A stretch of 64,000 nucleotides of DNA from Vampirovibrionaceae bacterium NZW_1234 (GTDB taxonomy: Bacteria > Cyanobacteriota > Vampirovibrionia > Vampirovibrionales > JAGQHJ01): positions 160,001 to 224,000 of the forward strand of contig JBGUGD010000002.1 of the NCBI GenBank assembly GCA_041697335.1, written 5' to 3'. Shown here in pieces: positions 1 through 64,000 of this stretch; the first letter of the stretch is position 1, and each line of letters opens with the position of its first letter. The notes under the pieces are model-generated. The model saw only the letters and a list, made by a program, of their open reading frames with translations. It was not told where the DNA came from and searched no databases. Made by a program: the position numbers and the translations under genes.

Positions 1-174
1 GGCTTATCCTTGGCCTTATATTTGGGCCGAAAATATCAATCGGCCAACTTTATTGGGCTTTGGGTACCTTCATTGCTAGGCTTGGGCATTTATCTGAAGG
101 AAAATAAAGTATTGGATCTACAGAAGAAAATGATTCAACAACAGCCTAATGTCAGCTCCTTGGGAATGAGCTAA
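1..174 (+). CDS. 3' end of a small membrane protein (partial, starts before window)
   Basis: Frame +1 is open from base 1 to TAA at 172-174: GLSLALYLGRKYQSANFIGLWVPSLLGLGIYLKENK..., with a hydrophobic segment. Confidence 0.55.
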   Translation, partial: GLSLALYLGRKYQSANFIGLWVPSLLGLGIYLKENKVLDLQKKMIQQQPNVSSLGMS

Positions 175-391
175 GGGCTGCTTTTCGGCAAAACGAGAAA
201 GACCGAATCCGGACTCGGCAATGATTCCCATTGTATACTTTTGCGATATTCCTTCGAAGCCTGTCCATTGAGTGATTTGACGATGGGCAAGGTCCTTCAT
301 AGAATGGAAGAATCAATATACTGCCTTAGCGCAATATCCTGGCTTGAGCTGTTTTATAGCGCTAGTAGGATTTGATGGGTTATTATTGCCG

Positions 392-1495
392 ATGTCCGTA
401 TCCGGAATTTTGTTGAAGCCTGCCATTGCTTCAGGGTTGACATTTGCGAAACGTTCGCACGATTTGGTGCCGCTTCGTTTCGGTAACCAGCCAGAAGCGC
501 GCTCGATATTGTTGGAAGGCATTCTCAATCGTGCTCAAAAGCCCCTTCCAAAAACGACCTGGGATGTGGTCGATCAATATCGCTTCTTAGGGACGATTCT
601 AGTCTGTTCGTTATTTGCGAATCTTGCACATTTGGCCAGCCGACTGATTCCCTGGTTTAAGCGCTTACAAAACAAGTTGGAAAGCTGGGCCATTTTCCAA
701 TCCTCATCTACAGCAAGTATTCAGAAGCTTGCTTCAACACGCCTGCGTGAGGAAATTGGTGAGGAACGCTACTTTACAACGCCTCAAGGGAACAAAATTC
801 ATTATTGGTATGTTCCGGCAAAAGGGGATAAGCCAACCGTTCTTTATGCGCACGGCAATTTTGGTAATATGAATCATCGTGAGTATATTATTGACCAGTT
901 TACCAAGGCAGGGTATGGGTTTATGATTTTCGATCCCCGAGGCTATGGCAATAGTACGGGGCAATCTTCGGAAGAAGGAATGTATGAAGATTACGAAGCC
1001 GCAAGCCGCCATCTGGAGAAGCGGCATCGGATTCCGTTAGCAAACCAAATTGCCGCCGGGGAATCCCTCGGAGGCGGAATTGTAACCCATGTGGCGCAGA
1101 CTCGAAAGTTCAAGGCTGTTATCTTATGTGCTACTTTTACATCAATTCCTGATGTGTTTCGGCATTTGAAGTCTCGATTTTCTTTACTGGGGTGGTTTTT
1201 ACCTTCAGAAGATAAAGTACAGCAGCAGTTTCGCTCCCTGGATAAGATTGCTAATATCAAATCCCCGCTGGTATTTATCCATGGGGACTTTGACGATGTT
1301 GTCCCAATGTCGATGACCAGACGGTTGTTTCAAGAGGCGCGCCAAACCCCGTTGAAATGTTATATTACGGTTCGAGGGGCGGAGCACTGTGTCAATGCAT
1401 TCCCCTTCGATCAATTAATCCCTCGCCTGGGTGCCTTTATCCAAAAGGTTGATGCCTTAAAAACCGCTAATAGGACTACGGATTCCGCCCGATAA
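392..1495 (+). CDS. Alpha/beta hydrolase (ABHD12/13-like) with N-terminal RFG extension
   Basis: HGNFGN, DPRGYGNS, GESLGG nucleophile elbow, HGDFDDVVP, GAEH; start moved to ATG 392 (ORF track 344). Confidence 0.85.
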   Translation: MSVSGILLKPAIASGLTFAKRSHDLVPLRFGNQPEARSILLEGILNRAQKPLPKTTWDVVDQYRFLGTILVCSLFANLAHLASRLIPWFKRLQNKLESWAIFQSSSTASIQKLASTRLREEIGEERYFTTPQGNKIHYWYVPAKGDKPTVLYAHGNFGNMNHREYIIDQFTKAGYGFMIFDPRGYGNSTGQSSEEGMYEDYEAASRHLEKRHRIPLANQIAAGESLGGGIVTHVAQTRKFKAVILCATFTSIPDVFRHLKSRFSLLGWFLPSEDKVQQQFRSLDKIANIKSPLVFIHGDFDDVVPMSMTRRLFQEARQTPLKCYITVRGAEHCVNAFPFDQLIPRLGAFIQKVDALKTANRTTDSAR

Positions 1496-1582
1496 TATCT
1501 CCTGCGTTATTCCGGAAGCAGCAAGTTATGCGCAACTTTTATCGCTTCTCCGGTTTTTATGCAGGTATAGCGTAGAGATAGA

Positions 1583-3745
1583 TTGTGTGTTGGAGTCGTG
1601 GGAAAAAGAGACCAGTTGACTTTTTTACGGGCGCAACGTCGACGAACACCTGTGTTATGGGCGTTACTTTTGGTATTTTTGGTCGCGCTGCCTTGGGTAA
1701 TTGAGGGGTTGGATAGTATTGAATTGCATCACTTCGAAGACCGCCAGCGTCAGATCCTTGAGAATCGTTATAATAGCGGGATTGTGTTAGTTGAAGTGGA
1801 TAATGTATCTCAAAATGACCAGACGATTCGCTCGCTCTTTGGACGTTACCCTTGGCGTCGTGAGATTTATGCTTATCTTTTGCGGTTTTCCCAACGGGCA
1901 CAGAGTAAAGCCGTTTTAATGGAGGCGTCCTTTACCGGCGGGGCTGATATTGATCATCCTGAGTCGGATCAGGCCTTTATTGATGCGATCTCTCCTAAGG
2001 TACCCGTGATTACCAGTTTAAGTGAAGCCAGCAAGGTTGATTTGGCGCCGTTCGAATCCGCCTCGGAGCGAGAAGCTATGTTTGAAGCACTGTCTCGTGA
2101 ATGGCGTAACATTGAAGGGCCACCCATTGTTGATGTGCATTTTTATGATGCATTTGAGGTCCCCTTTGAGAGAATTGTGCGTTCTCCCGCGTATTTTTAC
2201 CCATTGGATGATTTGGTTTTTGATGCCAATGGGAAGGTCCGTCAGGTCGTTTTGTTCGGGCGCGGTAAGATTCGCAATGGAATTCCAACTTGGCCGGTTG
2301 CCCCCTTTGTATTGAATCCATCAGCCAAAGTGGTGACGACACCGCAAGGTGAGCTGATTTTAGGGACGCATAAGGTTCATTTGCGAGGTGAAGCAAATCC
2401 TATTATTAATTGGTACGGCAATGTCTCCAAGTCGGGCCAAAAAATTTATCCGAGATACTCACTTTCGCACGTCGTGAAATCCCAGATGGCATGGGAATGC
2501 CGTCAAAATCCTAAGCTGTCTGTCTGTCATCGCTTTGATTATAAGAATACGCCGTTGTTGGATCCGGTGATCTTTCATCAACGCTATGTGCTGGTGGGGT
2601 ATAACTCCAGCTGGTTCGATTCACATACATACTCTACGCTATATGACCGGGAGAACCATTCTCAAAAATATCCAAACTTGTTTATTCAGGCCAATATCCT
2701 GGACAACTTGATCCATGACGATTTCATTGGCCGTCCTGGTTGGCGGATTCCAATTCCTTGGGGCCAAGGGAAATCCGTATCTCTCGTTACCGGATTGATT
2801 TGCTTTCTCCTATTTGTCTCTACTTATATTTTGGCCAATCGCATTCGCTCCGTATTATTCAGTTTATTTTGGGTTATTGTTTTGGGCGGCGTTTATAGCT
2901 GGTTGACTGTGTTTGCCTATCATCACTGGAATTTGTGGTTGAATTGGGCCTACCCTATTGCTTCCATGGGTGTGACTTATGTGAGTACATACCTGTATCG
3001 CTTTACCCAGGCCGAAAAGCGCAAGCACCAGTTACGCATGGCCTTTGCTAAGTACATGTCTCCCACCTCAATGGCCTATATCGAGAAGCATATGGATAGT
3101 ACACAGCTTCGCAGCCAGAAGCGCCAACTCACGTATCTTTTTTGCGATATTCGCGGTTTTACCACCTTTGCCGAGCAAAATCCTCCGGCTCGGGTTCAGG
3201 CGGTTCTGACAGAATACTTCACCCAGATGAATGCCGTCATTTTGCATGACTATCGGGGCGTGATTAACAAACTGATTGGAGATGCGATTCTGGCTTATTG
3301 GGGTTTTCCGATTGAAAGCAAGAATGATGCTGTGATGGCGGTCTCTGCGGCATTAGAGATGAAGGCCCTGAATCAGGCCTGGTTGGATGATCCGACCAAA
3401 CCGCCGCTTCGGATTGGTATAGGCATTAATACGGGTGAAGGTATGGTCGGGGATATCGGTTCTCAGGATTTTATGGATTTCACCGTCATTGGTGACAGTG
3501 TCAATACGGCAGCCCGCCTTGAAAAACTAAACAAGACCTTTGGTACGACCATCATTATTTCCAAGGCAACGTATGATTTGGTTAAGGATCATATTGAAGC
3601 CCGTTATTTAGGAACGGTTGAGCTTCCTGGCAAGTCTCAGCGTGTGGAGGTATACGAACCCTTAACGCTAAAAGCTCCCATACCGACGAAGGTGGGGAAA
3701 ACGGTCTTAGTCGGAAACCCGTCGACGGCTGACTCGTTTCATTGA
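1583..3745 (+). CDS. CHASE2-domain membrane adenylate/guanylate cyclase (class III)
   Basis: CHASE2-like GRYPWRR and N-terminal TM; three TM helices; catalytic motifs FCDIRGFT, KLIGDAI, GIGINTG, DFTVIGDSVNTAARLE; start uncertain. Confidence 0.9.
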   Translation: MCVGVVGKRDQLTFLRAQRRRTPVLWALLLVFLVALPWVIEGLDSIELHHFEDRQRQILENRYNSGIVLVEVDNVSQNDQTIRSLFGRYPWRREIYAYLLRFSQRAQSKAVLMEASFTGGADIDHPESDQAFIDAISPKVPVITSLSEASKVDLAPFESASEREAMFEALSREWRNIEGPPIVDVHFYDAFEVPFERIVRSPAYFYPLDDLVFDANGKVRQVVLFGRGKIRNGIPTWPVAPFVLNPSAKVVTTPQGELILGTHKVHLRGEANPIINWYGNVSKSGQKIYPRYSLSHVVKSQMAWECRQNPKLSVCHRFDYKNTPLLDPVIFHQRYVLVGYNSSWFDSHTYSTLYDRENHSQKYPNLFIQANILDNLIHDDFIGRPGWRIPIPWGQGKSVSLVTGLICFLLFVSTYILANRIRSVLFSLFWVIVLGGVYSWLTVFAYHHWNLWLNWAYPIASMGVTYVSTYLYRFTQAEKRKHQLRMAFAKYMSPTSMAYIEKHMDSTQLRSQKRQLTYLFCDIRGFTTFAEQNPPARVQAVLTEYFTQMNAVILHDYRGVINKLIGDAILAYWGFPIESKNDAVMAVSAALEMKALNQAWLDDPTKPPLRIGIGINTGEGMVGDIGSQDFMDFTVIGDSVNTAARLEKLNKTFGTTIIISKATYDLVKDHIEARYLGTVELPGKSQRVEVYEPLTLKAPIPTKVGKTVLVGNPSTADSFH

Positions 3746-3987
3746 TTTTTCTTGAATATTGTGACCTGTGTCATGCTTTATTTGAGGAGCAAAACTTAAT
3801 TGACGAACGCCCTTTTATTACTTGGTAATCGATAAGCCTATTTTAACAAAAGCAATAATAGGGTGTTACAAAGTAATGAAAAGGGAATGTATCACGGGTT
3901 TTATGCCCATACAGGAATATAATGGGACGTTGACTTCGTACATGGGTGTGAGGGAATAGTCGTCAGAGATTGGGAAAGGATATTTGT

Positions 3988-4935
3988 ATGGTAGCGATTG
4001 ATGGTAAAACCGGCCCGAAAGGGGCGGGTGTTGGCAACTACGGTTATAATGCCGGAGATGCATTGGTGAAGGTGCTGGACAAGTCACTCGAGGGTCCTAT
4101 CTCTAATGAGGACAAGGAGGTTATGAAGAAACTGACTGTGCGGTACAGTCCTGAAACCAAACCGACAGTGCCGGATTATGCAAACGTGTTCGGCATGACC
4201 CAGCGCTTAATGGAGCGCTTGGATAAGGATGGCGATGGGAATATTCAGCGAGGGGAAATTACCAATTTGTTGAATCGGAAGCTGTCTGGTGTAGAAGCTT
4301 TTGGCTTCGGTATTGTCGATGTTAACAATGACAAGCAAATCAGCTTTGAAGAGGCCGCAGCTACATTAATTCACCTGGATCAGAATAATAAGAATTTTGA
4401 TGGACAAATTGATGCAAAGGAAGCCACTGGGGGGATTGGCATATTTAGCGGAGCTAAGATCAAAAAGATTATGGAGTCACCAGCATTTAAGACGCAGTTG
4501 GCTGAATATAAAGAGGCAAAGAGCAAACCCTCGGTTAAAGCGGTCACTGTTAGCGATGAGAAGCCCGTCGCCAAACCTGCAGATAAACCCGCCGACAAGG
4601 CAACGGAAAAAAATGTCGATAAACCAGTGGCTAAGCCCAAAACACCAGCGACAATTACACCCATGGATCCTAAATTCATCCAATTTATGAAAGATTCGGC
4701 AGGCAAATCCAAGATTACCCTGAAAACCTTTACGGGATATGTGGATGAATGGAATAGAACTCATGCCGAGCGAGAAGGCAATGGCTGTATTACGGCTACC
4801 GGTAAAGATTTGCAGAATTTCTTTAAACAGCTTCGGAAGGGGCATAATAACTGGGGGATCGATCTTAGCATTACATCTCGAGATCTGGATTCGTTGTTGA
4901 ATAAAGCGACCCCGGAACAGCGCAAATATCGATAA
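3988..4935 (+). CDS. EF-hand-containing hypothetical protein
   Basis: EF-hand-like loops DKDGDGNIQRGE and DVNNDKQISFEE; Lys/Pro-rich linker; SD AAAGGA upstream of ATG 3988. Confidence 0.7.
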   Translation: MVAIDGKTGPKGAGVGNYGYNAGDALVKVLDKSLEGPISNEDKEVMKKLTVRYSPETKPTVPDYANVFGMTQRLMERLDKDGDGNIQRGEITNLLNRKLSGVEAFGFGIVDVNNDKQISFEEAAATLIHLDQNNKNFDGQIDAKEATGGIGIFSGAKIKKIMESPAFKTQLAEYKEAKSKPSVKAVTVSDEKPVAKPADKPADKATEKNVDKPVAKPKTPATITPMDPKFIQFMKDSAGKSKITLKTFTGYVDEWNRTHAEREGNGCITATGKDLQNFFKQLRKGHNNWGIDLSITSRDLDSLLNKATPEQRKYR

Positions 4936-5179
4936 CACTGGTTTTTCTTACTTTAGGCCTTCTGCCCCGAACGACATCTATCGAAGTCTTTTGGGGCAAT
5001 ATGCTTCTCTTGGAATGGTTTAAGCCTAATTCTTAAAAAATGATTGTTAAATTTTTGTTGTAAAAGATATACCACTTAACAAAAAACTAATGATTGATCA
5101 TTTTTATACACATACGGTCTATTTGAAAACAATGTGGACATAGGTAATCAGTAAGGTCACACAAGGGAGTGCTGGGAAA

Positions 5180-6277
5180 ATGGTCAATCGCATGCTTTTA
5201 AATCCAAATGGTAATTTCGTCGGTGGTGCCGGCTTCGGCATGAACGCCAATTTACGCTTGAACTTGGCATTAAATGCAAGTCTTCGTTTTAATGGCAATT
5301 TTGGTACAGCCAGTTCGTTACCCATTGGTTTGGGTACCGGTTGGGGTAGCGGCACCGGTTTCGGGGTCAACCCGGGCTGGGGTAGCGGTATCGGGTTTAA
5401 TCCCAATCTGGGTATTGGCTTGGGTGGCAATGCTAGCTTCGGTATGAATCCGGGCTGGGGGCTGAACCCTGGGTTTGGAATGAATCCCGGCTGGGGCGTT
5501 AATCCCGGCTTTGGAATGAATCCCGGTTTGGCTGGTGGTGGTGCCGGCTTTGGCTGGGGTGGCGGTGCTGGAGGTTTTGGCAGCGTAGGTTTTAATCCTG
5601 GATTTGGAACCTCTGGCTTTGGTACCGGTGGTTTTGGTGTCACCATTAGCGGCAATATCAATTGGAATATGGCTGGAGGTATTGGCGGTCGTGTCAATAC
5701 GGGTGGCGGCATAGGCGGCACTGTGACCGGTGGTGGTACAGTGACGGGAGGCGGTACTGTCACAGGAACAATCCCAGCACCTCGCCCTCGTCGTCGTGAC
5801 CCCTTGGCCTTGGATATGGGCAGTGGTATCGGGGTTCAACGCACCAATAATGGCTTTGATTTAACCGGTCGTGGCAATCGTGCGGCCGAGTGGTTCCGTC
5901 CCGCAGGTGATCAGACTCCGGCCATTGTTGTTCGCCCTGATGCAGATGGTCAGGTTCGGGATGGTCGAAACCTGTTTGGAGATGCCAATGGGGATCGCAA
6001 CGGTTTTAATGCGCTGGCTCGCTATGATGATAACCGGGATGGCCGTGTGGACGCCCAAGAGGCCCTGCGTCACGGAATTGCTCTGTGGCAGGATCGCAAT
6101 GGCAATGGCCGTGTAGACGCCGGTGAAATGAGCAGCTTCGGCCAGCTTGGCGTAGCCTCTATTGATACGAATTACCGTGAGACCAATGATGAAGTTTTAC
6201 GGCAGCAAGGGCGTTTTACCCGGACTAACGGAACAACCGGCCTTGCGGCTGATGCTTGGTTGGCAAGCCGGTCTTAA
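5180..6277 (+). CDS. Gly/Asn/Phe-rich repeat protein with C-terminal EF-hand-like Ca-binding domain (DPLxLD type)
   Basis: NPGWG/NPGFG repeats; C-terminal DPLALD...NGFNALARYDDNRDGRVD...LWQDRNGNGRVDAGE...LGVASID module as seen in RTX/hemolysin-type Ca-binding proteins; SD GGGAG. Confidence 0.75.
   Translation: MVNRMLLNPNGNFVGGAGFGMNANLRLNLALNASLRFNGNFGTASSLPIGLGTGWGSGTGFGVNPGWGSGIGFNPNLGIGLGGNASFGMNPGWGLNPGFGMNPGWGVNPGFGMNPGLAGGGAGFGWGGGAGGFGSVGFNPGFGTSGFGTGGFGVTISGNINWNMAGGIGGRVNTGGGIGGTVTGGGTVTGGGTVTGTIPAPRPRRRDPLALDMGSGIGVQRTNNGFDLTGRGNRAAEWFRPAGDQTPAIVVRPDADGQVRDGRNLFGDANGDRNGFNALARYDDNRDGRVDAQEALRHGIALWQDRNGNGRVDAGEMSSFGQLGVASIDTNYRETNDEVLRQQGRFTRTNGTTGLAADAWLASRS
5445..5530 (+). repeat. 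18-nt (6-aa) tandem coding repeat NPG[WF]G[LMV]
   Basis: MNPGWGL-NPGFGM-NPGWGV-NPGFGM-NPG. Confidence 0.8.
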
Positions 6278-6301
6278 ACTTCTTATTCCTGGGAACACCG
6301 C

Positions 6302-6338
6302 GACATACCCGATGCTGAGATAGGTGTCGGGTATTGTC
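6302..6338. terminator. Hairpin between convergent genes
   Basis: TACCCGATGCT / GGTGTCGGGTA inverted repeat (with G-U pairs). Confidence 0.5.
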
Positions 6339-6353
6339 CTGCTTAACCGAGAT

Positions 6354-7679
6354 TTAGGACACTAGGCAAGAGGGTGAGTTAAGTTCCGGGAGAACGTCTT
6401 CCACCATAATGGTTTGATCACGCTCGGGGCCGACGCTGACAATTGAAATGGGAACACCGGTTACTTCCGCCAAGCGATTCAGGAAGGTTTGCGCTTCCTG
6501 TGGCAGGGCTTCAAAACGACGGATGTCTCGAACGGAACCTTGCCAGCCTGGGAAGGTCTCGTAAATAGGATCCATTTTTTCCAGCAGGGCAATATGGCTG
6601 GGGAAGGTATTCACGACTTCCTGGGTTTCACGATTCCGGTAGGCAGTACACAGACGTAGTTCTTCGAGGCCTTCAAAAACATCAAGCTTTGTAATTGCAA
6701 GGCCATCCAAGCCGTTAATACGGGCAGAGTATTTCATGGCGACCGCATCAAACCAGCCGCAACGACGAGCACGACCTGTAGTCGTTCCGAATTCAGCCCC
6801 CACGGAAGCAAGGTGTGAACCGGCTTGATCGAACAGTTCGGTCGGGAAGGGGCCAGAACCGACACGGGTGGTATAGGCTTTAGCAATCCCAATAACCCGA
6901 CTGATGGCTTTAGGACCAATGCCGGAACCGGTACAGGCCCCACCAGCGGTAGGATTAGAGCTTGTGACGAAGGGATAGGTTCCATGATCCAAATCCAGCA
7001 TGGTCCCTTGGGCCCCTTCCAGAAGAATATTTTCATTTTGCGTCAATGCATCAGCCAATACGGAATCGGTATCACTGATGTAGGGGCTCAGTATGCCCCG
7101 ATAGTGATCGCATAAGGACATCATGCTGTCGACATTGATAGGCTCCAGGCCATAAGCTTTTGTTAGTACCGGATTCTTCTGAGTAGCAATGGTTTCGATA
7201 TGCTGCCGCAAGAGGTCTTTGGGCAGCAACAGATCACCGACTCTTAAACCGATACGGCCGACTTTGTCTTCGTATGTGGGGCCGATACCTCGGCGAGTGG
7301 TACCGATTTTTCCATCACCCATACTGTCTTCCTTGGCACAATCCATGGCAATGTGGTAAGGCAAAGTCAGGTGAGCCCGAGGGCTGACGAAAAGCCGACC
7401 CAATGTTTTGTTTCGTTCCTTAAGTTCGCGAAGCTCTTTTTCCAGAACCTCAACAGAGATGACGGTTCCTGGACCGATAATGCAGGTCTTGTCTTCATAG
7501 AGAATGCCGGAGGGAATCAAGTGAAATTTATAGGTTTCGCCGTTACGAACAACGGTATGTCCCGCATTGCAACCGCCTTGGTAACGCACAATATGCTGGG
7601 CGCGTTCGGCCAAGAGGTCAATAATTTTGGCTTTACCTTCGTCACCCCACTGGGCGCCGACGATGACAACGGCAGGCAT
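6354..7679 (-). CDS. purA: Adenylosuccinate synthetase
   Basis: GAQWGDEGK, GGCNAGHT, IGTTRRGIGPTY, EGAQG, TYPFVTSS, GTTTGRARRCGWFD. Confidence 0.98.
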   Translation of the reverse strand: MPAVVIVGAQWGDEGKAKIIDLLAERAQHIVRYQGGCNAGHTVVRNGETYKFHLIPSGILYEDKTCIIGPGTVISVEVLEKELRELKERNKTLGRLFVSPRAHLTLPYHIAMDCAKEDSMGDGKIGTTRRGIGPTYEDKVGRIGLRVGDLLLPKDLLRQHIETIATQKNPVLTKAYGLEPINVDSMMSLCDHYRGILSPYISDTDSVLADALTQNENILLEGAQGTMLDLDHGTYPFVTSSNPTAGGACTGSGIGPKAISRVIGIAKAYTTRVGSGPFPTELFDQAGSHLASVGAEFGTTTGRARRCGWFDAVAMKYSARINGLDGLAITKLDVFEGLEELRLCTAYRNRETQEVVNTFPSHIALLEKMDPIYETFPGWQGSVRDIRRFEALPQEAQTFLNRLAEVTGVPISIVSVGPERDQTIMVEDVLPELNSPSCLVS

Positions 7680-7979
7680 TGGTTTGCTTCTCCATTTCTA
7701 GGCTGGTTGCATTTAGGGTAAGAAGAAAGGCCGTGATTCAGCTCATTCCTCCCCTTGGCAGTATAGGTCAGTCCATGGTCAGGGTCAACTCTATTGGGCA
7801 TGCCTTCGCTTTCCTCACAAACAGCCTATGACGCAAGCAATTAAACGAGTTGTCGACTACCTTAACTTGTGATTTTCTCAATCCTTTGGAGGACGTTCGT
7901 TGGAGGGTGATAAAGGCTAGCCAAGGTGGGGTAAGATAGAGAGTGACACCAGTGTGTATTGTATGCGAGGTTTTACGTG

Positions 7980-8417
7980 ATGATTGATCGTTTTTTCACA
8001 AAACTGGCCTTGAGTAGTGTTGCGGGCGTGTTGATGCTGATGACTGTAGCCATGGGGATTGTTTATGCTGATCATACGGCACAAAGCCACAGCGTATCAA
8101 CCTCTGTCGCTAAGTCCTGGCAGGACTGGCAGCAACAAGCTGAAGCTCTTGAACAACAAGCGTTCCAGCTGATTAAGGCCTCCAGTAACCCTAGAACTGT
8201 CTCCTATGCCAAAGCTGGAGCCTTGTACAAGGAAGCGATGCGGTATTACTCGCTGGCTCAGCAGGGCTGTCTTGATGAAGCCAAGGCCCGACCTGAAGCA
8301 TCATCCCAGCTTCTGGAACAAGCCGAGCAGTTTGATATTAAGTCCAGAGAGGCATTGATGAAATCCCGTACCGCCTCCGGTGTTGTTTACTTCCGGGAAG
8401 TTCGCGGCTTGCTTTAA
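7980..8417 (+). CDS. Hypothetical secreted helical protein
   Basis: Hydrophobic signal ending VYA-D; SD GAGG; followed by terminator. Confidence 0.6.
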   Translation: MIDRFFTKLALSSVAGVLMLMTVAMGIVYADHTAQSHSVSTSVAKSWQDWQQQAEALEQQAFQLIKASSNPRTVSYAKAGALYKEAMRYYSLAQQGCLDEAKARPEASSQLLEQAEQFDIKSREALMKSRTASGVVYFREVRGLL

Positions 8418-8438
8418 GTTTCTACCTGAATCTAGAAC

Positions 8439-8476
8439 AAAAATCCCTGCCGATTCTGTGTCGGCAGGGATTTTTT
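8439..8476. terminator. Bidirectional intrinsic terminator
   Basis: AAAAATCCCTGCCGA-TTCTGTG-TCGGCAGGGATTTTTT. Confidence 0.9.
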
Positions 8477-8489
8477 CTGGTTTTTCTGA

Positions 8490-9380
8490 TTATACGGCCA
8501 CGCTGGCGGCATTCATGGCCTTTTGAATGGTTTCACCCAGGAGTGCTGGATTGTCGCAGACGGCGATGCCTGCTGCCCTGAGGGCGTCCATTTTTTCCTT
8601 GGCGGTGCCTTTGCCGCCAGAAATGATGGCTCCGGCGTGACCCATGCGTTTTCCTGGGGGAGCCGTTTGACCCGCAATGAAGCAAACCACCGGCTTGGTA
8701 ACATTGCGCTTAATATATTCAGCGGCTTCTTCTTCGGCGGAGCCTCCAATTTCACCGATCATGCAGATGGCTTTGGTTTCCGAGTCTGCCTGGAATGCTT
8801 CCAGACAGTCGATGAAGTTGGTGCCGTTCACTGGGTCGCCACCGATGCCAACGCAAGTTGATTGGCCAATGCCGAGTTGGGTTAGCTGGTGGACCACTTC
8901 GTAGGTCAAAGTACCGCTGCGGGACACGACGCCCACAGGACCCCGCTTATGGATATGACCAGGCATAATGCCGATTTTGCATTCATCCGGCGTAATCAGG
9001 CCTGGGCAGTTGGGCCCAATAAGGCGGGTGCGTTTACCTCGCATAAAGTTTTTCACTGTTAGCATATCGTTGACTGGAATGCCTTCAGTAATGCAAATGG
9101 CCAGATCCACATCGGCATCAACGGCTTCCATAATGGCATCAGCCGCAAATGGTGGGGGGACGAAGATGACTGAGACATTCGCTCCAGTGGCCTTTTTAGC
9201 TTCATGAACGGTGTTATAGACCGGTATTCTGTCCAAGACGGTAGTGCCGCCTTTGCCTGGAGTGACTCCGGCGACCACTTGTGTGCCGTACTTCAAGCAT
9301 TGCTCTGCGTGGAAGGAGCCTTCACGGCCGGTGATGCCTTGAACCACGATTTTCGAATTTTTATCTACCCAAATTGCCAT
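8490..9380 (-). CDS. sucD: Succinyl-CoA synthetase alpha subunit
   Basis: [36 protein letters not shown] (phospho-His). Confidence 0.98.
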
Positions 9381-9401
9381 AATTCGTGTTCCTTTCCTCG
9401 C

Positions 9402-10580
9402 TTATGCCACAGTACTAACCGTTTTAACGGCCTCGGCCACTTTCTCAGCAGCTTCTTTCATGGTGTCGGCCACCAGGAACTTGAGGCTGGAGTTCTGGAG
9501 AATCTCCTTACCCCGCTCTACATTGGTGCCCTCCATGCGGATAATAATGGGCAGCTTGACGTCGAGCTTGGAGGCGGCAGCTACCACGCCTTCGGCCAGC
9601 AAGTCGCAGCGAAGGATGCCGCCAAAGATATTGATCAACACGGCTTCCACGTTTTTATCGGACAAAAGGATACGAAACGCATTTTCAATGGCTTCGGCAT
9701 TGGCGCCGCCACCCACATCCAAAAAGTTGGCTGGACTGGCACCGTAGAGTTTAATAATGTCCATTGTGGCCATCGCCAAACCGGCACCGTTTACCATACA
9801 GCCTACATTACCATCGAGTTTAATGTAGTTGAGGTGGAATTTGGAGGCTTCAACTTCCAAGGGGTCCTCTTCATCATAATCCCGCATCTTCTGAACGTCC
9901 GGATGACGGTATAAGGCGTTGTCATCAAAGTTAACCTTGCCGTCCAGTGCTAAAACGCGGTTGTCTTTGGTAATAACCAGCGGATTTACTTCCACCATGG
10001 CACAGTCTTTTTGCCAGAAGAGCTTGTAAAGGCCGGTTAAGAGTTTTACGGCCTCACGGATGCAGGGTTCGGGAATCTCTAAGGCATAGGCCACTTTGCG
10101 AGCTTGGAACGCTTGCAGACCAATGGTTGGATCAACCCATTCTTTGATGATTTTCTCGGGTTGGGTCGCTGCCACTTCTTCAATATCCATGCCTCCTGCG
10201 GCGCTGGCCATAATCAGAGGCTTGCTAGTGGCTCTGTCTAGAATGATACTGACATACAGCTCTCGATCAATGTCGGAGCCTTCTTCTACCAGGACAGACT
10301 TAACTTTTTTGCCTTCAGGGCCGGTTTGGTGGGTTACCAACTGCATGCCCAGGATTTGAGTGGCCGCAGACTTTACGTCATCAATGGATTTGACAACTTT
10401 GACACCGCCACCTTTGCCGCGGCCGCCAGCGTGAATTTGAGCTTTCACGACATAGATAGGGCCGTTTAGCGATTTTGCTGCGTTTACGGCTTCATCTGGG
10501 GTGAACGCAACTTGGCCATTGGGTGTGGGCACTTCGTAGGAGCGAAAGAGTTCTTTGGCTTGGTATTCATGAATTTTCAT
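9402..10580 (-). CDS. sucC: Succinyl-CoA synthetase beta subunit
   Basis: [58 protein letters not shown]. Confidence 0.98.
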
Positions 10581-10915
10581 GGAAGCAATGCCTCTTATGA
10601 CTGTCTATCACGGTTGGGTTAGTAGTGATATAGTGTACCGCAAACATAGCCGAAGCAAGAAATATCATCCCTGCTTGCCTAAGTTGTCTTCATTTGACAC
10701 TTCGAAGATACAATAGTGACATTGTAATGTTTATCAAAGTTGAGTCTGGTTTTGATAAGCGGTTGAGCGTTTAGAGTTCAGGTTCGCCTGCAAGTGATGT
10801 TTTAGGCTTGAAGTTAGGCAAAATAGCTTGAATAGGAAATAGTTTCACTGTTATTCGAAAAAGCTGTTGTAAGAAATCATTGGCAATATGCAGTAGTGCA
10901 CGTGGCCTGTTTACT

Positions 10916-11929
10916 TTAATTGTTTGGGTCCAACAGCTGATGAAAGGTTTTGCCGAGGGCTTTTTCTGACTGGGTGACTTCTTTTAAGGCGGTTTTTAAC
11001 TCGCTTTGTGCAATACGGAGTTTGTGCTTGAGTTCGGATACCTGGTCCTGGTGGTGGCGGGAAGTGAAGGTGGCTGCCAAGACTGCCTGTTCCTTGCTTT
11101 TTCCAGTGATGGTATAGATGTAACTGAGACCGTTGCCACAATCTCTGACTCTATCGGCATTGTGGTATTGCTTGGATTGGAACACTTGATAGGCTTTCTT
11201 GAAATGATTTTCGGCTTTGGCCGCATACTCGAGGAACTTCACATCATTCCCAAAGCGACGTTTTGCAGACTTCAACATGCCTGTACTGTAGTCATTCCCA
11301 ATCAGCTCATACTCATAGCCTTTGGCTAATTTAAAGTGGATATCTGCGGTTAGGTTTTCATATTTCTTGCCCTGGGATTCCAGAATGGGAAGGGCTTGGT
11401 AAAAATGCTCTCTTGCCACCTGGAGTCGTTTGAGGGAAATGGCGTTGAATTGCTGATATTGGCCTGGGCTCATTTGAAACTGTACATGGAGTTGCGGGAC
11501 CCTGTTTGCTTCATAGAGTTCAGCCACACGTAAATGGGCTTCAGCCACTTTCGGATGCTTGTTACCGAGATGGGCTTGCCTGATTTGCAAGGCCTTCATA
11601 ATGCGAAACTCATCGCCGGAGAAATTGAACTTGGCTCGCTTCAGCAGTTCGTCAGCGATGGGCAGGCTGTCCGGTGGGCAACGTTTCTCCGTAGCAATGG
11701 CGTGAATTTCCTTTTCCAGGTTTGCCAGACGTGTTTCAGGAGAGATGTTTTGTGGGGAGACCTGAAGTGTTGATGCGCTGTAATCTGTAATGCAATATTC
11801 CGTGAGTGGTTCTCGAACAAGAGGAGCTTTTGGTGCCTCCAGGCTTTTGAACTGAACGGAGGCCGATGTCGGGCGGCGTGTCTGTCTATTCACAAATACG
11901 GGCATTGAGGTCTGAGAATACAGGCGCAT
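10916..11929 (-). CDS. Hypothetical protein with kinesin-light-chain-like TPR helices
   Basis: KALQIRQAHLGNKHPKVAEAHLRVAELY and AREHFYQALPILE resemble TPR_12-type repeats. Confidence 0.6.
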   Translation of the reverse strand: MRLYSQTSMPVFVNRQTRRPTSASVQFKSLEAPKAPLVREPLTEYCITDYSASTLQVSPQNISPETRLANLEKEIHAIATEKRCPPDSLPIADELLKRAKFNFSGDEFRIMKALQIRQAHLGNKHPKVAEAHLRVAELYEANRVPQLHVQFQMSPGQYQQFNAISLKRLQVAREHFYQALPILESQGKKYENLTADIHFKLAKGYEYELIGNDYSTGMLKSAKRRFGNDVKFLEYAAKAENHFKKAYQVFQSKQYHNADRVRDCGNGLSYIYTITGKSKEQAVLAATFTSRHHQDQVSELKHKLRIAQSELKTALKEVTQSEKALGKTFHQLLDPNN

Positions 11930-12127
11930 TACTTATATTTCCCAATTCATTGACGTATTAACTTAACTTGTTGAAAAGGGGAGACAAGGACAAGGATCTG
12001 TATGGGAATATCGTTATAGAGTCTGCCTACCCAGGTTAACTGTTGCAGGTACTGACGAATCGGTTTTGGTATATCGGGATCGAGCCACTTTTTGCCATAC
12101 CCTATAGCGAACATTGTTGCTTGGAAA

Positions 12128-12517
12128 TTAGGACAAGCGCTTTGGGGCGCCTTCACCTGTTTCGAAACGGTCTCGAAGGATTTGAACACCCTTGCCTAAG
12201 GCTGTTGCTAGCCAAAAAATAGCAGTGGAGGGTGTTGAATAACTGCCGACAACCGGCTCAGCCAGGGGGCGCTGATGAGGGTCGATGATGTCGATTGTTA
12301 CAGATTGGGGGGGCGACTGGTCTCGGTTGTGATGCTGAACGTTCAGATGAATACCTTCGGCATCGAGTTGGTTGACAATGCTTGCCAGGGAATGACGTGC
12401 ATTTTGAAAATCCTGAATCAGTTGGGGCCGATGATGAGGATTATAGTCATCTTCATGGGCAATGGTCACTTTGCCAAAACGCGGCAAAGGCATGAGCGAG
12501 GGGGTAATGCGGACCAT
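12128..12517 (-). CDS. Hypothetical protein with N-terminal RFG motif
   Basis: SD AAGGAG upstream; MVRITPSLMPLPRFG. Confidence 0.65.
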   Translation of the reverse strand: MVRITPSLMPLPRFGKVTIAHEDDYNPHHRPQLIQDFQNARHSLASIVNQLDAEGIHLNVQHHNRDQSPPQSVTIDIIDPHQRPLAEPVVGSYSTPSTAIFWLATALGKGVQILRDRFETGEGAPKRLS

Positions 12518-12558
12518 AATAAGGGCTTCTCCTTGAGTTATGTCAACACAATAGCGAG

Positions 12559-13212
12559 CTAATAGGGTTTCTCGGGATTGACATCCGGACGGTATTCAAG
12601 CGGGAGATTGGTGTCAGGGTGAATTCGTGGGCTGAGGCCCCCGATAGTTAGAGCAAAGCGTCGAAGCGCACTTGACATGCCCCCCAAAATACTCGGATCG
12701 TGGGTCTGAGCACTCATCGTTAAGACTTTACCTTGGTGTGTTTCCACCACCTCAGGATTGACCTTCAAGAGTTGCTGACGTCGTAACACTATGGCTGTGG
12801 GGAACAGACGAGGGAAATTGGCAAATTCGGTTTTAGCCTTTTGAATTTCGTTATCACTGGCACGTGAATAAATGCCGAGCTGGAATTCTGCCGTCGGGGT
12901 TTCAGACGGTTCCACCGGAAGCCATCGATGAATGAATGCTTTTAACGGGGCCAGGAGCTTCATATCTTCTTCATCGGTGGTGTGATCGATATACGTGCTC
13001 AGTACACGTCCTGTTGGAGTCTGTTGAATCCTGTACTGGTGTCGAATACTGTACTTTCTTGGTAAAACACTGGTAAAGGCATCCGAGGTCGGCAAGTCAC
13101 GCCAAGCGTCCAGCAGCTGCTTTTCATCCCGCCGTCGAAGGCCTTGAGGAAGTTGGATGCGAAACTCGCCACTACCAAACCTAGTCTTAGAACAAGAATC
13201 ATTTGTTTTCAT
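12559..13212 (-). CDS. Hypothetical protein with N-terminal RFG motif
   Basis: 217-aa ORF; MKTNDSCSKTRFG. Confidence 0.6.
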   Translation of the reverse strand: MKTNDSCSKTRFGSGEFRIQLPQGLRRRDEKQLLDAWRDLPTSDAFTSVLPRKYSIRHQYRIQQTPTGRVLSTYIDHTTDEEDMKLLAPLKAFIHRWLPVEPSETPTAEFQLGIYSRASDNEIQKAKTEFANFPRLFPTAIVLRRQQLLKVNPEVVETHQGKVLTMSAQTHDPSILGGMSSALRRFALTIGGLSPRIHPDTNLPLEYRPDVNPEKPY

Positions 13213-13438
13213 ATTTTGAATTTATCAGAAACGATATGCTGCGTCCCTTCCAAGCCGTGTTTTGAAAGCAGATATTTACGTTTATTCATAAACCCGCATC
13301 ATTTTTCCAGGGTTCGGTTTTATGTATGTCCCTAAGGGACGTGTGCCTTGGGTTGGGAATGTGTGCTAAGTAGACTCTGAGCTTAAGTCTCAGGGCATTT
13401 TGTATGCGTTGATGTAGTAATAATCAATAGGAGTTGAG

Positions 13439-14215
13439 ATGATGCGTTCTATACAATTATCGCCAGCCCTGGCTGGTCAGATGGCTTATTGCAATCGCAT
13501 GCCATTCACACCCAAAGAGCTGGGTTTTCGAAATATACCCGACTCCAAAGTTCTACTCGTTTCAAAAGAGGTGGGTCAGAAGTCCGACCCTGCTGTCCGC
13601 TTTGGATTAGGCCGACGCAGCTTTGTGGGTTTAATGAGTACTTTGGTGGGAGGTATGGTTTTTATCCTCTCCTCACTCATTGTTCCCTCAATCTATCGAC
13701 CTGTGGGGAATACTCCTGAACGTATTGTCTCAACCTTGCCGAAAGCAACGGGACAGGCGATTGATAACATTAAGGTGGCTAATCCCACCGGGAATCCAAC
13801 TTATAGTCAGGTTCAGGAGCAACTAAGGACAGCACACCAACAATTACAGAATGACTGGAAGCCTGGACAGGGTAATGCGATTCCCAATTTAGAAAAACTT
13901 TCACCGGCTGAGCAACGGGCCACCAATGAATCTCTAAACCGGATGCTTCGTTTGGTTCGGTGTCGCCATGCGGGTGACATTGATCTGGCTCGTAAAGAAT
14001 ATATTCGCTGGACCCAGGATGTCCTGGCAACTCGGGTGGATGCTGAAACCCTGCGAGCTGTTCAGGACTATGGCACTGAGGCACTTGGACCTGTGTCCAA
14101 CGAATTTGATGCCCAAGCCAGAGTATGGTTCATCATTGCGGCTGGTATTGGTGTTGCTGTTGCAGGGACGGCGGCCTACAAGCTCAATCGTTGGACAAAA
14201 GATGATGATATCTAG
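13439..14215 (+). CDS. Hypothetical membrane protein (RFG motif, then RR-x-F hydrophobic segment, C-terminal TM)
   Basis: SD AGGAG; ...AVRFGLGRRSFVGLMSTLVGGMVFIL; C-terminal WFIIAAGIGVAVAG. Confidence 0.7.
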   Translation: MMRSIQLSPALAGQMAYCNRMPFTPKELGFRNIPDSKVLLVSKEVGQKSDPAVRFGLGRRSFVGLMSTLVGGMVFILSSLIVPSIYRPVGNTPERIVSTLPKATGQAIDNIKVANPTGNPTYSQVQEQLRTAHQQLQNDWKPGQGNAIPNLEKLSPAEQRATNESLNRMLRLVRCRHAGDIDLARKEYIRWTQDVLATRVDAETLRAVQDYGTEALGPVSNEFDAQARVWFIIAAGIGVAVAGTAAYKLNRWTKDDDI

Positions 14216-14230
14216 ACTGCGATAAATATG

Positions 14231-14266
14231 AAAAGCACCTGGGTTAAGGTAACCCAGGTGCTTTTT
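14231..14266. terminator. Bidirectional intrinsic terminator
   Basis: AAAAGCACCTGGGTTA-AGG-TAACCCAGGTGCTTTTT. Confidence 0.9.
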
Positions 14267-14283
14267 GCTTTAAAAAGCTGCGA

Positions 14284-15819
14284 CTATTGCACAGGATCGA
14301 TTTGAGCCCGTTGCAGTTTATCACTGTAGTCGATGTAAACGGCCTTCCACTCGGTAAAGATGTCGAGGCATGCCTCGGCAGCTTCGCGGTGGCCATTGCC
14401 GGTATTTTTGGTACCGCCAAAGGGCAAGTGGACTTCGGCTCCAATGGTCGGTGCATTGACGTAGGTTAAGCCGGAATCCAGGTCGCGAACAGCTTGGAAG
14501 GCTTTGTTAACGTCCTTGGTGTAGATGGCAGTAGACAAGCCGAACTCAATGCCGTTGGCCACGTTGATGGCTTCTTGCAAGTCGTTCACTTCGATGACGG
14601 CAGTGACCGGCCCGAAGATCTCTTCCTGTGCAATACGCATGGTAGGCTTCACGTTGTCAAAGATGGTGGGTTGGAAGAACCAGCCAGGGCCAGCCTCAGG
14701 TGCGCGTTTGCCACCAAAGACCAGAGTAGCACCATCTTCCTGCTGACCGATTTGAACGTATTTTTCGATCTTCTTCAAGGAGGACTCGTTAATGACCGGG
14801 CCCACGTCCACTCCGGCATCCAGACCGTAGCCGAGTTTTAGCGTTTCAGCCCGCTTCACGAGGCGTTCAACCAGCTCTTTATGAATCCCTTTTTGAACAA
14901 TAACCCGGCTGGCTGCGGTGCAACGCTGACCGGCTGTCCCAAAAGCACCCCAAATGATGCCATCGACAGCCAACTCTAGGTTGGCGTCATCCAGAACGAT
15001 GATGGCGTTTTTACCGCCCATTTCCAGGGAAACTCGCTTGAAGGTGGGGGCGCACTTTTCGTTGACGTGGCGACCCACTTCGCAGGAGCCGGTGAAAGAT
15101 ACTAGGCGAACATCAGGGTGTTCCAAGATGGCATCACCTACGGCACCACCGCCACCGGTGACCATGTTCAGAACACCCGGGGGCAGGCCGGCTTCTTCCA
15201 GAATTTCTACAAAGCGTGTGGCTACAAGGGGTGTATCGCTGGCTGGCTTAAAGACCACGGTGTTACCACAGACCAGAGCCGGAGCAATTTTCCAGCTGGG
15301 AATAGCCATCGGGAAATTCCAGGGGGTGATACAACCAACCACGCCCAAAGGCACGCGCACTGACATGGCCCATTTGTTTTTCAATTCTGAGGGAGTCGTT
15401 TGTCCGAACAGGCGACGGCCTTCGCCAGCAGCGTAAAAGACCATGTCAATTACTTCCTGGATATCGCCGCGGGCTTCAGCAATAACTTTACCCATTTCAC
15501 GGGTCAGCTCACGAGACAGCTCTTCTTTACGCTCGATGAAAAGCTGGCCTGCTTTGAAAAGGATTTCTGCCCGACGGGGTGCCGGGGTTAAGCGCCATTC
15601 TTCATAAGCCTTTTTTGCGGCTGCAACGGCTTCATCCACGTCTTCCTTACCAGAAGCCGGGAAAATACCTACCACATCCGACGGATTAGCCGGGTTGGTG
15701 CTTTGGAAAGTTTTACCGGATTTGGCCGGTTGCCATTTGCCGTTAATAAAATTCTTAAATTCTGGCGGGTTGCCGGTTTTACCCGTGGTTTCACCAGCAA
15801 CAGTCTGCGTTCCAACCAT
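14284..15819 (-). CDS. NAD-dependent aldehyde dehydrogenase
   Basis: ITPWNFP, KPAS, FTGS, LEMGGKN, GQRCTA (catalytic Cys), EEIFGPV; start set by SD AAGGAG spacing. Confidence 0.95.
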   Translation of the reverse strand: MVGTQTVAGETTGKTGNPPEFKNFINGKWQPAKSGKTFQSTNPANPSDVVGIFPASGKEDVDEAVAAAKKAYEEWRLTPAPRRAEILFKAGQLFIERKEELSRELTREMGKVIAEARGDIQEVIDMVFYAAGEGRRLFGQTTPSELKNKWAMSVRVPLGVVGCITPWNFPMAIPSWKIAPALVCGNTVVFKPASDTPLVATRFVEILEEAGLPPGVLNMVTGGGGAVGDAILEHPDVRLVSFTGSCEVGRHVNEKCAPTFKRVSLEMGGKNAIIVLDDANLELAVDGIIWGAFGTAGQRCTAASRVIVQKGIHKELVERLVKRAETLKLGYGLDAGVDVGPVINESSLKKIEKYVQIGQQEDGATLVFGGKRAPEAGPGWFFQPTIFDNVKPTMRIAQEEIFGPVTAVIEVNDLQEAINVANGIEFGLSTAIYTKDVNKAFQAVRDLDSGLTYVNAPTIGAEVHLPFGGTKNTGNGHREAAEACLDIFTEWKAVYIDYSDKLQRAQIDPVQ

Positions 15820-16094
15820 GGTTACCATTCTCCTTAAAAAATACACGTGTACTCGAAAAATTCGACAGGCACATTGTACTGTAAAGGCACCCCGGTATCA
15901 AAATGATTCTCCTATCTCGGTTGTTGTTTAACTATATAATTACTTTTGTAATCAAATATGGCTTTAAGTTTTGTGTTTGATGGTGTGTCGGGGACTCTTG
16001 AGCGATTGGAGAAAAGGCTCGCCGAAATGCTTTAACACTCATTCTTTAATTGTTAACATGGGCTGTTCTGTTACTGTGAGATAGTTATTCTGGA

Positions 16095-16910
16095 TTAAGG
16101 GGTGGTATGGATGTCTTCAATTTGAATGGGCTTTTTGGGGTCTCTGAGAGTACTGGTGTCGAAAAACTGCTCGTTCATTGCGCCCGAAAAGCAGTTTTCA
16201 AAGATGCACACCGTATGATCGAATGCCTGGGAAGCATCCACAATCGGCTTAAAGACATCCTGTTCATGGACCAAGTGACTTTTCCGCCATCCCATCCGCT
16301 CCTCCTTGTTCCGATTTTGGAAGAGGAGAACGCTTTCCATATTGGGATCGGTATTTGGCATTTGAGGCGTATTTGCTTCATTGCTACTGGTGCACACATT
16401 TTGAGGCTTTTTGATACTCGAACGCAGGACTGTTCCATGCATGGTGGAATCTACAATTAAATGATCTCCCTCTTCTGTTTTGCCTCGTGTTTTGGCATCT
16501 GATAGATGCTTTTCAAATTCCTCGAAGGTATCGGCGGTTTTCACCTCGTATCCTAGCCCTTCATAGCGTTCGGTTTTTTCTTCGAGGCCTTTTTCAAACA
16601 TTGCCTTCTCGCTCGCATCATTGGGTTGACCGGCGACCAGGATGGCCGTGCCTTTGTTTTTACGATTTGGATTTGCAACCGTGTCAGGCAGAGGAGCCCC
16701 GTAGCTCTGCGGTGTTTGTGGGCTCTCAATCAACGACTCCGGAAACCCCTTTTGTTGAATGTCTTCATGGGCCTGTTTTAAGCTATGCCCATTCCGAATA
16801 CGTTCTGTTAGTGCACCGGAATAAACACCGCCGTGTTCATAATCCCCATGGGAGATTTGGTTAGGCTGGCTGGCAGTGAGAATCGAAATGCGGGGTGTGA
16901 CTTTATCCAT
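16095..16910 (-). CDS. Circularly permuted caspase/metacaspase-like (clan CD) protease, copy A
   Basis: p10-like N-half (ILTAS...GGVYSGAL...QTPQ) precedes p20-like half (AILVAG...LGYEV...DHLIVDSTMHG...CIFENCFSG); SD GAGGAG before ATG 16910. Confidence 0.7.
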   Translation of the reverse strand: MDKVTPRISILTASQPNQISHGDYEHGGVYSGALTERIRNGHSLKQAHEDIQQKGFPESLIESPQTPQSYGAPLPDTVANPNRKNKGTAILVAGQPNDASEKAMFEKGLEEKTERYEGLGYEVKTADTFEEFEKHLSDAKTRGKTEEGDHLIVDSTMHGTVLRSSIKKPQNVCTSSNEANTPQMPNTDPNMESVLLFQNRNKEERMGWRKSHLVHEQDVFKPIVDASQAFDHTVCIFENCFSGAMNEQFFDTSTLRDPKKPIQIEDIHTTP

Positions 16911-17015
16911 AGCAATGCTCCTCTTGTATATTCCGTGGAAACGAACTAATAGAAACATCACTTTGATAATACTAATAGAAGAAAGCCGTTTGGTGGCATA
17001 TTTAGAAGAGTAATC

Positions 17016-17813
17016 TTACGGGCTCCTGTAAATATCGTCGTATTTGATGGGAGGTGTCGGCTGATTGGTTTCGGATTGCAGAAACTGATCGTTGAGAGCG
17101 CCCGAATAGCAACTGTCAAAAATACAAACGGTATGATCGAAAGATTCAGCTGCATCGACGATGGGTTTAAAGACATCCCGCTCATGTACAAGATTGCTAT
17201 CCTTTAATCCAAACTGTCTTGTCTCGTCTGGGTTTCTGAAAAGCAGGACCCCTTCCTGATTGGGATTTGGTGAGGGTGGTCTGGTAGCGGACGGTGATGT
17301 ACCGCTGATACTGGAGTTCAGCACGCTGCCATGCATGGAGGCATCTACAATCAGGTGATCGTTCTCTTCGGTGGCACCCCGGGCTTTTGCATCTGACAGG
17401 TGTTTCTTGAATTCGTCAAACGTTTCTGCTGTTTTGACTTGATATCCCAGACTTTCGTAAAGAGTGGTTTTTGTTTTGACATCGTTTAGAAATTTATCTT
17501 TATCCGCTGCGTGTTTGGTTTGGCCGGTGACTACAATGGCAGTGCCTTTGTTTTTGCTACTTGGGTTTGCGACTTCGTTAGGAACGGGTAAGCCATAGCT
17601 TTGGGGGCGCTGGTTGAGCGTTTCGTCGGGTTTGATTCCCTGCAAGCCACTTTGTACCAACTCCTGGTGGGCTTGTTTCAGGGGGTGTCCGTTTTGAATG
17701 CGTTCTGCCAGGGCTTGTGAATAAAGCCCGCCGTTGCCGTCACTGCGGTGATTTGCGACGCGATGTGGTTCACTGGCAGTCAGCACGGAAATTTTGGGAA
17801 ACGTTGGTTCCAC
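17016..17813 (-). CDS. Circularly permuted caspase/metacaspase-like protease, copy B (tandem paralog)
   Basis: VLTAS...GGLYSQAL...QRPQ then AIVVTG...LGYQV...DASMHG...CIFDSCYSG; likely GTG start 17813 after AAGGGA. Confidence 0.7.
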   Translation of the reverse strand: MEPTFPKISVLTASEPHRVANHRSDGNGGLYSQALAERIQNGHPLKQAHQELVQSGLQGIKPDETLNQRPQSYGLPVPNEVANPSSKNKGTAIVVTGQTKHAADKDKFLNDVKTKTTLYESLGYQVKTAETFDEFKKHLSDAKARGATEENDHLIVDASMHGSVLNSSISGTSPSATRPPSPNPNQEGVLLFRNPDETRQFGLKDSNLVHERDVFKPIVDAAESFDHTVCIFDSCYSGALNDQFLQSETNQPTPPIKYDDIYRSP

Positions 17814-18056
17814 AGCCAAATCCCTTTTAGTCAACCTGTCTACGCTAACGGTATATAGACATGAAAACGAAATATTGATGTTTTTTTATTAACATAGTGT
17901 TAATGTGCGGTAATGATGGCTGGAGTGGGCTTTTCAAGACAATTAAGGCACGTACTTGGGTATTTGCTAAGGAAAGCTGTTGGCTACGAGACCTGTGCAT
18001 GCATTAGACACAGCTTATTCTAAGGAGAATATCTAATACATTCCAGGCAGTGATGG

Positions 18057-18310
18057 CTAATCTTTTATGAAACTATGGATGATTTCGAGTACCTGTGGGC
18101 CTGCATGCTCGACAAGGTGTCGTGAGAGAACTTTGTCCCGAGCTCTATCGCCCAGTTGTCTGCACAGATCGGGATTATCCTGAAGAAGGCAAATTTTTTG
18201 CAGGTAAGTTTCCAAGTCCAAATATGGAACTAACAATCCTGCATCAGACTCAACCAACTCTTTGGTACCATTTCCTTTATCAAAACATATAATAGGGTTG
18301 CCAAAATAGC
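18057..18310 (-). pseudogene. C-terminal remnant of a GT4 glycosyltransferase
   Basis: Reads GNPIICFDKGNGTKELVESDAGLLVPYLD...LGDRARDKV, a typical GT4 C-terminal half; upstream in-frame TAA and no N-terminal domain. Confidence 0.65.
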
Positions 18311-18502
18311 ATTTAGGGGGAGACTTTTAACTATGGTACGGGCTCAAGACCTTAGGGGAAAGATATCCAGTAACGTAAATGTAAATATAAAAATAAGTCT
18401 GTCTGATCTGTCTGAATTGATTCATAAGATTAATATTGGTTCAAATGCAAAATAAAATTACGAAGATCTTGGTAGGGATTTTGTTGTATCAATAAGCATA
18501 AC

Positions 18503-19567
18503 TTATACGATTTTTTGTTTATTCTTTGCTGGAAACAAATCATAAAGAATATTAAGTCGGGTGAAAGCATAATTATGTTGGCCAATGGTTAGTATTTCTT
18601 TGAATACCAAAAACCACCGCTTCCAAGTTAGTGAGGGAAGGCTTGTCAGTGTTTGCAAATGGTTGATGCGCTTATCTAAAATCAATTGTTTTTCCTGAGA
18701 GAAAAAGAACTCTGTTTGAGAAAGTAATTTTGCCTTAATGCTTTGTAGTTGGTTGAGCTGGTTAGTTTTTGCTGTCTCATATTTGTTCTTTTCTTTGGTG
18801 TAATCCGTTAGAAAGAAACTAAGCACTCGCAAGGCACGAGTTATAACAGTGTTTTTATGTCCTGCCCCGCCAAGATTTGAGTCATGTTGACGGTAATAAA
18901 GAAGGGGTTTGTCTATTATTCTGCAAGGAGCCACAGCGCTAACCATAATAGTAATCCACTGATCAGAAGCAATGCCACCTTCTAGAGTTCCCTTTGAAGT
19001 TATATGGCAAGGCATAGGGATTATTAGAGGCTCAAAACATTTTTTGAACGCTAGTGTTGCACCATAAGCATTTGGATTGAAAATTGCAGTAAAGAAATAG
19101 TCGTTATTATGATCTTTACTCCGGTTGAGATTTTTTGACGAGGCGTATTGAAAAACTTCTCCAAGAGAATTCTTACAAGTTGAGTCTGTAATAATCGCAT
19201 TACTAAAAACGAAGCCAATATCAGGATGATTTTCAAACTCATCCAGTATTCGAGCAATTCGGTCAGGGAGCATAACATCATCGGCATCGAGATTGATGAG
19301 GATATCGCCTTGAGCAGCTTTAATAATGTTGTTGAGTGTTGAAGAAAGTCCTCTATTTTCAACATTTTTTAAGATCTTAACGGGAAAAGGTGCCTGAGAA
19401 GAAAAGGCTTCCAGGATGTCTAGGGTTTTATCAGTAGAGCCATCGTCGCAAACAACAAATTCATCGGGCAATATAGTTTGCCCCAATAAACTATTTAGCT
19501 GCTCTTCCAAGAACTTTTCAGCATTGTAGGCAGCCATAATTGCAGAGATATTGTATCGATTACTCAT
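18503..19567 (-). CDS. Glycosyltransferase family 2
   Basis: AAYNAEKFL..QLNSL, VCDDGSTDKT, LDADD, YYRQHDSN; AT-rich. Confidence 0.92.
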   Translation of the reverse strand: MSNRYNISAIMAAYNAEKFLEEQLNSLLGQTILPDEFVVCDDGSTDKTLDILEAFSSQAPFPVKILKNVENRGLSSTLNNIIKAAQGDILINLDADDVMLPDRIARILDEFENHPDIGFVFSNAIITDSTCKNSLGEVFQYASSKNLNRSKDHNNDYFFTAIFNPNAYGATLAFKKCFEPLIIPMPCHITSKGTLEGGIASDQWITIMVSAVAPCRIIDKPLLYYRQHDSNLGGAGHKNTVITRALRVLSFFLTDYTKEKNKYETAKTNQLNQLQSIKAKLLSQTEFFFSQEKQLILDKRINHLQTLTSLPSLTWKRWFLVFKEILTIGQHNYAFTRLNILYDLFPAKNKQKIV

Positions 19568-19760
19568 GAAGGCAATTTGATAAAGTCATTACAAACCAAG
19601 CTGGTTCGGGAACGCTAAATTTAGCGTAACTTTATTATACTAGCTTTATCTTTATTCTATAGAACGATTGCGTGTTCTTTTGGTTGTCCTGAAGTTAAGG
19701 GGTATATTCTGTGTATATGTAACAAACTATTACAACTTCTATATTAGATTGGATGAATTA

Positions 19761-19789
19761 AGCAATCTTGTCATTTATTTTGTTTTTAT
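19761..19789 (+). promoter_or_regulatory. Recurring promoter-like motif AGCAA-N16-GTTTTTAT
   Basis: Same two elements and 16-nt spacing at six loci in this window. Confidence 0.5.
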
Positions 19790-19828
19790 ATTCATATAGG
19801 AATATACAGAGTTAATGGAGAAGCTAAC

Positions 19829-20911
19829 ATGTCTCTTGCTGCCAATATTCGTGGCAACCAAAGTTATCAGGCTGTTCCCTGGAACACGGGTGCATTTCCC
19901 AATTCACGGGCTGTTGCCGAATTTACCGGTCCTTTTGGTGTAGGTCAAGGCTTTATTAAAAACGGTGGTACGATTTCGATGGGTCCTGGTGGCCTCTCGA
20001 CTGAAGTGTCTTTTGCCCCCGGTTACTTTGCAACCCCGGCAAACACTGCGAACGGCTTAGGCTTGGCGTCGCCTTTTGCGACTACTAACAATTATCTCGA
20101 CCAGATTGGTCAAAACAGTTTCGGTATGAACAACCCCTACAGTCCGCTGTATGGGACGCCATATGATGTTCCCAATAGCGTTCTGGCGCTGGGTTCTTTC
20201 GGTGGCTACCAGGATGCATTCAGTCCTTACAGTGGCAGTGGTGTTCCCTCCCTCGATAATGGTTTTGGTAGTTTCGGCCCAACCGGCGGTGTACCCGGCT
20301 TTGGTGGCGCCCCCGGTGGTTTCGGTGGCGTGCCCGGCTTTGGGGGTGCTCCTGGCGGCTTTGCCGGCGCTCCTGGTTTCGGTGGCGCTCCCGGCGGTTT
20401 CGGTGGTCCTTCCGGCTTCGGAGGTGCTAACGCATTCGCTGGTGCTCCCGGTGGTTTTGGCGGTCCTTCTGGATTCCCCAGACCCGGTGGCGGTGGCGTT
20501 CCTGCCCAAAGCTTCCCTAATCTTTACAATAACCCTGCGATTTTTGGACGAGTTCCCAATAACGTTATTCCCGGTATTGGCCAGTCCTTTGTTCAACGTG
20601 GTGGTGGCTTCCAGAATAATGTTAACCTGGTTGAAGATGGTGTCGGTAGACTTCTGCTTCAATCCCAGGCAGATCCAAACACCCCGGTTACAACCCGTGG
20701 TGCCGGTGGTTACCTCAGAACGCCCTTCGGTATCTTTGAGACCGGAGTGGGCTGGTTGGGTGGTAACGCCAACGCAGGTATCCTGGGTGCGCAGGCATCC
20801 GGTATGGCTTGGGCGAAAGTCCGCAGTGCGGTTAACCCAGCGATTATTACCGGATATGCGAATCCCTTCTATAACAACTACAACTTTAACCAAGGCTTCA
20901 CCAACGCTTAA
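19829..20911 (+). CDS. Gly/Phe/Asn-rich low-complexity protein with GFGGAP repeats
   Basis: SD GGAG, strongly biased GGT/GGC/TTC codon use, terminator downstream. Confidence 0.8.
   Translation: MSLAANIRGNQSYQAVPWNTGAFPNSRAVAEFTGPFGVGQGFIKNGGTISMGPGGLSTEVSFAPGYFATPANTANGLGLASPFATTNNYLDQIGQNSFGMNNPYSPLYGTPYDVPNSVLALGSFGGYQDAFSPYSGSGVPSLDNGFGSFGPTGGVPGFGGAPGGFGGVPGFGGAPGGFAGAPGFGGAPGGFGGPSGFGGANAFAGAPGGFGGPSGFPRPGGGGVPAQSFPNLYNNPAIFGRVPNNVIPGIGQSFVQRGGGFQNNVNLVEDGVGRLLLQSQADPNTPVTTRGAGGYLRTPFGIFETGVGWLGGNANAGILGAQASGMAWAKVRSAVNPAIITGYANPFYNNYNFNQGFTNA
20297..20480 (+). repeat. Coding GFGG(A/V)PG tandem repeats
   Basis: GFGGAPGGFGGVPGFGGAPGGFAGAPGFGGAPGGFGGPSGFGG... Confidence 0.8.
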
Positions 20912-20934
20912 GCCACGGTTAAGCAAGAGACATC

Positions 20935-20962
20935 AAAAGGCCAACCGATCGGTTGGCCTTTT
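20935..20962 (+). terminator. Intrinsic terminator (perfect palindrome)
   Basis: AAAAGGCCAACCGATCGGTTGGCCTTTT. Confidence 0.85.
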
Positions 20963-20976
20963 ATATGTATTGAAAT

Positions 20977-21402
20977 GTGAAAGAGTCTTCTGAATTTGAG
21001 TATCCTACGGCTGTTTTGACGAGAGTCGGAACAATCGGTAGGTTTCCAATGCTTTGCGAAACCGGGCGTAGTCCGTTTCTGAGTAATCCAAACAAGGATT
21101 ATAACCATGTTGTGCTTCGAGGTAGTCCATTTCGCGTTGATATCGCTGACGCGTATTGGAATCGAACAAAAAAACTGTGGGGTCAAAGCCCAATTTTTTC
21201 AAGCGAATCCTCACCAAAGGATGATTATGATGCTGTGGGGGCTGGTCCAATGTATTGGAGGAACACAAGCAGCTATTGGAACAAGCTTCAACAGGATTTC
21301 GTTTTTCCGGGTTTGATGCCCCAGAATCGTGTCTATCCGCAACTGACATGTAGGACTAACTCCTATCCAATGTACTGGTACAGATGTACCAAGCATTACT
21401 GA
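20977..21402 (+). CDS. Hypothetical Tyr/Trp/Pro-rich protein
   Basis: 141-aa ORF filling the gap; repeated YWN/PMYW motifs; no clear SD. Confidence 0.45.
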   Translation: MKESSEFEYPTAVLTRVGTIGRFPMLCETGRSPFLSNPNKDYNHVVLRGSPFRVDIADAYWNRTKKLWGQSPIFSSESSPKDDYDAVGAGPMYWRNTSSYWNKLQQDFVFPGLMPQNRVYPQLTCRTNSYPMYWYRCTKHY

Positions 21403-21604
21403 CTCTCCAGAACCGAGTGAAAAAGGAACCCAAGATGAATATGATATAGCCTAGATGATATATTTGTATAAAAACGTTGTTGGCCTGAAAGTTGTTAGTT
21501 ATTGTGGGGTTTTTTTCTTAATTCATCATTAAGAAGTAAAGCCCAGAAAGGGTTTCTGGAGAATGAAAGATGGAAGTCTCTGTGTTGGAAAGTGTTTGCT
21601 AGGG

Positions 21605-23098
21605 TTAAACCATTTCCATTTCATAACTGTATAAGTGGTGAACGTCTCCTTCAGCTTGGGCAGCATGGGTCCGTAATTCGAAACGTAGGTCACCATTGTA
21701 TAAGGCCTCGTGAAGCTGAGAAATGGTCCGTGTACCAATGTCTTGAAAGCCTTGTCGTATTCCTTGAATCAGATAAGGTACATAACTTTGGATTGACCCT
21801 TTGTCTATTACTGAGCCAGAGACCCCTTGAGCCACTTTGATTTTTTCACGGTCGGCAAAGTAGCGTTTTGCACCGCCATCATTCATGGCCTCGGTAGAAC
21901 CCATGCCCCGGTATTTCTTCAGACGGACACCATCTTTATAGAAGTATTCGCCGGGAGCTTCTTCGGTTCCGGCAAGCATTCCGCCCATCATGACACATGA
22001 GGCACCCAAGGCCAGGGCTTTGACGATATGCCCGATGTTGGCAATCCCGCCATCGGCAATGACCGGTATTCCAAAGTCCTTAGCATAGCGGGCGGTTTGG
22101 AACACCGATGTCGCCTGAGGGCGGCCTACAGCCATGACTTTCTGTGTGGTGCAGATGGAGCCGGCACCCATTCCAATGCGAAGTGCGTCTGCACCTGCGT
22201 CGATGAGGTTTTTGGCTTGACGCATCGTGACAATATTTCCGGCAATGATATCCAGCTGTGGGTGGTGATACTTTATGTGGGAAATCATTTCCATCTGGTA
22301 GATGGAGTCGCCCTGGGAAGAGTCAATCACAACCACATTCAACCCTTCTTTAACCAGCAGTTCCAGTCTGTCTCGATCATCCTGGCGGGTAGAGACGGCT
22401 GCTCCAACAAGAAGGCGTTTGTTTTCGTCCTTGGAGGCAAAAGGGAAGTCTCGGTTCTTCAGCAGGTCGGTCCGGGAAATCAAGGCAACCAGGCGGAAAT
22501 TTTTGTCGACGATGGGCAATTTCCCCTTCTTACTTTCTTTTAGAATGCGGTTGGCTTCTTCTAGTGACACCCCTTCGTTTGCCACGATTAGATCTGTGGT
22601 CATCACCTCTGAGAGAAGTTTGTCCCTATCCTGAACAAAGTCGATATCCCGGGTGGTGACGATTCCAACCAACTTGGAGCCCAGGCTGCCGTCTTCGGTG
22701 ATCGGTATTCCGGAGTATCCGTGGGTCCGCTTGATAGTGTCAATGTCTTTGATGCGATGATTAGGGCTGAGTACAATGGGGTCTGCAATAAAGCCGTTCT
22801 TGAAGCGTTTTACTTTGCGGACCTGTTCGGCTTGCTCTTCTTTAGTGTTGTTATAGTGAATGAAACCAATCCCACCCAAAAGGGCCATATTAATGGCCAT
22901 GCGAGCTTCGGTAACGGTGTCCATGGGGGAGCTGGTAAGCGGATTTTTAAGGCTGATATTGCGGGTCAGTTGGGTTTCAAGGCCCGTATCTTCCACGGCA
23001 AAGTCAATGTGACCGGGTAAGAGAATGAAATCGTCGTAGGTATAGCCATGACCTTTGTCAAAAATAGCGTCGCCGGAGAGTCCATCAAACAGAGACAT
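21605..23098 (-). CDS. guaB: IMP dehydrogenase with CBS pair (eukaryote-type signatures)
   Basis: [19 protein letters not shown] (catalytic Cys), IADGGI, YRGMGS; start ATG 23098 after AAAGGA. Confidence 0.95.
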
Positions 23099-23323
23099 GT
23101 CACGAGTCCTTTTGGTTGGTTCTATGTAAGTGGTTTCCATAGAATAAACTAAAAACTCGGCCTCTGCCAAATTGCGCGTCCACTGGCAGTCTCTTGGGGC
23201 TAAGAAACCGAACAGGCGCTTTCACTGACCTCCAGGGGAAATCACAAAGTGGATGATGGCATGCCAATAAGGCACCAGAATCAGTGGATGCAGGTTTTTA
23301 GATGAATAAACGTTTGTTTATGA

Positions 23324-23707
23324 CTACCGGCTAGGGTGGTAGGGGAACCAATTGTTGGCCCAGACTTCGATGGCTTCGAGAATGGGCTTCATGGCGTGGC
23401 CTTTTTCCGTCAGTTCATACTCCACTCGCGGAGGAATGGTTGGGAATTGGTGGCGACTAATGAGGCCATAGCGTTCCAGGTGTTTGAGACGAGCCGACAA
23501 GGTCCGTGGTGAGATGCCGGAAACTTGAGATTCCAGCTCCACAAAACGCTGTTGCCCAAATTGGCTTAAAATCTGAATAATTTGAAAGGAATACTTGTCG
23601 CCCACTAAGGCCATGGCTCGCTCGACCGGCGATTCTAGTTGGTGAATCTCGTCGTTTATTAAACGATTTAGGTTTTCAGCTAATGAATCCAAGGCTTTCT
23701 GTGTCAC
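23324..23707 (-). CDS. HxlR-family winged-helix transcriptional regulator
   Basis: LVGDKYS, RFVEL, GISPRTLSARLKHLE, PTIPPRVEYELTEKG. Confidence 0.92.
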   Translation of the reverse strand: MTQKALDSLAENLNRLINDEIHQLESPVERAMALVGDKYSFQIIQILSQFGQQRFVELESQVSGISPRTLSARLKHLERYGLISRHQFPTIPPRVEYELTEKGHAMKPILEAIEVWANNWFPYHPSR

Positions 23708-23968
23708 AAGTTCAATCCTTCAGTACCTAATCACTATACTTGTTATAGTATAACCACCCAAAATAGCAAAATCAACACTTTGGTAAAGAATATAACAAGA
23801 ATGTTTTCGCTATTGAACGCTTTTTTACGATTTGTGTAGAATTACTACTTTTGGTTGTGGGCTTAAAAGCTAGTTGTGCCTTGCAATATCCCGTTATAGA
23901 GTCATTTACAATTGGTAAGTTTTGCACTACGCTAAACGCGGTATACCAGCAGAGGGAGGTTCTACGGC

Positions 23969-24910
23969 ATGGCTCCTCAGGAAGTCACTATTCAAAAGCA
24001 TTCCGAATTGGCGAACCAGGGTCGACTTGATGTGGCCTTGTCTCTGGCCGCGACAGAACATTCTGATACCCTAGTCCAAAATCTTTCTCGTTACCTTATC
24101 CCTACTCAAATAGGGCTTCATTTGCTCTATGTGGTTCCAACGCCTCAGGCTCACGACCGACGTTTTGAATCGCTGGATGAAGAGGTCTCGGCAGAGCTTC
24201 AGCAGATTGTTCATAAGCAGTTTGATGCCTATGAGGCGGTTCTTGCGAAGCAATTCCTGCCGGTCATCGATCAGACTTACATCCAAGAAGCCGAGAGTGT
24301 CGAAGAGGGTGTCCTCAGCTTTGTGGGCAATCATCAGCCGGATTTGTTGGTTTTGGGCCAGCACGTAGAGTCTCAAAAACATCAGGGTTGGCGGATTAGC
24401 TCTACGGCTTATAGTATTGCTACTCATGCAAAATCCTCCATTCTCGTCGTGAAGCAGCCACCTCGCTCAGCAGAACGCCTTCGAGTGTTCTTTGCCACTG
24501 ATGGTTCCCTGCATGCTGACAAAGCCGCAAAGGACCTGGTTCGGTTCTTGCCCAAGGAAAATACCGAGATCATTATCTTTTCGGCTGTTACAGTAAACTA
24601 TTATGTCCTGCCGCTTGTTGAGCCTTATGTGGATTATTCAGCTCTGGAGAGGGCAATGACGGGGGAGGCTGTCAACTTGATGGAGCGTTATCGTAAGCTC
24701 TTTGAACATGAAGGCTATATGGTGTCCGAATCTTACGTTCTGCTGGGCGACCCTGTGGATCGGATTCTGGAAGAATCTGAAAAGCAGCAGGCCGATTTGG
24801 TTGTTGTTGGTTCTCATGGGACTGGTGGCCGTATCAGTCGTTGGTTGTTAGGCAGTGTCAGCTCTAAAGTCCTTGAGTATAGTCCCATTTCAGTTGCAGT
24901 ATTGAAGTAA
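23969..24910 (+). CDS. Tandem-domain universal stress protein
   Basis: ATDGS, GDPVDRIL, ADLVVVGSHG, LLGSVSSKVL; SD GGGAGG. Confidence 0.9.
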   Translation: MAPQEVTIQKHSELANQGRLDVALSLAATEHSDTLVQNLSRYLIPTQIGLHLLYVVPTPQAHDRRFESLDEEVSAELQQIVHKQFDAYEAVLAKQFLPVIDQTYIQEAESVEEGVLSFVGNHQPDLLVLGQHVESQKHQGWRISSTAYSIATHAKSSILVVKQPPRSAERLRVFFATDGSLHADKAAKDLVRFLPKENTEIIIFSAVTVNYYVLPLVEPYVDYSALERAMTGEAVNLMERYRKLFEHEGYMVSESYVLLGDPVDRILEESEKQQADLVVVGSHGTGGRISRWLLGSVSSKVLEYSPISVAVLK

Positions 24911-24939
24911 GCTAGTTTTAATACTGGACAAAGTGTGGC

Positions 24940-25698
24940 CTACAGGTCATAAATCCGATGTAGGACATCTTTACGTAGAAATATGCCATTGGCTTCCAAA
25001 ACACAAGGAATCGGTTTTGCAAAAAAGGCTGGTTCGATATGAACCATTTCAAATTCTAATTCTTTTAAGTAGGTAAGTAAGTCTACTATTGTATCCTGAT
25101 TATCATAGACAGCCAGTAAGGCTAGTTCCAGCTCAATGCCTACTATATCAGGCAAAAGCGTCAATGCCCCTTCTAGTATTGGTTTTTCCATTCCTTGCGA
25201 ATCTATCTTGAGGAGGGTGGGTCTGGATTTTACCTTCAGTTCCTCTGCAAGGGAATCTAATGTAACCATGCTCACACATTGTTTTTCTGTGACTTGGGTC
25301 AGAGATTCCTGTTTTTTGAGGATAGGGGAGGTATTCAAGAAAGAACTTGATACCGAATTCGCTGCAACATTAATTTCAACGGTATCATCGATCCGGTTAC
25401 CCAGAGCTAAGTTTTGACATTCCCATAATGGATCGTTTTTAGCATTTTCCTGGAGCTGAATAAAGGCATTCGTCAATGGCTCAAAGGAGATAATATTTCC
25501 TTGATAGCCCTCTTCTCTAAGACTAGAAGCATATTGTCCTATATTGGCTCCTACGTCAATTACAGAAGCTATATTCAGGATTTCAATCAATTTTTGTCGA
25601 CAGTAGCTTAAAGTAAAGCGCTTCCTTCGAATATTAAAGCCTGCCCGTGAAAAGACAGAGACAATGTTATTTCTTAGGGTGCTTTGGATGATATTCAT
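24940..25698 (-). CDS. FkbM-family methyltransferase
   Basis: VIDVGANIGQY, ISFEP, LLKIDSQGME; AT-rich. Confidence 0.9.
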   Translation of the reverse strand: MNIIQSTLRNNIVSVFSRAGFNIRRKRFTLSYCRQKLIEILNIASVIDVGANIGQYASSLREEGYQGNIISFEPLTNAFIQLQENAKNDPLWECQNLALGNRIDDTVEINVAANSVSSSFLNTSPILKKQESLTQVTEKQCVSMVTLDSLAEELKVKSRPTLLKIDSQGMEKPILEGALTLLPDIVGIELELALLAVYDNQDTIVDLLTYLKELEFEMVHIEPAFFAKPIPCVLEANGIFLRKDVLHRIYDL

Positions 25699-25850
25699 GG
25701 GCTATTAGACTTCATCAGTACTGTCTATAACGAGGTAACTTTATAGTGATCTTATACTAACTTGTTGTTCTCTGGTTCATATGTTGAGTTTAACTATCTA
25801 ACGGATGGGCAACTTGCTTCTATATGCACTTGAAAATAATATGCATAAGC

Positions 25851-25879
25851 AAAAAAAAGCCAGAACTTCGTGTTCTGGC
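25851..25879 (-). terminator. Intrinsic terminator of TPR gene
   Basis: GCCAGAAC/GTTCTGGC stem with A8 on plus strand (U8 on minus). Confidence 0.75.
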
Positions 25880-26005
25880 GTATTGGAAAAACAGGGAGAG
25901 AGAAATGTGAGCCCATGGTGTGACGGAAGCCCTGTATTCTTTCCGGGGCTATCAAAATTGTTTGGTTGGCTTGATAGTGTTTAAGACGAGAGAGAATGAG
26001 TGGTT

Positions 26006-27700
26006 TTAGTCAAACAGGCGGTCAATGTAACTTTGAATTTCACCATCCTCCAATTCAGGGTTGTTTTGATTGATTTCGAGGGCTTGGGTGTAATACTCGG
26101 CAGCGTCCAAATTGCGGCCCATACTTTGAAGGGCACGGCCAATGTTGAAGCAGGCCAAGGTATAGTCAGACTTTAGGTTGTAGGCCTTTTGAAAGAGGGG
26201 CAAAGCCTTGGCCGGATCCGACTGTTCGTCCAGGTAAATGACACCTAAGTTATTGTGGGCGATGTGATTGGTCTGATCGAAGTGAATAGCCGTGAGATAA
26301 GCATCGATGGCTTCATCATTGCGATCCAGTTGCCAAAGAATGTAGCCGATGTTGCTGTAGCAATCGGTATTGTCGGGCATCATCTGGAGCAAGGTTTGGT
26401 AAGCTGTCAGTGCTGAATCCAGGTGCCCGCTTTCGAAGTACAGATCGGCTAGCATCGCCATGGTCTCGGCATTTTCGGGATTGTAATGAAGGGATTGCTG
26501 AAAATAGTCCAGTGCCTGGCCCGGATCATTGAAAATCTGGTAACTCATTGTACCTAGGGTTTGGGAGACAGTGGAAAGCCACTCCGGATCTGTTCCATAT
26601 TCCATAGCAATTTTGTATTCTTCGAAGGCTCCTTCCATGTCCTCCAGTTTGAAAAGCAGGAAGGCAATATTGCTGTGAAGGTATGGGTATAGGGGTTGGA
26701 GACGTTCGGCCTCTTTATAGTAGTAGAGGGCTTTGAAATAGGCTTGCTCTTCGGTATGAATCTGTCCTAATTGGTACAGCGTGTCAAAATCGTCGGCATC
26801 GACTTCGATGACCTGGTTGAGGGTTTCTACGGCGTTCGGGATGTCTTTGTTTTGAGCGTAGGCTTTGCCCAATTTTTTCATCAGGTTCAGGTTTTTGGGA
26901 TCGAGTAACAGAGCCTGACGGTAGTGCTCAATGGCTTGGGAGCGGTTTTGGGTATCGTAGAAATGCTCGTCGCCCAATAAATGAAAGAATAGGGGTTCTC
27001 TGGGCATCAAGTGTGCGCCCAGGCTGTAGGCGGCTTGGGCCAGACCTTGGAGACGAAGCTTTTTGCTGACTTTTGCCAGTCCTGTGAGGGCATATACTTG
27101 GGCATCCATAATTAGAGCTTCGGTTAGCAGCCCACAAGTTTGTTTGTCGAACGGCAGTACAGTGCAACCGCCCAGGAACTGCATGATACCCTGTGTGGCC
27201 AATGCGAACTGATTCCAGGGAGTATGAATATTGAGAGATTGCTTTAGAAGAGCGTTTCCTAGAGCGATGCGGGCTCTAGCGGATCGCAACGGTTTTTTAC
27301 GGATGGCGGTTTTGTATTCCTGAATAGCATCATCCAAAAATCCGGCGCGCTGGAGGAAGTAGCCAAGAAACAGATTCGCGTCAGCTTGTTTGGGATCCAG
27401 CTTTAGAGCGGTCTGGCAATAAAATTGAGCCAGTTCCAGGTTAATCGTGCCTTGATCCCAGAGGGCACTGGCCAATTGAATGTAGGCTTCAGCCATATTC
27501 GGCTCGATTTCTACAGCTTTTTGAAAATGCTGAATGGCGGCATCCAAATCTTGTTGGCGAGACCGGGCCAGATAGCTGTGGTATAAATTCTTCCCCATCT
27601 TCAGATGATATTCCGCTGTAACGTCCTGATGGACCGGGACCAGCGAAGAACCAGGTTGCATCGGTCCTTCTGGCTGTGGCGATGGATTTGACTGAAGCAT
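26006..27700 (-). CDS. Tetratricopeptide repeat protein
   Basis: Many TPR units (AIQHFQKAVEIEPNMAEAY, AHNNLGVIY, ACFNIGRAL); start ATG 27700 after GAGG. Confidence 0.9.
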   Translation of the reverse strand: MLQSNPSPQPEGPMQPGSSLVPVHQDVTAEYHLKMGKNLYHSYLARSRQQDLDAAIQHFQKAVEIEPNMAEAYIQLASALWDQGTINLELAQFYCQTALKLDPKQADANLFLGYFLQRAGFLDDAIQEYKTAIRKKPLRSARARIALGNALLKQSLNIHTPWNQFALATQGIMQFLGGCTVLPFDKQTCGLLTEALIMDAQVYALTGLAKVSKKLRLQGLAQAAYSLGAHLMPREPLFFHLLGDEHFYDTQNRSQAIEHYRQALLLDPKNLNLMKKLGKAYAQNKDIPNAVETLNQVIEVDADDFDTLYQLGQIHTEEQAYFKALYYYKEAERLQPLYPYLHSNIAFLLFKLEDMEGAFEEYKIAMEYGTDPEWLSTVSQTLGTMSYQIFNDPGQALDYFQQSLHYNPENAETMAMLADLYFESGHLDSALTAYQTLLQMMPDNTDCYSNIGYILWQLDRNDEAIDAYLTAIHFDQTNHIAHNNLGVIYLDEQSDPAKALPLFQKAYNLKSDYTLACFNIGRALQSMGRNLDAAEYYTQALEINQNNPELEDGEIQSYIDRLFD

Positions 27701-28256
27701 TACGACCTCTTCAAATAAACGTTTCAAATGCTGGTTCGGGAAGGCACAGCCCCTGCCTCTAGTTCTCTGTCCATAGAGACCCGTATGAGGGGTATCGACC
27801 ATGACGGGTTTAACTTTATAGTTTGGGCGAGGAGGAATTTCCTTTCTCCTCTATCGTAAGGAGTTTTTAAATTTCGTCAGGGATGGCACTACTGATTTAC
27901 AGACATTGCCATTGAAAACCTCCTAACCATCAGTGTTATACGAATTCATGTTTCAAAATGTGAAGCAAATCCGTAGAAATTGTTAGAAGATTCGATCAGT
28001 TTGGGCTTTGTTGTTTTTATATATATGTGTGTGTGAAATAACTTCTGCGACCGTGTCGGATGCACAGGTGTCGGCGGATATCTTGCTCTCCCTCTGTCTT
28101 GGGGTGGGAAAAGTCATCCGATGATATTGTGCTGAAGGTCTTCAGGGCAACTTGAGGGAAAAGGCCGCATGAGCTTGAATACAGACCTTTTTTGACCCCA
28201 TTATTTCTCATAATACCTATCGTGTTCTGTGTGTGTGCTTTAAAAGGAGTATGGTT

Positions 28257-28451
28257 ATGTTGCAAGCAAAATCTACGGATCTGACTTCCTCTTGGCTCGG
28301 AACAGAAAACAACTTTGGTGCGATTGCTCCAATGGCAAATGCTGGTCCCAAGGGGCCCCTAGGGACTGCAAATAATGCCTATGCCCAAAAACTTCTGGGG
28401 CAAACCTGGCCGATTAATATGAATGGCTACGGCCGATCATTTGGCATTTAG
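28257..28451 (+). CDS. Small hypothetical protein (64 aa)
   Basis: Strong SD AAAGGAG 7 nt upstream of ATG 28257. Confidence 0.6.
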   Translation: MLQAKSTDLTSSWLGTENNFGAIAPMANAGPKGPLGTANNAYAQKLLGQTWPINMNGYGRSFGI

Positions 28452-28527
28452 ATCCGCTTACTGTGCCAATCTTTGATGTGATGACCGTCTTAGGAAGACC
28501 TAAGGCCACTGTCTCATCGAGCGTCAT

Positions 28528-29616
28528 TTATGTGGGCAAAGACTCACTGGTTGCTGGCTTCAGCGTTGTGACGTTGTTCTTTGGGAACGGATTGGCATGG
28601 TGAGGGATAATAAACGACACGGCTTTTGGCACTACGGTAAATTCCACTGGCGTTTTTCCGATGACGTCCCCATCAACTTCAGTACGGACCGCTTGGTCTG
28701 ATGTGATGGTTACTTTTTTTGCTTTGAAGTGGGTTACGCCGTCCAGAACTTTCTTCATCAGTTTCTGAGGGGAACTGGTGAGGAGCTGATATCCGATTTT
28801 GAGGTAGTCCATGCGGTTTTGCATTCCGAGGATGGCCACATCCAAAAGGCCATCATTGGGCTTTGCGTCCGGTGTGAAGGAAAAGGGGCCCAGGAGCTTT
28901 CCGGCGTTAGCCACAAGGACGGCAATGCCTTTCTTGCGAATGAGTTTGCCATCGTCGGTTTCAATGTTAAAGGTGACAATCGGACTTGAGAACAATTGGG
29001 TGAGTACGGATTTGACATAGGCCAGCTTGCCGAACCAGCGTTTTTCTGTGCGTGTGGTAGCCTCCATGATGTCGGCATCCAGACCGGCACCGCCCATCAT
29101 AATACAAGGTTCCTTGCCGTTGGCCATTAAAATGTCGGACTCGAAACGCTTACCGGTAAGTAGAGTTTGAAGTCCTTCTTTTAAAGAGGTTGGGATTCCC
29201 AATTCCGTAGCAAAAAGGTTGCCGGTACCTCTCGGCAGGACGCCAACCGCAATGCTGGGATCTTTAAGGGGTAAAAGAGCTTTAATAACCTGACGGATAC
29301 TGCCGTCACCACCAATGGCTACCACTGTATTCAATTTATCCTTGTGCTGGGCAATCAAGGTCTGCAAGTCTGCAGGGTTCGAAGTCGCTTTAACCACCAT
29401 AAAGCGGTCTTTATCTTTAGGGCGAAAGGTGTTAAGTTCGTCTTGGATTTGCTGATCGAGGGGGCTGTCGCCCACACCCCCGGCTTGGGGGTTTACCACC
29501 AACATGATCTTGTTTTTGCTGTGGACCTGTGGCGCTGGGCTCTGGCTTGCAAAACGGATGAGAGATGGGTTGGGTCTGATCTTTGTAAGGGCTGTTGTTA
29601 TTGGGGAAGTCGCCAT
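28528..29616 (-). CDS. Diacylglycerol kinase family (YegS/DagK) lipid kinase with N-terminal RFA extension
   Basis: VVNPQAG, IGGDGS, LPRGTGNLFA, GAGLDA, PDAKPNDGLLDV, EVDGD. Confidence 0.9.
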   Translation of the reverse strand: MATSPITTALTKIRPNPSLIRFASQSPAPQVHSKNKIMLVVNPQAGGVGDSPLDQQIQDELNTFRPKDKDRFMVVKATSNPADLQTLIAQHKDKLNTVVAIGGDGSIRQVIKALLPLKDPSIAVGVLPRGTGNLFATELGIPTSLKEGLQTLLTGKRFESDILMANGKEPCIMMGGAGLDADIMEATTRTEKRWFGKLAYVKSVLTQLFSSPIVTFNIETDDGKLIRKKGIAVLVANAGKLLGPFSFTPDAKPNDGLLDVAILGMQNRMDYLKIGYQLLTSSPQKLMKKVLDGVTHFKAKKVTITSDQAVRTEVDGDVIGKTPVEFTVVPKAVSFIIPHHANPFPKNNVTTLKPATSESLPT

Positions 29617-29870
29617 GACGCAATTTATTCCTATATAGTTTCCTGTTCTATCAAAGTCCAATGTCCTGATCCATCAATGCGGCTCAAGGGAACTTTTTGA
29701 TAGCCAAGGGCGAGGATGTTACGACATGTGAAAACTTTTGTTCGTGTTTTGCCACGTTATCAAAATCTAATGAACGACATAGCCCGCTGGTTGTAGGATT
29801 AAGCCAGCGATTGGGGATCTTTTTGGGGATAAGGTCAGCGCTTGAAATCGTAAAAATGCAAACAGAACGT

Positions 29871-30275
29871 CTAATAGGAGGTTTGCCCCGGCTCTGCCAT
29901 CTGCTGGTTCCATGCCATTGGATTTTTGGAAATCCCGACGGGGGGGAGTAAAGGGATAACTTGTTCTTTTTGAAGCCCACGGCGCTTCAACTCTTCCTGA
30001 TGTCGAATATCCCGAACGGGCAGGTATGCTCGATTAACAACGTCTTCTCGCCAATTATAGGCCCATGTTTTCTGATGAATCGGGTTGAGCTTTAAGGGAG
30101 GTTGAACCGAACGCTGTGTAAACAAGTTCCTTTCCTTCATCGTGGGGTAGCCCGAGGGGATGTGTCGCGGATCGTCGTTCCAAGACCAAGCCCCTGCCGT
30201 TGGCAAAAGTGCGCCAATGACAAGTAACATCATTACGAAAAGAATCTGAACATGCCGCATGACCATCATCCCCAT
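29871..30275 (-). CDS. Hypothetical secreted protein
   Basis: Sec-type signal (RH...hydrophobic...AGA-W). Confidence 0.6.
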   Translation of the reverse strand: MGMMVMRHVQILFVMMLLVIGALLPTAGAWSWNDDPRHIPSGYPTMKERNLFTQRSVQPPLKLNPIHQKTWAYNWREDVVNRAYLPVRDIRHQEELKRRGLQKEQVIPLLPPVGISKNPMAWNQQMAEPGQTSY

Positions 30276-30458
30276 CGTGCGAACGGAGTACTAATCTCTT
30301 GCTCATTTAATCAAAGACCTGACTCAGCCGCTATTCCCCAGATGGTTAGCGGTAAAACTGCATGAGGCAATTTTGCCGGTTGAGGATTTTTATACAGGGA
30401 ATACACCTCCCCACTCGCTTTTTTGCTGTACTGTTCTTGAAATCTAGGAGAGAGTTTT

Positions 30459-30986
30459 GTGACGCGTTGTTCATTGTCTGTGGCCAGTGCTGTGCGTTTT
30501 GCAGCCAATCGCCAAGTGTTAATTGTTGACTCCTATGCCTCGAAACTGCAGAGCTTTAAGCAGTGTCTTGAGTACTGGGAGGCGAAAACCCCTCTTCCAA
30601 ATGGTGATAAGGTGGACGTCCAAGGGGCGACCACTCAGGAAGAGGCATGGCAGGTCCTTGAAACGAAACCAGTGGAGGTCGTGGTAACTTCCAGTAAATT
30701 GCCGGAGCTAGGTGACGGGTTAAGGTTTATTCGGGATATTCGGGCGCGGTTGGGGAAACAACCCTTGGTGGTAATGTGGACCTCGGATCCCTATATGACG
30801 GATGCTCAGGTGAAAAATGCCGGAGGTGACGCATTCTTTACCAGTATGAGTTCTTTTCGTGCTATTTGGACAGCATTATCATCGCATTTGCATAGGGGGT
30901 CCAATCAAACTTCAGATCGGGGCATCGCTGGATCTCAGGTTAAGAGAGAAGAGTCAGGAGATATTACAGGAGGCGATCTGGTTTAG
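30459..30986 (+). CDS. Atypical response-regulator receiver domain protein with RFA leader
   Basis: VLIVD, EAWQVL, LPELGDGLRFIRDIR, VVMWTS, AGGDAFF; phospho-acceptor Asp position reads Ser; SD AGGAG. Confidence 0.7.
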   Translation: MTRCSLSVASAVRFAANRQVLIVDSYASKLQSFKQCLEYWEAKTPLPNGDKVDVQGATTQEEAWQVLETKPVEVVVTSSKLPELGDGLRFIRDIRARLGKQPLVVMWTSDPYMTDAQVKNAGGDAFFTSMSSFRAIWTALSSHLHRGSNQTSDRGIAGSQVKREESGDITGGDLV

Positions 30987-32420
30987 TGCGTCTTCGACGC
31001 GGTGTTTGACAAGCTCTGGGCCTAGAAGATGGAGGGTCTTACCGAGGTCAGCACCGTGGACCCGCCCGGTGACGGCGGCTCGGATGGCCCACATAATGGT
31101 TTTCATTTTAATGGGCTTAAGATCATTCGCAAAGGCTTTCACTTGGGCAGAAATCTGCTCGATGTCGTTGAAGTTCAGGTTGGGTAGCAGGGTCTCCTGG
31201 ACTTTCTTGAGGACCTCGATAGTTTCCGGCAAGCAAAGGACTTCTTGGGACAGTTCGGGGCTGTATGTTAAGGTGTCACCGAAAAAATAGCAGACGGCAT
31301 TGGGTAGGTCGGCCAAAGTAGTGATGGGTTCCCGGACTGCTCCCAGCATCAGTTCCAATTGGGCCTCGGAATAGCGGGAGAGATCAAAGTCCTTGAGAAA
31401 GGGCTTGCTTTCAGCAAGCAAGGTACTAAGATTCCTATTGCGAATGTAATAGCCGTTAAGGAAGTTAAGTTTTTCCTGATCATAGACCGCGGGGCTATGG
31501 GAAATGCGCTCCAGCGTAAAGTCCGGGGCAAATTTCTCTAATGTTCCAATGTCTTCGCCATCGGTGGGCGACCAGCCTAGGAGAGAAAGGAAGTTGCAGA
31601 AAGCATCAGGGAGATAGCCGCTTTGAATATACTCGGCCACAGCGGTTGCCCCGTGGCGTTTGGACAGCTTGCTACGGTCCGGGGCCAGAATCATGCTGAC
31701 GTGTGCAAAGGTGGGGCAAGGAGCTCCCAAGGCTTCGTACAAGAGCATTTGCTTGGGAGTGTTTGAGACGTGATCCTCACCTCGGATGACATGGCTGATT
31801 TTCATGGTCAAATCATCGACGACAACGGCAAAGTTATAGCTGGCAATGCCATTAGACTTGACGATAACAAAGTCGCCTATGAGGGCCGATTCAAAGGTGA
31901 CGGTTCCTCGGATCACATCGTTTAAGACAATGGTGTCTGGGTGACCCGGAATGCGAAACCGAATGGCCGGTTTGCGGCTGGGGTCTTGTTTTAGTTGTTC
32001 CACCACAGCAGGATTGCAGCAACGGCGAGAGTAAATGGTCGGACGTTTTTCTTCCAGGGCCTTGGCTTTTTCAGCCTCCAGTTCTTCAGGGGTACAGTAG
32101 CAGTAGTAGGCATGACCGCTGTCTAGCAGTTTCTGGGCATACTCCCGATACAGCTCGAGACGCTGGGATTGCATGTAGGGACCATAAGGGCCACCTACGT
32201 CCGGACCTTCATCCCAGGTCAGGCCCAAAGCTTTTAGACCGTTAAAGATATCGGCGGTGTAGCGTTCGTCTGAGCGTTCCAGGTCCGTGTCCTCGATTCG
32301 AAGCACAAATGTGCCTCCCGTATGTTTTGCATAAAGGTAGTTGAACAGTGCCGTACGGGCAGTACCAACGTGCAGGTTGCCGGTTGGGCTGGGGGCAATG
32401 CGGACACGAACGTCAGACAC
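30954..32420 (-). CDS. gltX: Glutamate--tRNA ligase
   Basis: RIAPSPTGNLHVG (HIGH), LRIEDTD, IRGEDH, KLSKR. Confidence 0.97.
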   Translation of the reverse strand: MSDVRVRIAPSPTGNLHVGTARTALFNYLYAKHTGGTFVLRIEDTDLERSDERYTADIFNGLKALGLTWDEGPDVGGPYGPYMQSQRLELYREYAQKLLDSGHAYYCYCTPEELEAEKAKALEEKRPTIYSRRCCNPAVVEQLKQDPSRKPAIRFRIPGHPDTIVLNDVIRGTVTFESALIGDFVIVKSNGIASYNFAVVVDDLTMKISHVIRGEDHVSNTPKQMLLYEALGAPCPTFAHVSMILAPDRSKLSKRHGATAVAEYIQSGYLPDAFCNFLSLLGWSPTDGEDIGTLEKFAPDFTLERISHSPAVYDQEKLNFLNGYYIRNRNLSTLLAESKPFLKDFDLSRYSEAQLELMLGAVREPITTLADLPNAVCYFFGDTLTYSPELSQEVLCLPETIEVLKKVQETLLPNLNFNDIEQISAQVKAFANDLKPIKMKTIMWAIRAAVTGRVHGADLGKTLHLLGPELVKHRVEDALNQIASCNIS

Positions 32421-32532
32421 CTGGAGTCTCCTTTTTGAATGATTGAGGCTTGAATGCGTTAAGTTAGCTTGTCTGTATTATCCGACAAACAGGGGGTGGG
32501 GTGTAGTGATGTCCATGCCTTGATAAGGAGAA

Positions 32533-33522
32533 TCAATTGTTTATAGTGGCGTCTTTTTGCCCTTTATACTCGTCGTACTCCTGGAGTAGCAGGTTGACAT
32601 AAACAGAGCCCACTCGTTTAACCAAGGCTTCGTGAAGCTTTTGTTCTGCTCGTTCCTGGGACTGGTCTTCCTTATGGCGTTTAACGCCGATTTCAAAGCG
32701 ATCGAGACGCTGGGTGGTCTCCGACTCTAAGTTGTCCAGAAGGGGCTTTAGGTCCTGGATGAGTTCCTGGCGCTTCGGGTGGCGAACAATAGCGTATTCC
32801 AGCTGGCGTCGGTGATCCAAAAATTTTAATTGCTTGAGCAAGGCTGGCAAGGTTGGGTGTGACGGGTGACTAAACCAATCACCTTGACGTATTGCTCGCT
32901 CTACACGGCGTAACCCCGAGCGGGCCACCGTGGTCAGACGATCACTCGGAGGTTCTTTATATACCATAGCTGACAAGACATTCGTATCTTGAACGGCATT
33001 TTCATCCTGGATTCGGGAGGCGATGTGCTGGACTTTTTCCAGGTGGGTCATCCACTTGCGCCCAAAACGCCGTATACGTTCAAAGTCCAGCTTATCGTCT
33101 TCGGTCAGAAGCGGGGTTTTCAGTGGAAGCAGGTCCCGGTGTTTCCCTGCCCAAAATTGTGGCGTCTGAAGTAAAAAGGCGGCATGTGCGAATTCTTTAC
33201 GACGTTTGAGATCGGTGGGATGCCATGGATCGGCTTCGGCTTCCAGTTCAGCTCGAAGCCTATTAAACGCGTCCTCCGTTTTGCATGCCTGGGTACGGGA
33301 GAAAATATCTGCCCGCTCTTCAGCTGGAAGGAAATGTCCTGGTAAGGGGGCAAGAAACCGATTGATCCCGCGTAGATCACTGTGCCCCAAATTGGGTAAA
33401 AAAGGGGGGGGATCATTATTGGAGGGATCGTTCTCAGACTTGGTGCCAAAGCGAAGAGCGTGAGAAGCGAAAGGGGAAGGCCATTTATCAACCTGGCGCA
33501 TGCCTGGCAGAGAAATCCTCAT
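32533..33522 (-). CDS. Hypothetical helical protein with RFG leader
   Basis: MRISLPG...HALRFGTKS; long open frame. Confidence 0.65.
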   Translation of the reverse strand: MRISLPGMRQVDKWPSPFASHALRFGTKSENDPSNNDPPPFLPNLGHSDLRGINRFLAPLPGHFLPAEERADIFSRTQACKTEDAFNRLRAELEAEADPWHPTDLKRRKEFAHAAFLLQTPQFWAGKHRDLLPLKTPLLTEDDKLDFERIRRFGRKWMTHLEKVQHIASRIQDENAVQDTNVLSAMVYKEPPSDRLTTVARSGLRRVERAIRQGDWFSHPSHPTLPALLKQLKFLDHRRQLEYAIVRHPKRQELIQDLKPLLDNLESETTQRLDRFEIGVKRHKEDQSQERAEQKLHEALVKRVGSVYVNLLLQEYDEYKGQKDATINN

Positions 33523-33887
33523 GAGAGTGGTTCTTTCCGAATAAGTGTCCGTGAGACGGTTCAATGTCACGGGTTCTAACGTAAAGGGGCGGTCATCCTG
33601 GTACGGTTGTTGTGTACTTCCAAGGGGGAGGAGAACAAAGCGAGACCTTTTCAGACCATGTCATGCAATGACACTGGCCTATTTAGTCATAACTGAGCAG
33701 GCATGTCAATGAATAGGTAGGCAGATTTTGTCCCTTATTTTCGGGGTTTTGAAATGGGTTCTCGAATTAGTCTGAACGGGCCTTTGTATCAAAATTGTAA
33801 CGAAGGCCGCATAATTCCGGGGAAAGAATTGCGGTTTTTTTTATTTTTATTTAGATTTGCATGGATATTGGAAGGTGAACGGGGTTT

Positions 33888-36800
33888 ATGAAAACGGGTT
33901 TATTTCCGGCTCTTGGTTATCAAACTCCTTCTCGGCTGTTTCGAGGGGGCATGGTGAATGCCTCTCTTTCATCTGACAATTCAGGAGTCATGTTTTCAGG
34001 CAATCGACGTCCTCATCCAGCAACGTACGAATCAGCAGAGAGCCTTAGGGGGCTTTGCGAGCAGTTGGGTCAAACCCACGCTCATAAGCGTTTTAACAGT
34101 CTTATTGAGCGTATTATTGAGGGCTTGAAGGCGAATTCAAAAATTGCCCCGGAGGATCGCATTGCCATTTTAACGGCTCTGGCCCCCCGGGTTCGTCGCT
34201 CAAAACATGTCAGTCAAGTGGGGCAGCTGATTCGTAATCAACCGGAATCGCCTGAAAAAGTGGCATTGATGGCTCAGTTCTTTGCCCCTGCCTCATCGGT
34301 AAAGGTGCCGTCCAAACCGGTTCTCGAAACGAAGGAGCAATTGCTGGCCTATTTCCCTGAGATGGTCAAGCAATTCAAGCGTCGGGTAGATACCACCTTT
34401 TTTGAAGCTCTGGGCAAGCTGCCTGAAATGGAGCAGATGGAGGTTATTGCCACTTTTGCCCGTAAACCCAACCCTCATGAAATTACCCGAGCCCTGATTG
34501 ACGCCATTGATAAATTCCAGGATCCCTTTCATAAGGCCTATGCCTGGCGATCTTTCGAGGGGCTGAGTGATAAATTGCTGGTGGGACTGATTCGGGAAAA
34601 AGCGAAGCGTTTGAAAAATCCTGTAATTTTAGCCGACATTGTTCGGACTTTTCCCCAGGATACGGATGAGTCGCTTTTGGAGACGCTGAAATCTTTTGTA
34701 AGCCAACCTCACAAGGAGCGGCTTCGCGCTCTGTCTGTTGGTGAAACTGTCTTCAAACGCCCCGATGCCAGGTTTACCTTGGCTAAAACATTTGCAACCG
34801 ATAGTTACTTGGCAGTGGGTTTAAAAGCCCTTTCAATAACGGAAGGTATTAAACCCGAAAAACGTTTGGATGCGATGCGAGCTGATTATCTGAAAGCATT
34901 TGCTCGCAGTCCGCATGCCCAGGTCCGTTTTGTGGCTCTCCTCCGAGCGTCCTCTCTCGCCGGGTCTGATCGCTTGGACACCCTCAAAACTTTTGCCCAA
35001 AATCCTGATTTGATGCTGGACATGAAGCCGGATATTCGGCACAAAACCCAACGTCTCTTTTTTAATCATCCCGAAGTCCTTCCATTTGTTGCGGATGAGG
35101 ATTTGAAATCCCAAGTGCTCAGAATGCTAGCTGCGTCCAAAGAGATGGCAACGTTGCATATGGTCTTGGATCAGTCGGCTACGCTGAAGCAGGAAATGTA
35201 TCGTATGCCGGTGTTAAAAGAAGTCATCCATAATGCAGCCTTGAGCAAGGCCATTCAAAGTAGTGGTGATTTCCCTCGCCTGTGGACAAAGATTTTGGCC
35301 AGTGTAGAAGGCTTAACTCAAGATAATTTGAAGTCTTTGGGCTTGGTGAGTCTGATGACTCACGTGGTTGCTCAGTCAGATTCCCCAATGGACGATAAAG
35401 GCTCGCCCATAACGTTGCCTCCCAATCGGATCGTTTTACCCAAAGATGCATGGCTTGCTTTTCAGGCTAAAGCCCTGGCCATGGAGACGTCGATTCAGGA
35501 TGACGGCTGGAAAGCGAAAGCCTGCCAGGCTTTCGTGAATATGCCTTTAGACACCCTGCAAAAAGCATTGGCTGCTTGCACCGGAATTACGGATCCCCAT
35601 GCTTTGGCCTCTCTGGTCAGTACTTTTGCCCATAATCCGGATGAGCAGATAATGAGCCTGCTGCAGCCCATGATATTAGCCCTCAAGAAATCGTCCCAGC
35701 AGGAGTTTGCAACAGCCCTAATCTCTCTCGCCAAGAATCCTAATGAAGCTGCCCGCTCTTTTGCTGTCGGCCAGATTAAGTCTGTTTCATCAGGGCCTCA
35801 GAAAGCAGCAGTTATTCAAGCCTATCTGGGAGATCCTTCTGATGCTGTTCGTGGGATTACGGAGCAGGCCTACCAGGAGAACAACACCAGTGATACCTTC
35901 CGTCTGAACATGGCCGTGGCGGCAAGTAACAATCCCAACCCTGTTGTACGAAATACCGGTTTCTGCAACCTTTGGGTGGTCAAGGATGAGCACGCGGTGG
36001 CCCAGGCCCTACGCTATTACATCGATGATCCGGATAAAGACATACGTGCTACTGCTGTCCAGATGGTTAGCATCTTTGAACGGCAATCGCTAAAAGCCAG
36101 TATGTTAAAACCCTTTCTCTTTGACAGTGATCCTGAAATTGTAGAACTGGCTCGTGAAAAGGCTATGGAGATGGCTCCCAAGTGGCGGGATGAAGTTTTA
36201 TCAGTGCTTGCTCCACCGGAGGAAACGGTGAAGAAGGCAGAGCCAGTGTCTGAGAGGAAACCTGTCAAGCCAACTGCTCCAACAGTAGTACGTCCTGATG
36301 TTCAGGTGGCTGGGCCCGTCAAGCATGGGTATCGCCTGGATTATATGTTCCAATCGGCACAAACCCAGCTGCAGGAAGCGGCCCAAGGGTTTGCCGCCAA
36401 TCAGGTTTACGACCCGGCCATTTTCATGTGTCGACCCACGCAAAGTAAACGCAATTGGCTCTTTCGAAGAGATGATGCCGGGCAGCCTGCGGTTTATGAA
36501 CCAATTATGAATTCTGATTTGCGTAATCTCTCAAAGCTTCTGAAGTTACCCCAAGGCTATCCCGGTATTGAGCCCTTGGAAGGCATCTATATCTTTCGTG
36601 GCTACCAGGAGCGCTTTACCCGTGGGGGTATGGGGGCCTACCATATTCTTTTTAATCATGGACCCAATCCCTTTCCGGTGGGAGGCCAGGAGTTGGCTCC
36701 ATTAAATGGAGATAAAGACTATTCTCAATTTGTGACCCCTGAGGGCGAGGCTGCCTCTGTGGATCAGATCAGCGAGATGGTTCGTAAGGCTTTAAACGAA

Positions 36801-37145
36801 GGTTCTTTGTTGCGTTTGAAGGTGGGTAAACGCAAACTGGTTTACTTTAAGCTGAAAGGCGATAAGGAAAAGCAAAAGAACCGCTTTTATACTGTGACCA
36901 TGGAATATGCCTACCCTGATGGGCGTCAGATTGGCCGAGATATTCGGACCGGGGTGCCCTACTATAAAATGCATGTGGTCCTGGGTGTTTATCCGGGCTC
37001 CAATAAGGCATTTCTTTATACCGCCTTCCCGACGAACGGAACTGTGAATATTCCGCCGCAATTGCGGCAGGTGGTTGCTGAAGCTCGACATCGCCGTCAG
37101 GCTGTCAAGGCAGCTGCCTCTTTGAAATCGGAATCCCCAGTATAA
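33888..37145 (+). CDS. Large HEAT/ARM-like repeat protein with putative C-terminal nuclease-toxin domain
   Basis: HEAT-like units (LGDPSDAVR, NPNPVVR, IDDPDKDIRATAV, LFDSDPEIVELA); C-terminal HILFNH...SQF...IGRD...TAFP. Confidence 0.7.
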   Translation: MKTGLFPALGYQTPSRLFRGGMVNASLSSDNSGVMFSGNRRPHPATYESAESLRGLCEQLGQTHAHKRFNSLIERIIEGLKANSKIAPEDRIAILTALAPRVRRSKHVSQVGQLIRNQPESPEKVALMAQFFAPASSVKVPSKPVLETKEQLLAYFPEMVKQFKRRVDTTFFEALGKLPEMEQMEVIATFARKPNPHEITRALIDAIDKFQDPFHKAYAWRSFEGLSDKLLVGLIREKAKRLKNPVILADIVRTFPQDTDESLLETLKSFVSQPHKERLRALSVGETVFKRPDARFTLAKTFATDSYLAVGLKALSITEGIKPEKRLDAMRADYLKAFARSPHAQVRFVALLRASSLAGSDRLDTLKTFAQNPDLMLDMKPDIRHKTQRLFFNHPEVLPFVADEDLKSQVLRMLAASKEMATLHMVLDQSATLKQEMYRMPVLKEVIHNAALSKAIQSSGDFPRLWTKILASVEGLTQDNLKSLGLVSLMTHVVAQSDSPMDDKGSPITLPPNRIVLPKDAWLAFQAKALAMETSIQDDGWKAKACQAFVNMPLDTLQKALAACTGITDPHALASLVSTFAHNPDEQIMSLLQPMILALKKSSQQEFATALISLAKNPNEAARSFAVGQIKSVSSGPQKAAVIQAYLGDPSDAVRGITEQAYQENNTSDTFRLNMAVAASNNPNPVVRNTGFCNLWVVKDEHAVAQALRYYIDDPDKDIRATAVQMVSIFERQSLKASMLKPFLFDSDPEIVELAREKAMEMAPKWRDEVLSVLAPPEETVKKAEPVSERKPVKPTAPTVVRPDVQVAGPVKHGYRLDYMFQSAQTQLQEAAQGFAANQVYDPAIFMCRPTQSKRNWLFRRDDAGQPAVYEPIMNSDLRNLSKLLKLPQGYPGIEPLEGIYIFRGYQERFTRGGMGAYHILFNHGPNPFPVGGQELAPLNGDKDYSQFVTPEGEAASVDQISEMVRKALNEGSLLRLKVGKRKLVYFKLKGDKEKQKNRFYTVTMEYAYPDGRQIGRDIRTGVPYYKMHVVLGVYPGSNKAFLYTAFPTNGTVNIPPQLRQVVAEARHRRQAVKAAASLKSESPV

Positions 37146-37206
37146 TAAAAACAGTTGAGATGGCGGTGCCTAATAGCTCAGGCGCTAATGCGGATCGGAG
37201 TGTTTA

Positions 37207-37479
37207 ATGGGCCAAGGGTATTTTACTTATATCTTGGAGTGTGCCGATAACACCTTATATACGGGTTGGACCACCGATGTGGCCAAACGGGTGGAGGCTC
37301 ATAACAAAGGTAAAGGGGCTAAATATACCCGAACCCGAGGGCCGGTTCGTCTGCTGGCTTCCTGGTGCTTTGATTCCAAATCGGAAGCGATGCGCTGGGA
37401 GTGGTTTATAAAGCGTTTGCCACGTCCCCAGAAGCTGCAATTAATTCGGGACGCCTCGGTAAGCTCGAACGCAATTTAA
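37207..37479 (+). CDS. GIY-YIG nuclease family protein (UPF0213/YhbQ-like)
   Basis: [18 protein letters not shown]...[13 protein letters not shown]. Confidence 0.93.
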
Positions 37480-37548
37480 TTCAGGTATGTGTTTTGTTTT
37501 CCTAAGTTATATTTCCCAATACGGTGATTGATTGCTTAGGAGAAATGA

Positions 37549-38304
37549 TTGATGTCGTTGACTGTTTCACGTGGACATGTGCCTGTTGATGTTCGTTTTG
37601 GAGCCCGTCGCTCAGGATGGGGCTTGGGATCTGCTATGTTGCTGTTAGCTGCTTTATCCGGAGGCTGTGGCAAAAGTGGTGCTGACCGGGTGGATATCCG
37701 TCGTCCATCGGTGTCTCAGGTGTCTTCTTTCGAACAGACAGATCGGATTCCGCCGTTTCGTTTTCATGCCGTCGATCTCCTGGGTGAGCGTGTTCATGAG
37801 CCTGCAGTTACAGAACCTCGGCATCTAAACGAGCTGGGTTTTGAATCTCTTGGGAAACGTCCTGTTTTTGATGCTGTTTACGAAAATCTACGTTTGCCGT
37901 TAGTTGAAACCGGCTTTTCCGGAGTAAGCATGCGTGAAGCTTATGATAGGGAAAGAAAACGGCCAAAGCAGCGGAATCCAAAGCCTGATCTAGGCTCTCT
38001 ACGCTCAACAGCCATCGTTTGGGATCCCACCCAAAAGCAATTCTTTCTGAGAAGCCAGCGCTTTGCCTTCGATATGGCCAGTGGTGAAGTCTATCGCCGG
38101 AAGCCAGATGTTTATCAACCTTTGCCTAATGGTCCGGTTGAAATCCCTGGATTTGAGCAATTGTCGGAACAGCATAAAGCCTCTTATACCTATTTATTGA
38201 AAGATGTTGAAGTCGATAACACTAAAGGGGTATTACGTTTAGGGTATCTTGAAATTGACGGTCCCACAGGAAAACGTCAGAAACTTGACCCTGAGTCTCC
38301 TTAA
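37549..38304 (+). CDS. Hypothetical protein with RFG leader followed by lipoprotein-like signal
   Basis: VRFGARRSGWGLGSAMLLLAALSGGC; SD AGGAG. Confidence 0.65.
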   Translation: MMSLTVSRGHVPVDVRFGARRSGWGLGSAMLLLAALSGGCGKSGADRVDIRRPSVSQVSSFEQTDRIPPFRFHAVDLLGERVHEPAVTEPRHLNELGFESLGKRPVFDAVYENLRLPLVETGFSGVSMREAYDRERKRPKQRNPKPDLGSLRSTAIVWDPTQKQFFLRSQRFAFDMASGEVYRRKPDVYQPLPNGPVEIPGFEQLSEQHKASYTYLLKDVEVDNTKGVLRLGYLEIDGPTGKRQKLDPESP

Positions 38305-38322
38305 TTCGGTGCGATAGCATGA

Positions 38323-40389
38323 TTAGATTCGGCTATGAACTAAGACAGGAAGGCTGATTGTAAAAGTGCTTCCAATGCCCACTTGGCTTTGGACGTTGAT
38401 TGTTCCGCCATGAAGTTCCACCAGTCTTTTGGTTACCGCTAGGCCCAGTCCGGCACCTTCGTACGCTTTGGAGGCTGAAGGATCCACCTGGTAAAATTCG
38501 GTAAACAGTTCAGGAATCTTCTCTTCAGGTATGCCAATACCGGTGTCTGCAACCTCGATGTCTATCCAGGAAGAATCTGGGCGTTGTTGAATGCGAACGG
38601 TTACATGGCCATTAGGCTTATTGAATTTGATGGCGTTGGTCAGCAGGTTCAACATGATCTGTCGCAACCTGACCGGATCGACGTCAATCCGGCTCAGATT
38701 CTCTTGGATGTCATGCTCGATTACAATCTGTTTGGACGCCGCCATATCTCGCACGAGATATTGGGTTTCTAAATACAAATGTTGGACATCTACCAACTCT
38801 AGGTGAAGGGCTACTTTACCTGCCTCTATCTTGGCTAAATCCAGAATTTCATTCACCATACCCAGGAGGTGCTTTCCGCTGACGACGACATTGGAAATAT
38901 AACGTTTCTGCTTTTCGTTGAGCTCCCCACCGATACCCTTTTCCAGAAATTCGGAATACCCGATGACCGCGTTCAAGGGCGTTCGCAGTTCATGACTCAT
39001 ATTGGCCAGGAACTGACTTTTTTTCTGGTTTGCAGACTCTGCCAATTCAAGGGCTTGCTTTTCTTCCGTAATGTCGAGACAGGTCCCGGCAAAGCCGATA
39101 AAGTTTCCATGAGCGTCGTAGCGCGGTACGCCCGTGGAAACTATCCAGCGATAAGTTTTGTCGGAGGCTCTGAGGAGCCGCCACTGTTCATGGTATTCTT
39201 TGTGGTCTCGTATGGCCTCTTGGTATCGTGCATAGGCTCGCTCCCTGTCCTCTGGGTGAATGCATTTTGTCCAGCCACCACCCTGGCTCTCTTCCTGGGT
39301 TAAACCGGTAAACTCCAGCCACTGTTTATTACCATACTCCTGACCACCTTTGGTATCTCCGAGCCAAATCATAATAGGTGCGGTATCCGCAATGTTTCGG
39401 AACCGGGCTTCGCTTTCCTTGAGATATTCCAGCGCCTGAGATTCTTTCTCCAGCGCAATACTGGCCTTATCATAATAGTAGACGGCACGGAGAGTTACGG
39501 TACTGATTAGAATGGAAATCAACACAGCAACAAACTCCATGGTGACGTAAAATCCATCAAATTCTTCGGGAGATGAGGTGTTTCTGTGAATAAAGACAAT
39601 CGCCCCGATTGCCAGTGCAATAATGCACACCTGAAACAGGAGAGTCAGCCAAGTTAGGAGTCTGCTGATGCTTTGTCGGGAAAGCAGTGAGGAATACAGG
39701 CCATTATAGGGGATAGTACCTATTAGAATGGCAATGCTGCTCAGTTGGAACTGGATCATGCCGGGAAGGGCCATTTTGTAATTAAATAGGACGGAAATGT
39801 TCAACCATAATCCGGCTGCTGCATAAAGCGATAGCTGAAATACAATTAAAGCCAAGGTACCGGCACCGTAAATGGCCGTATGTTGGGTTTGCTTGAATCG
39901 CCAGATTAAAAACAATGAGCTACAGATTAAAATTGTGTTAAATGCGCCAGTAATGGGCACTTGAATATGGTTATAAGGCCGCATCCAAAAATCGAGAAGA
40001 TCAAATTGTTCTTCTTTCAGGTAGGTGAACAAAAAATAAAGTCCTATGCCTGATGGAACTGTGAGACTCATCCCACGGCATAGGTTGATAATTCTCGATG
40101 AGCGGGAATGGTAACGATGTCCTAGAATCAGGATAACGGCTAGCCCCATGCCTGCAATAGCAAAGGTCATGGGAAATGGTAGTTGTGGAGAATTCCCTGG
40201 CAGGTACGATCTTAGGATGGGTACATCAAAGACAGCACCACAAAGTCCCGCCAGGCCAATACACATAACCACCATACCCAGGATGGTAGGAATTTTTTGC
40301 AGGGTTTGGTATTGAACACTCGGCACAGCTGGCCCCTCGGCGCGATGAGTCACGATTATACTTGCTTCTATATTGAATGGAAATAGCAT
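38323..40389 (-). CDS. Membrane PAS-domain sensor histidine kinase
   Basis: Multiple TMs, PAS (IHPEDRE), H-box FLANMSHELRTPLN, NLLTNAIKF, DTGIGI, GAGLGL; start uncertain. Confidence 0.93.
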   Translation of the reverse strand: MLFPFNIEASIIVTHRAEGPAVPSVQYQTLQKIPTILGMVVMCIGLAGLCGAVFDVPILRSYLPGNSPQLPFPMTFAIAGMGLAVILILGHRYHSRSSRIINLCRGMSLTVPSGIGLYFLFTYLKEEQFDLLDFWMRPYNHIQVPITGAFNTILICSSLFLIWRFKQTQHTAIYGAGTLALIVFQLSLYAAAGLWLNISVLFNYKMALPGMIQFQLSSIAILIGTIPYNGLYSSLLSRQSISRLLTWLTLLFQVCIIALAIGAIVFIHRNTSSPEEFDGFYVTMEFVAVLISILISTVTLRAVYYYDKASIALEKESQALEYLKESEARFRNIADTAPIMIWLGDTKGGQEYGNKQWLEFTGLTQEESQGGGWTKCIHPEDRERAYARYQEAIRDHKEYHEQWRLLRASDKTYRWIVSTGVPRYDAHGNFIGFAGTCLDITEEKQALELAESANQKKSQFLANMSHELRTPLNAVIGYSEFLEKGIGGELNEKQKRYISNVVVSGKHLLGMVNEILDLAKIEAGKVALHLELVDVQHLYLETQYLVRDMAASKQIVIEHDIQENLSRIDVDPVRLRQIMLNLLTNAIKFNKPNGHVTVRIQQRPDSSWIDIEVADTGIGIPEEKIPELFTEFYQVDPSASKAYEGAGLGLAVTKRLVELHGGTINVQSQVGIGSTFTISLPVLVHSRI

Positions 40390-40595
40390 TGTTAAGTTAT
40401 ATCGGAGTCGATCTTTCAGAAAGCTTCGCTTCTAATGGCAACGAGCTTGTGTTTTAAGCGATGCTGGTTACGGTTGTAATAAGTTATGTGATCCAAAGCT
40501 AAAATTTTTTAAAATATCCCGTCTTGTGGTTTTAAAAAATGCCATGATGGGCATAGTAGACAATAAGTTTAGATAGAAGTTGAAGGAGGATTTAC

Positions 40596-40868
40596 GTGAG
40601 AGTGATACGATTTAAAATCTTCCAAGCCGTATTGATGATGGCAGTTGTTTCTGTAACTGCAAATGCTCAGGCGATGACCGACAAGGTGAATCCCTTGAAT
40701 GTTCACCCAACAGGGTATCAAGGTCCCTTGGTCGATGTCTCGGTGATGCCCACCATGAGCCAAATGCGCTTCAAATCGGCTTTTGTCGAACCAGATCATA
40801 CGGTGAATGTTGATCTGTGGACCACTGGCCATCCGAATATGTCTGATGTGGAGAGTGTGACGTTCTAA
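40596..40868 (+). CDS. Small secreted hypothetical protein
   Basis: SD GGAGG; signal peptide ending AQA-M. Confidence 0.65.
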   Translation: MRVIRFKIFQAVLMMAVVSVTANAQAMTDKVNPLNVHPTGYQGPLVDVSVMPTMSQMRFKSAFVEPDHTVNVDLWTTGHPNMSDVESVTF

Positions 40869-41069
40869 ATTGGGCGTGTTTTGAACCTTCCAATGTTGTG
40901 ACCAACCTGTCATATTGGTCTTTTGATGCTGCGGTCGTTTCTCAGCACTGAAAGTGGCTTACGTATTCTGTGCGGGTTTCGATCTTCACGATTTTTTACC
41001 GGGCAGGGCTCAATTTTTTTGGATTCATGTCGATAGTCCTGATATCACCCACTGTTTCAGGAGATCGGT

Positions 41070-41276
41070 ATGAAAATTGTCGTAAACGGTATTGAATATG
41101 AGTGCATGGAGGCGGCACGCATCAAAATACTGCAGACCATGCGAAAAAAACGTTTAAGTCGCGCTAATCGTTCCGTCGAAGACATGCATAGCCATCGCGA
41201 CGAAGATGGTAGCGTAAATTGGAGCTATGTTGCAGCGTTGTATTTGAATGCCTGTCTGGACTTGGAGACCCATTAG
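41070..41276 (+). CDS. Small hypothetical protein
   Basis: SD AGGAG; 68 aa. Confidence 0.55.
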   Translation: MKIVVNGIEYECMEAARIKILQTMRKKRLSRANRSVEDMHSHRDEDGSVNWSYVAALYLNACLDLETH

Positions 41277-41391
41277 GTGTGTCTTTTCAGGAATATCAGT
41301 TTTTTTGCCTAATGTAAAATTTATGAATTATTGAAATAGCCACCCTCGACTATGTTCCGGGTGGTTTTTCAATTTTATTGATGGGCTATAA

Positions 41392-41420
41392 AGCAATTTT
41401 GCATAAATGATTGTTTTTAT
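41392..41420 (+). promoter_or_regulatory. Recurring promoter-like motif AGCAA-N16-GTTTTTAT
   Basis: Matches the motif at 19761 (also shares AAGCAATyTTG context). Confidence 0.5.
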
Positions 41421-41471
41421 TTTCTATATTTGTTTGTGTCGTATGTCACTTGGGAATTGAGGAGAAGTCGC

Positions 41472-42338
41472 ATGCTAGGCACGGTGTTTACACCCGGCAG
41501 CACGCTGAGCACGATATTAGACCCATTAGCCGCAAATGCGCCTTATTTACAAGGGTCGTCGTTGTTTGAAAAGACATTGCGCTCTCAATATAACGCGATG
41601 GGCATTCCTGCAGCCTCGATTAACAATGCATTCGGGACAGTTGGGCTTGCAGAATCACCCTTTACTATGCCGCCGGCAACTCTATCTTCCATTCCTTTAG
41701 GAGGCGGTGGTGCTTCCACTGCTTTGGATGCATTAGTAAATATGGCGGCTCAACTTAAACAACAGGCCCCTGCAACAGCCCCGGCTCCTGCAAAGGCGGA
41801 AGAGCCAAAAATAGAGACATTACCACCAACTGAGGTAAAGTCTCCTGCCGGAGCTGCTGCAAAAGCAACAGTAGAAGCTGAGGACATTAAGGCTCCCGCT
41901 GGCAATGCCGATGATGAGAAAAAGCCGGAGTGGTCACAACCTCTGCCTACTGTGACACAGAAGGCTACTGTTGCTTCCCCACCGCCTGTGCAAAAGCGTG
42001 AGCAAAAGAAAAATGACGATGAAGAAAAGTATATGGGCTTCACGAAGAGTGACCTCCAGCGCTACATTATCTTGTCCAATATAGACCGTGACGATCGACT
42101 GGGCTATATGTTGTCTTCGAAAATGAATACTAAACAGATTGAAACATACTTCAAATTGGCCAAAATGGATAAGGATGAACGGAAGCTCATTATGTTCATG
42201 GCCGGTCTCTCCAAGGACGACGATAAGGACAAGAAGGTCGACAAGAAAGACAAGGATGACGATAAGGACAAGAAAGTCGACAAGAAAGACAAGGACGACG
42301 ATAAGGATAAGAAAGTCGACAAGAAAGACAAGGACTAA
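41472..42338 (+). CDS. Hypothetical protein with shared N-terminal leader and Asp/Lys repeat tail
   Basis: SD GAGGAG; first ~44 aa nearly identical to those of the next gene. Confidence 0.8.
   Translation: MLGTVFTPGSTLSTILDPLAANAPYLQGSSLFEKTLRSQYNAMGIPAASINNAFGTVGLAESPFTMPPATLSSIPLGGGGASTALDALVNMAAQLKQQAPATAPAPAKAEEPKIETLPPTEVKSPAGAAAKATVEAEDIKAPAGNADDEKKPEWSQPLPTVTQKATVASPPPVQKREQKKNDDEEKYMGFTKSDLQRYIILSNIDRDDRLGYMLSSKMNTKQIETYFKLAKMDKDERKLIMFMAGLSKDDDKDKKVDKKDKDDDKDKKVDKKDKDDDKDKKVDKKDKD
42213..42335 (+). repeat. 39-nt tandem repeat x3 (KDDDKDKKVDKKD)
   Basis: AAGGAyGACGATAAGGAyAAGAArGTCGACAAGAAAGAC repeated three times plus a partial copy; only synonymous differences. Confidence 0.92.
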
Positions 42339-42445
42339 TCCATTATCGTACTGGCCCAATCATCAAATACAGGTTTTACCTTCGATTTAACATTTGACTC
42401 GGATGACCCAATTCCCGTCCAGTTAGTAGATGCGGCAAATCAAAT

Positions 42446-42494
42446 CTTAAGGATTTGTTAACCCGCGCAATTCGGCAAATTTGGCTGTTTTTAT
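42446..42494 (+). promoter_or_regulatory. Recurring promoter-like motif with upstream tandem repeat
   Basis: CTTAAG-GATTT-GTTAAC-N3-CGCAA-N16-GTTTTTAT. Confidence 0.55.
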
Positions 42495-42607
42495 TGTTTT
42501 ATACTGGTTTGTTTAAATTTCCCGATGGGTGTCGGGATACCACTGACACCCCGTGAATCCCAAGCTTGAAGCAGGCTTGGGCGGACTTGGGAAAAAGGAG
42601 AAGTGAT

Positions 42608-43153
42608 ATGTTGACGACGGTGTTCACGCCCGGTTCGACTCTGAGTACGATATTGGATCCCTTGCCCGCAAATGCGCCTTATTTGCAAGGGTCGTCGTTG
42701 TTTGAAAAGACGTTGCGGTCTCAATATAATGCGATGGGAGTTTCCCCGGCCACAGTGGATTCGGCCTTTGGTACACCCAATTTTTGGGCTACACCCTTGT
42801 CGGCAGCTCCAGTGGCGTCATCGGGTTTTGTAACATCACCCCCCTACAGTATGGATTTGATTTCACAAGCGGCTTGGTTGAGTTTATCGGATTCCACGGC
42901 CTCCTCCCCGGTCGCAGATTCGTCTTCAGCAAGCGCAACGGCGAGTACTTCTAACCAGACCACAGCACCTGCGGCTGAAGTGTCTGTGTCGTCTGTAACG
43001 GATGCGGCTACCGAATTTATTCAATCTACGGCATCAGAAGTCCAATCTGCATCAAACGAAGGGCCCGGAACGAGAGGCAATGGCCTGAAATTAGGGCACC
43101 ATAAGCACGGCAATGGTGGTCCTCCAGGGCTTGCCCGTCGAGGAAATAATTAG
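42608..43153 (+). CDS. Hypothetical Ser/Thr/Ala-rich protein with shared N-terminal leader
   Basis: SD AGGAG; MLTTVFTPGSTLSTILDPLPANAPYLQGSSLFEKTLRSQYNAMG; C-terminal GHHKHGNGGPPGLARR. Confidence 0.8.
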   Translation: MLTTVFTPGSTLSTILDPLPANAPYLQGSSLFEKTLRSQYNAMGVSPATVDSAFGTPNFWATPLSAAPVASSGFVTSPPYSMDLISQAAWLSLSDSTASSPVADSSSASATASTSNQTTAPAAEVSVSSVTDAATEFIQSTASEVQSASNEGPGTRGNGLKLGHHKHGNGGPPGLARRGNN

Positions 43154-43177
43154 GATTTTACGGTTTGAGTCAACATA

Positions 43178-43209
43178 AATCCCCCGGCTTGTTATCAAGC
43201 CGGGGGATT
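43178..43209. terminator. Bidirectional terminator hairpin
   Basis: AATCCCCCGGCTTG-TTAT-CAAGCCGGGGGATT. Confidence 0.85.
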
Positions 43210-43244
43210 GTTTTAATGTTTGTTTTTTAGGGCAACGGTTTGTC

Positions 43245-47254
<4,010 letters not shown>

Positions 47255-47540
47255 AATACCCTCCTTAAGTGTATCTCGATGTGGTTATGTTCTGTTGATA
47301 TACCCCTGCTTGGATGTTGAATACTATATTGTTTTCTCTTGTTTACGATATGGGCTCAAGACGTGAATTCAATGACCCGGGTATGGCTATTTTGCAAAAG
47401 TCCCGGACCTGGCTCTCCTCCGATTAGATTAACAAAAGTTTACAAAGTCATCGGAACAGGGGATTACGGTCGTCGTGAAAATACGTATGATTGTTCCATA
47501 ATCAATCTCTACAGGCGCAGAGACCACGAGGAGGTTATTC

Positions 47541-47816
47541 ATGGGCTTAGCGGTCAAGCACGACCATCCCTTTTGGAATGTCAATAAACTGTCCCCAGAA
47601 GAAAAAGATACAGTTTCAACATCGATTACCCAAACCTGGACTGATCAAGCTGTTAAATGCTACTTGACCAACGCCGACTGTTCCAGCTGCTCCATTCCTC
47701 GGGGCAACTACTCCTTTACCTGTCAGATGTATAAAGTTGTCCCAGTGCTCTTGGAAAGCTTAGGCGAGCCTGAGCCCTCCCGAGTGGAAAAGCTGATGCC
47801 GTTTTTGTACGACTAA
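47541..47816 (+). CDS. Small Cys-rich hypothetical protein (C-x6-C-x2-C-x10-C)
   Basis: SD GAGGAGG; WTDQAVKCYLTNADCSSCSIPRGNYSFTCQM. Confidence 0.75.
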   Translation: MGLAVKHDHPFWNVNKLSPEEKDTVSTSITQTWTDQAVKCYLTNADCSSCSIPRGNYSFTCQMYKVVPVLLESLGEPEPSRVEKLMPFLYD

Positions 47817-47905
47817 CCCTGCTAATAACAAGGTTTCCCCTTACAATTCTCCTTTATCGAACACATTATCTCAATCGTCAGAACAATTCATTCATTCGCT
47901 GTACC

Positions 47906-47936
47906 AACCGGAGGCATTTCTCCGGTTTTATTTTTT
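47906..47936 (+). terminator. Intrinsic terminator
   Basis: AACCGGAG-GCATTT-CTCCGGTT then T-rich tail. Confidence 0.75.
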
Positions 47937-47982
47937 GCAAATGAATTCCGAGAGCTGGCTTTAAAGTGTCAGAGTTGGTTTT

Positions 47983-48312
47983 TTACTGCCCTTGAGCAGG
48001 TTTAGTCGTCGCGTGGTCAGACTGCTTTTTAATGGGGCAAGGTTTGTTGGATTTTGCGCGCTTGCAGCAGTCTTTTTTCTGATGATGCGGGCAAGTGCCT
48101 TGTTCCATTTTGCAGTGCTGGTGGTTGCCTTTCTTGTGGCTACGATGATGGGCACAGCAATCCTGTTTGGTTTGCTTGGTCTGGATGTTGGTTTGTGCCG
48201 TATCCTGGGCTAAAACGTCCGAGGGCATGGCACTGGCGAGAAAGCCCATTAAAAGGGCCGAGGCAAAAATATGCTTGAATCTAAGGTTTTTTAGTTCAGT
48301 GGATTTACGCAT
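47983..48312 (-). CDS. Secreted His/Cys-rich small protein
   Basis: Signal ending VLA-Q; CCAHHRSHKK...HQHC...CPHH...CC...CP; SD GGAG. Confidence 0.65.
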   Translation of the reverse strand: MRKSTELKNLRFKHIFASALLMGFLASAMPSDVLAQDTAQTNIQTKQTKQDCCAHHRSHKKGNHQHCKMEQGTCPHHQKKDCCKRAKSNKPCPIKKQSDHATTKPAQGQ

Positions 48313-48530
48313 GGGGTGGTTTCTCCAATTGATGTGCTGTGTTGAATTCAGCTGGTATTATAAATCATCTTTGTGACCGATTGTATGAAGGTTGGGTGAA
48401 TATCAGCTCCAGATAAGGATATTGCGTGGTTTTGTAGGGCCATTTAACCCGACTGGCTTGATGACCCATACTTGATCCTGAGACAGAATCCGTTATGATA
48501 GAAACAGGCATATTTGCCTACCCACTCTAT

Positions 48531-48606
48531 GCGGGCGTAACTCAGTTGGTAGAGTACTTGCCTTCCAAGCAAGCTGTCGCGCGTTCGAGCCGCGTCGCCC
48601 GCTCCA
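48531..48606 (+). tRNA. tRNA-Gly (anticodon TCC)
   Basis: GCGGGCG/CGCCCGC acceptor stem, D-loop AGTTGGTA, anticodon arm CTTGC-CTTCCAA-GCAAG, TTCGA T-loop, encoded CCA; 76 nt. Confidence 0.97.
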
Positions 48607-48779
48607 TTTCTTCAAAATATAAAGCTGTTTTTCGTCACTGTTCACACCGCGTATTTACAGTGATTTTATGGTTGGATGAGCGATTACAGATTTAAATCCT
48701 GTTGACGTAGTTTTGTTGGGAACACTATTCAGTATCCACTTCTAGGCAATGAGCAAAGCCGATTGGTTTTTAGATTAGT

Positions 48780-49544
48780 GTGAATGCTATAACGACGAAT
48801 CAGCAATGGAATAATCCCTGGGCTGTGCCGTATGGGTACACGCGCTCATCAGTTCCAGCAACAAGTAACGCAGGCATCTCTTCTCAACTTTGGGCAGAAG
48901 TATTGCCGGGTATTCGAACTCGGCTGAATACCCGAGAAAAGGTAATCGCATTAACCTTCGATGCCTGCGGATCGAGTAATGATGGCTTTGATACACGGAT
49001 TATCAATTGTCTTTATCGCTATCAAATTCCAGCAACCCTCTTTATTTCAGGGCGTTGGATTGCTAAAAACCCGGGTTTATTTTACCAATTGGCCCAAAAC
49101 CCCTTATTTGAAATTGAAAATCATGGCGTGGAGCATAAACCGGCATCTGTAAGTGGCCGCTCCGCCTATGGTATTGCGGGAACTCGTAATGAATGGGAAT
49201 TGGCGTATGAGGTGGAACAGAATGCTCGTATAATCCAGAGTTATACTGGTAGAAGGCCCCGGTTTTATCGGTCCGGAACCGCATTTTACGATCCAGGAGC
49301 CGTGAATTTGATCTATCGCCTCGGGTTTCAGCCGGTTGGATTTAGTGTTTTAGGTGATGCGGGTGCAACCTATTCCCGGAGCCAAGTACGACAAGCTTTA
49401 TTAAGTGCTGATGCCGGGGCCATTACGATTATGCATATGAATCATCCAGAGCGAGATGCAGGGAATGGTTTGGCTGATGCTCTACCGGAACTTTTGAGTC
49501 GAGGGTATCGTTTTGTAAAATTGGAAGATTACTCTTTGGCATGA
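48780..49544 (+). CDS. Polysaccharide deacetylase (CE4/NodB-type)
   Basis: IALTFDACG, ATLF, EIENHG..H, RFYRSG, IMHMNHP, GYRFVKL. Confidence 0.88.
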   Translation: MNAITTNQQWNNPWAVPYGYTRSSVPATSNAGISSQLWAEVLPGIRTRLNTREKVIALTFDACGSSNDGFDTRIINCLYRYQIPATLFISGRWIAKNPGLFYQLAQNPLFEIENHGVEHKPASVSGRSAYGIAGTRNEWELAYEVEQNARIIQSYTGRRPRFYRSGTAFYDPGAVNLIYRLGFQPVGFSVLGDAGATYSRSQVRQALLSADAGAITIMHMNHPERDAGNGLADALPELLSRGYRFVKLEDYSLA

Positions 49545-49874
49545 GTGATAGATGGCTGCAACCAGAAATGAGACTCTTGCCGACAGAAAGGGAAGAAGTG
49601 GTTCTGTGAGTAAATAAAAAACGAAGGGGGAACGAACAGATATTTTAAATTGAATGGATAATCATAATCACGTGATTTTGCTTGTCTTAGCGAGTGATCT
49701 TCCAAGCAGGCTATAGTGGTTGTAACAGCGTTGCCTGCGCTCCGTTTTAAAAATAATACAAGAACATCTGTTTTGAGCAATTAGCGATCTTGAGTGCATT
49801 TATTCTCTCAATGTTATTGCTCAACCGATCCGTGAGATTTCCAGTTTGCCATGCCGTTCTTAATCCATTCCGGG

Positions 49875-50486
49875 ATGATGTTAAAGCCGTCTTTCAGGTC
49901 TTTCTATGCCATACGCTTTTGTGCAGAACGGCCATCTAATTCACCTGTGAACCAGAATATCGATATAAATAATCCCAGCGATCTGGCAAAAGCTATGGTT
50001 GAGCAACGTGATGCTTTGTTGCGTTACCTGGCGATGCGACGGGTGCCTGAACACATTCGGGAAGACTGTTTTCATGAGGGAGTGTGCCACGTGCTTGAGG
50101 GAAGTTATCGCTATGATGAAAAAGAGACTCTGCAAAAATTCTTCCAGCGAGCGGTTTTTCGTGTCTGGGATCGGACTCGAAAAAGAAATTCTCGCCACTA
50201 CACAGCTCCTTTGGGCGAGATGCAAAAGATATTAAGGTCTTCCGAGGATTCACCCCAGGAACGAGCAATGATGGCGGAGACAGAGAAAGCCATTGTTGCC
50301 AAGATAAACGCCTTGCCCAAACTGGTTGCGCTGGCTTTTGCCTATCACCAGCAAGGGGACTTTACAGTGAAGCAAATTGCCGAACGCCTGGGTATTTCTG
50401 TGCAGACCTATTATCGAAACATTCGGGAGCCTTTAGAAAACCTCCAGGATGAGATCACCCGAAATCTGTTACGAGTGCCATCCTGA
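49875..50486 (+). CDS. ECF-type sigma-70 family factor with N-terminal RFC extension
   Basis: Region-2-like LLRYL...EDCFHE and region-4-like INALP...FTVKQIAERLGISVQT; start uncertain (49851-49878). Confidence 0.75.
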   Translation: MMLKPSFRSFYAIRFCAERPSNSPVNQNIDINNPSDLAKAMVEQRDALLRYLAMRRVPEHIREDCFHEGVCHVLEGSYRYDEKETLQKFFQRAVFRVWDRTRKRNSRHYTAPLGEMQKILRSSEDSPQERAMMAETEKAIVAKINALPKLVALAFAYHQQGDFTVKQIAERLGISVQTYYRNIREPLENLQDEITRNLLRVPS

Positions 50487-50663
50487 ATCCCTTTGTGAAA
50501 AATGAAGCCCTTGTCAGGTAAGTTGTTCAAGCCCTCTCCCGATTGAAAAAATTAGCAGGGTATCCAATAGACGAAACTCGTTTTCAGCATCATTGTGGAA
50601 GTGATGAGGTCATTTAAAGGTGAGACGTGAGTCAGGATGAGAAAGAGAAGGAAGATGGTACGC

Positions 50664-51092
50664 ATGAAACATTGGATTATGGCCGTGGTGCTGTTTGCGG
50701 GGTTCGTTGTTTTTAATGCTCTTCCTCAAGCCGATGCGGCCAATATGTGTGTGGACCGTTATGGTCGGATTGTGAAAAGCACAGCCGCAGGGGCGGGTAT
50801 TGGTGCTGTAGCTGGCGCCATTAGCGGAGAAAGTTCTGCATTGAAAGGGGGCCTTGTTGGAGCTGGGACCGGGGCTGTCGTCGGTGCTCTGGATCGGAGT
50901 GATACGTTACGGGATAATCCTTTGGCCCGTCGGGCTGCCTCTGGTGCAGCACTGGGTGTTGGGACAAGCCTGATTACGGGATCCAATCTCATTAAAAGCG
51001 GTCTTGTTGGGGCTGGTGCCGGTGCGGTGTATCATTATGGGAAATCCCGCCTCACCGATGATTTCGGCCGTCCCATTCCCAATTGTCGTTAA
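50664..51092 (+). CDS. Secreted glycine-zipper protein
   Basis: Signal ending ADA-A; repeated GAGIGAVAG / GLVGAGTGA motifs. Confidence 0.75.
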   Translation: MKHWIMAVVLFAGFVVFNALPQADAANMCVDRYGRIVKSTAAGAGIGAVAGAISGESSALKGGLVGAGTGAVVGALDRSDTLRDNPLARRAASGAALGVGTSLITGSNLIKSGLVGAGAGAVYHYGKSRLTDDFGRPIPNCR

Positions 51093-51147
51093 TTGAGTTA
51101 GTCACTTACGTTATAGGCAAATGTAACGGATGTAAATGTGAAGTGTG

Positions 51148-51456
51148 TTATCTGGAGCGCCGTGTATTTCGGCTCTCGGGGCCATTTTTTGAAGCACTTC
51201 GGGCAAGATAGGCTGCTATGTCTGCTCCGGTATGGATGTTCATTCCACCATCAGGTAAAGGCTCACAGTGGTAATCGGACATCACTTCCGGATCGCCGGT
51301 GATTTCAAGGAGAGTTTGTTTCATTTTTGCTCTAACGGCCGCCTCTCCTTGAACTTGGCGACAGGCTTGTGCCACTTGACGAAACTGGAGGTCGGTAATT
51401 TTTGTGGTCGCACTGAAACGAAGCGAACCGATAGAAAAGCCACTGCGAATTTGCAT
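51148..51456 (-). CDS. Small hypothetical protein with RFS leader
   Basis: SD AGGAG; MQIRSGFSIGSLRFSA. Confidence 0.65.
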   Translation of the reverse strand: MQIRSGFSIGSLRFSATTKITDLQFRQVAQACRQVQGEAAVRAKMKQTLLEITGDPEVMSDYHCEPLPDGGMNIHTGADIAAYLARSASKNGPESRNTRRSR

Positions 51457-51558
51457 GGGAATAATCTCCTGATGAGGGTGTTGAAGAGGATAACGTCTCT
51501 CAATGTTAGGAATTGCTTAAATGGGTGTTGATGCATTTCTGCTGATGACACTAAAAAA

Positions 51559-51607
51559 CTAAAAAAATTCTTATCTCTAGCATGGAATTTTAATTGCTTG
51601 TTTTTAT
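51559..51607 (+). promoter_or_regulatory. Recurring promoter-like motif with upstream tandem repeat
   Basis: CTAAAA-AAATT-CTTATC-N3-AGCAT-N16-GTTTTTAT. Confidence 0.5.
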
Positions 51608-51614
51608 ATAACTG

Positions 51615-52279
51615 AACGATAGAGAATATTCATCATAGGCCATTTTAGGTTGTTGTTGATAGTTCATGAGTGACTGGCGATATAGTGTAATTTTGGAATG
51701 AGAACCTGGCTTGGGTTGCAGTTCTAGGTTGCATTGCGACTAACCTTCTAACACTAAAAACATTCGCGTCAAGATGAGCGGTATTGGATTGATGCGGTTT
51801 GTGTTTTAGCCTGCTGTTTCTTGACACGCAGGGCGCTCATGGCCCAAAGTCTGTCTTCGTATATTCAGACTAACGTCTTAAATTGGCCGGAATATGCCAT
51901 AGGAATATTGTTGGAGGTACATCTATGGGATTCCGTGAGGTCGGGTACGCATCAAAAAAATGGATTTTATTGAAAAGGAGATTTGTTTCTCAAAGTGTCT
52001 TTTTAACGGCTTTATCTTTCTTGGTGGATCCTCGCTTAATAGTGTCTAGAAAGGCTATCAAGACACAACAGACTTTTTATCAAAGAGCAAGTTTGCGTAT
52101 GGATGAGGTGGCTCGGGAGGTATGGGAGGCAGAGTGCGGCTATGTGGCTTGGCATCTGTATGTCTGTGCAGATGCAATGAAACGAGCAGCGTCTGCCCCC
52201 CATAAATTTCACATGATGTAACCAGATCCTGTCTACGATCCGTGATATGCCTCCTGTTTCCGAACGGAGGCTTTTTTTT
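51615..52279 (+). ncRNA. Candidate large structured RNA (or highly structured mRNA of ORF 51925-52221)
   Basis: Many nested helices with G-U pairs on the plus strand between a promoter-like motif and a terminator; ends approximate. Confidence 0.4.
52249..52279 (+). terminator. Intrinsic terminator
   Basis: GCCTCC...GGAGGC followed by T8. Confidence 0.85.
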
Positions 52280-52319
52280 GCTCGAGTTTTTGCCTAAAAT
52301 TTCTGGGTTTTAAACAATC

Positions 52320-52368
52320 CTAAAGAAAATCTTAAGGCCATCACAAAGAAGAAAATTTTTGTTTTTAT
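52320..52368 (+). promoter_or_regulatory. Recurring promoter-like motif with upstream tandem repeat
   Basis: CTAAAG-AAAAT-CTTAAG-N3-ATCAC-N16-GTTTTTAT; 35/50 ungapped identity to 55682-55731 by hand count. Confidence 0.55.
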
Positions 52369-52526
52369 ATCTACATCTGTTGTTGAGGTGATAGGCTACT
52401 GATACTTTTTGCACGAAAGGTGACCTGATCATCTTGAATACGGATCTGATATGAGTTGAACGGCAACCATCACGGTTTGGACTCGTGATGAGCCCTGGTA
52501 AAAAGGCTATTTTGGGAGGTACTCTG

Positions 52527-52925
52527 GTGGTGAATGGTATTCAGCGCTCTCCGGTCTCCGGAAATCCAGCGGCATTTGGGTTTAATGTGGCAGATAGAAA
52601 AGCAGACAGCTATTTGAATTCGTATGGCTTAACGGGGCAATTTGCACCGCCCGGGTTGGACCTGCAACCGTTTAGTGGTCGTATCGATCGCTCTCCTGCG
52701 GGTCGAGGGGCCTCGAATCGTGGTTTTGCCACGGCGGATAACAAAGCCGCAGGTTACCTGGATTCCTATGGGTTGACGGGAAATAATGTCCCGCCGGGTT
52801 TGGATTTAGCCCCTTTCAGCGGTCGTGTTCCCCGATCGCCCTTAGGCACCAACGTCAATAACCAGGGCTTTCAGTTGGCCGATAATAAGGCCGGTAATTA
52901 CCTGGCTTCCTACGGTTTGGCTTAA
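52527..52925 (+). CDS. Small protein built of 48-aa tandem repeats
   Basis: SD GGGAGG then GTG; repeats start at 52545, 52689 and 52833 (RSP...GF..AD.KA..YL.SYGL). Confidence 0.8.
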   Translation: MVNGIQRSPVSGNPAAFGFNVADRKADSYLNSYGLTGQFAPPGLDLQPFSGRIDRSPAGRGASNRGFATADNKAAGYLDSYGLTGNNVPPGLDLAPFSGRVPRSPLGTNVNNQGFQLADNKAGNYLASYGLA

Positions 52926-53128
52926 TTCAATTCGGGTATTCCATAAGCCATTATCGTCATCCAAACTAGGTGTTGCCGTTGGAGTGACGAAATGTAACAT
53001 GGTATAACTTTTTATTTTAAAAATAATTCTAATTTGCAAGGTTTTTGTGCTACCATCCCTGCTTGCGATGAATTCGTATCCATAACGAATTCATCAGCAT
53101 CGTGATTGGGTTGATATCGTAAAGCAGG

Positions 53129-55282
53129 GTGTCATTGATGTTATTCAGTACTTCGTCTGTTCAATTTCATCTGGGGACTGGAACACTTCCGCGTTTTAGT
53201 GCCAAAAAACAAGTAAAACAGGAAACACCGGACTGGCTTCAACAGACGGATCCTGTCATACAAGCGAAGTTAGAACATTTGGATGCGCTGCGAAAAGAAA
53301 GGCCGACCCGGGTAAGTCGATGGACTCAGTTTAAAAACCGCGTATCGGAAATTGGCCGTGCTTGGCCTTTTCGTAAGGCGTTGATTTTTCTCGGCGCTTT
53401 AACCGTAGGTCTTGGGGTGTCTGGAGGAGGCGGGTATATGGTCAACCGCTTTCATCGAACGTCAGTAGAGGACTGGCATGTAGGTCGCTCTATTAATACA
53501 ACGAATGATTGGGTGAGAGAAACCACGCAAAAAAAGACGTCGTATAATTACTCACTTCAACATCTCATTGATTTTCAGGACAAGTACCGCACATTTTTAG
53601 ACAGCATCAAAACAGTGTTATCCGAGAGTAACCAAGCTGAACATCAGGCCATTGCGGCACGCATTGAGTTTAATACTGGCGTGCTGGACGCTAAGGTTAA
53701 TAGTGTAGGTACAGAGTTGTTAAAACAAGCTGCACAACGTCGTGATGCAGGGAAAAGCCTGGATGTACGCGCGTTTATTGATAGTAATCCGGCGTTTAAA
53801 CATCTTTCCGAACGCGACAAGGAAATGTTCTCCGTTGAACTCTACACCGTTCTCAATAATCATCCGGATATGACCGTGGAGAAATTTCTCCAAGAGCGCC
53901 CCACGGAGCAAAAGGACAGCAAGAAAACCTCTTCAAATCAAACACAGTCAACCTACGAATCCAATCTGCGTAAGGTTCTGTCAGTGGCTTTAGGGAATAA
54001 AATCGCCGGGGTGACCCTTGATGACTACTTGCGGGTCGATTCTAAAGAAAGTGCCATTGCCATGTTCGAGCGGGTTGCCAACCATCCCGATAATTTGAGT
54101 CATTTGTCCCCAACAGAGCGCCAGGAGTATGTTCAGGCGGCTAAAACCGTTTTAGAAAATGTACATTACGGTGAGTCTGTTCCGGGTTATGGGTATATGG
54201 CGTTGGCCTATGCCTTATTAGTGACTGGCATTGCCGGAAGTATCGCGACAGGAGCTTCTGCTGTCAGTAGCCTTAAAGAACTCCGTCAAGGTTTATCCAA
54301 GAAGCCTCAAATTACTCGGACCCCATTAACCCTGGAAGTGATTGAAAGGCCTGAGGATCAACCAGCCATTGAGGCGATGTATGCCTCTGTTATGGAACAC
54401 TGTAAGACGGCGGTTGCCCTTCGTCAAAGTGCCATGGAAAAGAACCCTGAAGTGGCTGTTTTTCTGACGCATCTGGCAGGGGGGAAGACGCCCAAGCATG
54501 ATGCCCAGGAGTTGTACGAAGCTTACAAAAGTCAAGCTCATGCCCGTTTTAACCAGAAAGGTTACCACTCGATTTCAAAGCTCCGCTTGGTCAAGGAGGT
54601 TCAAACACTCGCAGAACAAGCGACCAATAATCATGACTTCTTGCCTGAGTTGGCTGTTCTTGCTCCATCTGACGTGGTTGCTCCTCTGCGTCGACCCAAT
54701 TCCGTGTCTCTGGATGTTCGCCTGAATGCGGAAGTTCAGGATCGCACCACCAAGCTTCTGGAAGCGCAGCGGGATTACATTAATCAGCTGATTTGGCACA
54801 CCAAGCAGGAAGCGGATCATGAGGCACTTGTTTCACAGGTTACCGGGCTGGCAGAGGCGGCTAAGGGGAGAGAAACCCGTGAACTGATTCGTGAGCGACG
54901 CCGTAAAGAGATGTCAGAGAAGCTTTTGGGCGTCAACCATAATATTCTGGCCCAGCTGAAGCATCGGATCCAGGTATTGGAAGAACAATGTTTTACCTGT
55001 ACGACACTGCTGGATGAGTATCGCGATAACGAAGAATTTCGCGCAAAAGTAGCCCAGCATGCCAAGATACGCGGCGTGAACGAGGACCAGTTGAACGATG
55101 AGGACTTGAAAGAACTGGGGCTTGAAATTACGACTCGAACAGCGATGGATGCCCGAGTTCGTAAAGAGCTGGAACAGCAGCGACGGGCCCGAGAGTATGA
55201 GGAGCAGGTCCTGCGAGAAGCCCGTCAAAAAGCCGGCTCCACTGAGGCGGATTCAACGGCCGAGGGTGCCTCGGGTTCATAG
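53129..55282 (+). CDS. Large hypothetical membrane/coiled-coil protein with RFS leader
   Basis: ...TLPRFSAKK; two hydrophobic segments; charged helical C-terminus. Confidence 0.75.
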   Translation: MSLMLFSTSSVQFHLGTGTLPRFSAKKQVKQETPDWLQQTDPVIQAKLEHLDALRKERPTRVSRWTQFKNRVSEIGRAWPFRKALIFLGALTVGLGVSGGGGYMVNRFHRTSVEDWHVGRSINTTNDWVRETTQKKTSYNYSLQHLIDFQDKYRTFLDSIKTVLSESNQAEHQAIAARIEFNTGVLDAKVNSVGTELLKQAAQRRDAGKSLDVRAFIDSNPAFKHLSERDKEMFSVELYTVLNNHPDMTVEKFLQERPTEQKDSKKTSSNQTQSTYESNLRKVLSVALGNKIAGVTLDDYLRVDSKESAIAMFERVANHPDNLSHLSPTERQEYVQAAKTVLENVHYGESVPGYGYMALAYALLVTGIAGSIATGASAVSSLKELRQGLSKKPQITRTPLTLEVIERPEDQPAIEAMYASVMEHCKTAVALRQSAMEKNPEVAVFLTHLAGGKTPKHDAQELYEAYKSQAHARFNQKGYHSISKLRLVKEVQTLAEQATNNHDFLPELAVLAPSDVVAPLRRPNSVSLDVRLNAEVQDRTTKLLEAQRDYINQLIWHTKQEADHEALVSQVTGLAEAAKGRETRELIRERRRKEMSEKLLGVNHNILAQLKHRIQVLEEQCFTCTTLLDEYRDNEEFRAKVAQHAKIRGVNEDQLNDEDLKELGLEITTRTAMDARVRKELEQQRRAREYEEQVLREARQKAGSTEADSTAEGASGS

Positions 55283-55554
55283 AGTCATGTTTTGAGAGTG
55301 TGACTCTGGCTTAAAGCTTATGTGGAGATGCTTGACAGCGTTTAAAAAGCCAAGCTTTCGGGAACAATACTAAAAACGATTTTATGAACAACACCTGAAA
55401 GCGCAAAACAAATGGTAAAAGACTTACGTGACAATCCGCTCCAGACCAATGTCGACAAACCGCGACTCATCGCGTCGAATAGTCCCGAATTTAAAGTGAA
55501 AATCCTGAAAAGTCCCTGTATTTCAGCGGTTTTCTGAATTGATGCCCGCCGAAA

Positions 55555-55615
55555 TGACGCGAATTCGTCGAGAAAACGACGATAAAATGTCGATCGTTCG
55601 TCGACTGATCGTCGA
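55555..55615. repeat. Phased 11-bp direct repeats, core YGWCGA
   Basis: Cores at 55555 (TGACGC, 1 mismatch), 55566, 55577, 55588, 55599, 55610. Confidence 0.7.
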
Positions 55616-55681
55616 GCAATGGCTGCTTGTAAGCCTCATCCTGTTCGATGGAATGGGCCATTTCATGCATCGGCTGAGATT

Positions 55682-55730
55682 CTAAAGGATTTCTAAACGG
55701 TATCAAAAAGAACGTTTTGATTGTTTTTAT
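55682..55730 (+). promoter_or_regulatory. Recurring promoter-like motif with upstream tandem repeat
   Basis: CTAAAG-GATTT-CTAAAC-N3-ATCAA-N16-GTTTTTAT. Confidence 0.55.
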
Positions 55731-55740
55731 AAATATATAT

Positions 55741-55986
55741 AACTCCGCTTTTGGGTTGCGTAGGTAAAATAGGTCCACTCTCTCAGTTTCATTCGGTTGA
55801 TGTAACTGGAAGAAAACTCCCTGAAGTATTTGCTCCAGGGGATGCTTTGCTCCATAGCACGAAGCACCTCTGGATCTGGAATGCTTAGGGTGTCGAGCCA
55901 ATCTGTTTTCTTCCGAGTCGACTTGAAACCGACTATCGCAGCCTGACCATAAGCTCCCCCGGGTGTCCCGCATACCGGGGGCTTTT
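55741..55986 (+). ncRNA. Candidate rod-shaped ncRNA (6S-sized) with terminator
   Basis: Seven nested helices from 55751-60/55937-46 inward to a loop at ~55852; terminator-like hairpin 55956-55986. Confidence 0.55.
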
Positions 55987-56044
55987 GGTTGAACGAGAAT
56001 CGAGTGTCGTTCTTTTAAATCATCCCGGAACCTCCAAAGAGCGA

Positions 56045-56073
56045 TTGTGGATGACGCTGCTATAAAGTATAAT
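56045..56073 (+). promoter_or_regulatory. Sigma70-type promoter candidate for ppk1
   Basis: TTGTGG-N17-TATAAT. Confidence 0.5.
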
Positions 56074-56201
56074 GTAACTATAAAAAGTGTTCTGTTTAGG
56101 CCCGTTAAAGATTTGTCCGCATCGCTCAAGTTTTTGTCCTGTAGGACGAAACAGTAGGGTACGGGTGTTTCCTGGAGATTTGAATGATGGAGGAGTTGAA
56201 C

Positions 56202-56258
56202 ATGCCCATTTATCAGCCTGTGCTGAGTCCATATAACAGTGGGTTTTATACCGTATGA
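56202..56258 (+). CDS. 18-aa upstream ORF coupled to ppk1
   Basis: SD GGAGGAG; MPIYQPVLSPYNSGFYTV; TGA overlaps ppk1 ATG (ATGA). Confidence 0.5.
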   Translation: MPIYQPVLSPYNSGFYTV

Positions 56259-58411
56259 AGTTGATTCGCTCTGACGCCAACCATCCCCAAGACCCCTTTC
56301 AAAAATTTTCCTCAGGAGAGCTCATCAATCGGGAGCTTTCGTGGCTGGAGTTTAATGTTCGGGTTCTGGAAGAAGCCAATAATCCGAATCATCCGTTGCT
56401 TGAACGGTTACGTTTTCTGGCGATTTCCGACAGCAACCTGGATGAATTCTACATGGTCCGTGTTGCAGGACTGAAGAACCATCTGGAAATTCATCCCCAC
56501 TCCATCAGTTCCGATGGTTTGAGTATTGTGGAGCAGTTGAGTGCCATTAATCATAAGACCCGAGAGCTCCTAGAAGCTCAGTCTCGAACCTGGCAAAGGT
56601 TATCCCGGGAGCTTTTAGCCCATGGCATCTCCATTGTTAAAACCGAAAACCTGAATAAGCGTGAACTCAAGTGGTTGGACCGGTTTTTTATGGAGCAGAT
56701 TTTTCCGGTTTTGACGCCTCTGGCAGTCGATCCGGCGCACCCGTTTCCGCTGATCCCAAACGATGGGTTGTGCTTCGTGTTGAAGTTGAAAACACCTCAA
56801 CAGAAGGCGATGTGGTCGCTGGTGCCGTTGCCCAAGAACTTGCAGCGATTTGTTCCGGTGATGGGGGAAAAGAAACGCTTTTTGGCCATTGAAGATATCA
56901 TTGCCACGTTTTTTCCAGCACTGTTTCCTGAGTTTGAAGTCCAGCGCTTCGGCCTGTTTCACTTGATTCGTGACAGTGAAATGGACATTGATGAAGACAG
57001 CGAAGATTTGATTGAAATGTTCAAGACAGCCTTGCAGCAGCGTCGCCAAGGCAATGTCATTCGCTTGATTGTAAATGACGGGATGCCGGATGACTTGATT
57101 GAGTTTGTTATGGATGAGCTGGAAATCGAGAGTCAGGACGTGTTTCATGTCTCTGGCCTGCTGAATCTGGATACGTTGAATGAGTTAATATTGCCGGAGT
57201 TTGCTCACCTGCAATTTCCTTCTTTTACCCCTAAAGTTTCATCTGCCTTTCATGAGGAATCCTCATGTTTTGATGCCATTCGCAAATCGGACATTATGTT
57301 GCATCATCCGTATGAATCCTTTAATTCCGTCATTGATTTTTTAACCCAGTCTGCCCGGGATCCCAATGTCCTCGCCATTAAGCAGACACTTTACCGAACC
57401 AGTGTTGACTCTCCTATCGTAAAGGCCTTGGTAGAAGCGGCCAATATGGGCAAAAGTGTTACGGTGGTTGTCGAGTTGAAGGCTCGGTTTGATGAAGAAG
57501 AAAATATCAGAATGGCCGAAATACTAGAGAATGCCGGTGTTCACGTCATTTTCGGGTTCATTGATTTTAAAATCCACTGTAAGATGACGTTGGTTGTGCG
57601 TAAAGAGGCTAACAAGCGCATTCGCAATTATCTGCACGTTGGGACGGGAAATTATAATCCCAGAACGGCCAAAGTTTACACCGATATTTCAGTGTTTACC
57701 GCAAATTCTGAATTATGCATGGATGCGGCCAAGGTCTTTAATTATTTGACTGGGTATGCCAAACCCCATCAACTGGAAAAACTGATTATTTCTCCTTTGC
57801 AGATGCAAGAGAAGCTCTTGCAAATGATTCGCCAGGAAATTCGCCTTTGCCAGGAAACCGGTGTTGGGCGTATTTGGGCAAAGATGAACTCCCTGGTGGA
57901 CCCCGATATTATCCATGCCCTCTATGAAGCTTCGCAAGCGGGGGTGCAAATCGATCTGGTGGTTCGGGGGATTTGCTGCCTGCGACCTGGGATTCCGGAG
58001 CTCTCCGAAAATATTCGAGTCAAAAGCATGGTTGGGCGATTCCTGGAACATTCCCGAATCGTGTGTTTTGGACTTGGACACGAAATTCCGTCAGAGATGT
58101 CCGAGGTCTTCATATCCTCGGCTGACTGGATGCCCCGGAATTTTCATTCTCGTGTGGAAACTTTGATCCCCATTACCGATCCGCAGTTGAAAAAAGAATT
58201 GCTCGAGAAAATTATGTCTGCTAACCTAAAGGATGTTCGCCAGAGTTGGGTGTTGCAACCCAACGGAACCTATGAGCGAATTTCAACGAGTCACGATGCC
58301 TTTAGCGCCCAGGAATATTTTATGCACCTGACGTCAACGCCACCCACGGGTGACCTCTCTGACCCCACCCGCACAAAGCCGAAGGCTAATAAAAAATTGA
58401 AATCCGCCTGA
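56255..58411 (+). CDS. ppk1: Polyphosphate kinase 1
   Basis: NRELSWLEFN.RVL, NLDEFYMVRVAGL, HHPYESF, IKQTLYRT, ELKARFDEE.N, GRFLEHSR, SADWMPRN. Confidence 0.97.
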   Translation: MKLIRSDANHPQDPFQKFSSGELINRELSWLEFNVRVLEEANNPNHPLLERLRFLAISDSNLDEFYMVRVAGLKNHLEIHPHSISSDGLSIVEQLSAINHKTRELLEAQSRTWQRLSRELLAHGISIVKTENLNKRELKWLDRFFMEQIFPVLTPLAVDPAHPFPLIPNDGLCFVLKLKTPQQKAMWSLVPLPKNLQRFVPVMGEKKRFLAIEDIIATFFPALFPEFEVQRFGLFHLIRDSEMDIDEDSEDLIEMFKTALQQRRQGNVIRLIVNDGMPDDLIEFVMDELEIESQDVFHVSGLLNLDTLNELILPEFAHLQFPSFTPKVSSAFHEESSCFDAIRKSDIMLHHPYESFNSVIDFLTQSARDPNVLAIKQTLYRTSVDSPIVKALVEAANMGKSVTVVVELKARFDEEENIRMAEILENAGVHVIFGFIDFKIHCKMTLVVRKEANKRIRNYLHVGTGNYNPRTAKVYTDISVFTANSELCMDAAKVFNYLTGYAKPHQLEKLIISPLQMQEKLLQMIRQEIRLCQETGVGRIWAKMNSLVDPDIIHALYEASQAGVQIDLVVRGICCLRPGIPELSENIRVKSMVGRFLEHSRIVCFGLGHEIPSEMSEVFISSADWMPRNFHSRVETLIPITDPQLKKELLEKIMSANLKDVRQSWVLQPNGTYERISTSHDAFSAQEYFMHLTSTPPTGDLSDPTRTKPKANKKLKSA

Positions 58412-58415
58412 CACG

Positions 58416-59912
58416 ATGTCGCATTTAGTCGGTGTCGTGGATATCGGGTCCAACTCCATGCGGTTGGTGATTTATGACGGCTATACCCGGGTTCCCTACA
58501 CGATCTTTAATGAAAAATCCTTATGCGGTCTGGGTCGGGGCTTATCGTCTTCCGGCAAAATTATGCCGGAGCGTTTGCAAGCAGCCCTTGAGACGTTGAA
58601 ACGATTTCAGGTGGTTCTTCGGCGATATGAAGTAGAACAGACTCACTTTATTGCAACTTCGGCCCTGCGTGAAGCTTCGAATCGCCAGGAGTTTTTACGG
58701 TTGGCCGAGCCAATCGTGAAGCAAAAAATTGAAATTATTTCACCGGAGCAAGAGGCTGAATATGCCGCCCAAGGGGTTTTAAGCGCATTTCCGAATGCCC
58801 ATGGCATTGTTGGTGACTTGGGTGGAGGCAGCTTGGAATTGAGTGCCCTTTATCAAGGCGAACTCACACACACCGGTTCTGTGCTGTTAGGGCATCAACG
58901 CCTACTGGAAAAGCTGGTGGAACATCGAGGATTTTTATTACCTTTCCGTCGGCATTTGGATGAGACATTGGCTGAGATAGCATGGGTACCTCAGCAACGC
59001 TTTTCAACCTTGTATGCGGTTGGCGGTGCCTGGCGGGAATTGGCAGAAGCTTACATGAAAGCCATCGATTATCCCCTTCCCATGGTGGATCACTTTTGTA
59101 TGACGCGCTCCTTACTGCTGGAATTTATTCACCAGTGCTATTTAGGGGCTCATAAGAACAAACTGGATTTGGAGAACGATTCTCAAATTTCCGCCAAGTT
59201 GTCGGCTTATTTATTAAAACGCCTGGTTCAGGTCTGTCATATCGATCAGGTTTATTTCTCGGCCTACGGTGTGCGGGAGGGCATAATTTATAACCAGTTA
59301 AGATCTTCCCAGAAAGCAGAGGATCCACTGTTATGCTCCAGCCAGTATTTTTCAGCACAACTCCATGCCCGGCCTGAAAACTATGACGATTTGCAAGCAT
59401 GGACCTTTTCTTTTTTCGAAAATCTTTCGCCGGAAAAAAAGCGCCTCTATGAAGCGGTTCTTCTGCTCTGCGATATGGCCATCTACGAGGCGCGCCATGT
59501 GCGCTCGATGAATGCCTTTGAGCGTATTCTGACACTGCCTTTAACCGGCATTACCCATGCCGAACGAATTTGGATTGCCCTTGCCACATCCATTCGTTAC
59601 TCCGGCAATTTGAACGCACGCTACCTGCAAGACCACCTGGATCTCATTGAGCCTGAGGCATCCTATGAAGCCCTGGTGCTGGGACAATTCCTGAGACTGT
59701 CGCAGACCCTCTCGTGCCGGAAGTCCGGGATCCTGCCTCATGTCAATCTGATGGTTCGAGACAATCAACTCATTGTCAGCAGCGCCTCTCATGTGGACTA
59801 TCTCTACGGTGATCGGGTTGAAAAATACTTGTCGAACCTGGCCAGATCCCTACGACTTATTCCAAGAATCGATCAAGCCGGACACTTCTCTCTAGAGCAT
59901 GTCAGCCAGTAG
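58416..59912 (+). CDS. ppx: Exopolyphosphatase Ppx/GppA family
   Basis: VDIGSNSMRL, ATSALREA.N, EQEA, DLGGGSLEL, GVREG; directly after ppk1. Confidence 0.92.
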   Translation: MSHLVGVVDIGSNSMRLVIYDGYTRVPYTIFNEKSLCGLGRGLSSSGKIMPERLQAALETLKRFQVVLRRYEVEQTHFIATSALREASNRQEFLRLAEPIVKQKIEIISPEQEAEYAAQGVLSAFPNAHGIVGDLGGGSLELSALYQGELTHTGSVLLGHQRLLEKLVEHRGFLLPFRRHLDETLAEIAWVPQQRFSTLYAVGGAWRELAEAYMKAIDYPLPMVDHFCMTRSLLLEFIHQCYLGAHKNKLDLENDSQISAKLSAYLLKRLVQVCHIDQVYFSAYGVREGIIYNQLRSSQKAEDPLLCSSQYFSAQLHARPENYDDLQAWTFSFFENLSPEKKRLYEAVLLLCDMAIYEARHVRSMNAFERILTLPLTGITHAERIWIALATSIRYSGNLNARYLQDHLDLIEPEASYEALVLGQFLRLSQTLSCRKSGILPHVNLMVRDNQLIVSSASHVDYLYGDRVEKYLSNLARSLRLIPRIDQAGHFSLEHVSQ

Positions 59913-60425
59913 CATTTTTCCCGTTACAAAGGCCAGGACATTGGCTTGATACCGCGGCAGTGGGTACCACGCAGGTGCATGCCACTGTAAGTGGGTCAGC
60001 GCCGAAGTCGGGTAATCGGACACCAGTTTGTCGGGACAAGCCTCTCGTTGTGCCATTGAAAGGACCCAGGAATGCAGATCGGGATTATGGCCAATCACCA
60101 GGACGTTTTGGTAGAGATCAGAGACAGCACTCAACGCGCCCGATAAAACCTCTTCAGAGGCCAGGTATAATTCCGGTAGGAAGTGAGTTTGTACTGTGGC
60201 CAGGGCCGGATAGGCGTCAATTAATCCATCCAGGGTTTGTCGGGTACGGACAGAAGCAGAGCATAAAATGACATCAACCGATGTTTTGTGTTCGGCTAGG
60301 TATTGTCCGATACGCTCAGCTTGCTGATGCCCATAGTCACTGAGGACTCGCTCTTTATCGGATTGTAAACCTGTTTTAGCCTCGGCCTTGGCGTGGCGTA
60401 AAACTAGCAGGTTCCGCTCGGGCAT
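59892..60425 (-). CDS. sixA: SixA-family histidine phosphatase
   Basis: LRHAKA, SASVRTRQT, VIGHNP. Confidence 0.85.
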   Translation of the reverse strand: MPERNLLVLRHAKAEAKTGLQSDKERVLSDYGHQQAERIGQYLAEHKTSVDVILCSASVRTRQTLDGLIDAYPALATVQTHFLPELYLASEEVLSGALSAVSDLYQNVLVIGHNPDLHSWVLSMAQREACPDKLVSDYPTSALTHLQWHAPAWYPLPRYQANVLAFVTGKMLLADML

Positions 60426-60445
60426 CGGATTCAGGGACCTATCGA

Positions 60446-61555
60446 TTAAACCAGCGCCGCTGCTTCTTGGGGCAGCATCAAATTTAGCTCGGTCTGGGGA
60501 TCAAAGTAGGACACTTTGTCCATGGCAATGCCCAGCTCCAAGGGCTGTCCTTCATTGACAGGCATATCCGGGGGCAATGAAGCCACCAAGGGCTTGCCTT
60601 CCAGGGTAAAATGAACCAGTTTTTCATGGCCCAGGATTTCAATCAGATCGGGGGTGATGGTCACCAGCTGTTGATTGGCTTGGGAATGGGCGGGGCCAAA
60701 ATGCTCCGGCCGAATGCCTAATTGAATGGGGCGGTTATCAAACTGTTGGCCGCCCAATGCTTGGCGCATCTGTCCTGGAATTTCCCATAATGCGCCCGAT
60801 GGAAAGTAAACGGATCCCTCGCGATACGTGGCCGTTAGAAAGTACATACTGCCAATGAATCCGCCAACAAACACATTGCGGGGTTTACTGTAAATGTCTG
60901 CCGGAGCACCCACCTGCTGGATAATACCGGCATTGAGAATCACAATTCGATCGCCCATGGTCATGGCTTCCACCTGATCGTGGGTGACATAGATGGTGGT
61001 AGCATTGAGACGGCGGTGTAGCTTTTGAATTTCCGTACGCATCTGAACCCGCAGTTTGGCGTCCAGGTTGGATAAGGGCTCGTCCATCAGGAACACTTGC
61101 GGGTTTCGGACAATGGCACGGCCTAAGGCAACCCGCTGGCGCTGACCGCCTGAAAGCTGCTTGGGCTTACGATCCAGTAAGTGGGTCAAATCCAGAATTT
61201 TGGCTGCATCTTCCACCCGTTGTCTGATCTCGGACTTGGGGGTTTTGCGCATTTTCAAGCCGAATGCCATATTGTCATAGACGGACATATGCGGGTATAG
61301 GGCGTAACTCTGAAACACCATGGCGATATCCCTGTCTTTGGGAGCCACATCGTTCACAATACGATTCCCAATGTGAATCTGGCCTTTGGTGATGGATTCC
61401 AATCCGGCAATCATTCGTAATACCGTTGATTTGCCGCAACCGCTGGGGCCAACCAGAACAATAAACTCTCGATCGGCAATCGTTAAAGAAAGGTCCTTGA
61501 TAATGTCGTTCTTATCGTACGACTTATAAATGTGTTCCAGTTGAACGTTGGCCAC
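60446..61555 (-). CDS. Carbohydrate ABC transporter ATP-binding subunit (MalK/UgpC/MsmX family)
   Basis: [47 protein letters not shown]; no permease adjacent; likely GTG start 61555. Confidence 0.95.
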
Positions 61556-61633
61556 GTGAACCATCACTCCGACTGACGGGTTACTCCTTTATTAGACAGA
61601 AAATTTTATGAAAAGACAACCCGGCCTTCTGAA

Positions 61634-62068
61634 TCACGCAGTCGTGTTGAGTATTCGCTGAATAGATTCATACAAAATGGCTACATGCAGGTCGGCAGGC
61701 ATGTTGTTCTCGTCTTCCGGGGTATGATCCTCCATAAAATTTCGAATTTGGAGGATTTGGGTTGCAAAACGACGCTGCTCTTCAATGTTGAGGCAAGCCA
61801 AGGCGTTCATGGCTGTGCGAATTTCCGGATCTTGATCATGCCAACGACGTTTGGCTCCGGATAGGAAAAGTCCCAGGAGCCGGTGTTGGGTTATGGTTGG
61901 ATCCACCAAGCCGTTGTTCGGGGCTTTATTCTGCCAATGATCATAAATATGGGAGTTAATATGCTGGGCAATCAGAAGCTGCAAGGGATGGGGAAAAGCC
62001 TCCCAAGCTCGAATGGCTTGAGAAATGGTGGCTTCTGAGTCGTACCATCGTTTGTAGGGAATTCCCAT
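61634..62068 (-). CDS. Hypothetical protein with duplicated RW[YH]D motif
   Basis: KRWYDSEATISQAI... and RRWHDQDPEIRTAM...; start uncertain. Confidence 0.65.
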   Translation of the reverse strand: MGIPYKRWYDSEATISQAIRAWEAFPHPLQLLIAQHINSHIYDHWQNKAPNNGLVDPTITQHRLLGLFLSGAKRRWHDQDPEIRTAMNALACLNIEEQRRFATQILQIRNFMEDHTPEDENNMPADLHVAILYESIQRILNTTA

Positions 62069-62160
62069 AGGTCCAAATTTTTTTTCGGGTGTAGCACCGG
62101 TATCGGCGAAGATTATCAAAACCTTGATGTATTTTTCAAAAGAGAGCCTACTCGCATAGG

Positions 62161-62192
62161 GAAACGCCGGTGACCTAAGCCACCGGCGTTTC
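62161..62192 (-). terminator. Terminator-like hairpin after DUF3352-like gene
   Basis: GAAACGCCGGTG-N8-CACCGGCGTTTC. Confidence 0.7.
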
Positions 62193-62219
62193 TAGGAATA
62201 TTCGCTGTATATTTGGAAA

Positions 62220-63860
62220 TTATTTTTGCTCACTGGCCAGTTTAACAGTCATATGGCCTTTCAGCAGTTTATTGCCATCCAGAGTGTTGGCACCGGCAAT
62301 GCCTTCAATGCCGCCAAGGACTTCTTTCATCCCGGCTTGACCACTGATGGCGCCCTTGGAGGCCGCATCCAAAAGTGCGGCACTATTACGGACATCCATA
62401 TAGAAAATTCCCGAGGATTTGGCCGGTAATTTTTCGGTCAGTTCTTTATAGAGCTTGCTCTCGCTGAGCGAAGGGGCCTTTTTCTGCTGGATACTGTACA
62501 TGGTTTGCAGACCGTCCTGCGTTCCTACGGCCAAGGTGTCGGTTTGGACACCACTATAACCCACTTTCAGAGGCAAAGCAGGGGATTGCAGAACTTTTAG
62601 ACTGTGGGAGGCGTCGACTTTCTGATCCACCATCTGACCGCCGGTCATTTGGGCTGTCATAGCGCCCAATTGTTCCATCGTCTTCGTGGTGTCAGCATTC
62701 TGGTTTAAGAACACCAAAACATCCGGTTGACCGTTTTTAGCCATTAAGCCAATGGCGGCTTTGCCATCAAACAGGCTGATGATGTTTTTCCGTAAATCCA
62801 GCCCCAGGGCCTGAAGTTGCGTTGTGATTGTATTGAGAGAAGCCTTGCTCTCTTCGGTCGCAATGTGATTAGCATAAAGATCGTAGTAGTGACCTAATCC
62901 AGCCATACCACCATACAGAACCGTGTTCTCAGGCAATAACTTGGCCATATCCAAGGTCGACTGAGACGTCAGCGCTTGGGCAATATCCTTGCGGAAGGAT
63001 TCGTTTTTGATTTTGTCCAAGGCCAAGGGAGTAAAGGTATCGAACTGAATATACTGATCTTTCTCAATGGAGATACTACCGACCATCACAGGCGTTGCTG
63101 TTTGCATTTGCTGTTGAAACTCGGCAATTTTGACCATGGTATCGTTCTTTACAGCACCAGGGAGGTTGGGAGGCATGCGGTTGAACGCAGCCGACGCCAT
63201 CAAGACGGTGCCTTGGCGTTTTTCGGGTAACAGCCCGAGGTTGTCCTTGAACAAAGGATTATCCAGTAACGTTTTGCTGGTTTGATATTCTTTCACCGCA
63301 GCCCGAAGCACATCCACATTTTCAGCTGTCAGCAAATTGCCTTTATGAAGGGCCATAGCACCGTTACTGGGGCTTTTTGTGGTGATCAAGGTTGTATCAC
63401 CTTCCTTGGTAACAGCCAGCTGCTCCATGGGCAAGCCCAAGGTTTTTGCAAGCGATTCAGGGGTTACATTGCCCCGTGTCGGGATAACGGCCAGGAACTC
63501 GTTGTTGGGGGCGGCTTGGGAATTGTTGGCAGTTGTACTGGGCCAGCTGCCAAAGCCAAACACCGGCTGAAAATCTTTTTCAAAGAGTTGACTGAGTTGG
63601 ACATCAATTTTCGGGCTTCGGGGATTTGACAAGGTGCGGAGTTTATCGACACCGTTGAAGAAGCGGGAAGCCAATTGATCGCCAGGGGCAAGCTCAACAT
63701 ACAGACCCGTATTTTCAGGGTAATACCGATACAATTCGGTCACCAATTGACCTTTTTTGGGCTGCATAAAGAAGAAAACGGCAGCGGCTACAGCCACCAA
63801 GCCAAGTAGCGCCATTATTAGCAGCTTGGCGTTATTGGATTTGGGTTGATTCTCGGACAC
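62220..63860 (-). CDS. DUF3352-like membrane-anchored protein
   Basis: N-terminal TM, YYPENTGLY / LLPENTVLY repeats, GLDLRKNIISLFDG, GIFYMDV; SD GAGG. Confidence 0.7.
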   Translation of the reverse strand: MSENQPKSNNAKLLIMALLGLVAVAAAVFFFMQPKKGQLVTELYRYYPENTGLYVELAPGDQLASRFFNGVDKLRTLSNPRSPKIDVQLSQLFEKDFQPVFGFGSWPSTTANNSQAAPNNEFLAVIPTRGNVTPESLAKTLGLPMEQLAVTKEGDTTLITTKSPSNGAMALHKGNLLTAENVDVLRAAVKEYQTSKTLLDNPLFKDNLGLLPEKRQGTVLMASAAFNRMPPNLPGAVKNDTMVKIAEFQQQMQTATPVMVGSISIEKDQYIQFDTFTPLALDKIKNESFRKDIAQALTSQSTLDMAKLLPENTVLYGGMAGLGHYYDLYANHIATEESKASLNTITTQLQALGLDLRKNIISLFDGKAAIGLMAKNGQPDVLVFLNQNADTTKTMEQLGAMTAQMTGGQMVDQKVDASHSLKVLQSPALPLKVGYSGVQTDTLAVGTQDGLQTMYSIQQKKAPSLSESKLYKELTEKLPAKSSGIFYMDVRNSAALLDAASKGAISGQAGMKEVLGGIEGIAGANTLDGNKLLKGHMTVKLASEQK

Positions 63861-64000
63861 GAATAAACTACCTCATCTCGTAACCATACAGAACATTTCT
63901 CATATGATACTGTCATGGGTGAGTCGAATCAACAGAAGCTTTTGCTCAAGGGGCGTCTTATCCAAAATGCAGAGTCTTTTTAATGCTAAAGCCCTTTTTA

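Follow-up and report, generated by a model that had tools for sequence, protein, structure and literature searches.

Injectisome effectors carry N-termini that are Ser/Pro-rich, acid-poor and disordered, with chaperone-binding beta-motifs and no Sec signal, and they form large, lineage-specific repertoires. To our knowledge, injectisome signals have no very sharp consensus, and known type III signals do not permit effector prediction from sequence. The signal of early flagellar rod and hook proteins is described as an N-terminal hydrophobic residue together with a gate recognition motif (GRM) that binds FlhBc and whose required distance is 26 residues or more from the N-terminal signal and 30 or more from the start (PMC8983047). 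In Lysobacter enzymogenes OH11, a bacterium without flagella, the flagellar T3SS is reported to have been co-opted for toxin export (PMC7688988), and the predator Myxococcus is described as combining a needleless T3SS basal body (T3SS*) with a Tad/Kil pilus (PMC12075869). For Vampirovibrio chlorellavorus, an attachment pad bearing a spike that enters the prey is described; its model credits delivery to a T4SS, and "type III" does not occur in that paper (PMC4451040). Gut Gastranaerophilales have long been noted for "partial flagellar gene sets" (PMC5877343, bioRxiv 10.64898/2026.04.24.720558).

The window, a stretch of 64,000 nucleotides, comes from a Vampirovibrionales bacterium, a hot-spring relative of the predator Vampirovibrio. 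A preliminary description had listed 11 proteins in it whose N-terminal leaders end in a shared R-F motif, along with two looser variants. All of these are in frame where they were placed, with two starts corrected to likely ATG codons (37552 in place of 37549 and 53138 in place of 53129). The features are as follows, with F and a number giving the residue of the motif Phe.

325..358, plus strand: promoter-like site, 23.0 bits, upstream of the hydrolase gene
392..1495, plus strand: alpha/beta hydrolase whose leader has PLRFG, F30 (motif nt 473-484)
6354..7679, minus strand: PurA, untagged housekeeping copy (control); a second, tagged PurA lies on contig C37
10916..11929, minus strand: TPR-like protein with the looser variant VQFKS, F27; without a promoter site
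12128..12517, minus strand: orphan whose leader has LPRFG, F14 (motif nt 12473-12484); without a promoter site
12559..13212, minus strand: orphan whose leader has KTRFG, F12 (motif nt 13174-13185); without a promoter site
13290..13323, plus strand: promoter-like site, 13.8 bits
13439..14215, plus strand: orphan, AVRFG, F55 (motif nt 13595-13606); ambiguous member
28528..29616, minus strand: DagK/YegS lipid kinase whose leader has LIRFA, F22 (motif nt 29548-29559)
29673..29706, minus strand: promoter-like site, 16.3 bits, upstream of DagK
30361..30394, plus strand: promoter-like site, 23.7 bits
30459..30986, plus strand: receiver-domain protein with leader AVRFA, F14 (motif nt 30492-30503)
32533..33522, minus strand: orphan with leader ALRFG, F25 (motif nt 33445-33456); no promoter site
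33888..37145, plus strand: HEAT-repeat protein with the looser variant VMFSG, F36; without a promoter site
37465..37498, plus strand: promoter-like site, 17.0 bits
37552..38304, plus strand: orphan, DVRFG (motif nt 37591-37602); ambiguous member
49771..49804, plus strand: promoter-like site, 17.6 bits, upstream of the sigma gene
49851..50486, plus strand: ECF-like sigma-70 protein with leader AIRFC (motif nt 49911-49922); start at 49851 or 49875
51148..51456, minus strand: small orphan with leader SLRFS, F14 (motif nt 51412-51423)
51489..51522, minus strand: promoter-like site, 16.9 bits
53138..55282, plus strand: orphan with leader LPRFS and one TM segment (motif nt 53189-53200); no promoter site

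The Phe lies at residues 12-30 in ten instances and at residue 55 in the 13439 protein. The lipid kinase domain begins at residue 36, and an untagged paralog is encoded elsewhere in the genome; the first strand of the receiver protein is placed at residue 19 by a single-sequence fold of low confidence (pLDDT 53). Of the two possible sigma gene starts, the promoter-like site at 49771..49804 speaks for the upstream one. Two members are ambiguous because another signal follows the motif, as read by eye: Tat-like RRSFV and a hydrophobic stretch directly after it in the 13439 protein, and a lipoprotein-like signal in the 37552 protein. The strict motif is absent from all nine of the housekeeping proteins that had been named as lacking the leader. 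An ESM Atlas search with the 13212 protein gave no usable match.

Comparison with shuffled sequence, which the preliminary description had proposed, bears out N-terminal enrichment. The strict motif, [PLVI]-R-F-[GSAC] at residues 5-50, occurs in 168 of the 2,899 proteins of the genome against 19.4±4.0 in 200 composition-preserving shuffles, the highest of which reached 31. Among N-terminal tripeptides, RFG shows the strongest enrichment genome-wide (130 vs 25 expected), and the residue preceding the Arg, P, V, L or I, belongs to the motif. Within the window, RF[GSAC] lies in residues 5-60 of 11 of the 48 called genes against 1.5±1.2 (maximum 7) in 5,000 shuffles; this count takes in a chance ERFA within the AhcY domain and leaves out the sigma gene, whose start the gene caller set downstream. 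Many of the counts below use a larger tagged set of 236 proteins. They fall into 198 families, and 177 of the 236 are singletons, which rules out a single shared domain behind the short leaders. The Phe position has quartiles of 12, 19.5 and 34 and a range of about 5-60, with leaders extending up to about residue 50-60. Individual false members, namely FliW, LptA, YdjM and AhcY, occur.

The motif is frame-specific (142 in frame vs 27 expected, with the other frames and the reverse strand at background) and uses all Gly codons and all Arg codons except one. An SD-like site precedes 71% of the 236 tagged starts against 57% of other starts, and the enrichment holds under two start rules. A start downstream of the motif, raised earlier as grounds for discarding the leader, is backed by an SD-like site and ATG in just 5 of the 236 genes. 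The analysis establishes, at the level of sequence, a translated peptide signal on an estimated 250-350 mostly unrelated proteins, about one in ten and far beyond the window, in keeping with the large accessory repertoire suggested earlier; the lineage has a known predator. Literature searches found no description of this leader or of the sister motif treated below.

The leader does not belong to the Sec, Tat, lipoprotein or prepilin signal peptides. A hydrophobic region in the first 45 residues is present in 1 of the 168 proteins that have the strict motif and in 451 of the 2,731 others, and the tagged set has one Tat-like signal and no lipobox (1/236 and 0/236); the earlier statement to this effect therefore holds genome-wide, with the 13439 and 37549 (now 37552) proteins as exceptions by eye. 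A second, Tat/Sec-type signal behind the motif was rejected as a general trait, since Tat-like or hydrophobic signals show no excess there (25/236 vs 181/1,570). In 48 of 49 Pfam-annotated tagged proteins the domain begins past the leader, which extends to the genome what had been described for the window.

We put the probability at about 0.58 that the leader is an export signal for a second flagellum-derived type III system whose cargo would be delivered to prey. The leader would act as a two-part address label: first a small hydrophobic residue at one of positions 2-5, then an acid-poor, floppy segment that closes with S-[PVLI]-R-F-[GSA]-[GSA]. We infer that its reader is the second flagellum-derived export apparatus, whose gate, or else a putative chaperone, would take up the Phe in a hydrophobic pocket. 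Expression of part of the cargo at one stage of life probably depends on a divergent FliA-like sigma factor, and the cargo would leave the cell, most likely into an attached prey or host cell. Like the early flagellar signal, the leader combines a hydrophobic residue at the extreme N-terminus with a short hydrophobic motif further along, as in non-Sec, unchaperoned flagellar-type export. An I, L, V or M at positions 2-5 is found in 95% of tagged proteins vs 69% of others. With a median of 19.5, the Phe sits too close to the N-terminus for the spacing rule of the flagellar gate motif, which counts against the export reading, and the leader also differs from the GRM in its consensus, [PVLI]-R-F-[GSA], and in a cargo of hundreds of non-flagellar proteins.

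The cargo comprises orphans, proteases, lipases, calpain-like proteins, sigma factors and metabolic enzymes, together with ClpP, Lon, FtsH-like proteins, Clp ATPases, a PrkA/YeaH operon and a release-factor homolog. An untagged paralog exists for 27 tagged proteins, and all 27 alignments start past the Phe. Extra copies of PurA, citrate synthase, MDH, ClpP, FtsH and DagK are among them, and catalytic motifs are mostly retained in the tagged copies that were aligned; new copies of housekeeping enzymes have evidently gained the leader. Tagged citrate synthase nests within the housekeeping clade of its own bacterial family (support 100/99), so a eukaryotic origin was rejected and duplication inside the family is the source; its ortholog in another genus retains VRFGG within a dissimilar leader. 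A eukaryotic origin was likewise rejected for tagged PrkA, whose matches are about 644 aa long, lack the extension and are bacterial where named. Ankyrin, F-box, U-box, LRR and eukaryotic kinase domains are absent from the 49 Pfam matches. The effector repertoire proposed earlier is thus large, but consists mostly of orphans and bacterial-type enzymes, not of eukaryote-mimic effectors.

A promoter-like motif, GCAA-n-TTGA-n-TTT, precedes about a third of tagged genes (85/236 vs 73/2,164 other genes), including 7 of 11 in the window. It was recovered in 55 of 234 genes of a held-out set and, on cross-validation, in 27-32 of 90 tagged vs 42-64 of 1,216 other genes; among enzyme copies it is found at 2 of 24 tagged vs 1 of 24 untagged. 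The sigma-54 and sigma-28 consensus sequences were rejected on spacing. The occurrence of a pair of FliA-like sigma factors tracks that of FlhA (114 of 151 genomes; none of 33 in family f5), and one FliA-like copy has the motif upstream. The motif was not found upstream of the structural operons of the second system; this, and its low count at tagged enzyme copies, argue against the export reading.

These data also bear on an intracellular role, in which the leader would be a degron, an adaptor-binding tag or a sorting tag on a stage-specific regulon whose products stay in the bacterium (in a compartment, an attachment pole or a differentiated cell). The promoter-like motif common to about a third of the genes, the lack of eukaryotic-type domains, and the presence of sigma factors, ClpP, Lon, FtsH-like proteins and central enzymes that could act in their own cytoplasm are all compatible with such a role. 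It is nevertheless unlikely. Lipases, proteases and calpain-like proteins are tagged, and among 28 loci with homologs of the 392 hydrolase the motif is present in 14 (by eye), whereas 8 have a Sec/TM anchor and no motif, the alternation expected of an export signal. There is no enrichment in family f5, which has no FlhA, and we know of no degron that accounts for new enzyme copies gaining leaders of 20-60 residues.

Two full flagellum-type export sets are encoded in the genome. Profile matches identify second copies of FlhA, FlhB, FliP, FliQ, FliR, FliI, FliF and FliE, and the second set also has FliH-like, FliJ and, weakly, FliK-like genes, rod proteins and a lytic transglycosylase. The parts expected of a type III export apparatus are present: FlhA/SctV, FlhB/SctU, FliPQR, an ATPase with stator and stalk, and an inner-membrane ring. 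FlgH, FlgI, FlgA and FlgK are single-copy, and the gene in the FliG position of the second set has no FliG Pfam match; judged by these parts, the second system is not a motile flagellum, having no flagellin, hook junction, FliG switch or L/P rings of its own. Nor does it appear to be an injectisome. No linked SctC and no needle (SctF), tip, translocon or outer-membrane ring was identified for it in the genome, and FlhA2 scores 678 bits against FlhA vs 586 against SctV, both under the cut-off. CesT gave no match, as in control genomes. It resembles injectisome systems in the Ser/Pro-rich, acid-poor, disordered, non-Sec leader on a large, lineage-specific repertoire, and departs from them in that no SctC-linked cluster, needle or translocon was found and in retaining FliE and rod proteins. 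A candidate helical-hairpin family had no significant fold match (best PDB/fold E 0.02, a generic coiled coil), and its ESM Atlas matches are hypothetical Melainabacteria clusters only. Prediction of a complex of FlhA2c, FlhB2c and the 392 hydrolase leader scored 0.00, which is no answer and counts neither way.

As in Lysobacter OH11, there is a flagellum-derived apparatus without flagellin, and that of Lysobacter exports hydrolytic enzymes against microbes. The Lysobacter machine is what remains of that bacterium's only flagellar system, and three substrates are named for it; in the present genome a diverged, class-wide second apparatus would stand beside a working flagellum, with candidate sigma factors, a promoter-like motif and a consensus signal. 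Myxococcus is likewise a predator with a needleless basal body and a Tad pilus, but the ancestry of the parts differs and flagellar rod proteins are retained here; no comparable substrate motif is known to us for T3SS*.

Besides a complete motility flagellum, the genome has T2SS/T4P and Tad systems, which weighs against the second apparatus as reader. Export that runs instead through Tad, a type IV pilus/T2SS, vesicles or a novel translocon would be in line with the two secretins, which lie in the Tad-type and T2SS/T4P-type clusters and away from the second system, and with the absence of a recognisable outer-membrane ring or needle in the latter. T2SS and Tad substrates normally pass the inner membrane via Sec or Tat, and the tagged proteins have neither signal, which makes this route quite improbable, even with the reported killing of prey by Myxococcus through a Tad pilus plus needleless T3SS as a partial parallel (PMC12075869). 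VirB4 and TssC have no match in the genome. Of the secretion systems to which the preliminary description had looked, a T4SS was thus not found, and the best candidate is the second flagellum-derived apparatus, not the motility flagellum.

Proteins such as the Campylobacter Cia proteins and Yersinia YplA leave through the motility flagellum. That the ordinary flagellum is the reader would fit its completeness here and the flagellin carried by all Vampirovibrionales, and is very unlikely on the evidence of the relatives, whose motif counts come from 20-200 kb per genome. Flagellin and FlgI were not found in any of the 54 genomes with an FlhA-family gene in families f7 (35), f8 (8) and f9 (11). 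In f7, where they were found in 0 of 35 genomes, a relaxed sister pattern, set after data inspection, is nonetheless enriched in accessory proteins (13/183 vs 4.2±2.0, p 0.003, with 2 of the 13 looking like chance) and absent from 157 conserved proteins. Flagellar genes, moreover, showed no promoter-like motif upstream.

The sister motif was found in 0 of 106 proteins of f5. Families f6, f8 and f9 have a distant FlhA2 and no significant motif excess in small samples (2/53, 1/56 and 2/59), a point against the export reading; f3 (3/41) and f4 (0/12), also small samples, gave no significant excess, and 60 kb of one f3 genome had 5 of 53 vs 2.6 expected. The exact R-F form occurs in several Vampirovibrionales genera, and sampled relatives had 0-1 strict matches each among 24-141 genes, mostly non-significant when pooled by family. 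The leader is accordingly lineage-wide, as first proposed, in its looser form, whereas the exact form is essentially absent from the small samples of other families. A frame-blind, noisy DNA-pattern count over 151 genomes was excluded from the evidence. Motif and machine are common to one clade, so their co-occurrence is not independent.

Mimicry of organelle transit peptides, with routing to a host mitochondrion or plastid and a cut at R-F|S/A by a host peptidase, is suggested by the S/P/T/R-rich, acid-poor leaders (D+E 3.5% vs 8.4%; the preliminary description, too, had called them acid-poor) and by the many organelle-type enzymes among the cargo. An Arg at -2 of the cut resembles the mitochondrial R-2 motif. 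We regard this as highly doubtful: gut relatives have S, N, T or I in place of the Arg; the Phe lies at or before residue 16 in 96 of 236 leaders, too short for transit peptides, which have about 30 residues or more; downstream Tat or hydrophobic signals show no excess; and tagged citrate synthase points to duplication inside the family. Such mimicry is compatible with export as a second role. That the motif is an artefact, arising from the way starts were called, from composition or from an element of the DNA or RNA, is already largely refuted and extremely improbable: gene starts come from the analysis's own caller and single false members occur, but the motif is in frame, codon-diverse, SD-backed, robust to the start rule, far above any shuffle and retained in orthologs.

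The tagged enzyme copies, the promoter-like motif and the second export apparatus are new relative to the preliminary description. A bolder version of the export reading is tentative, with the odds against it: Vampirovibrionia would have evolved an injection machine from a duplicated flagellar basal body, separately from the injectisome, and this machine would have sigma factors dedicated to it, a helical-hairpin subunit present in many copies and a sharply defined consensus signal. Through it about a tenth of the proteome would pass into prey, whether a mat bacterium, a cyanobacterium or an alga's organelles. Working enzyme copies for the TCA cycle and for nucleotide and fatty-acid metabolism would be delivered along with AAA proteases, sigma factors and a release-factor homolog, and the bacterium would run prey metabolism and transcription from outside.

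For prey emptying by Vampirovibrio-type predators, the published model rests on a T4SS, which is absent here by the lack of a VirB4 match. V. chlorellavorus belongs to the same order and has an FlhA2 that is 72% identical; it grows in co-culture, so the claim is directly testable. If the export reading is true, this would be a second case of a flagellum turned secretion machine, and the consensus signal would make the effector set of any Vampirovibrionia genome readable from sequence. The partial flagellar sets of gut Gastranaerophilales would then be a separate secretion system, and on the bolder version its flagellin-less form would make these common gut bacteria contact-dependent parasites or symbionts.

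The R-F leader, an N-terminal extension ending in an arginine–phenylalanine motif, is strongly enriched in the window and throughout the genome. Genes were called with a purpose-built dicodon model, followed by a start model that learned a Shine–Dalgarno (SD) signal and was blind to the motif. All 11 instances in the preliminary description, and both looser variants, were found in their places. In the window, 11/48 genes carry RF[GSAC] at residues 5–60 against 1.5±1.2 in 5,000 shuffles, a count that takes in a chance ERFA in AhcY and leaves out the sigma gene. Genome-wide, RFG is the most enriched N-terminal tripeptide (130 vs 25; 2,156 proteins), and the proposed enrichment holds for the strict form, with [PLVI]RF[GSAC] at residues 5–50 in 168/2,899 proteins against 19.4±4.0 (maximum 31) in 200 shuffles. 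A relaxed pattern occurs in 580 vs 332 proteins, an excess of ~250. A mixture model yields 341–470 tagged proteins at posterior 0.95–0.8, with 115–149 shuffled N-termini likewise scoring above 0.8. Leader-bearing proteins are estimated at 250–350, or 9–12% of the proteome. The leader is very probably an address label, and we put a probability of roughly 0.6 on its being read by a second flagellum-derived export apparatus encoded in addition to the motility flagellum. Its cargo would be bound for a prey or host cell, a destination suggested by the known predator in the order and by the cargo itself. This mechanism is plausible but unproven.

The 236 high-confidence tagged proteins fall into 198 families, 177 of them singletons. 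A Pfam scan of 141, from motif-dense regions, matched 49 (E≤1e-5), and 39/60 untagged controls (60 of 120 drawn from 466) matched at a stricter 1e-12. Compared by hand, the motif lies ahead of the first domain in 48/49; FliW, LptA and YdjM are apparent false members of the tagged set. The matched cargo comprises peptidases (AAA proteases, ClpP, Lon, M16, trypsin, calpain), hydrolases, TPR/HEAT proteins, sigma factors and central enzymes, and ankyrin, F-box, U-box, LRR and eukaryotic kinase domains number 0 among the 49. Four neighbouring tagged genes on contig C5 (L187:51-10206) encode PrkA, YeaH/DUF444, another PrkA and a ClpP carrying a long insertion; at ~644 aa, PrkA homologs from elsewhere lack the extension. 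A tagged 719-aa RpoD-like sigma factor on contig C2 (L193:5883-8042) has long segments preceding region 2 and separating regions 2 and 4, and its gene adjoins that of a tagged sigma-54 activator-like ATPase. Elsewhere, the window contains tandem paralogs at 16095-16910 and 17016-17813, the second with a weak caspase-family (Peptidase_C14) match, and an EF-hand protein without a signal peptide (3988-4935). A glycosyltransferase-2 gene (18503-19567) and, by eye, a methyltransferase-like gene (24940-25698), missed or low-scored by the coding model, lie in lower-GC stretches and were possibly acquired.

An untagged paralog exists for 27/236 tagged proteins, and in 27/27 the alignment begins past the Phe. 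Such pairs include PurA, citrate synthase, MDH, ALDH, GDH, PRPP synthetase, acyl-CoA dehydrogenase, ClpP, FtsH, DagK and others; the window holds the untagged PurA and the tagged DagK of their pairs. Alignments were made for six pairs (PurA, citrate synthase, MDH, DagK, ClpP, PRPP synthetase), and what we take to be the catalytic motifs look retained in tagged PurA, citrate synthase, MDH, DagK and the Ser/His of ClpP. The tagged citrate synthase sits inside the housekeeping clade of this bacterium's own taxonomic family (support 100/99; midpoint root). Such a leader is absent at 28/29 other citrate synthase loci, the one exception being an ortholog with VRFGG in a dissimilar leader, and DagK homologs with readable starts begin at the domain. 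That the leader acts as an intracellular tag is unlikely; among homologs of the window 392 hydrolase at 28 loci of other genomes, judged by eye, 14 carry the motif (PRFQG, VRFG, VQFNG, LCFGA, others), 8 have a Sec/TM anchor in its place and 6 are ambiguous.

FlhA, FlhB, FliP, FliQ, FliR, FliI, FliF and FliE are each present in two copies. One set is part of a full flagellum; the other, on contigs C32, C8, C29 and C30, also includes FliH-like, FliJ, weakly FliK-like, rod and transglycosylase genes, and a second FlgH, FlgI, FlgA or FlgK, or any FliG match, was not found for it. The lytic transglycosylase encoded within this second cluster (L091:3041-3655, contig C32) itself carries TRFS at residue 11 without a Sec signal, and the motif is missing from the family f4 ortholog. 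A signal for some other export route is distinctly unlikely. The genome, 95% complete, has TatC and two secretins; searches for VirB4 (two models) and TssC gave no match. A signal-peptide-like hydrophobic region occurs in 1/168 strict-motif proteins vs 451/2,731 others, upholding the earlier view that the leader is non-Sec. A Tad/Flp pilus cluster (L094:5729-15242, contig C2), which includes a secretin of its own, could matter in prey contact. Reading by the motility flagellum is highly improbable; the second apparatus, the favoured reader, also occurs in relatives that appear to lack that flagellum's filament.

Among 151 class genomes (150 drawn plus NZW_1234), 115 have an FlhA-family gene, with none in f5 (0/33) or f10 (0/2). 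Searches for flagellin and FlgI gave no match in the gut family f7 (0/35), f8 (0/8) or f9 (0/11), all with an FlhA-family gene; nearly all f7 genomes, despite lacking flagellin, have a second FlhA-family match. In a 21-sequence tree (midpoint root, no outgroup, long-branch warning), the best-matching FlhA2 sequences from nine families form a group apart from two flagellar FlhA (100/100). FlhA2 homologs carry the labels Vampirovibrio, Vampirovibrionales and Melainabacteria, and that of V. chlorellavorus is a 72% match. At least half of the words sampled occur in each of four sequencing runs, all of them metagenomes from hot springs or microbial mats and possibly including the source sample. Two further gene families are candidate companions of the apparatus:

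L215:9899-10600, divergent FliA/WhiG-like sigma factor, tracks FlhA2 across the class
Contig C16:18950-19630, divergent FliA/WhiG-like sigma factor, tracks FlhA2 across the class
L217:10161-10493 (contig C8), helical hairpin family, start MG(L/F)AASQAR
L216:10475-11502 (contig C10), same hairpin family
L218:9788-10123 (contig C7), same hairpin family

The sigma pair parallels FlhA in distribution (114/151 genomes). The ~110-residue, multi-copy hairpin occurs in 73/73 genomes of f1–f4 and f7 and 0/78 others, at 4–8 copies per genome in Vampirovibrionales and 8–26 in the gut family. Because the hairpin folds as a generic coiled coil, a role as needle/filament or translocator subunit is only a guess.

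Across the class, the motif partly follows the machine. The expected correlation with a secretion system stood in f7 (relaxed motif enriched, FlhA-family present) and f5 (neither), and was not seen in f3, f4, f6, f8 and f9, where small samples gave no significant excess. The strict form is nearly absent in samples of other families. The relaxed pattern, chosen after data inspection, marks 13/183 accessory non-Sec proteins in f7 vs 4.2±2.0 (p 0.003), 0/157 conserved f7 proteins and 0/106 in f5 vs 1.9; these comparisons count kin, which are not independent. It is weakly positive in f1 (2/6) and f2 (3/27) and not positive in f3 (3/41; one more genome, 53 genes, 5 vs 2.6), f4 (0/12), f6 (2/53), f8 (1/56), f9 (2/59) or f11 (0/9).

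Part of the tagged set shares a promoter-like motif. An unbiased k-mer test upstream of tagged genes returned GCAATTT and GCAA-n10-TGAG, fitted as GCAA(TTT)-n-TTGAG-n-TT(T/A)(T/A)T, mainly 30–100 nt upstream of the start. Sites >12 bits precede 85/236 tagged vs 73/2,164 untagged genes and 55/234 held-out model-positive genes, with 16/236 on the reverse strand; cross-validated and intergenic-gap-matched, the counts are 27–32/90 vs 42–64/1,216. The motif marks 7/11 tagged window genes, 5/13 tested tagged hydrolase homologs vs 0/6 Sec-type homologs, and 5/13 gut genes with the looser sister motif vs 41/429. It was not seen at structural operons, whether of the flagellum or of the second apparatus, and marks only 2/24 tagged enzyme copies; both findings count against a simple story. 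One FliA-like sigma gene has the motif upstream and the other adjoins flhB2; we infer that these factors read it. Four Gly/Asn/Pro-rich window orphans (5180-6277, 19829-20911, 41472-42338, 42566-43153) have neither a Sec signal nor the R-F motif. Promoter-like sites accompany the genes at 19829 (15.5 bits), 42566 (16.3 bits) and, weaker, 41472; 41472 and 42566 have N-terminal sequence in common.

The leader is a translated peptide signal. Its consensus is S-[PVLI]-R-F-[GSA]-[GSA], preceded by a stretch with 3.5% D+E and abundant S, P, T and R; I/L/V/M occurs at positions 2–5 in 95% of tagged proteins vs 69%. Mimicry of organelle transit peptides, to which the preliminary description likened this composition, is very improbable. 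An artefact is scarcely credible: the coding pattern is in excess in frame only (142 vs 27), the two other frames are near background (40 vs 33, 63 vs 53), the reverse strand is at background (108 vs 119) and the motif codons are mixed. An SD-like site precedes 71% of the 236 tagged starts vs 57% of 2,164 untagged, and an ATG with SD no more than 30 residues beyond the motif, as true starts there would show, occurs in just 5/236.

As a two-part signal the leader resembles that of early flagellar subunit export, but it breaks that signal's spacing rule, as outlined in PMC8983047. The second apparatus is likened to the flagellar T3SS that Lysobacter has co-opted (PMC7688988) and, judged by the parts tested, stands outside the injectisome family. 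PMC4451040 proposes a T4SS, 'type III' being absent from its text, and PMC5877343 describes partial flagellar gene sets in Gastranaerophilales. A preprint (bioRxiv 10.64898/2026.04.24.720558) gives a full flagellar set in about 25% of Gastranaerophilales, the remainder retaining flhB, fliI and flgG, postulated for secretion; the secretion idea is thus already in print as a remark. No description of the motif, the promoter motif or a distinct second system was found in the literature searched, mostly at abstract level; relevant material may also lie in PMC4451040's flagellar table and in the preprint's extended data. The leader signal is real, large and, in that literature, without description, and the closest known kind is a type III export signal with a flagellum-derived machine.
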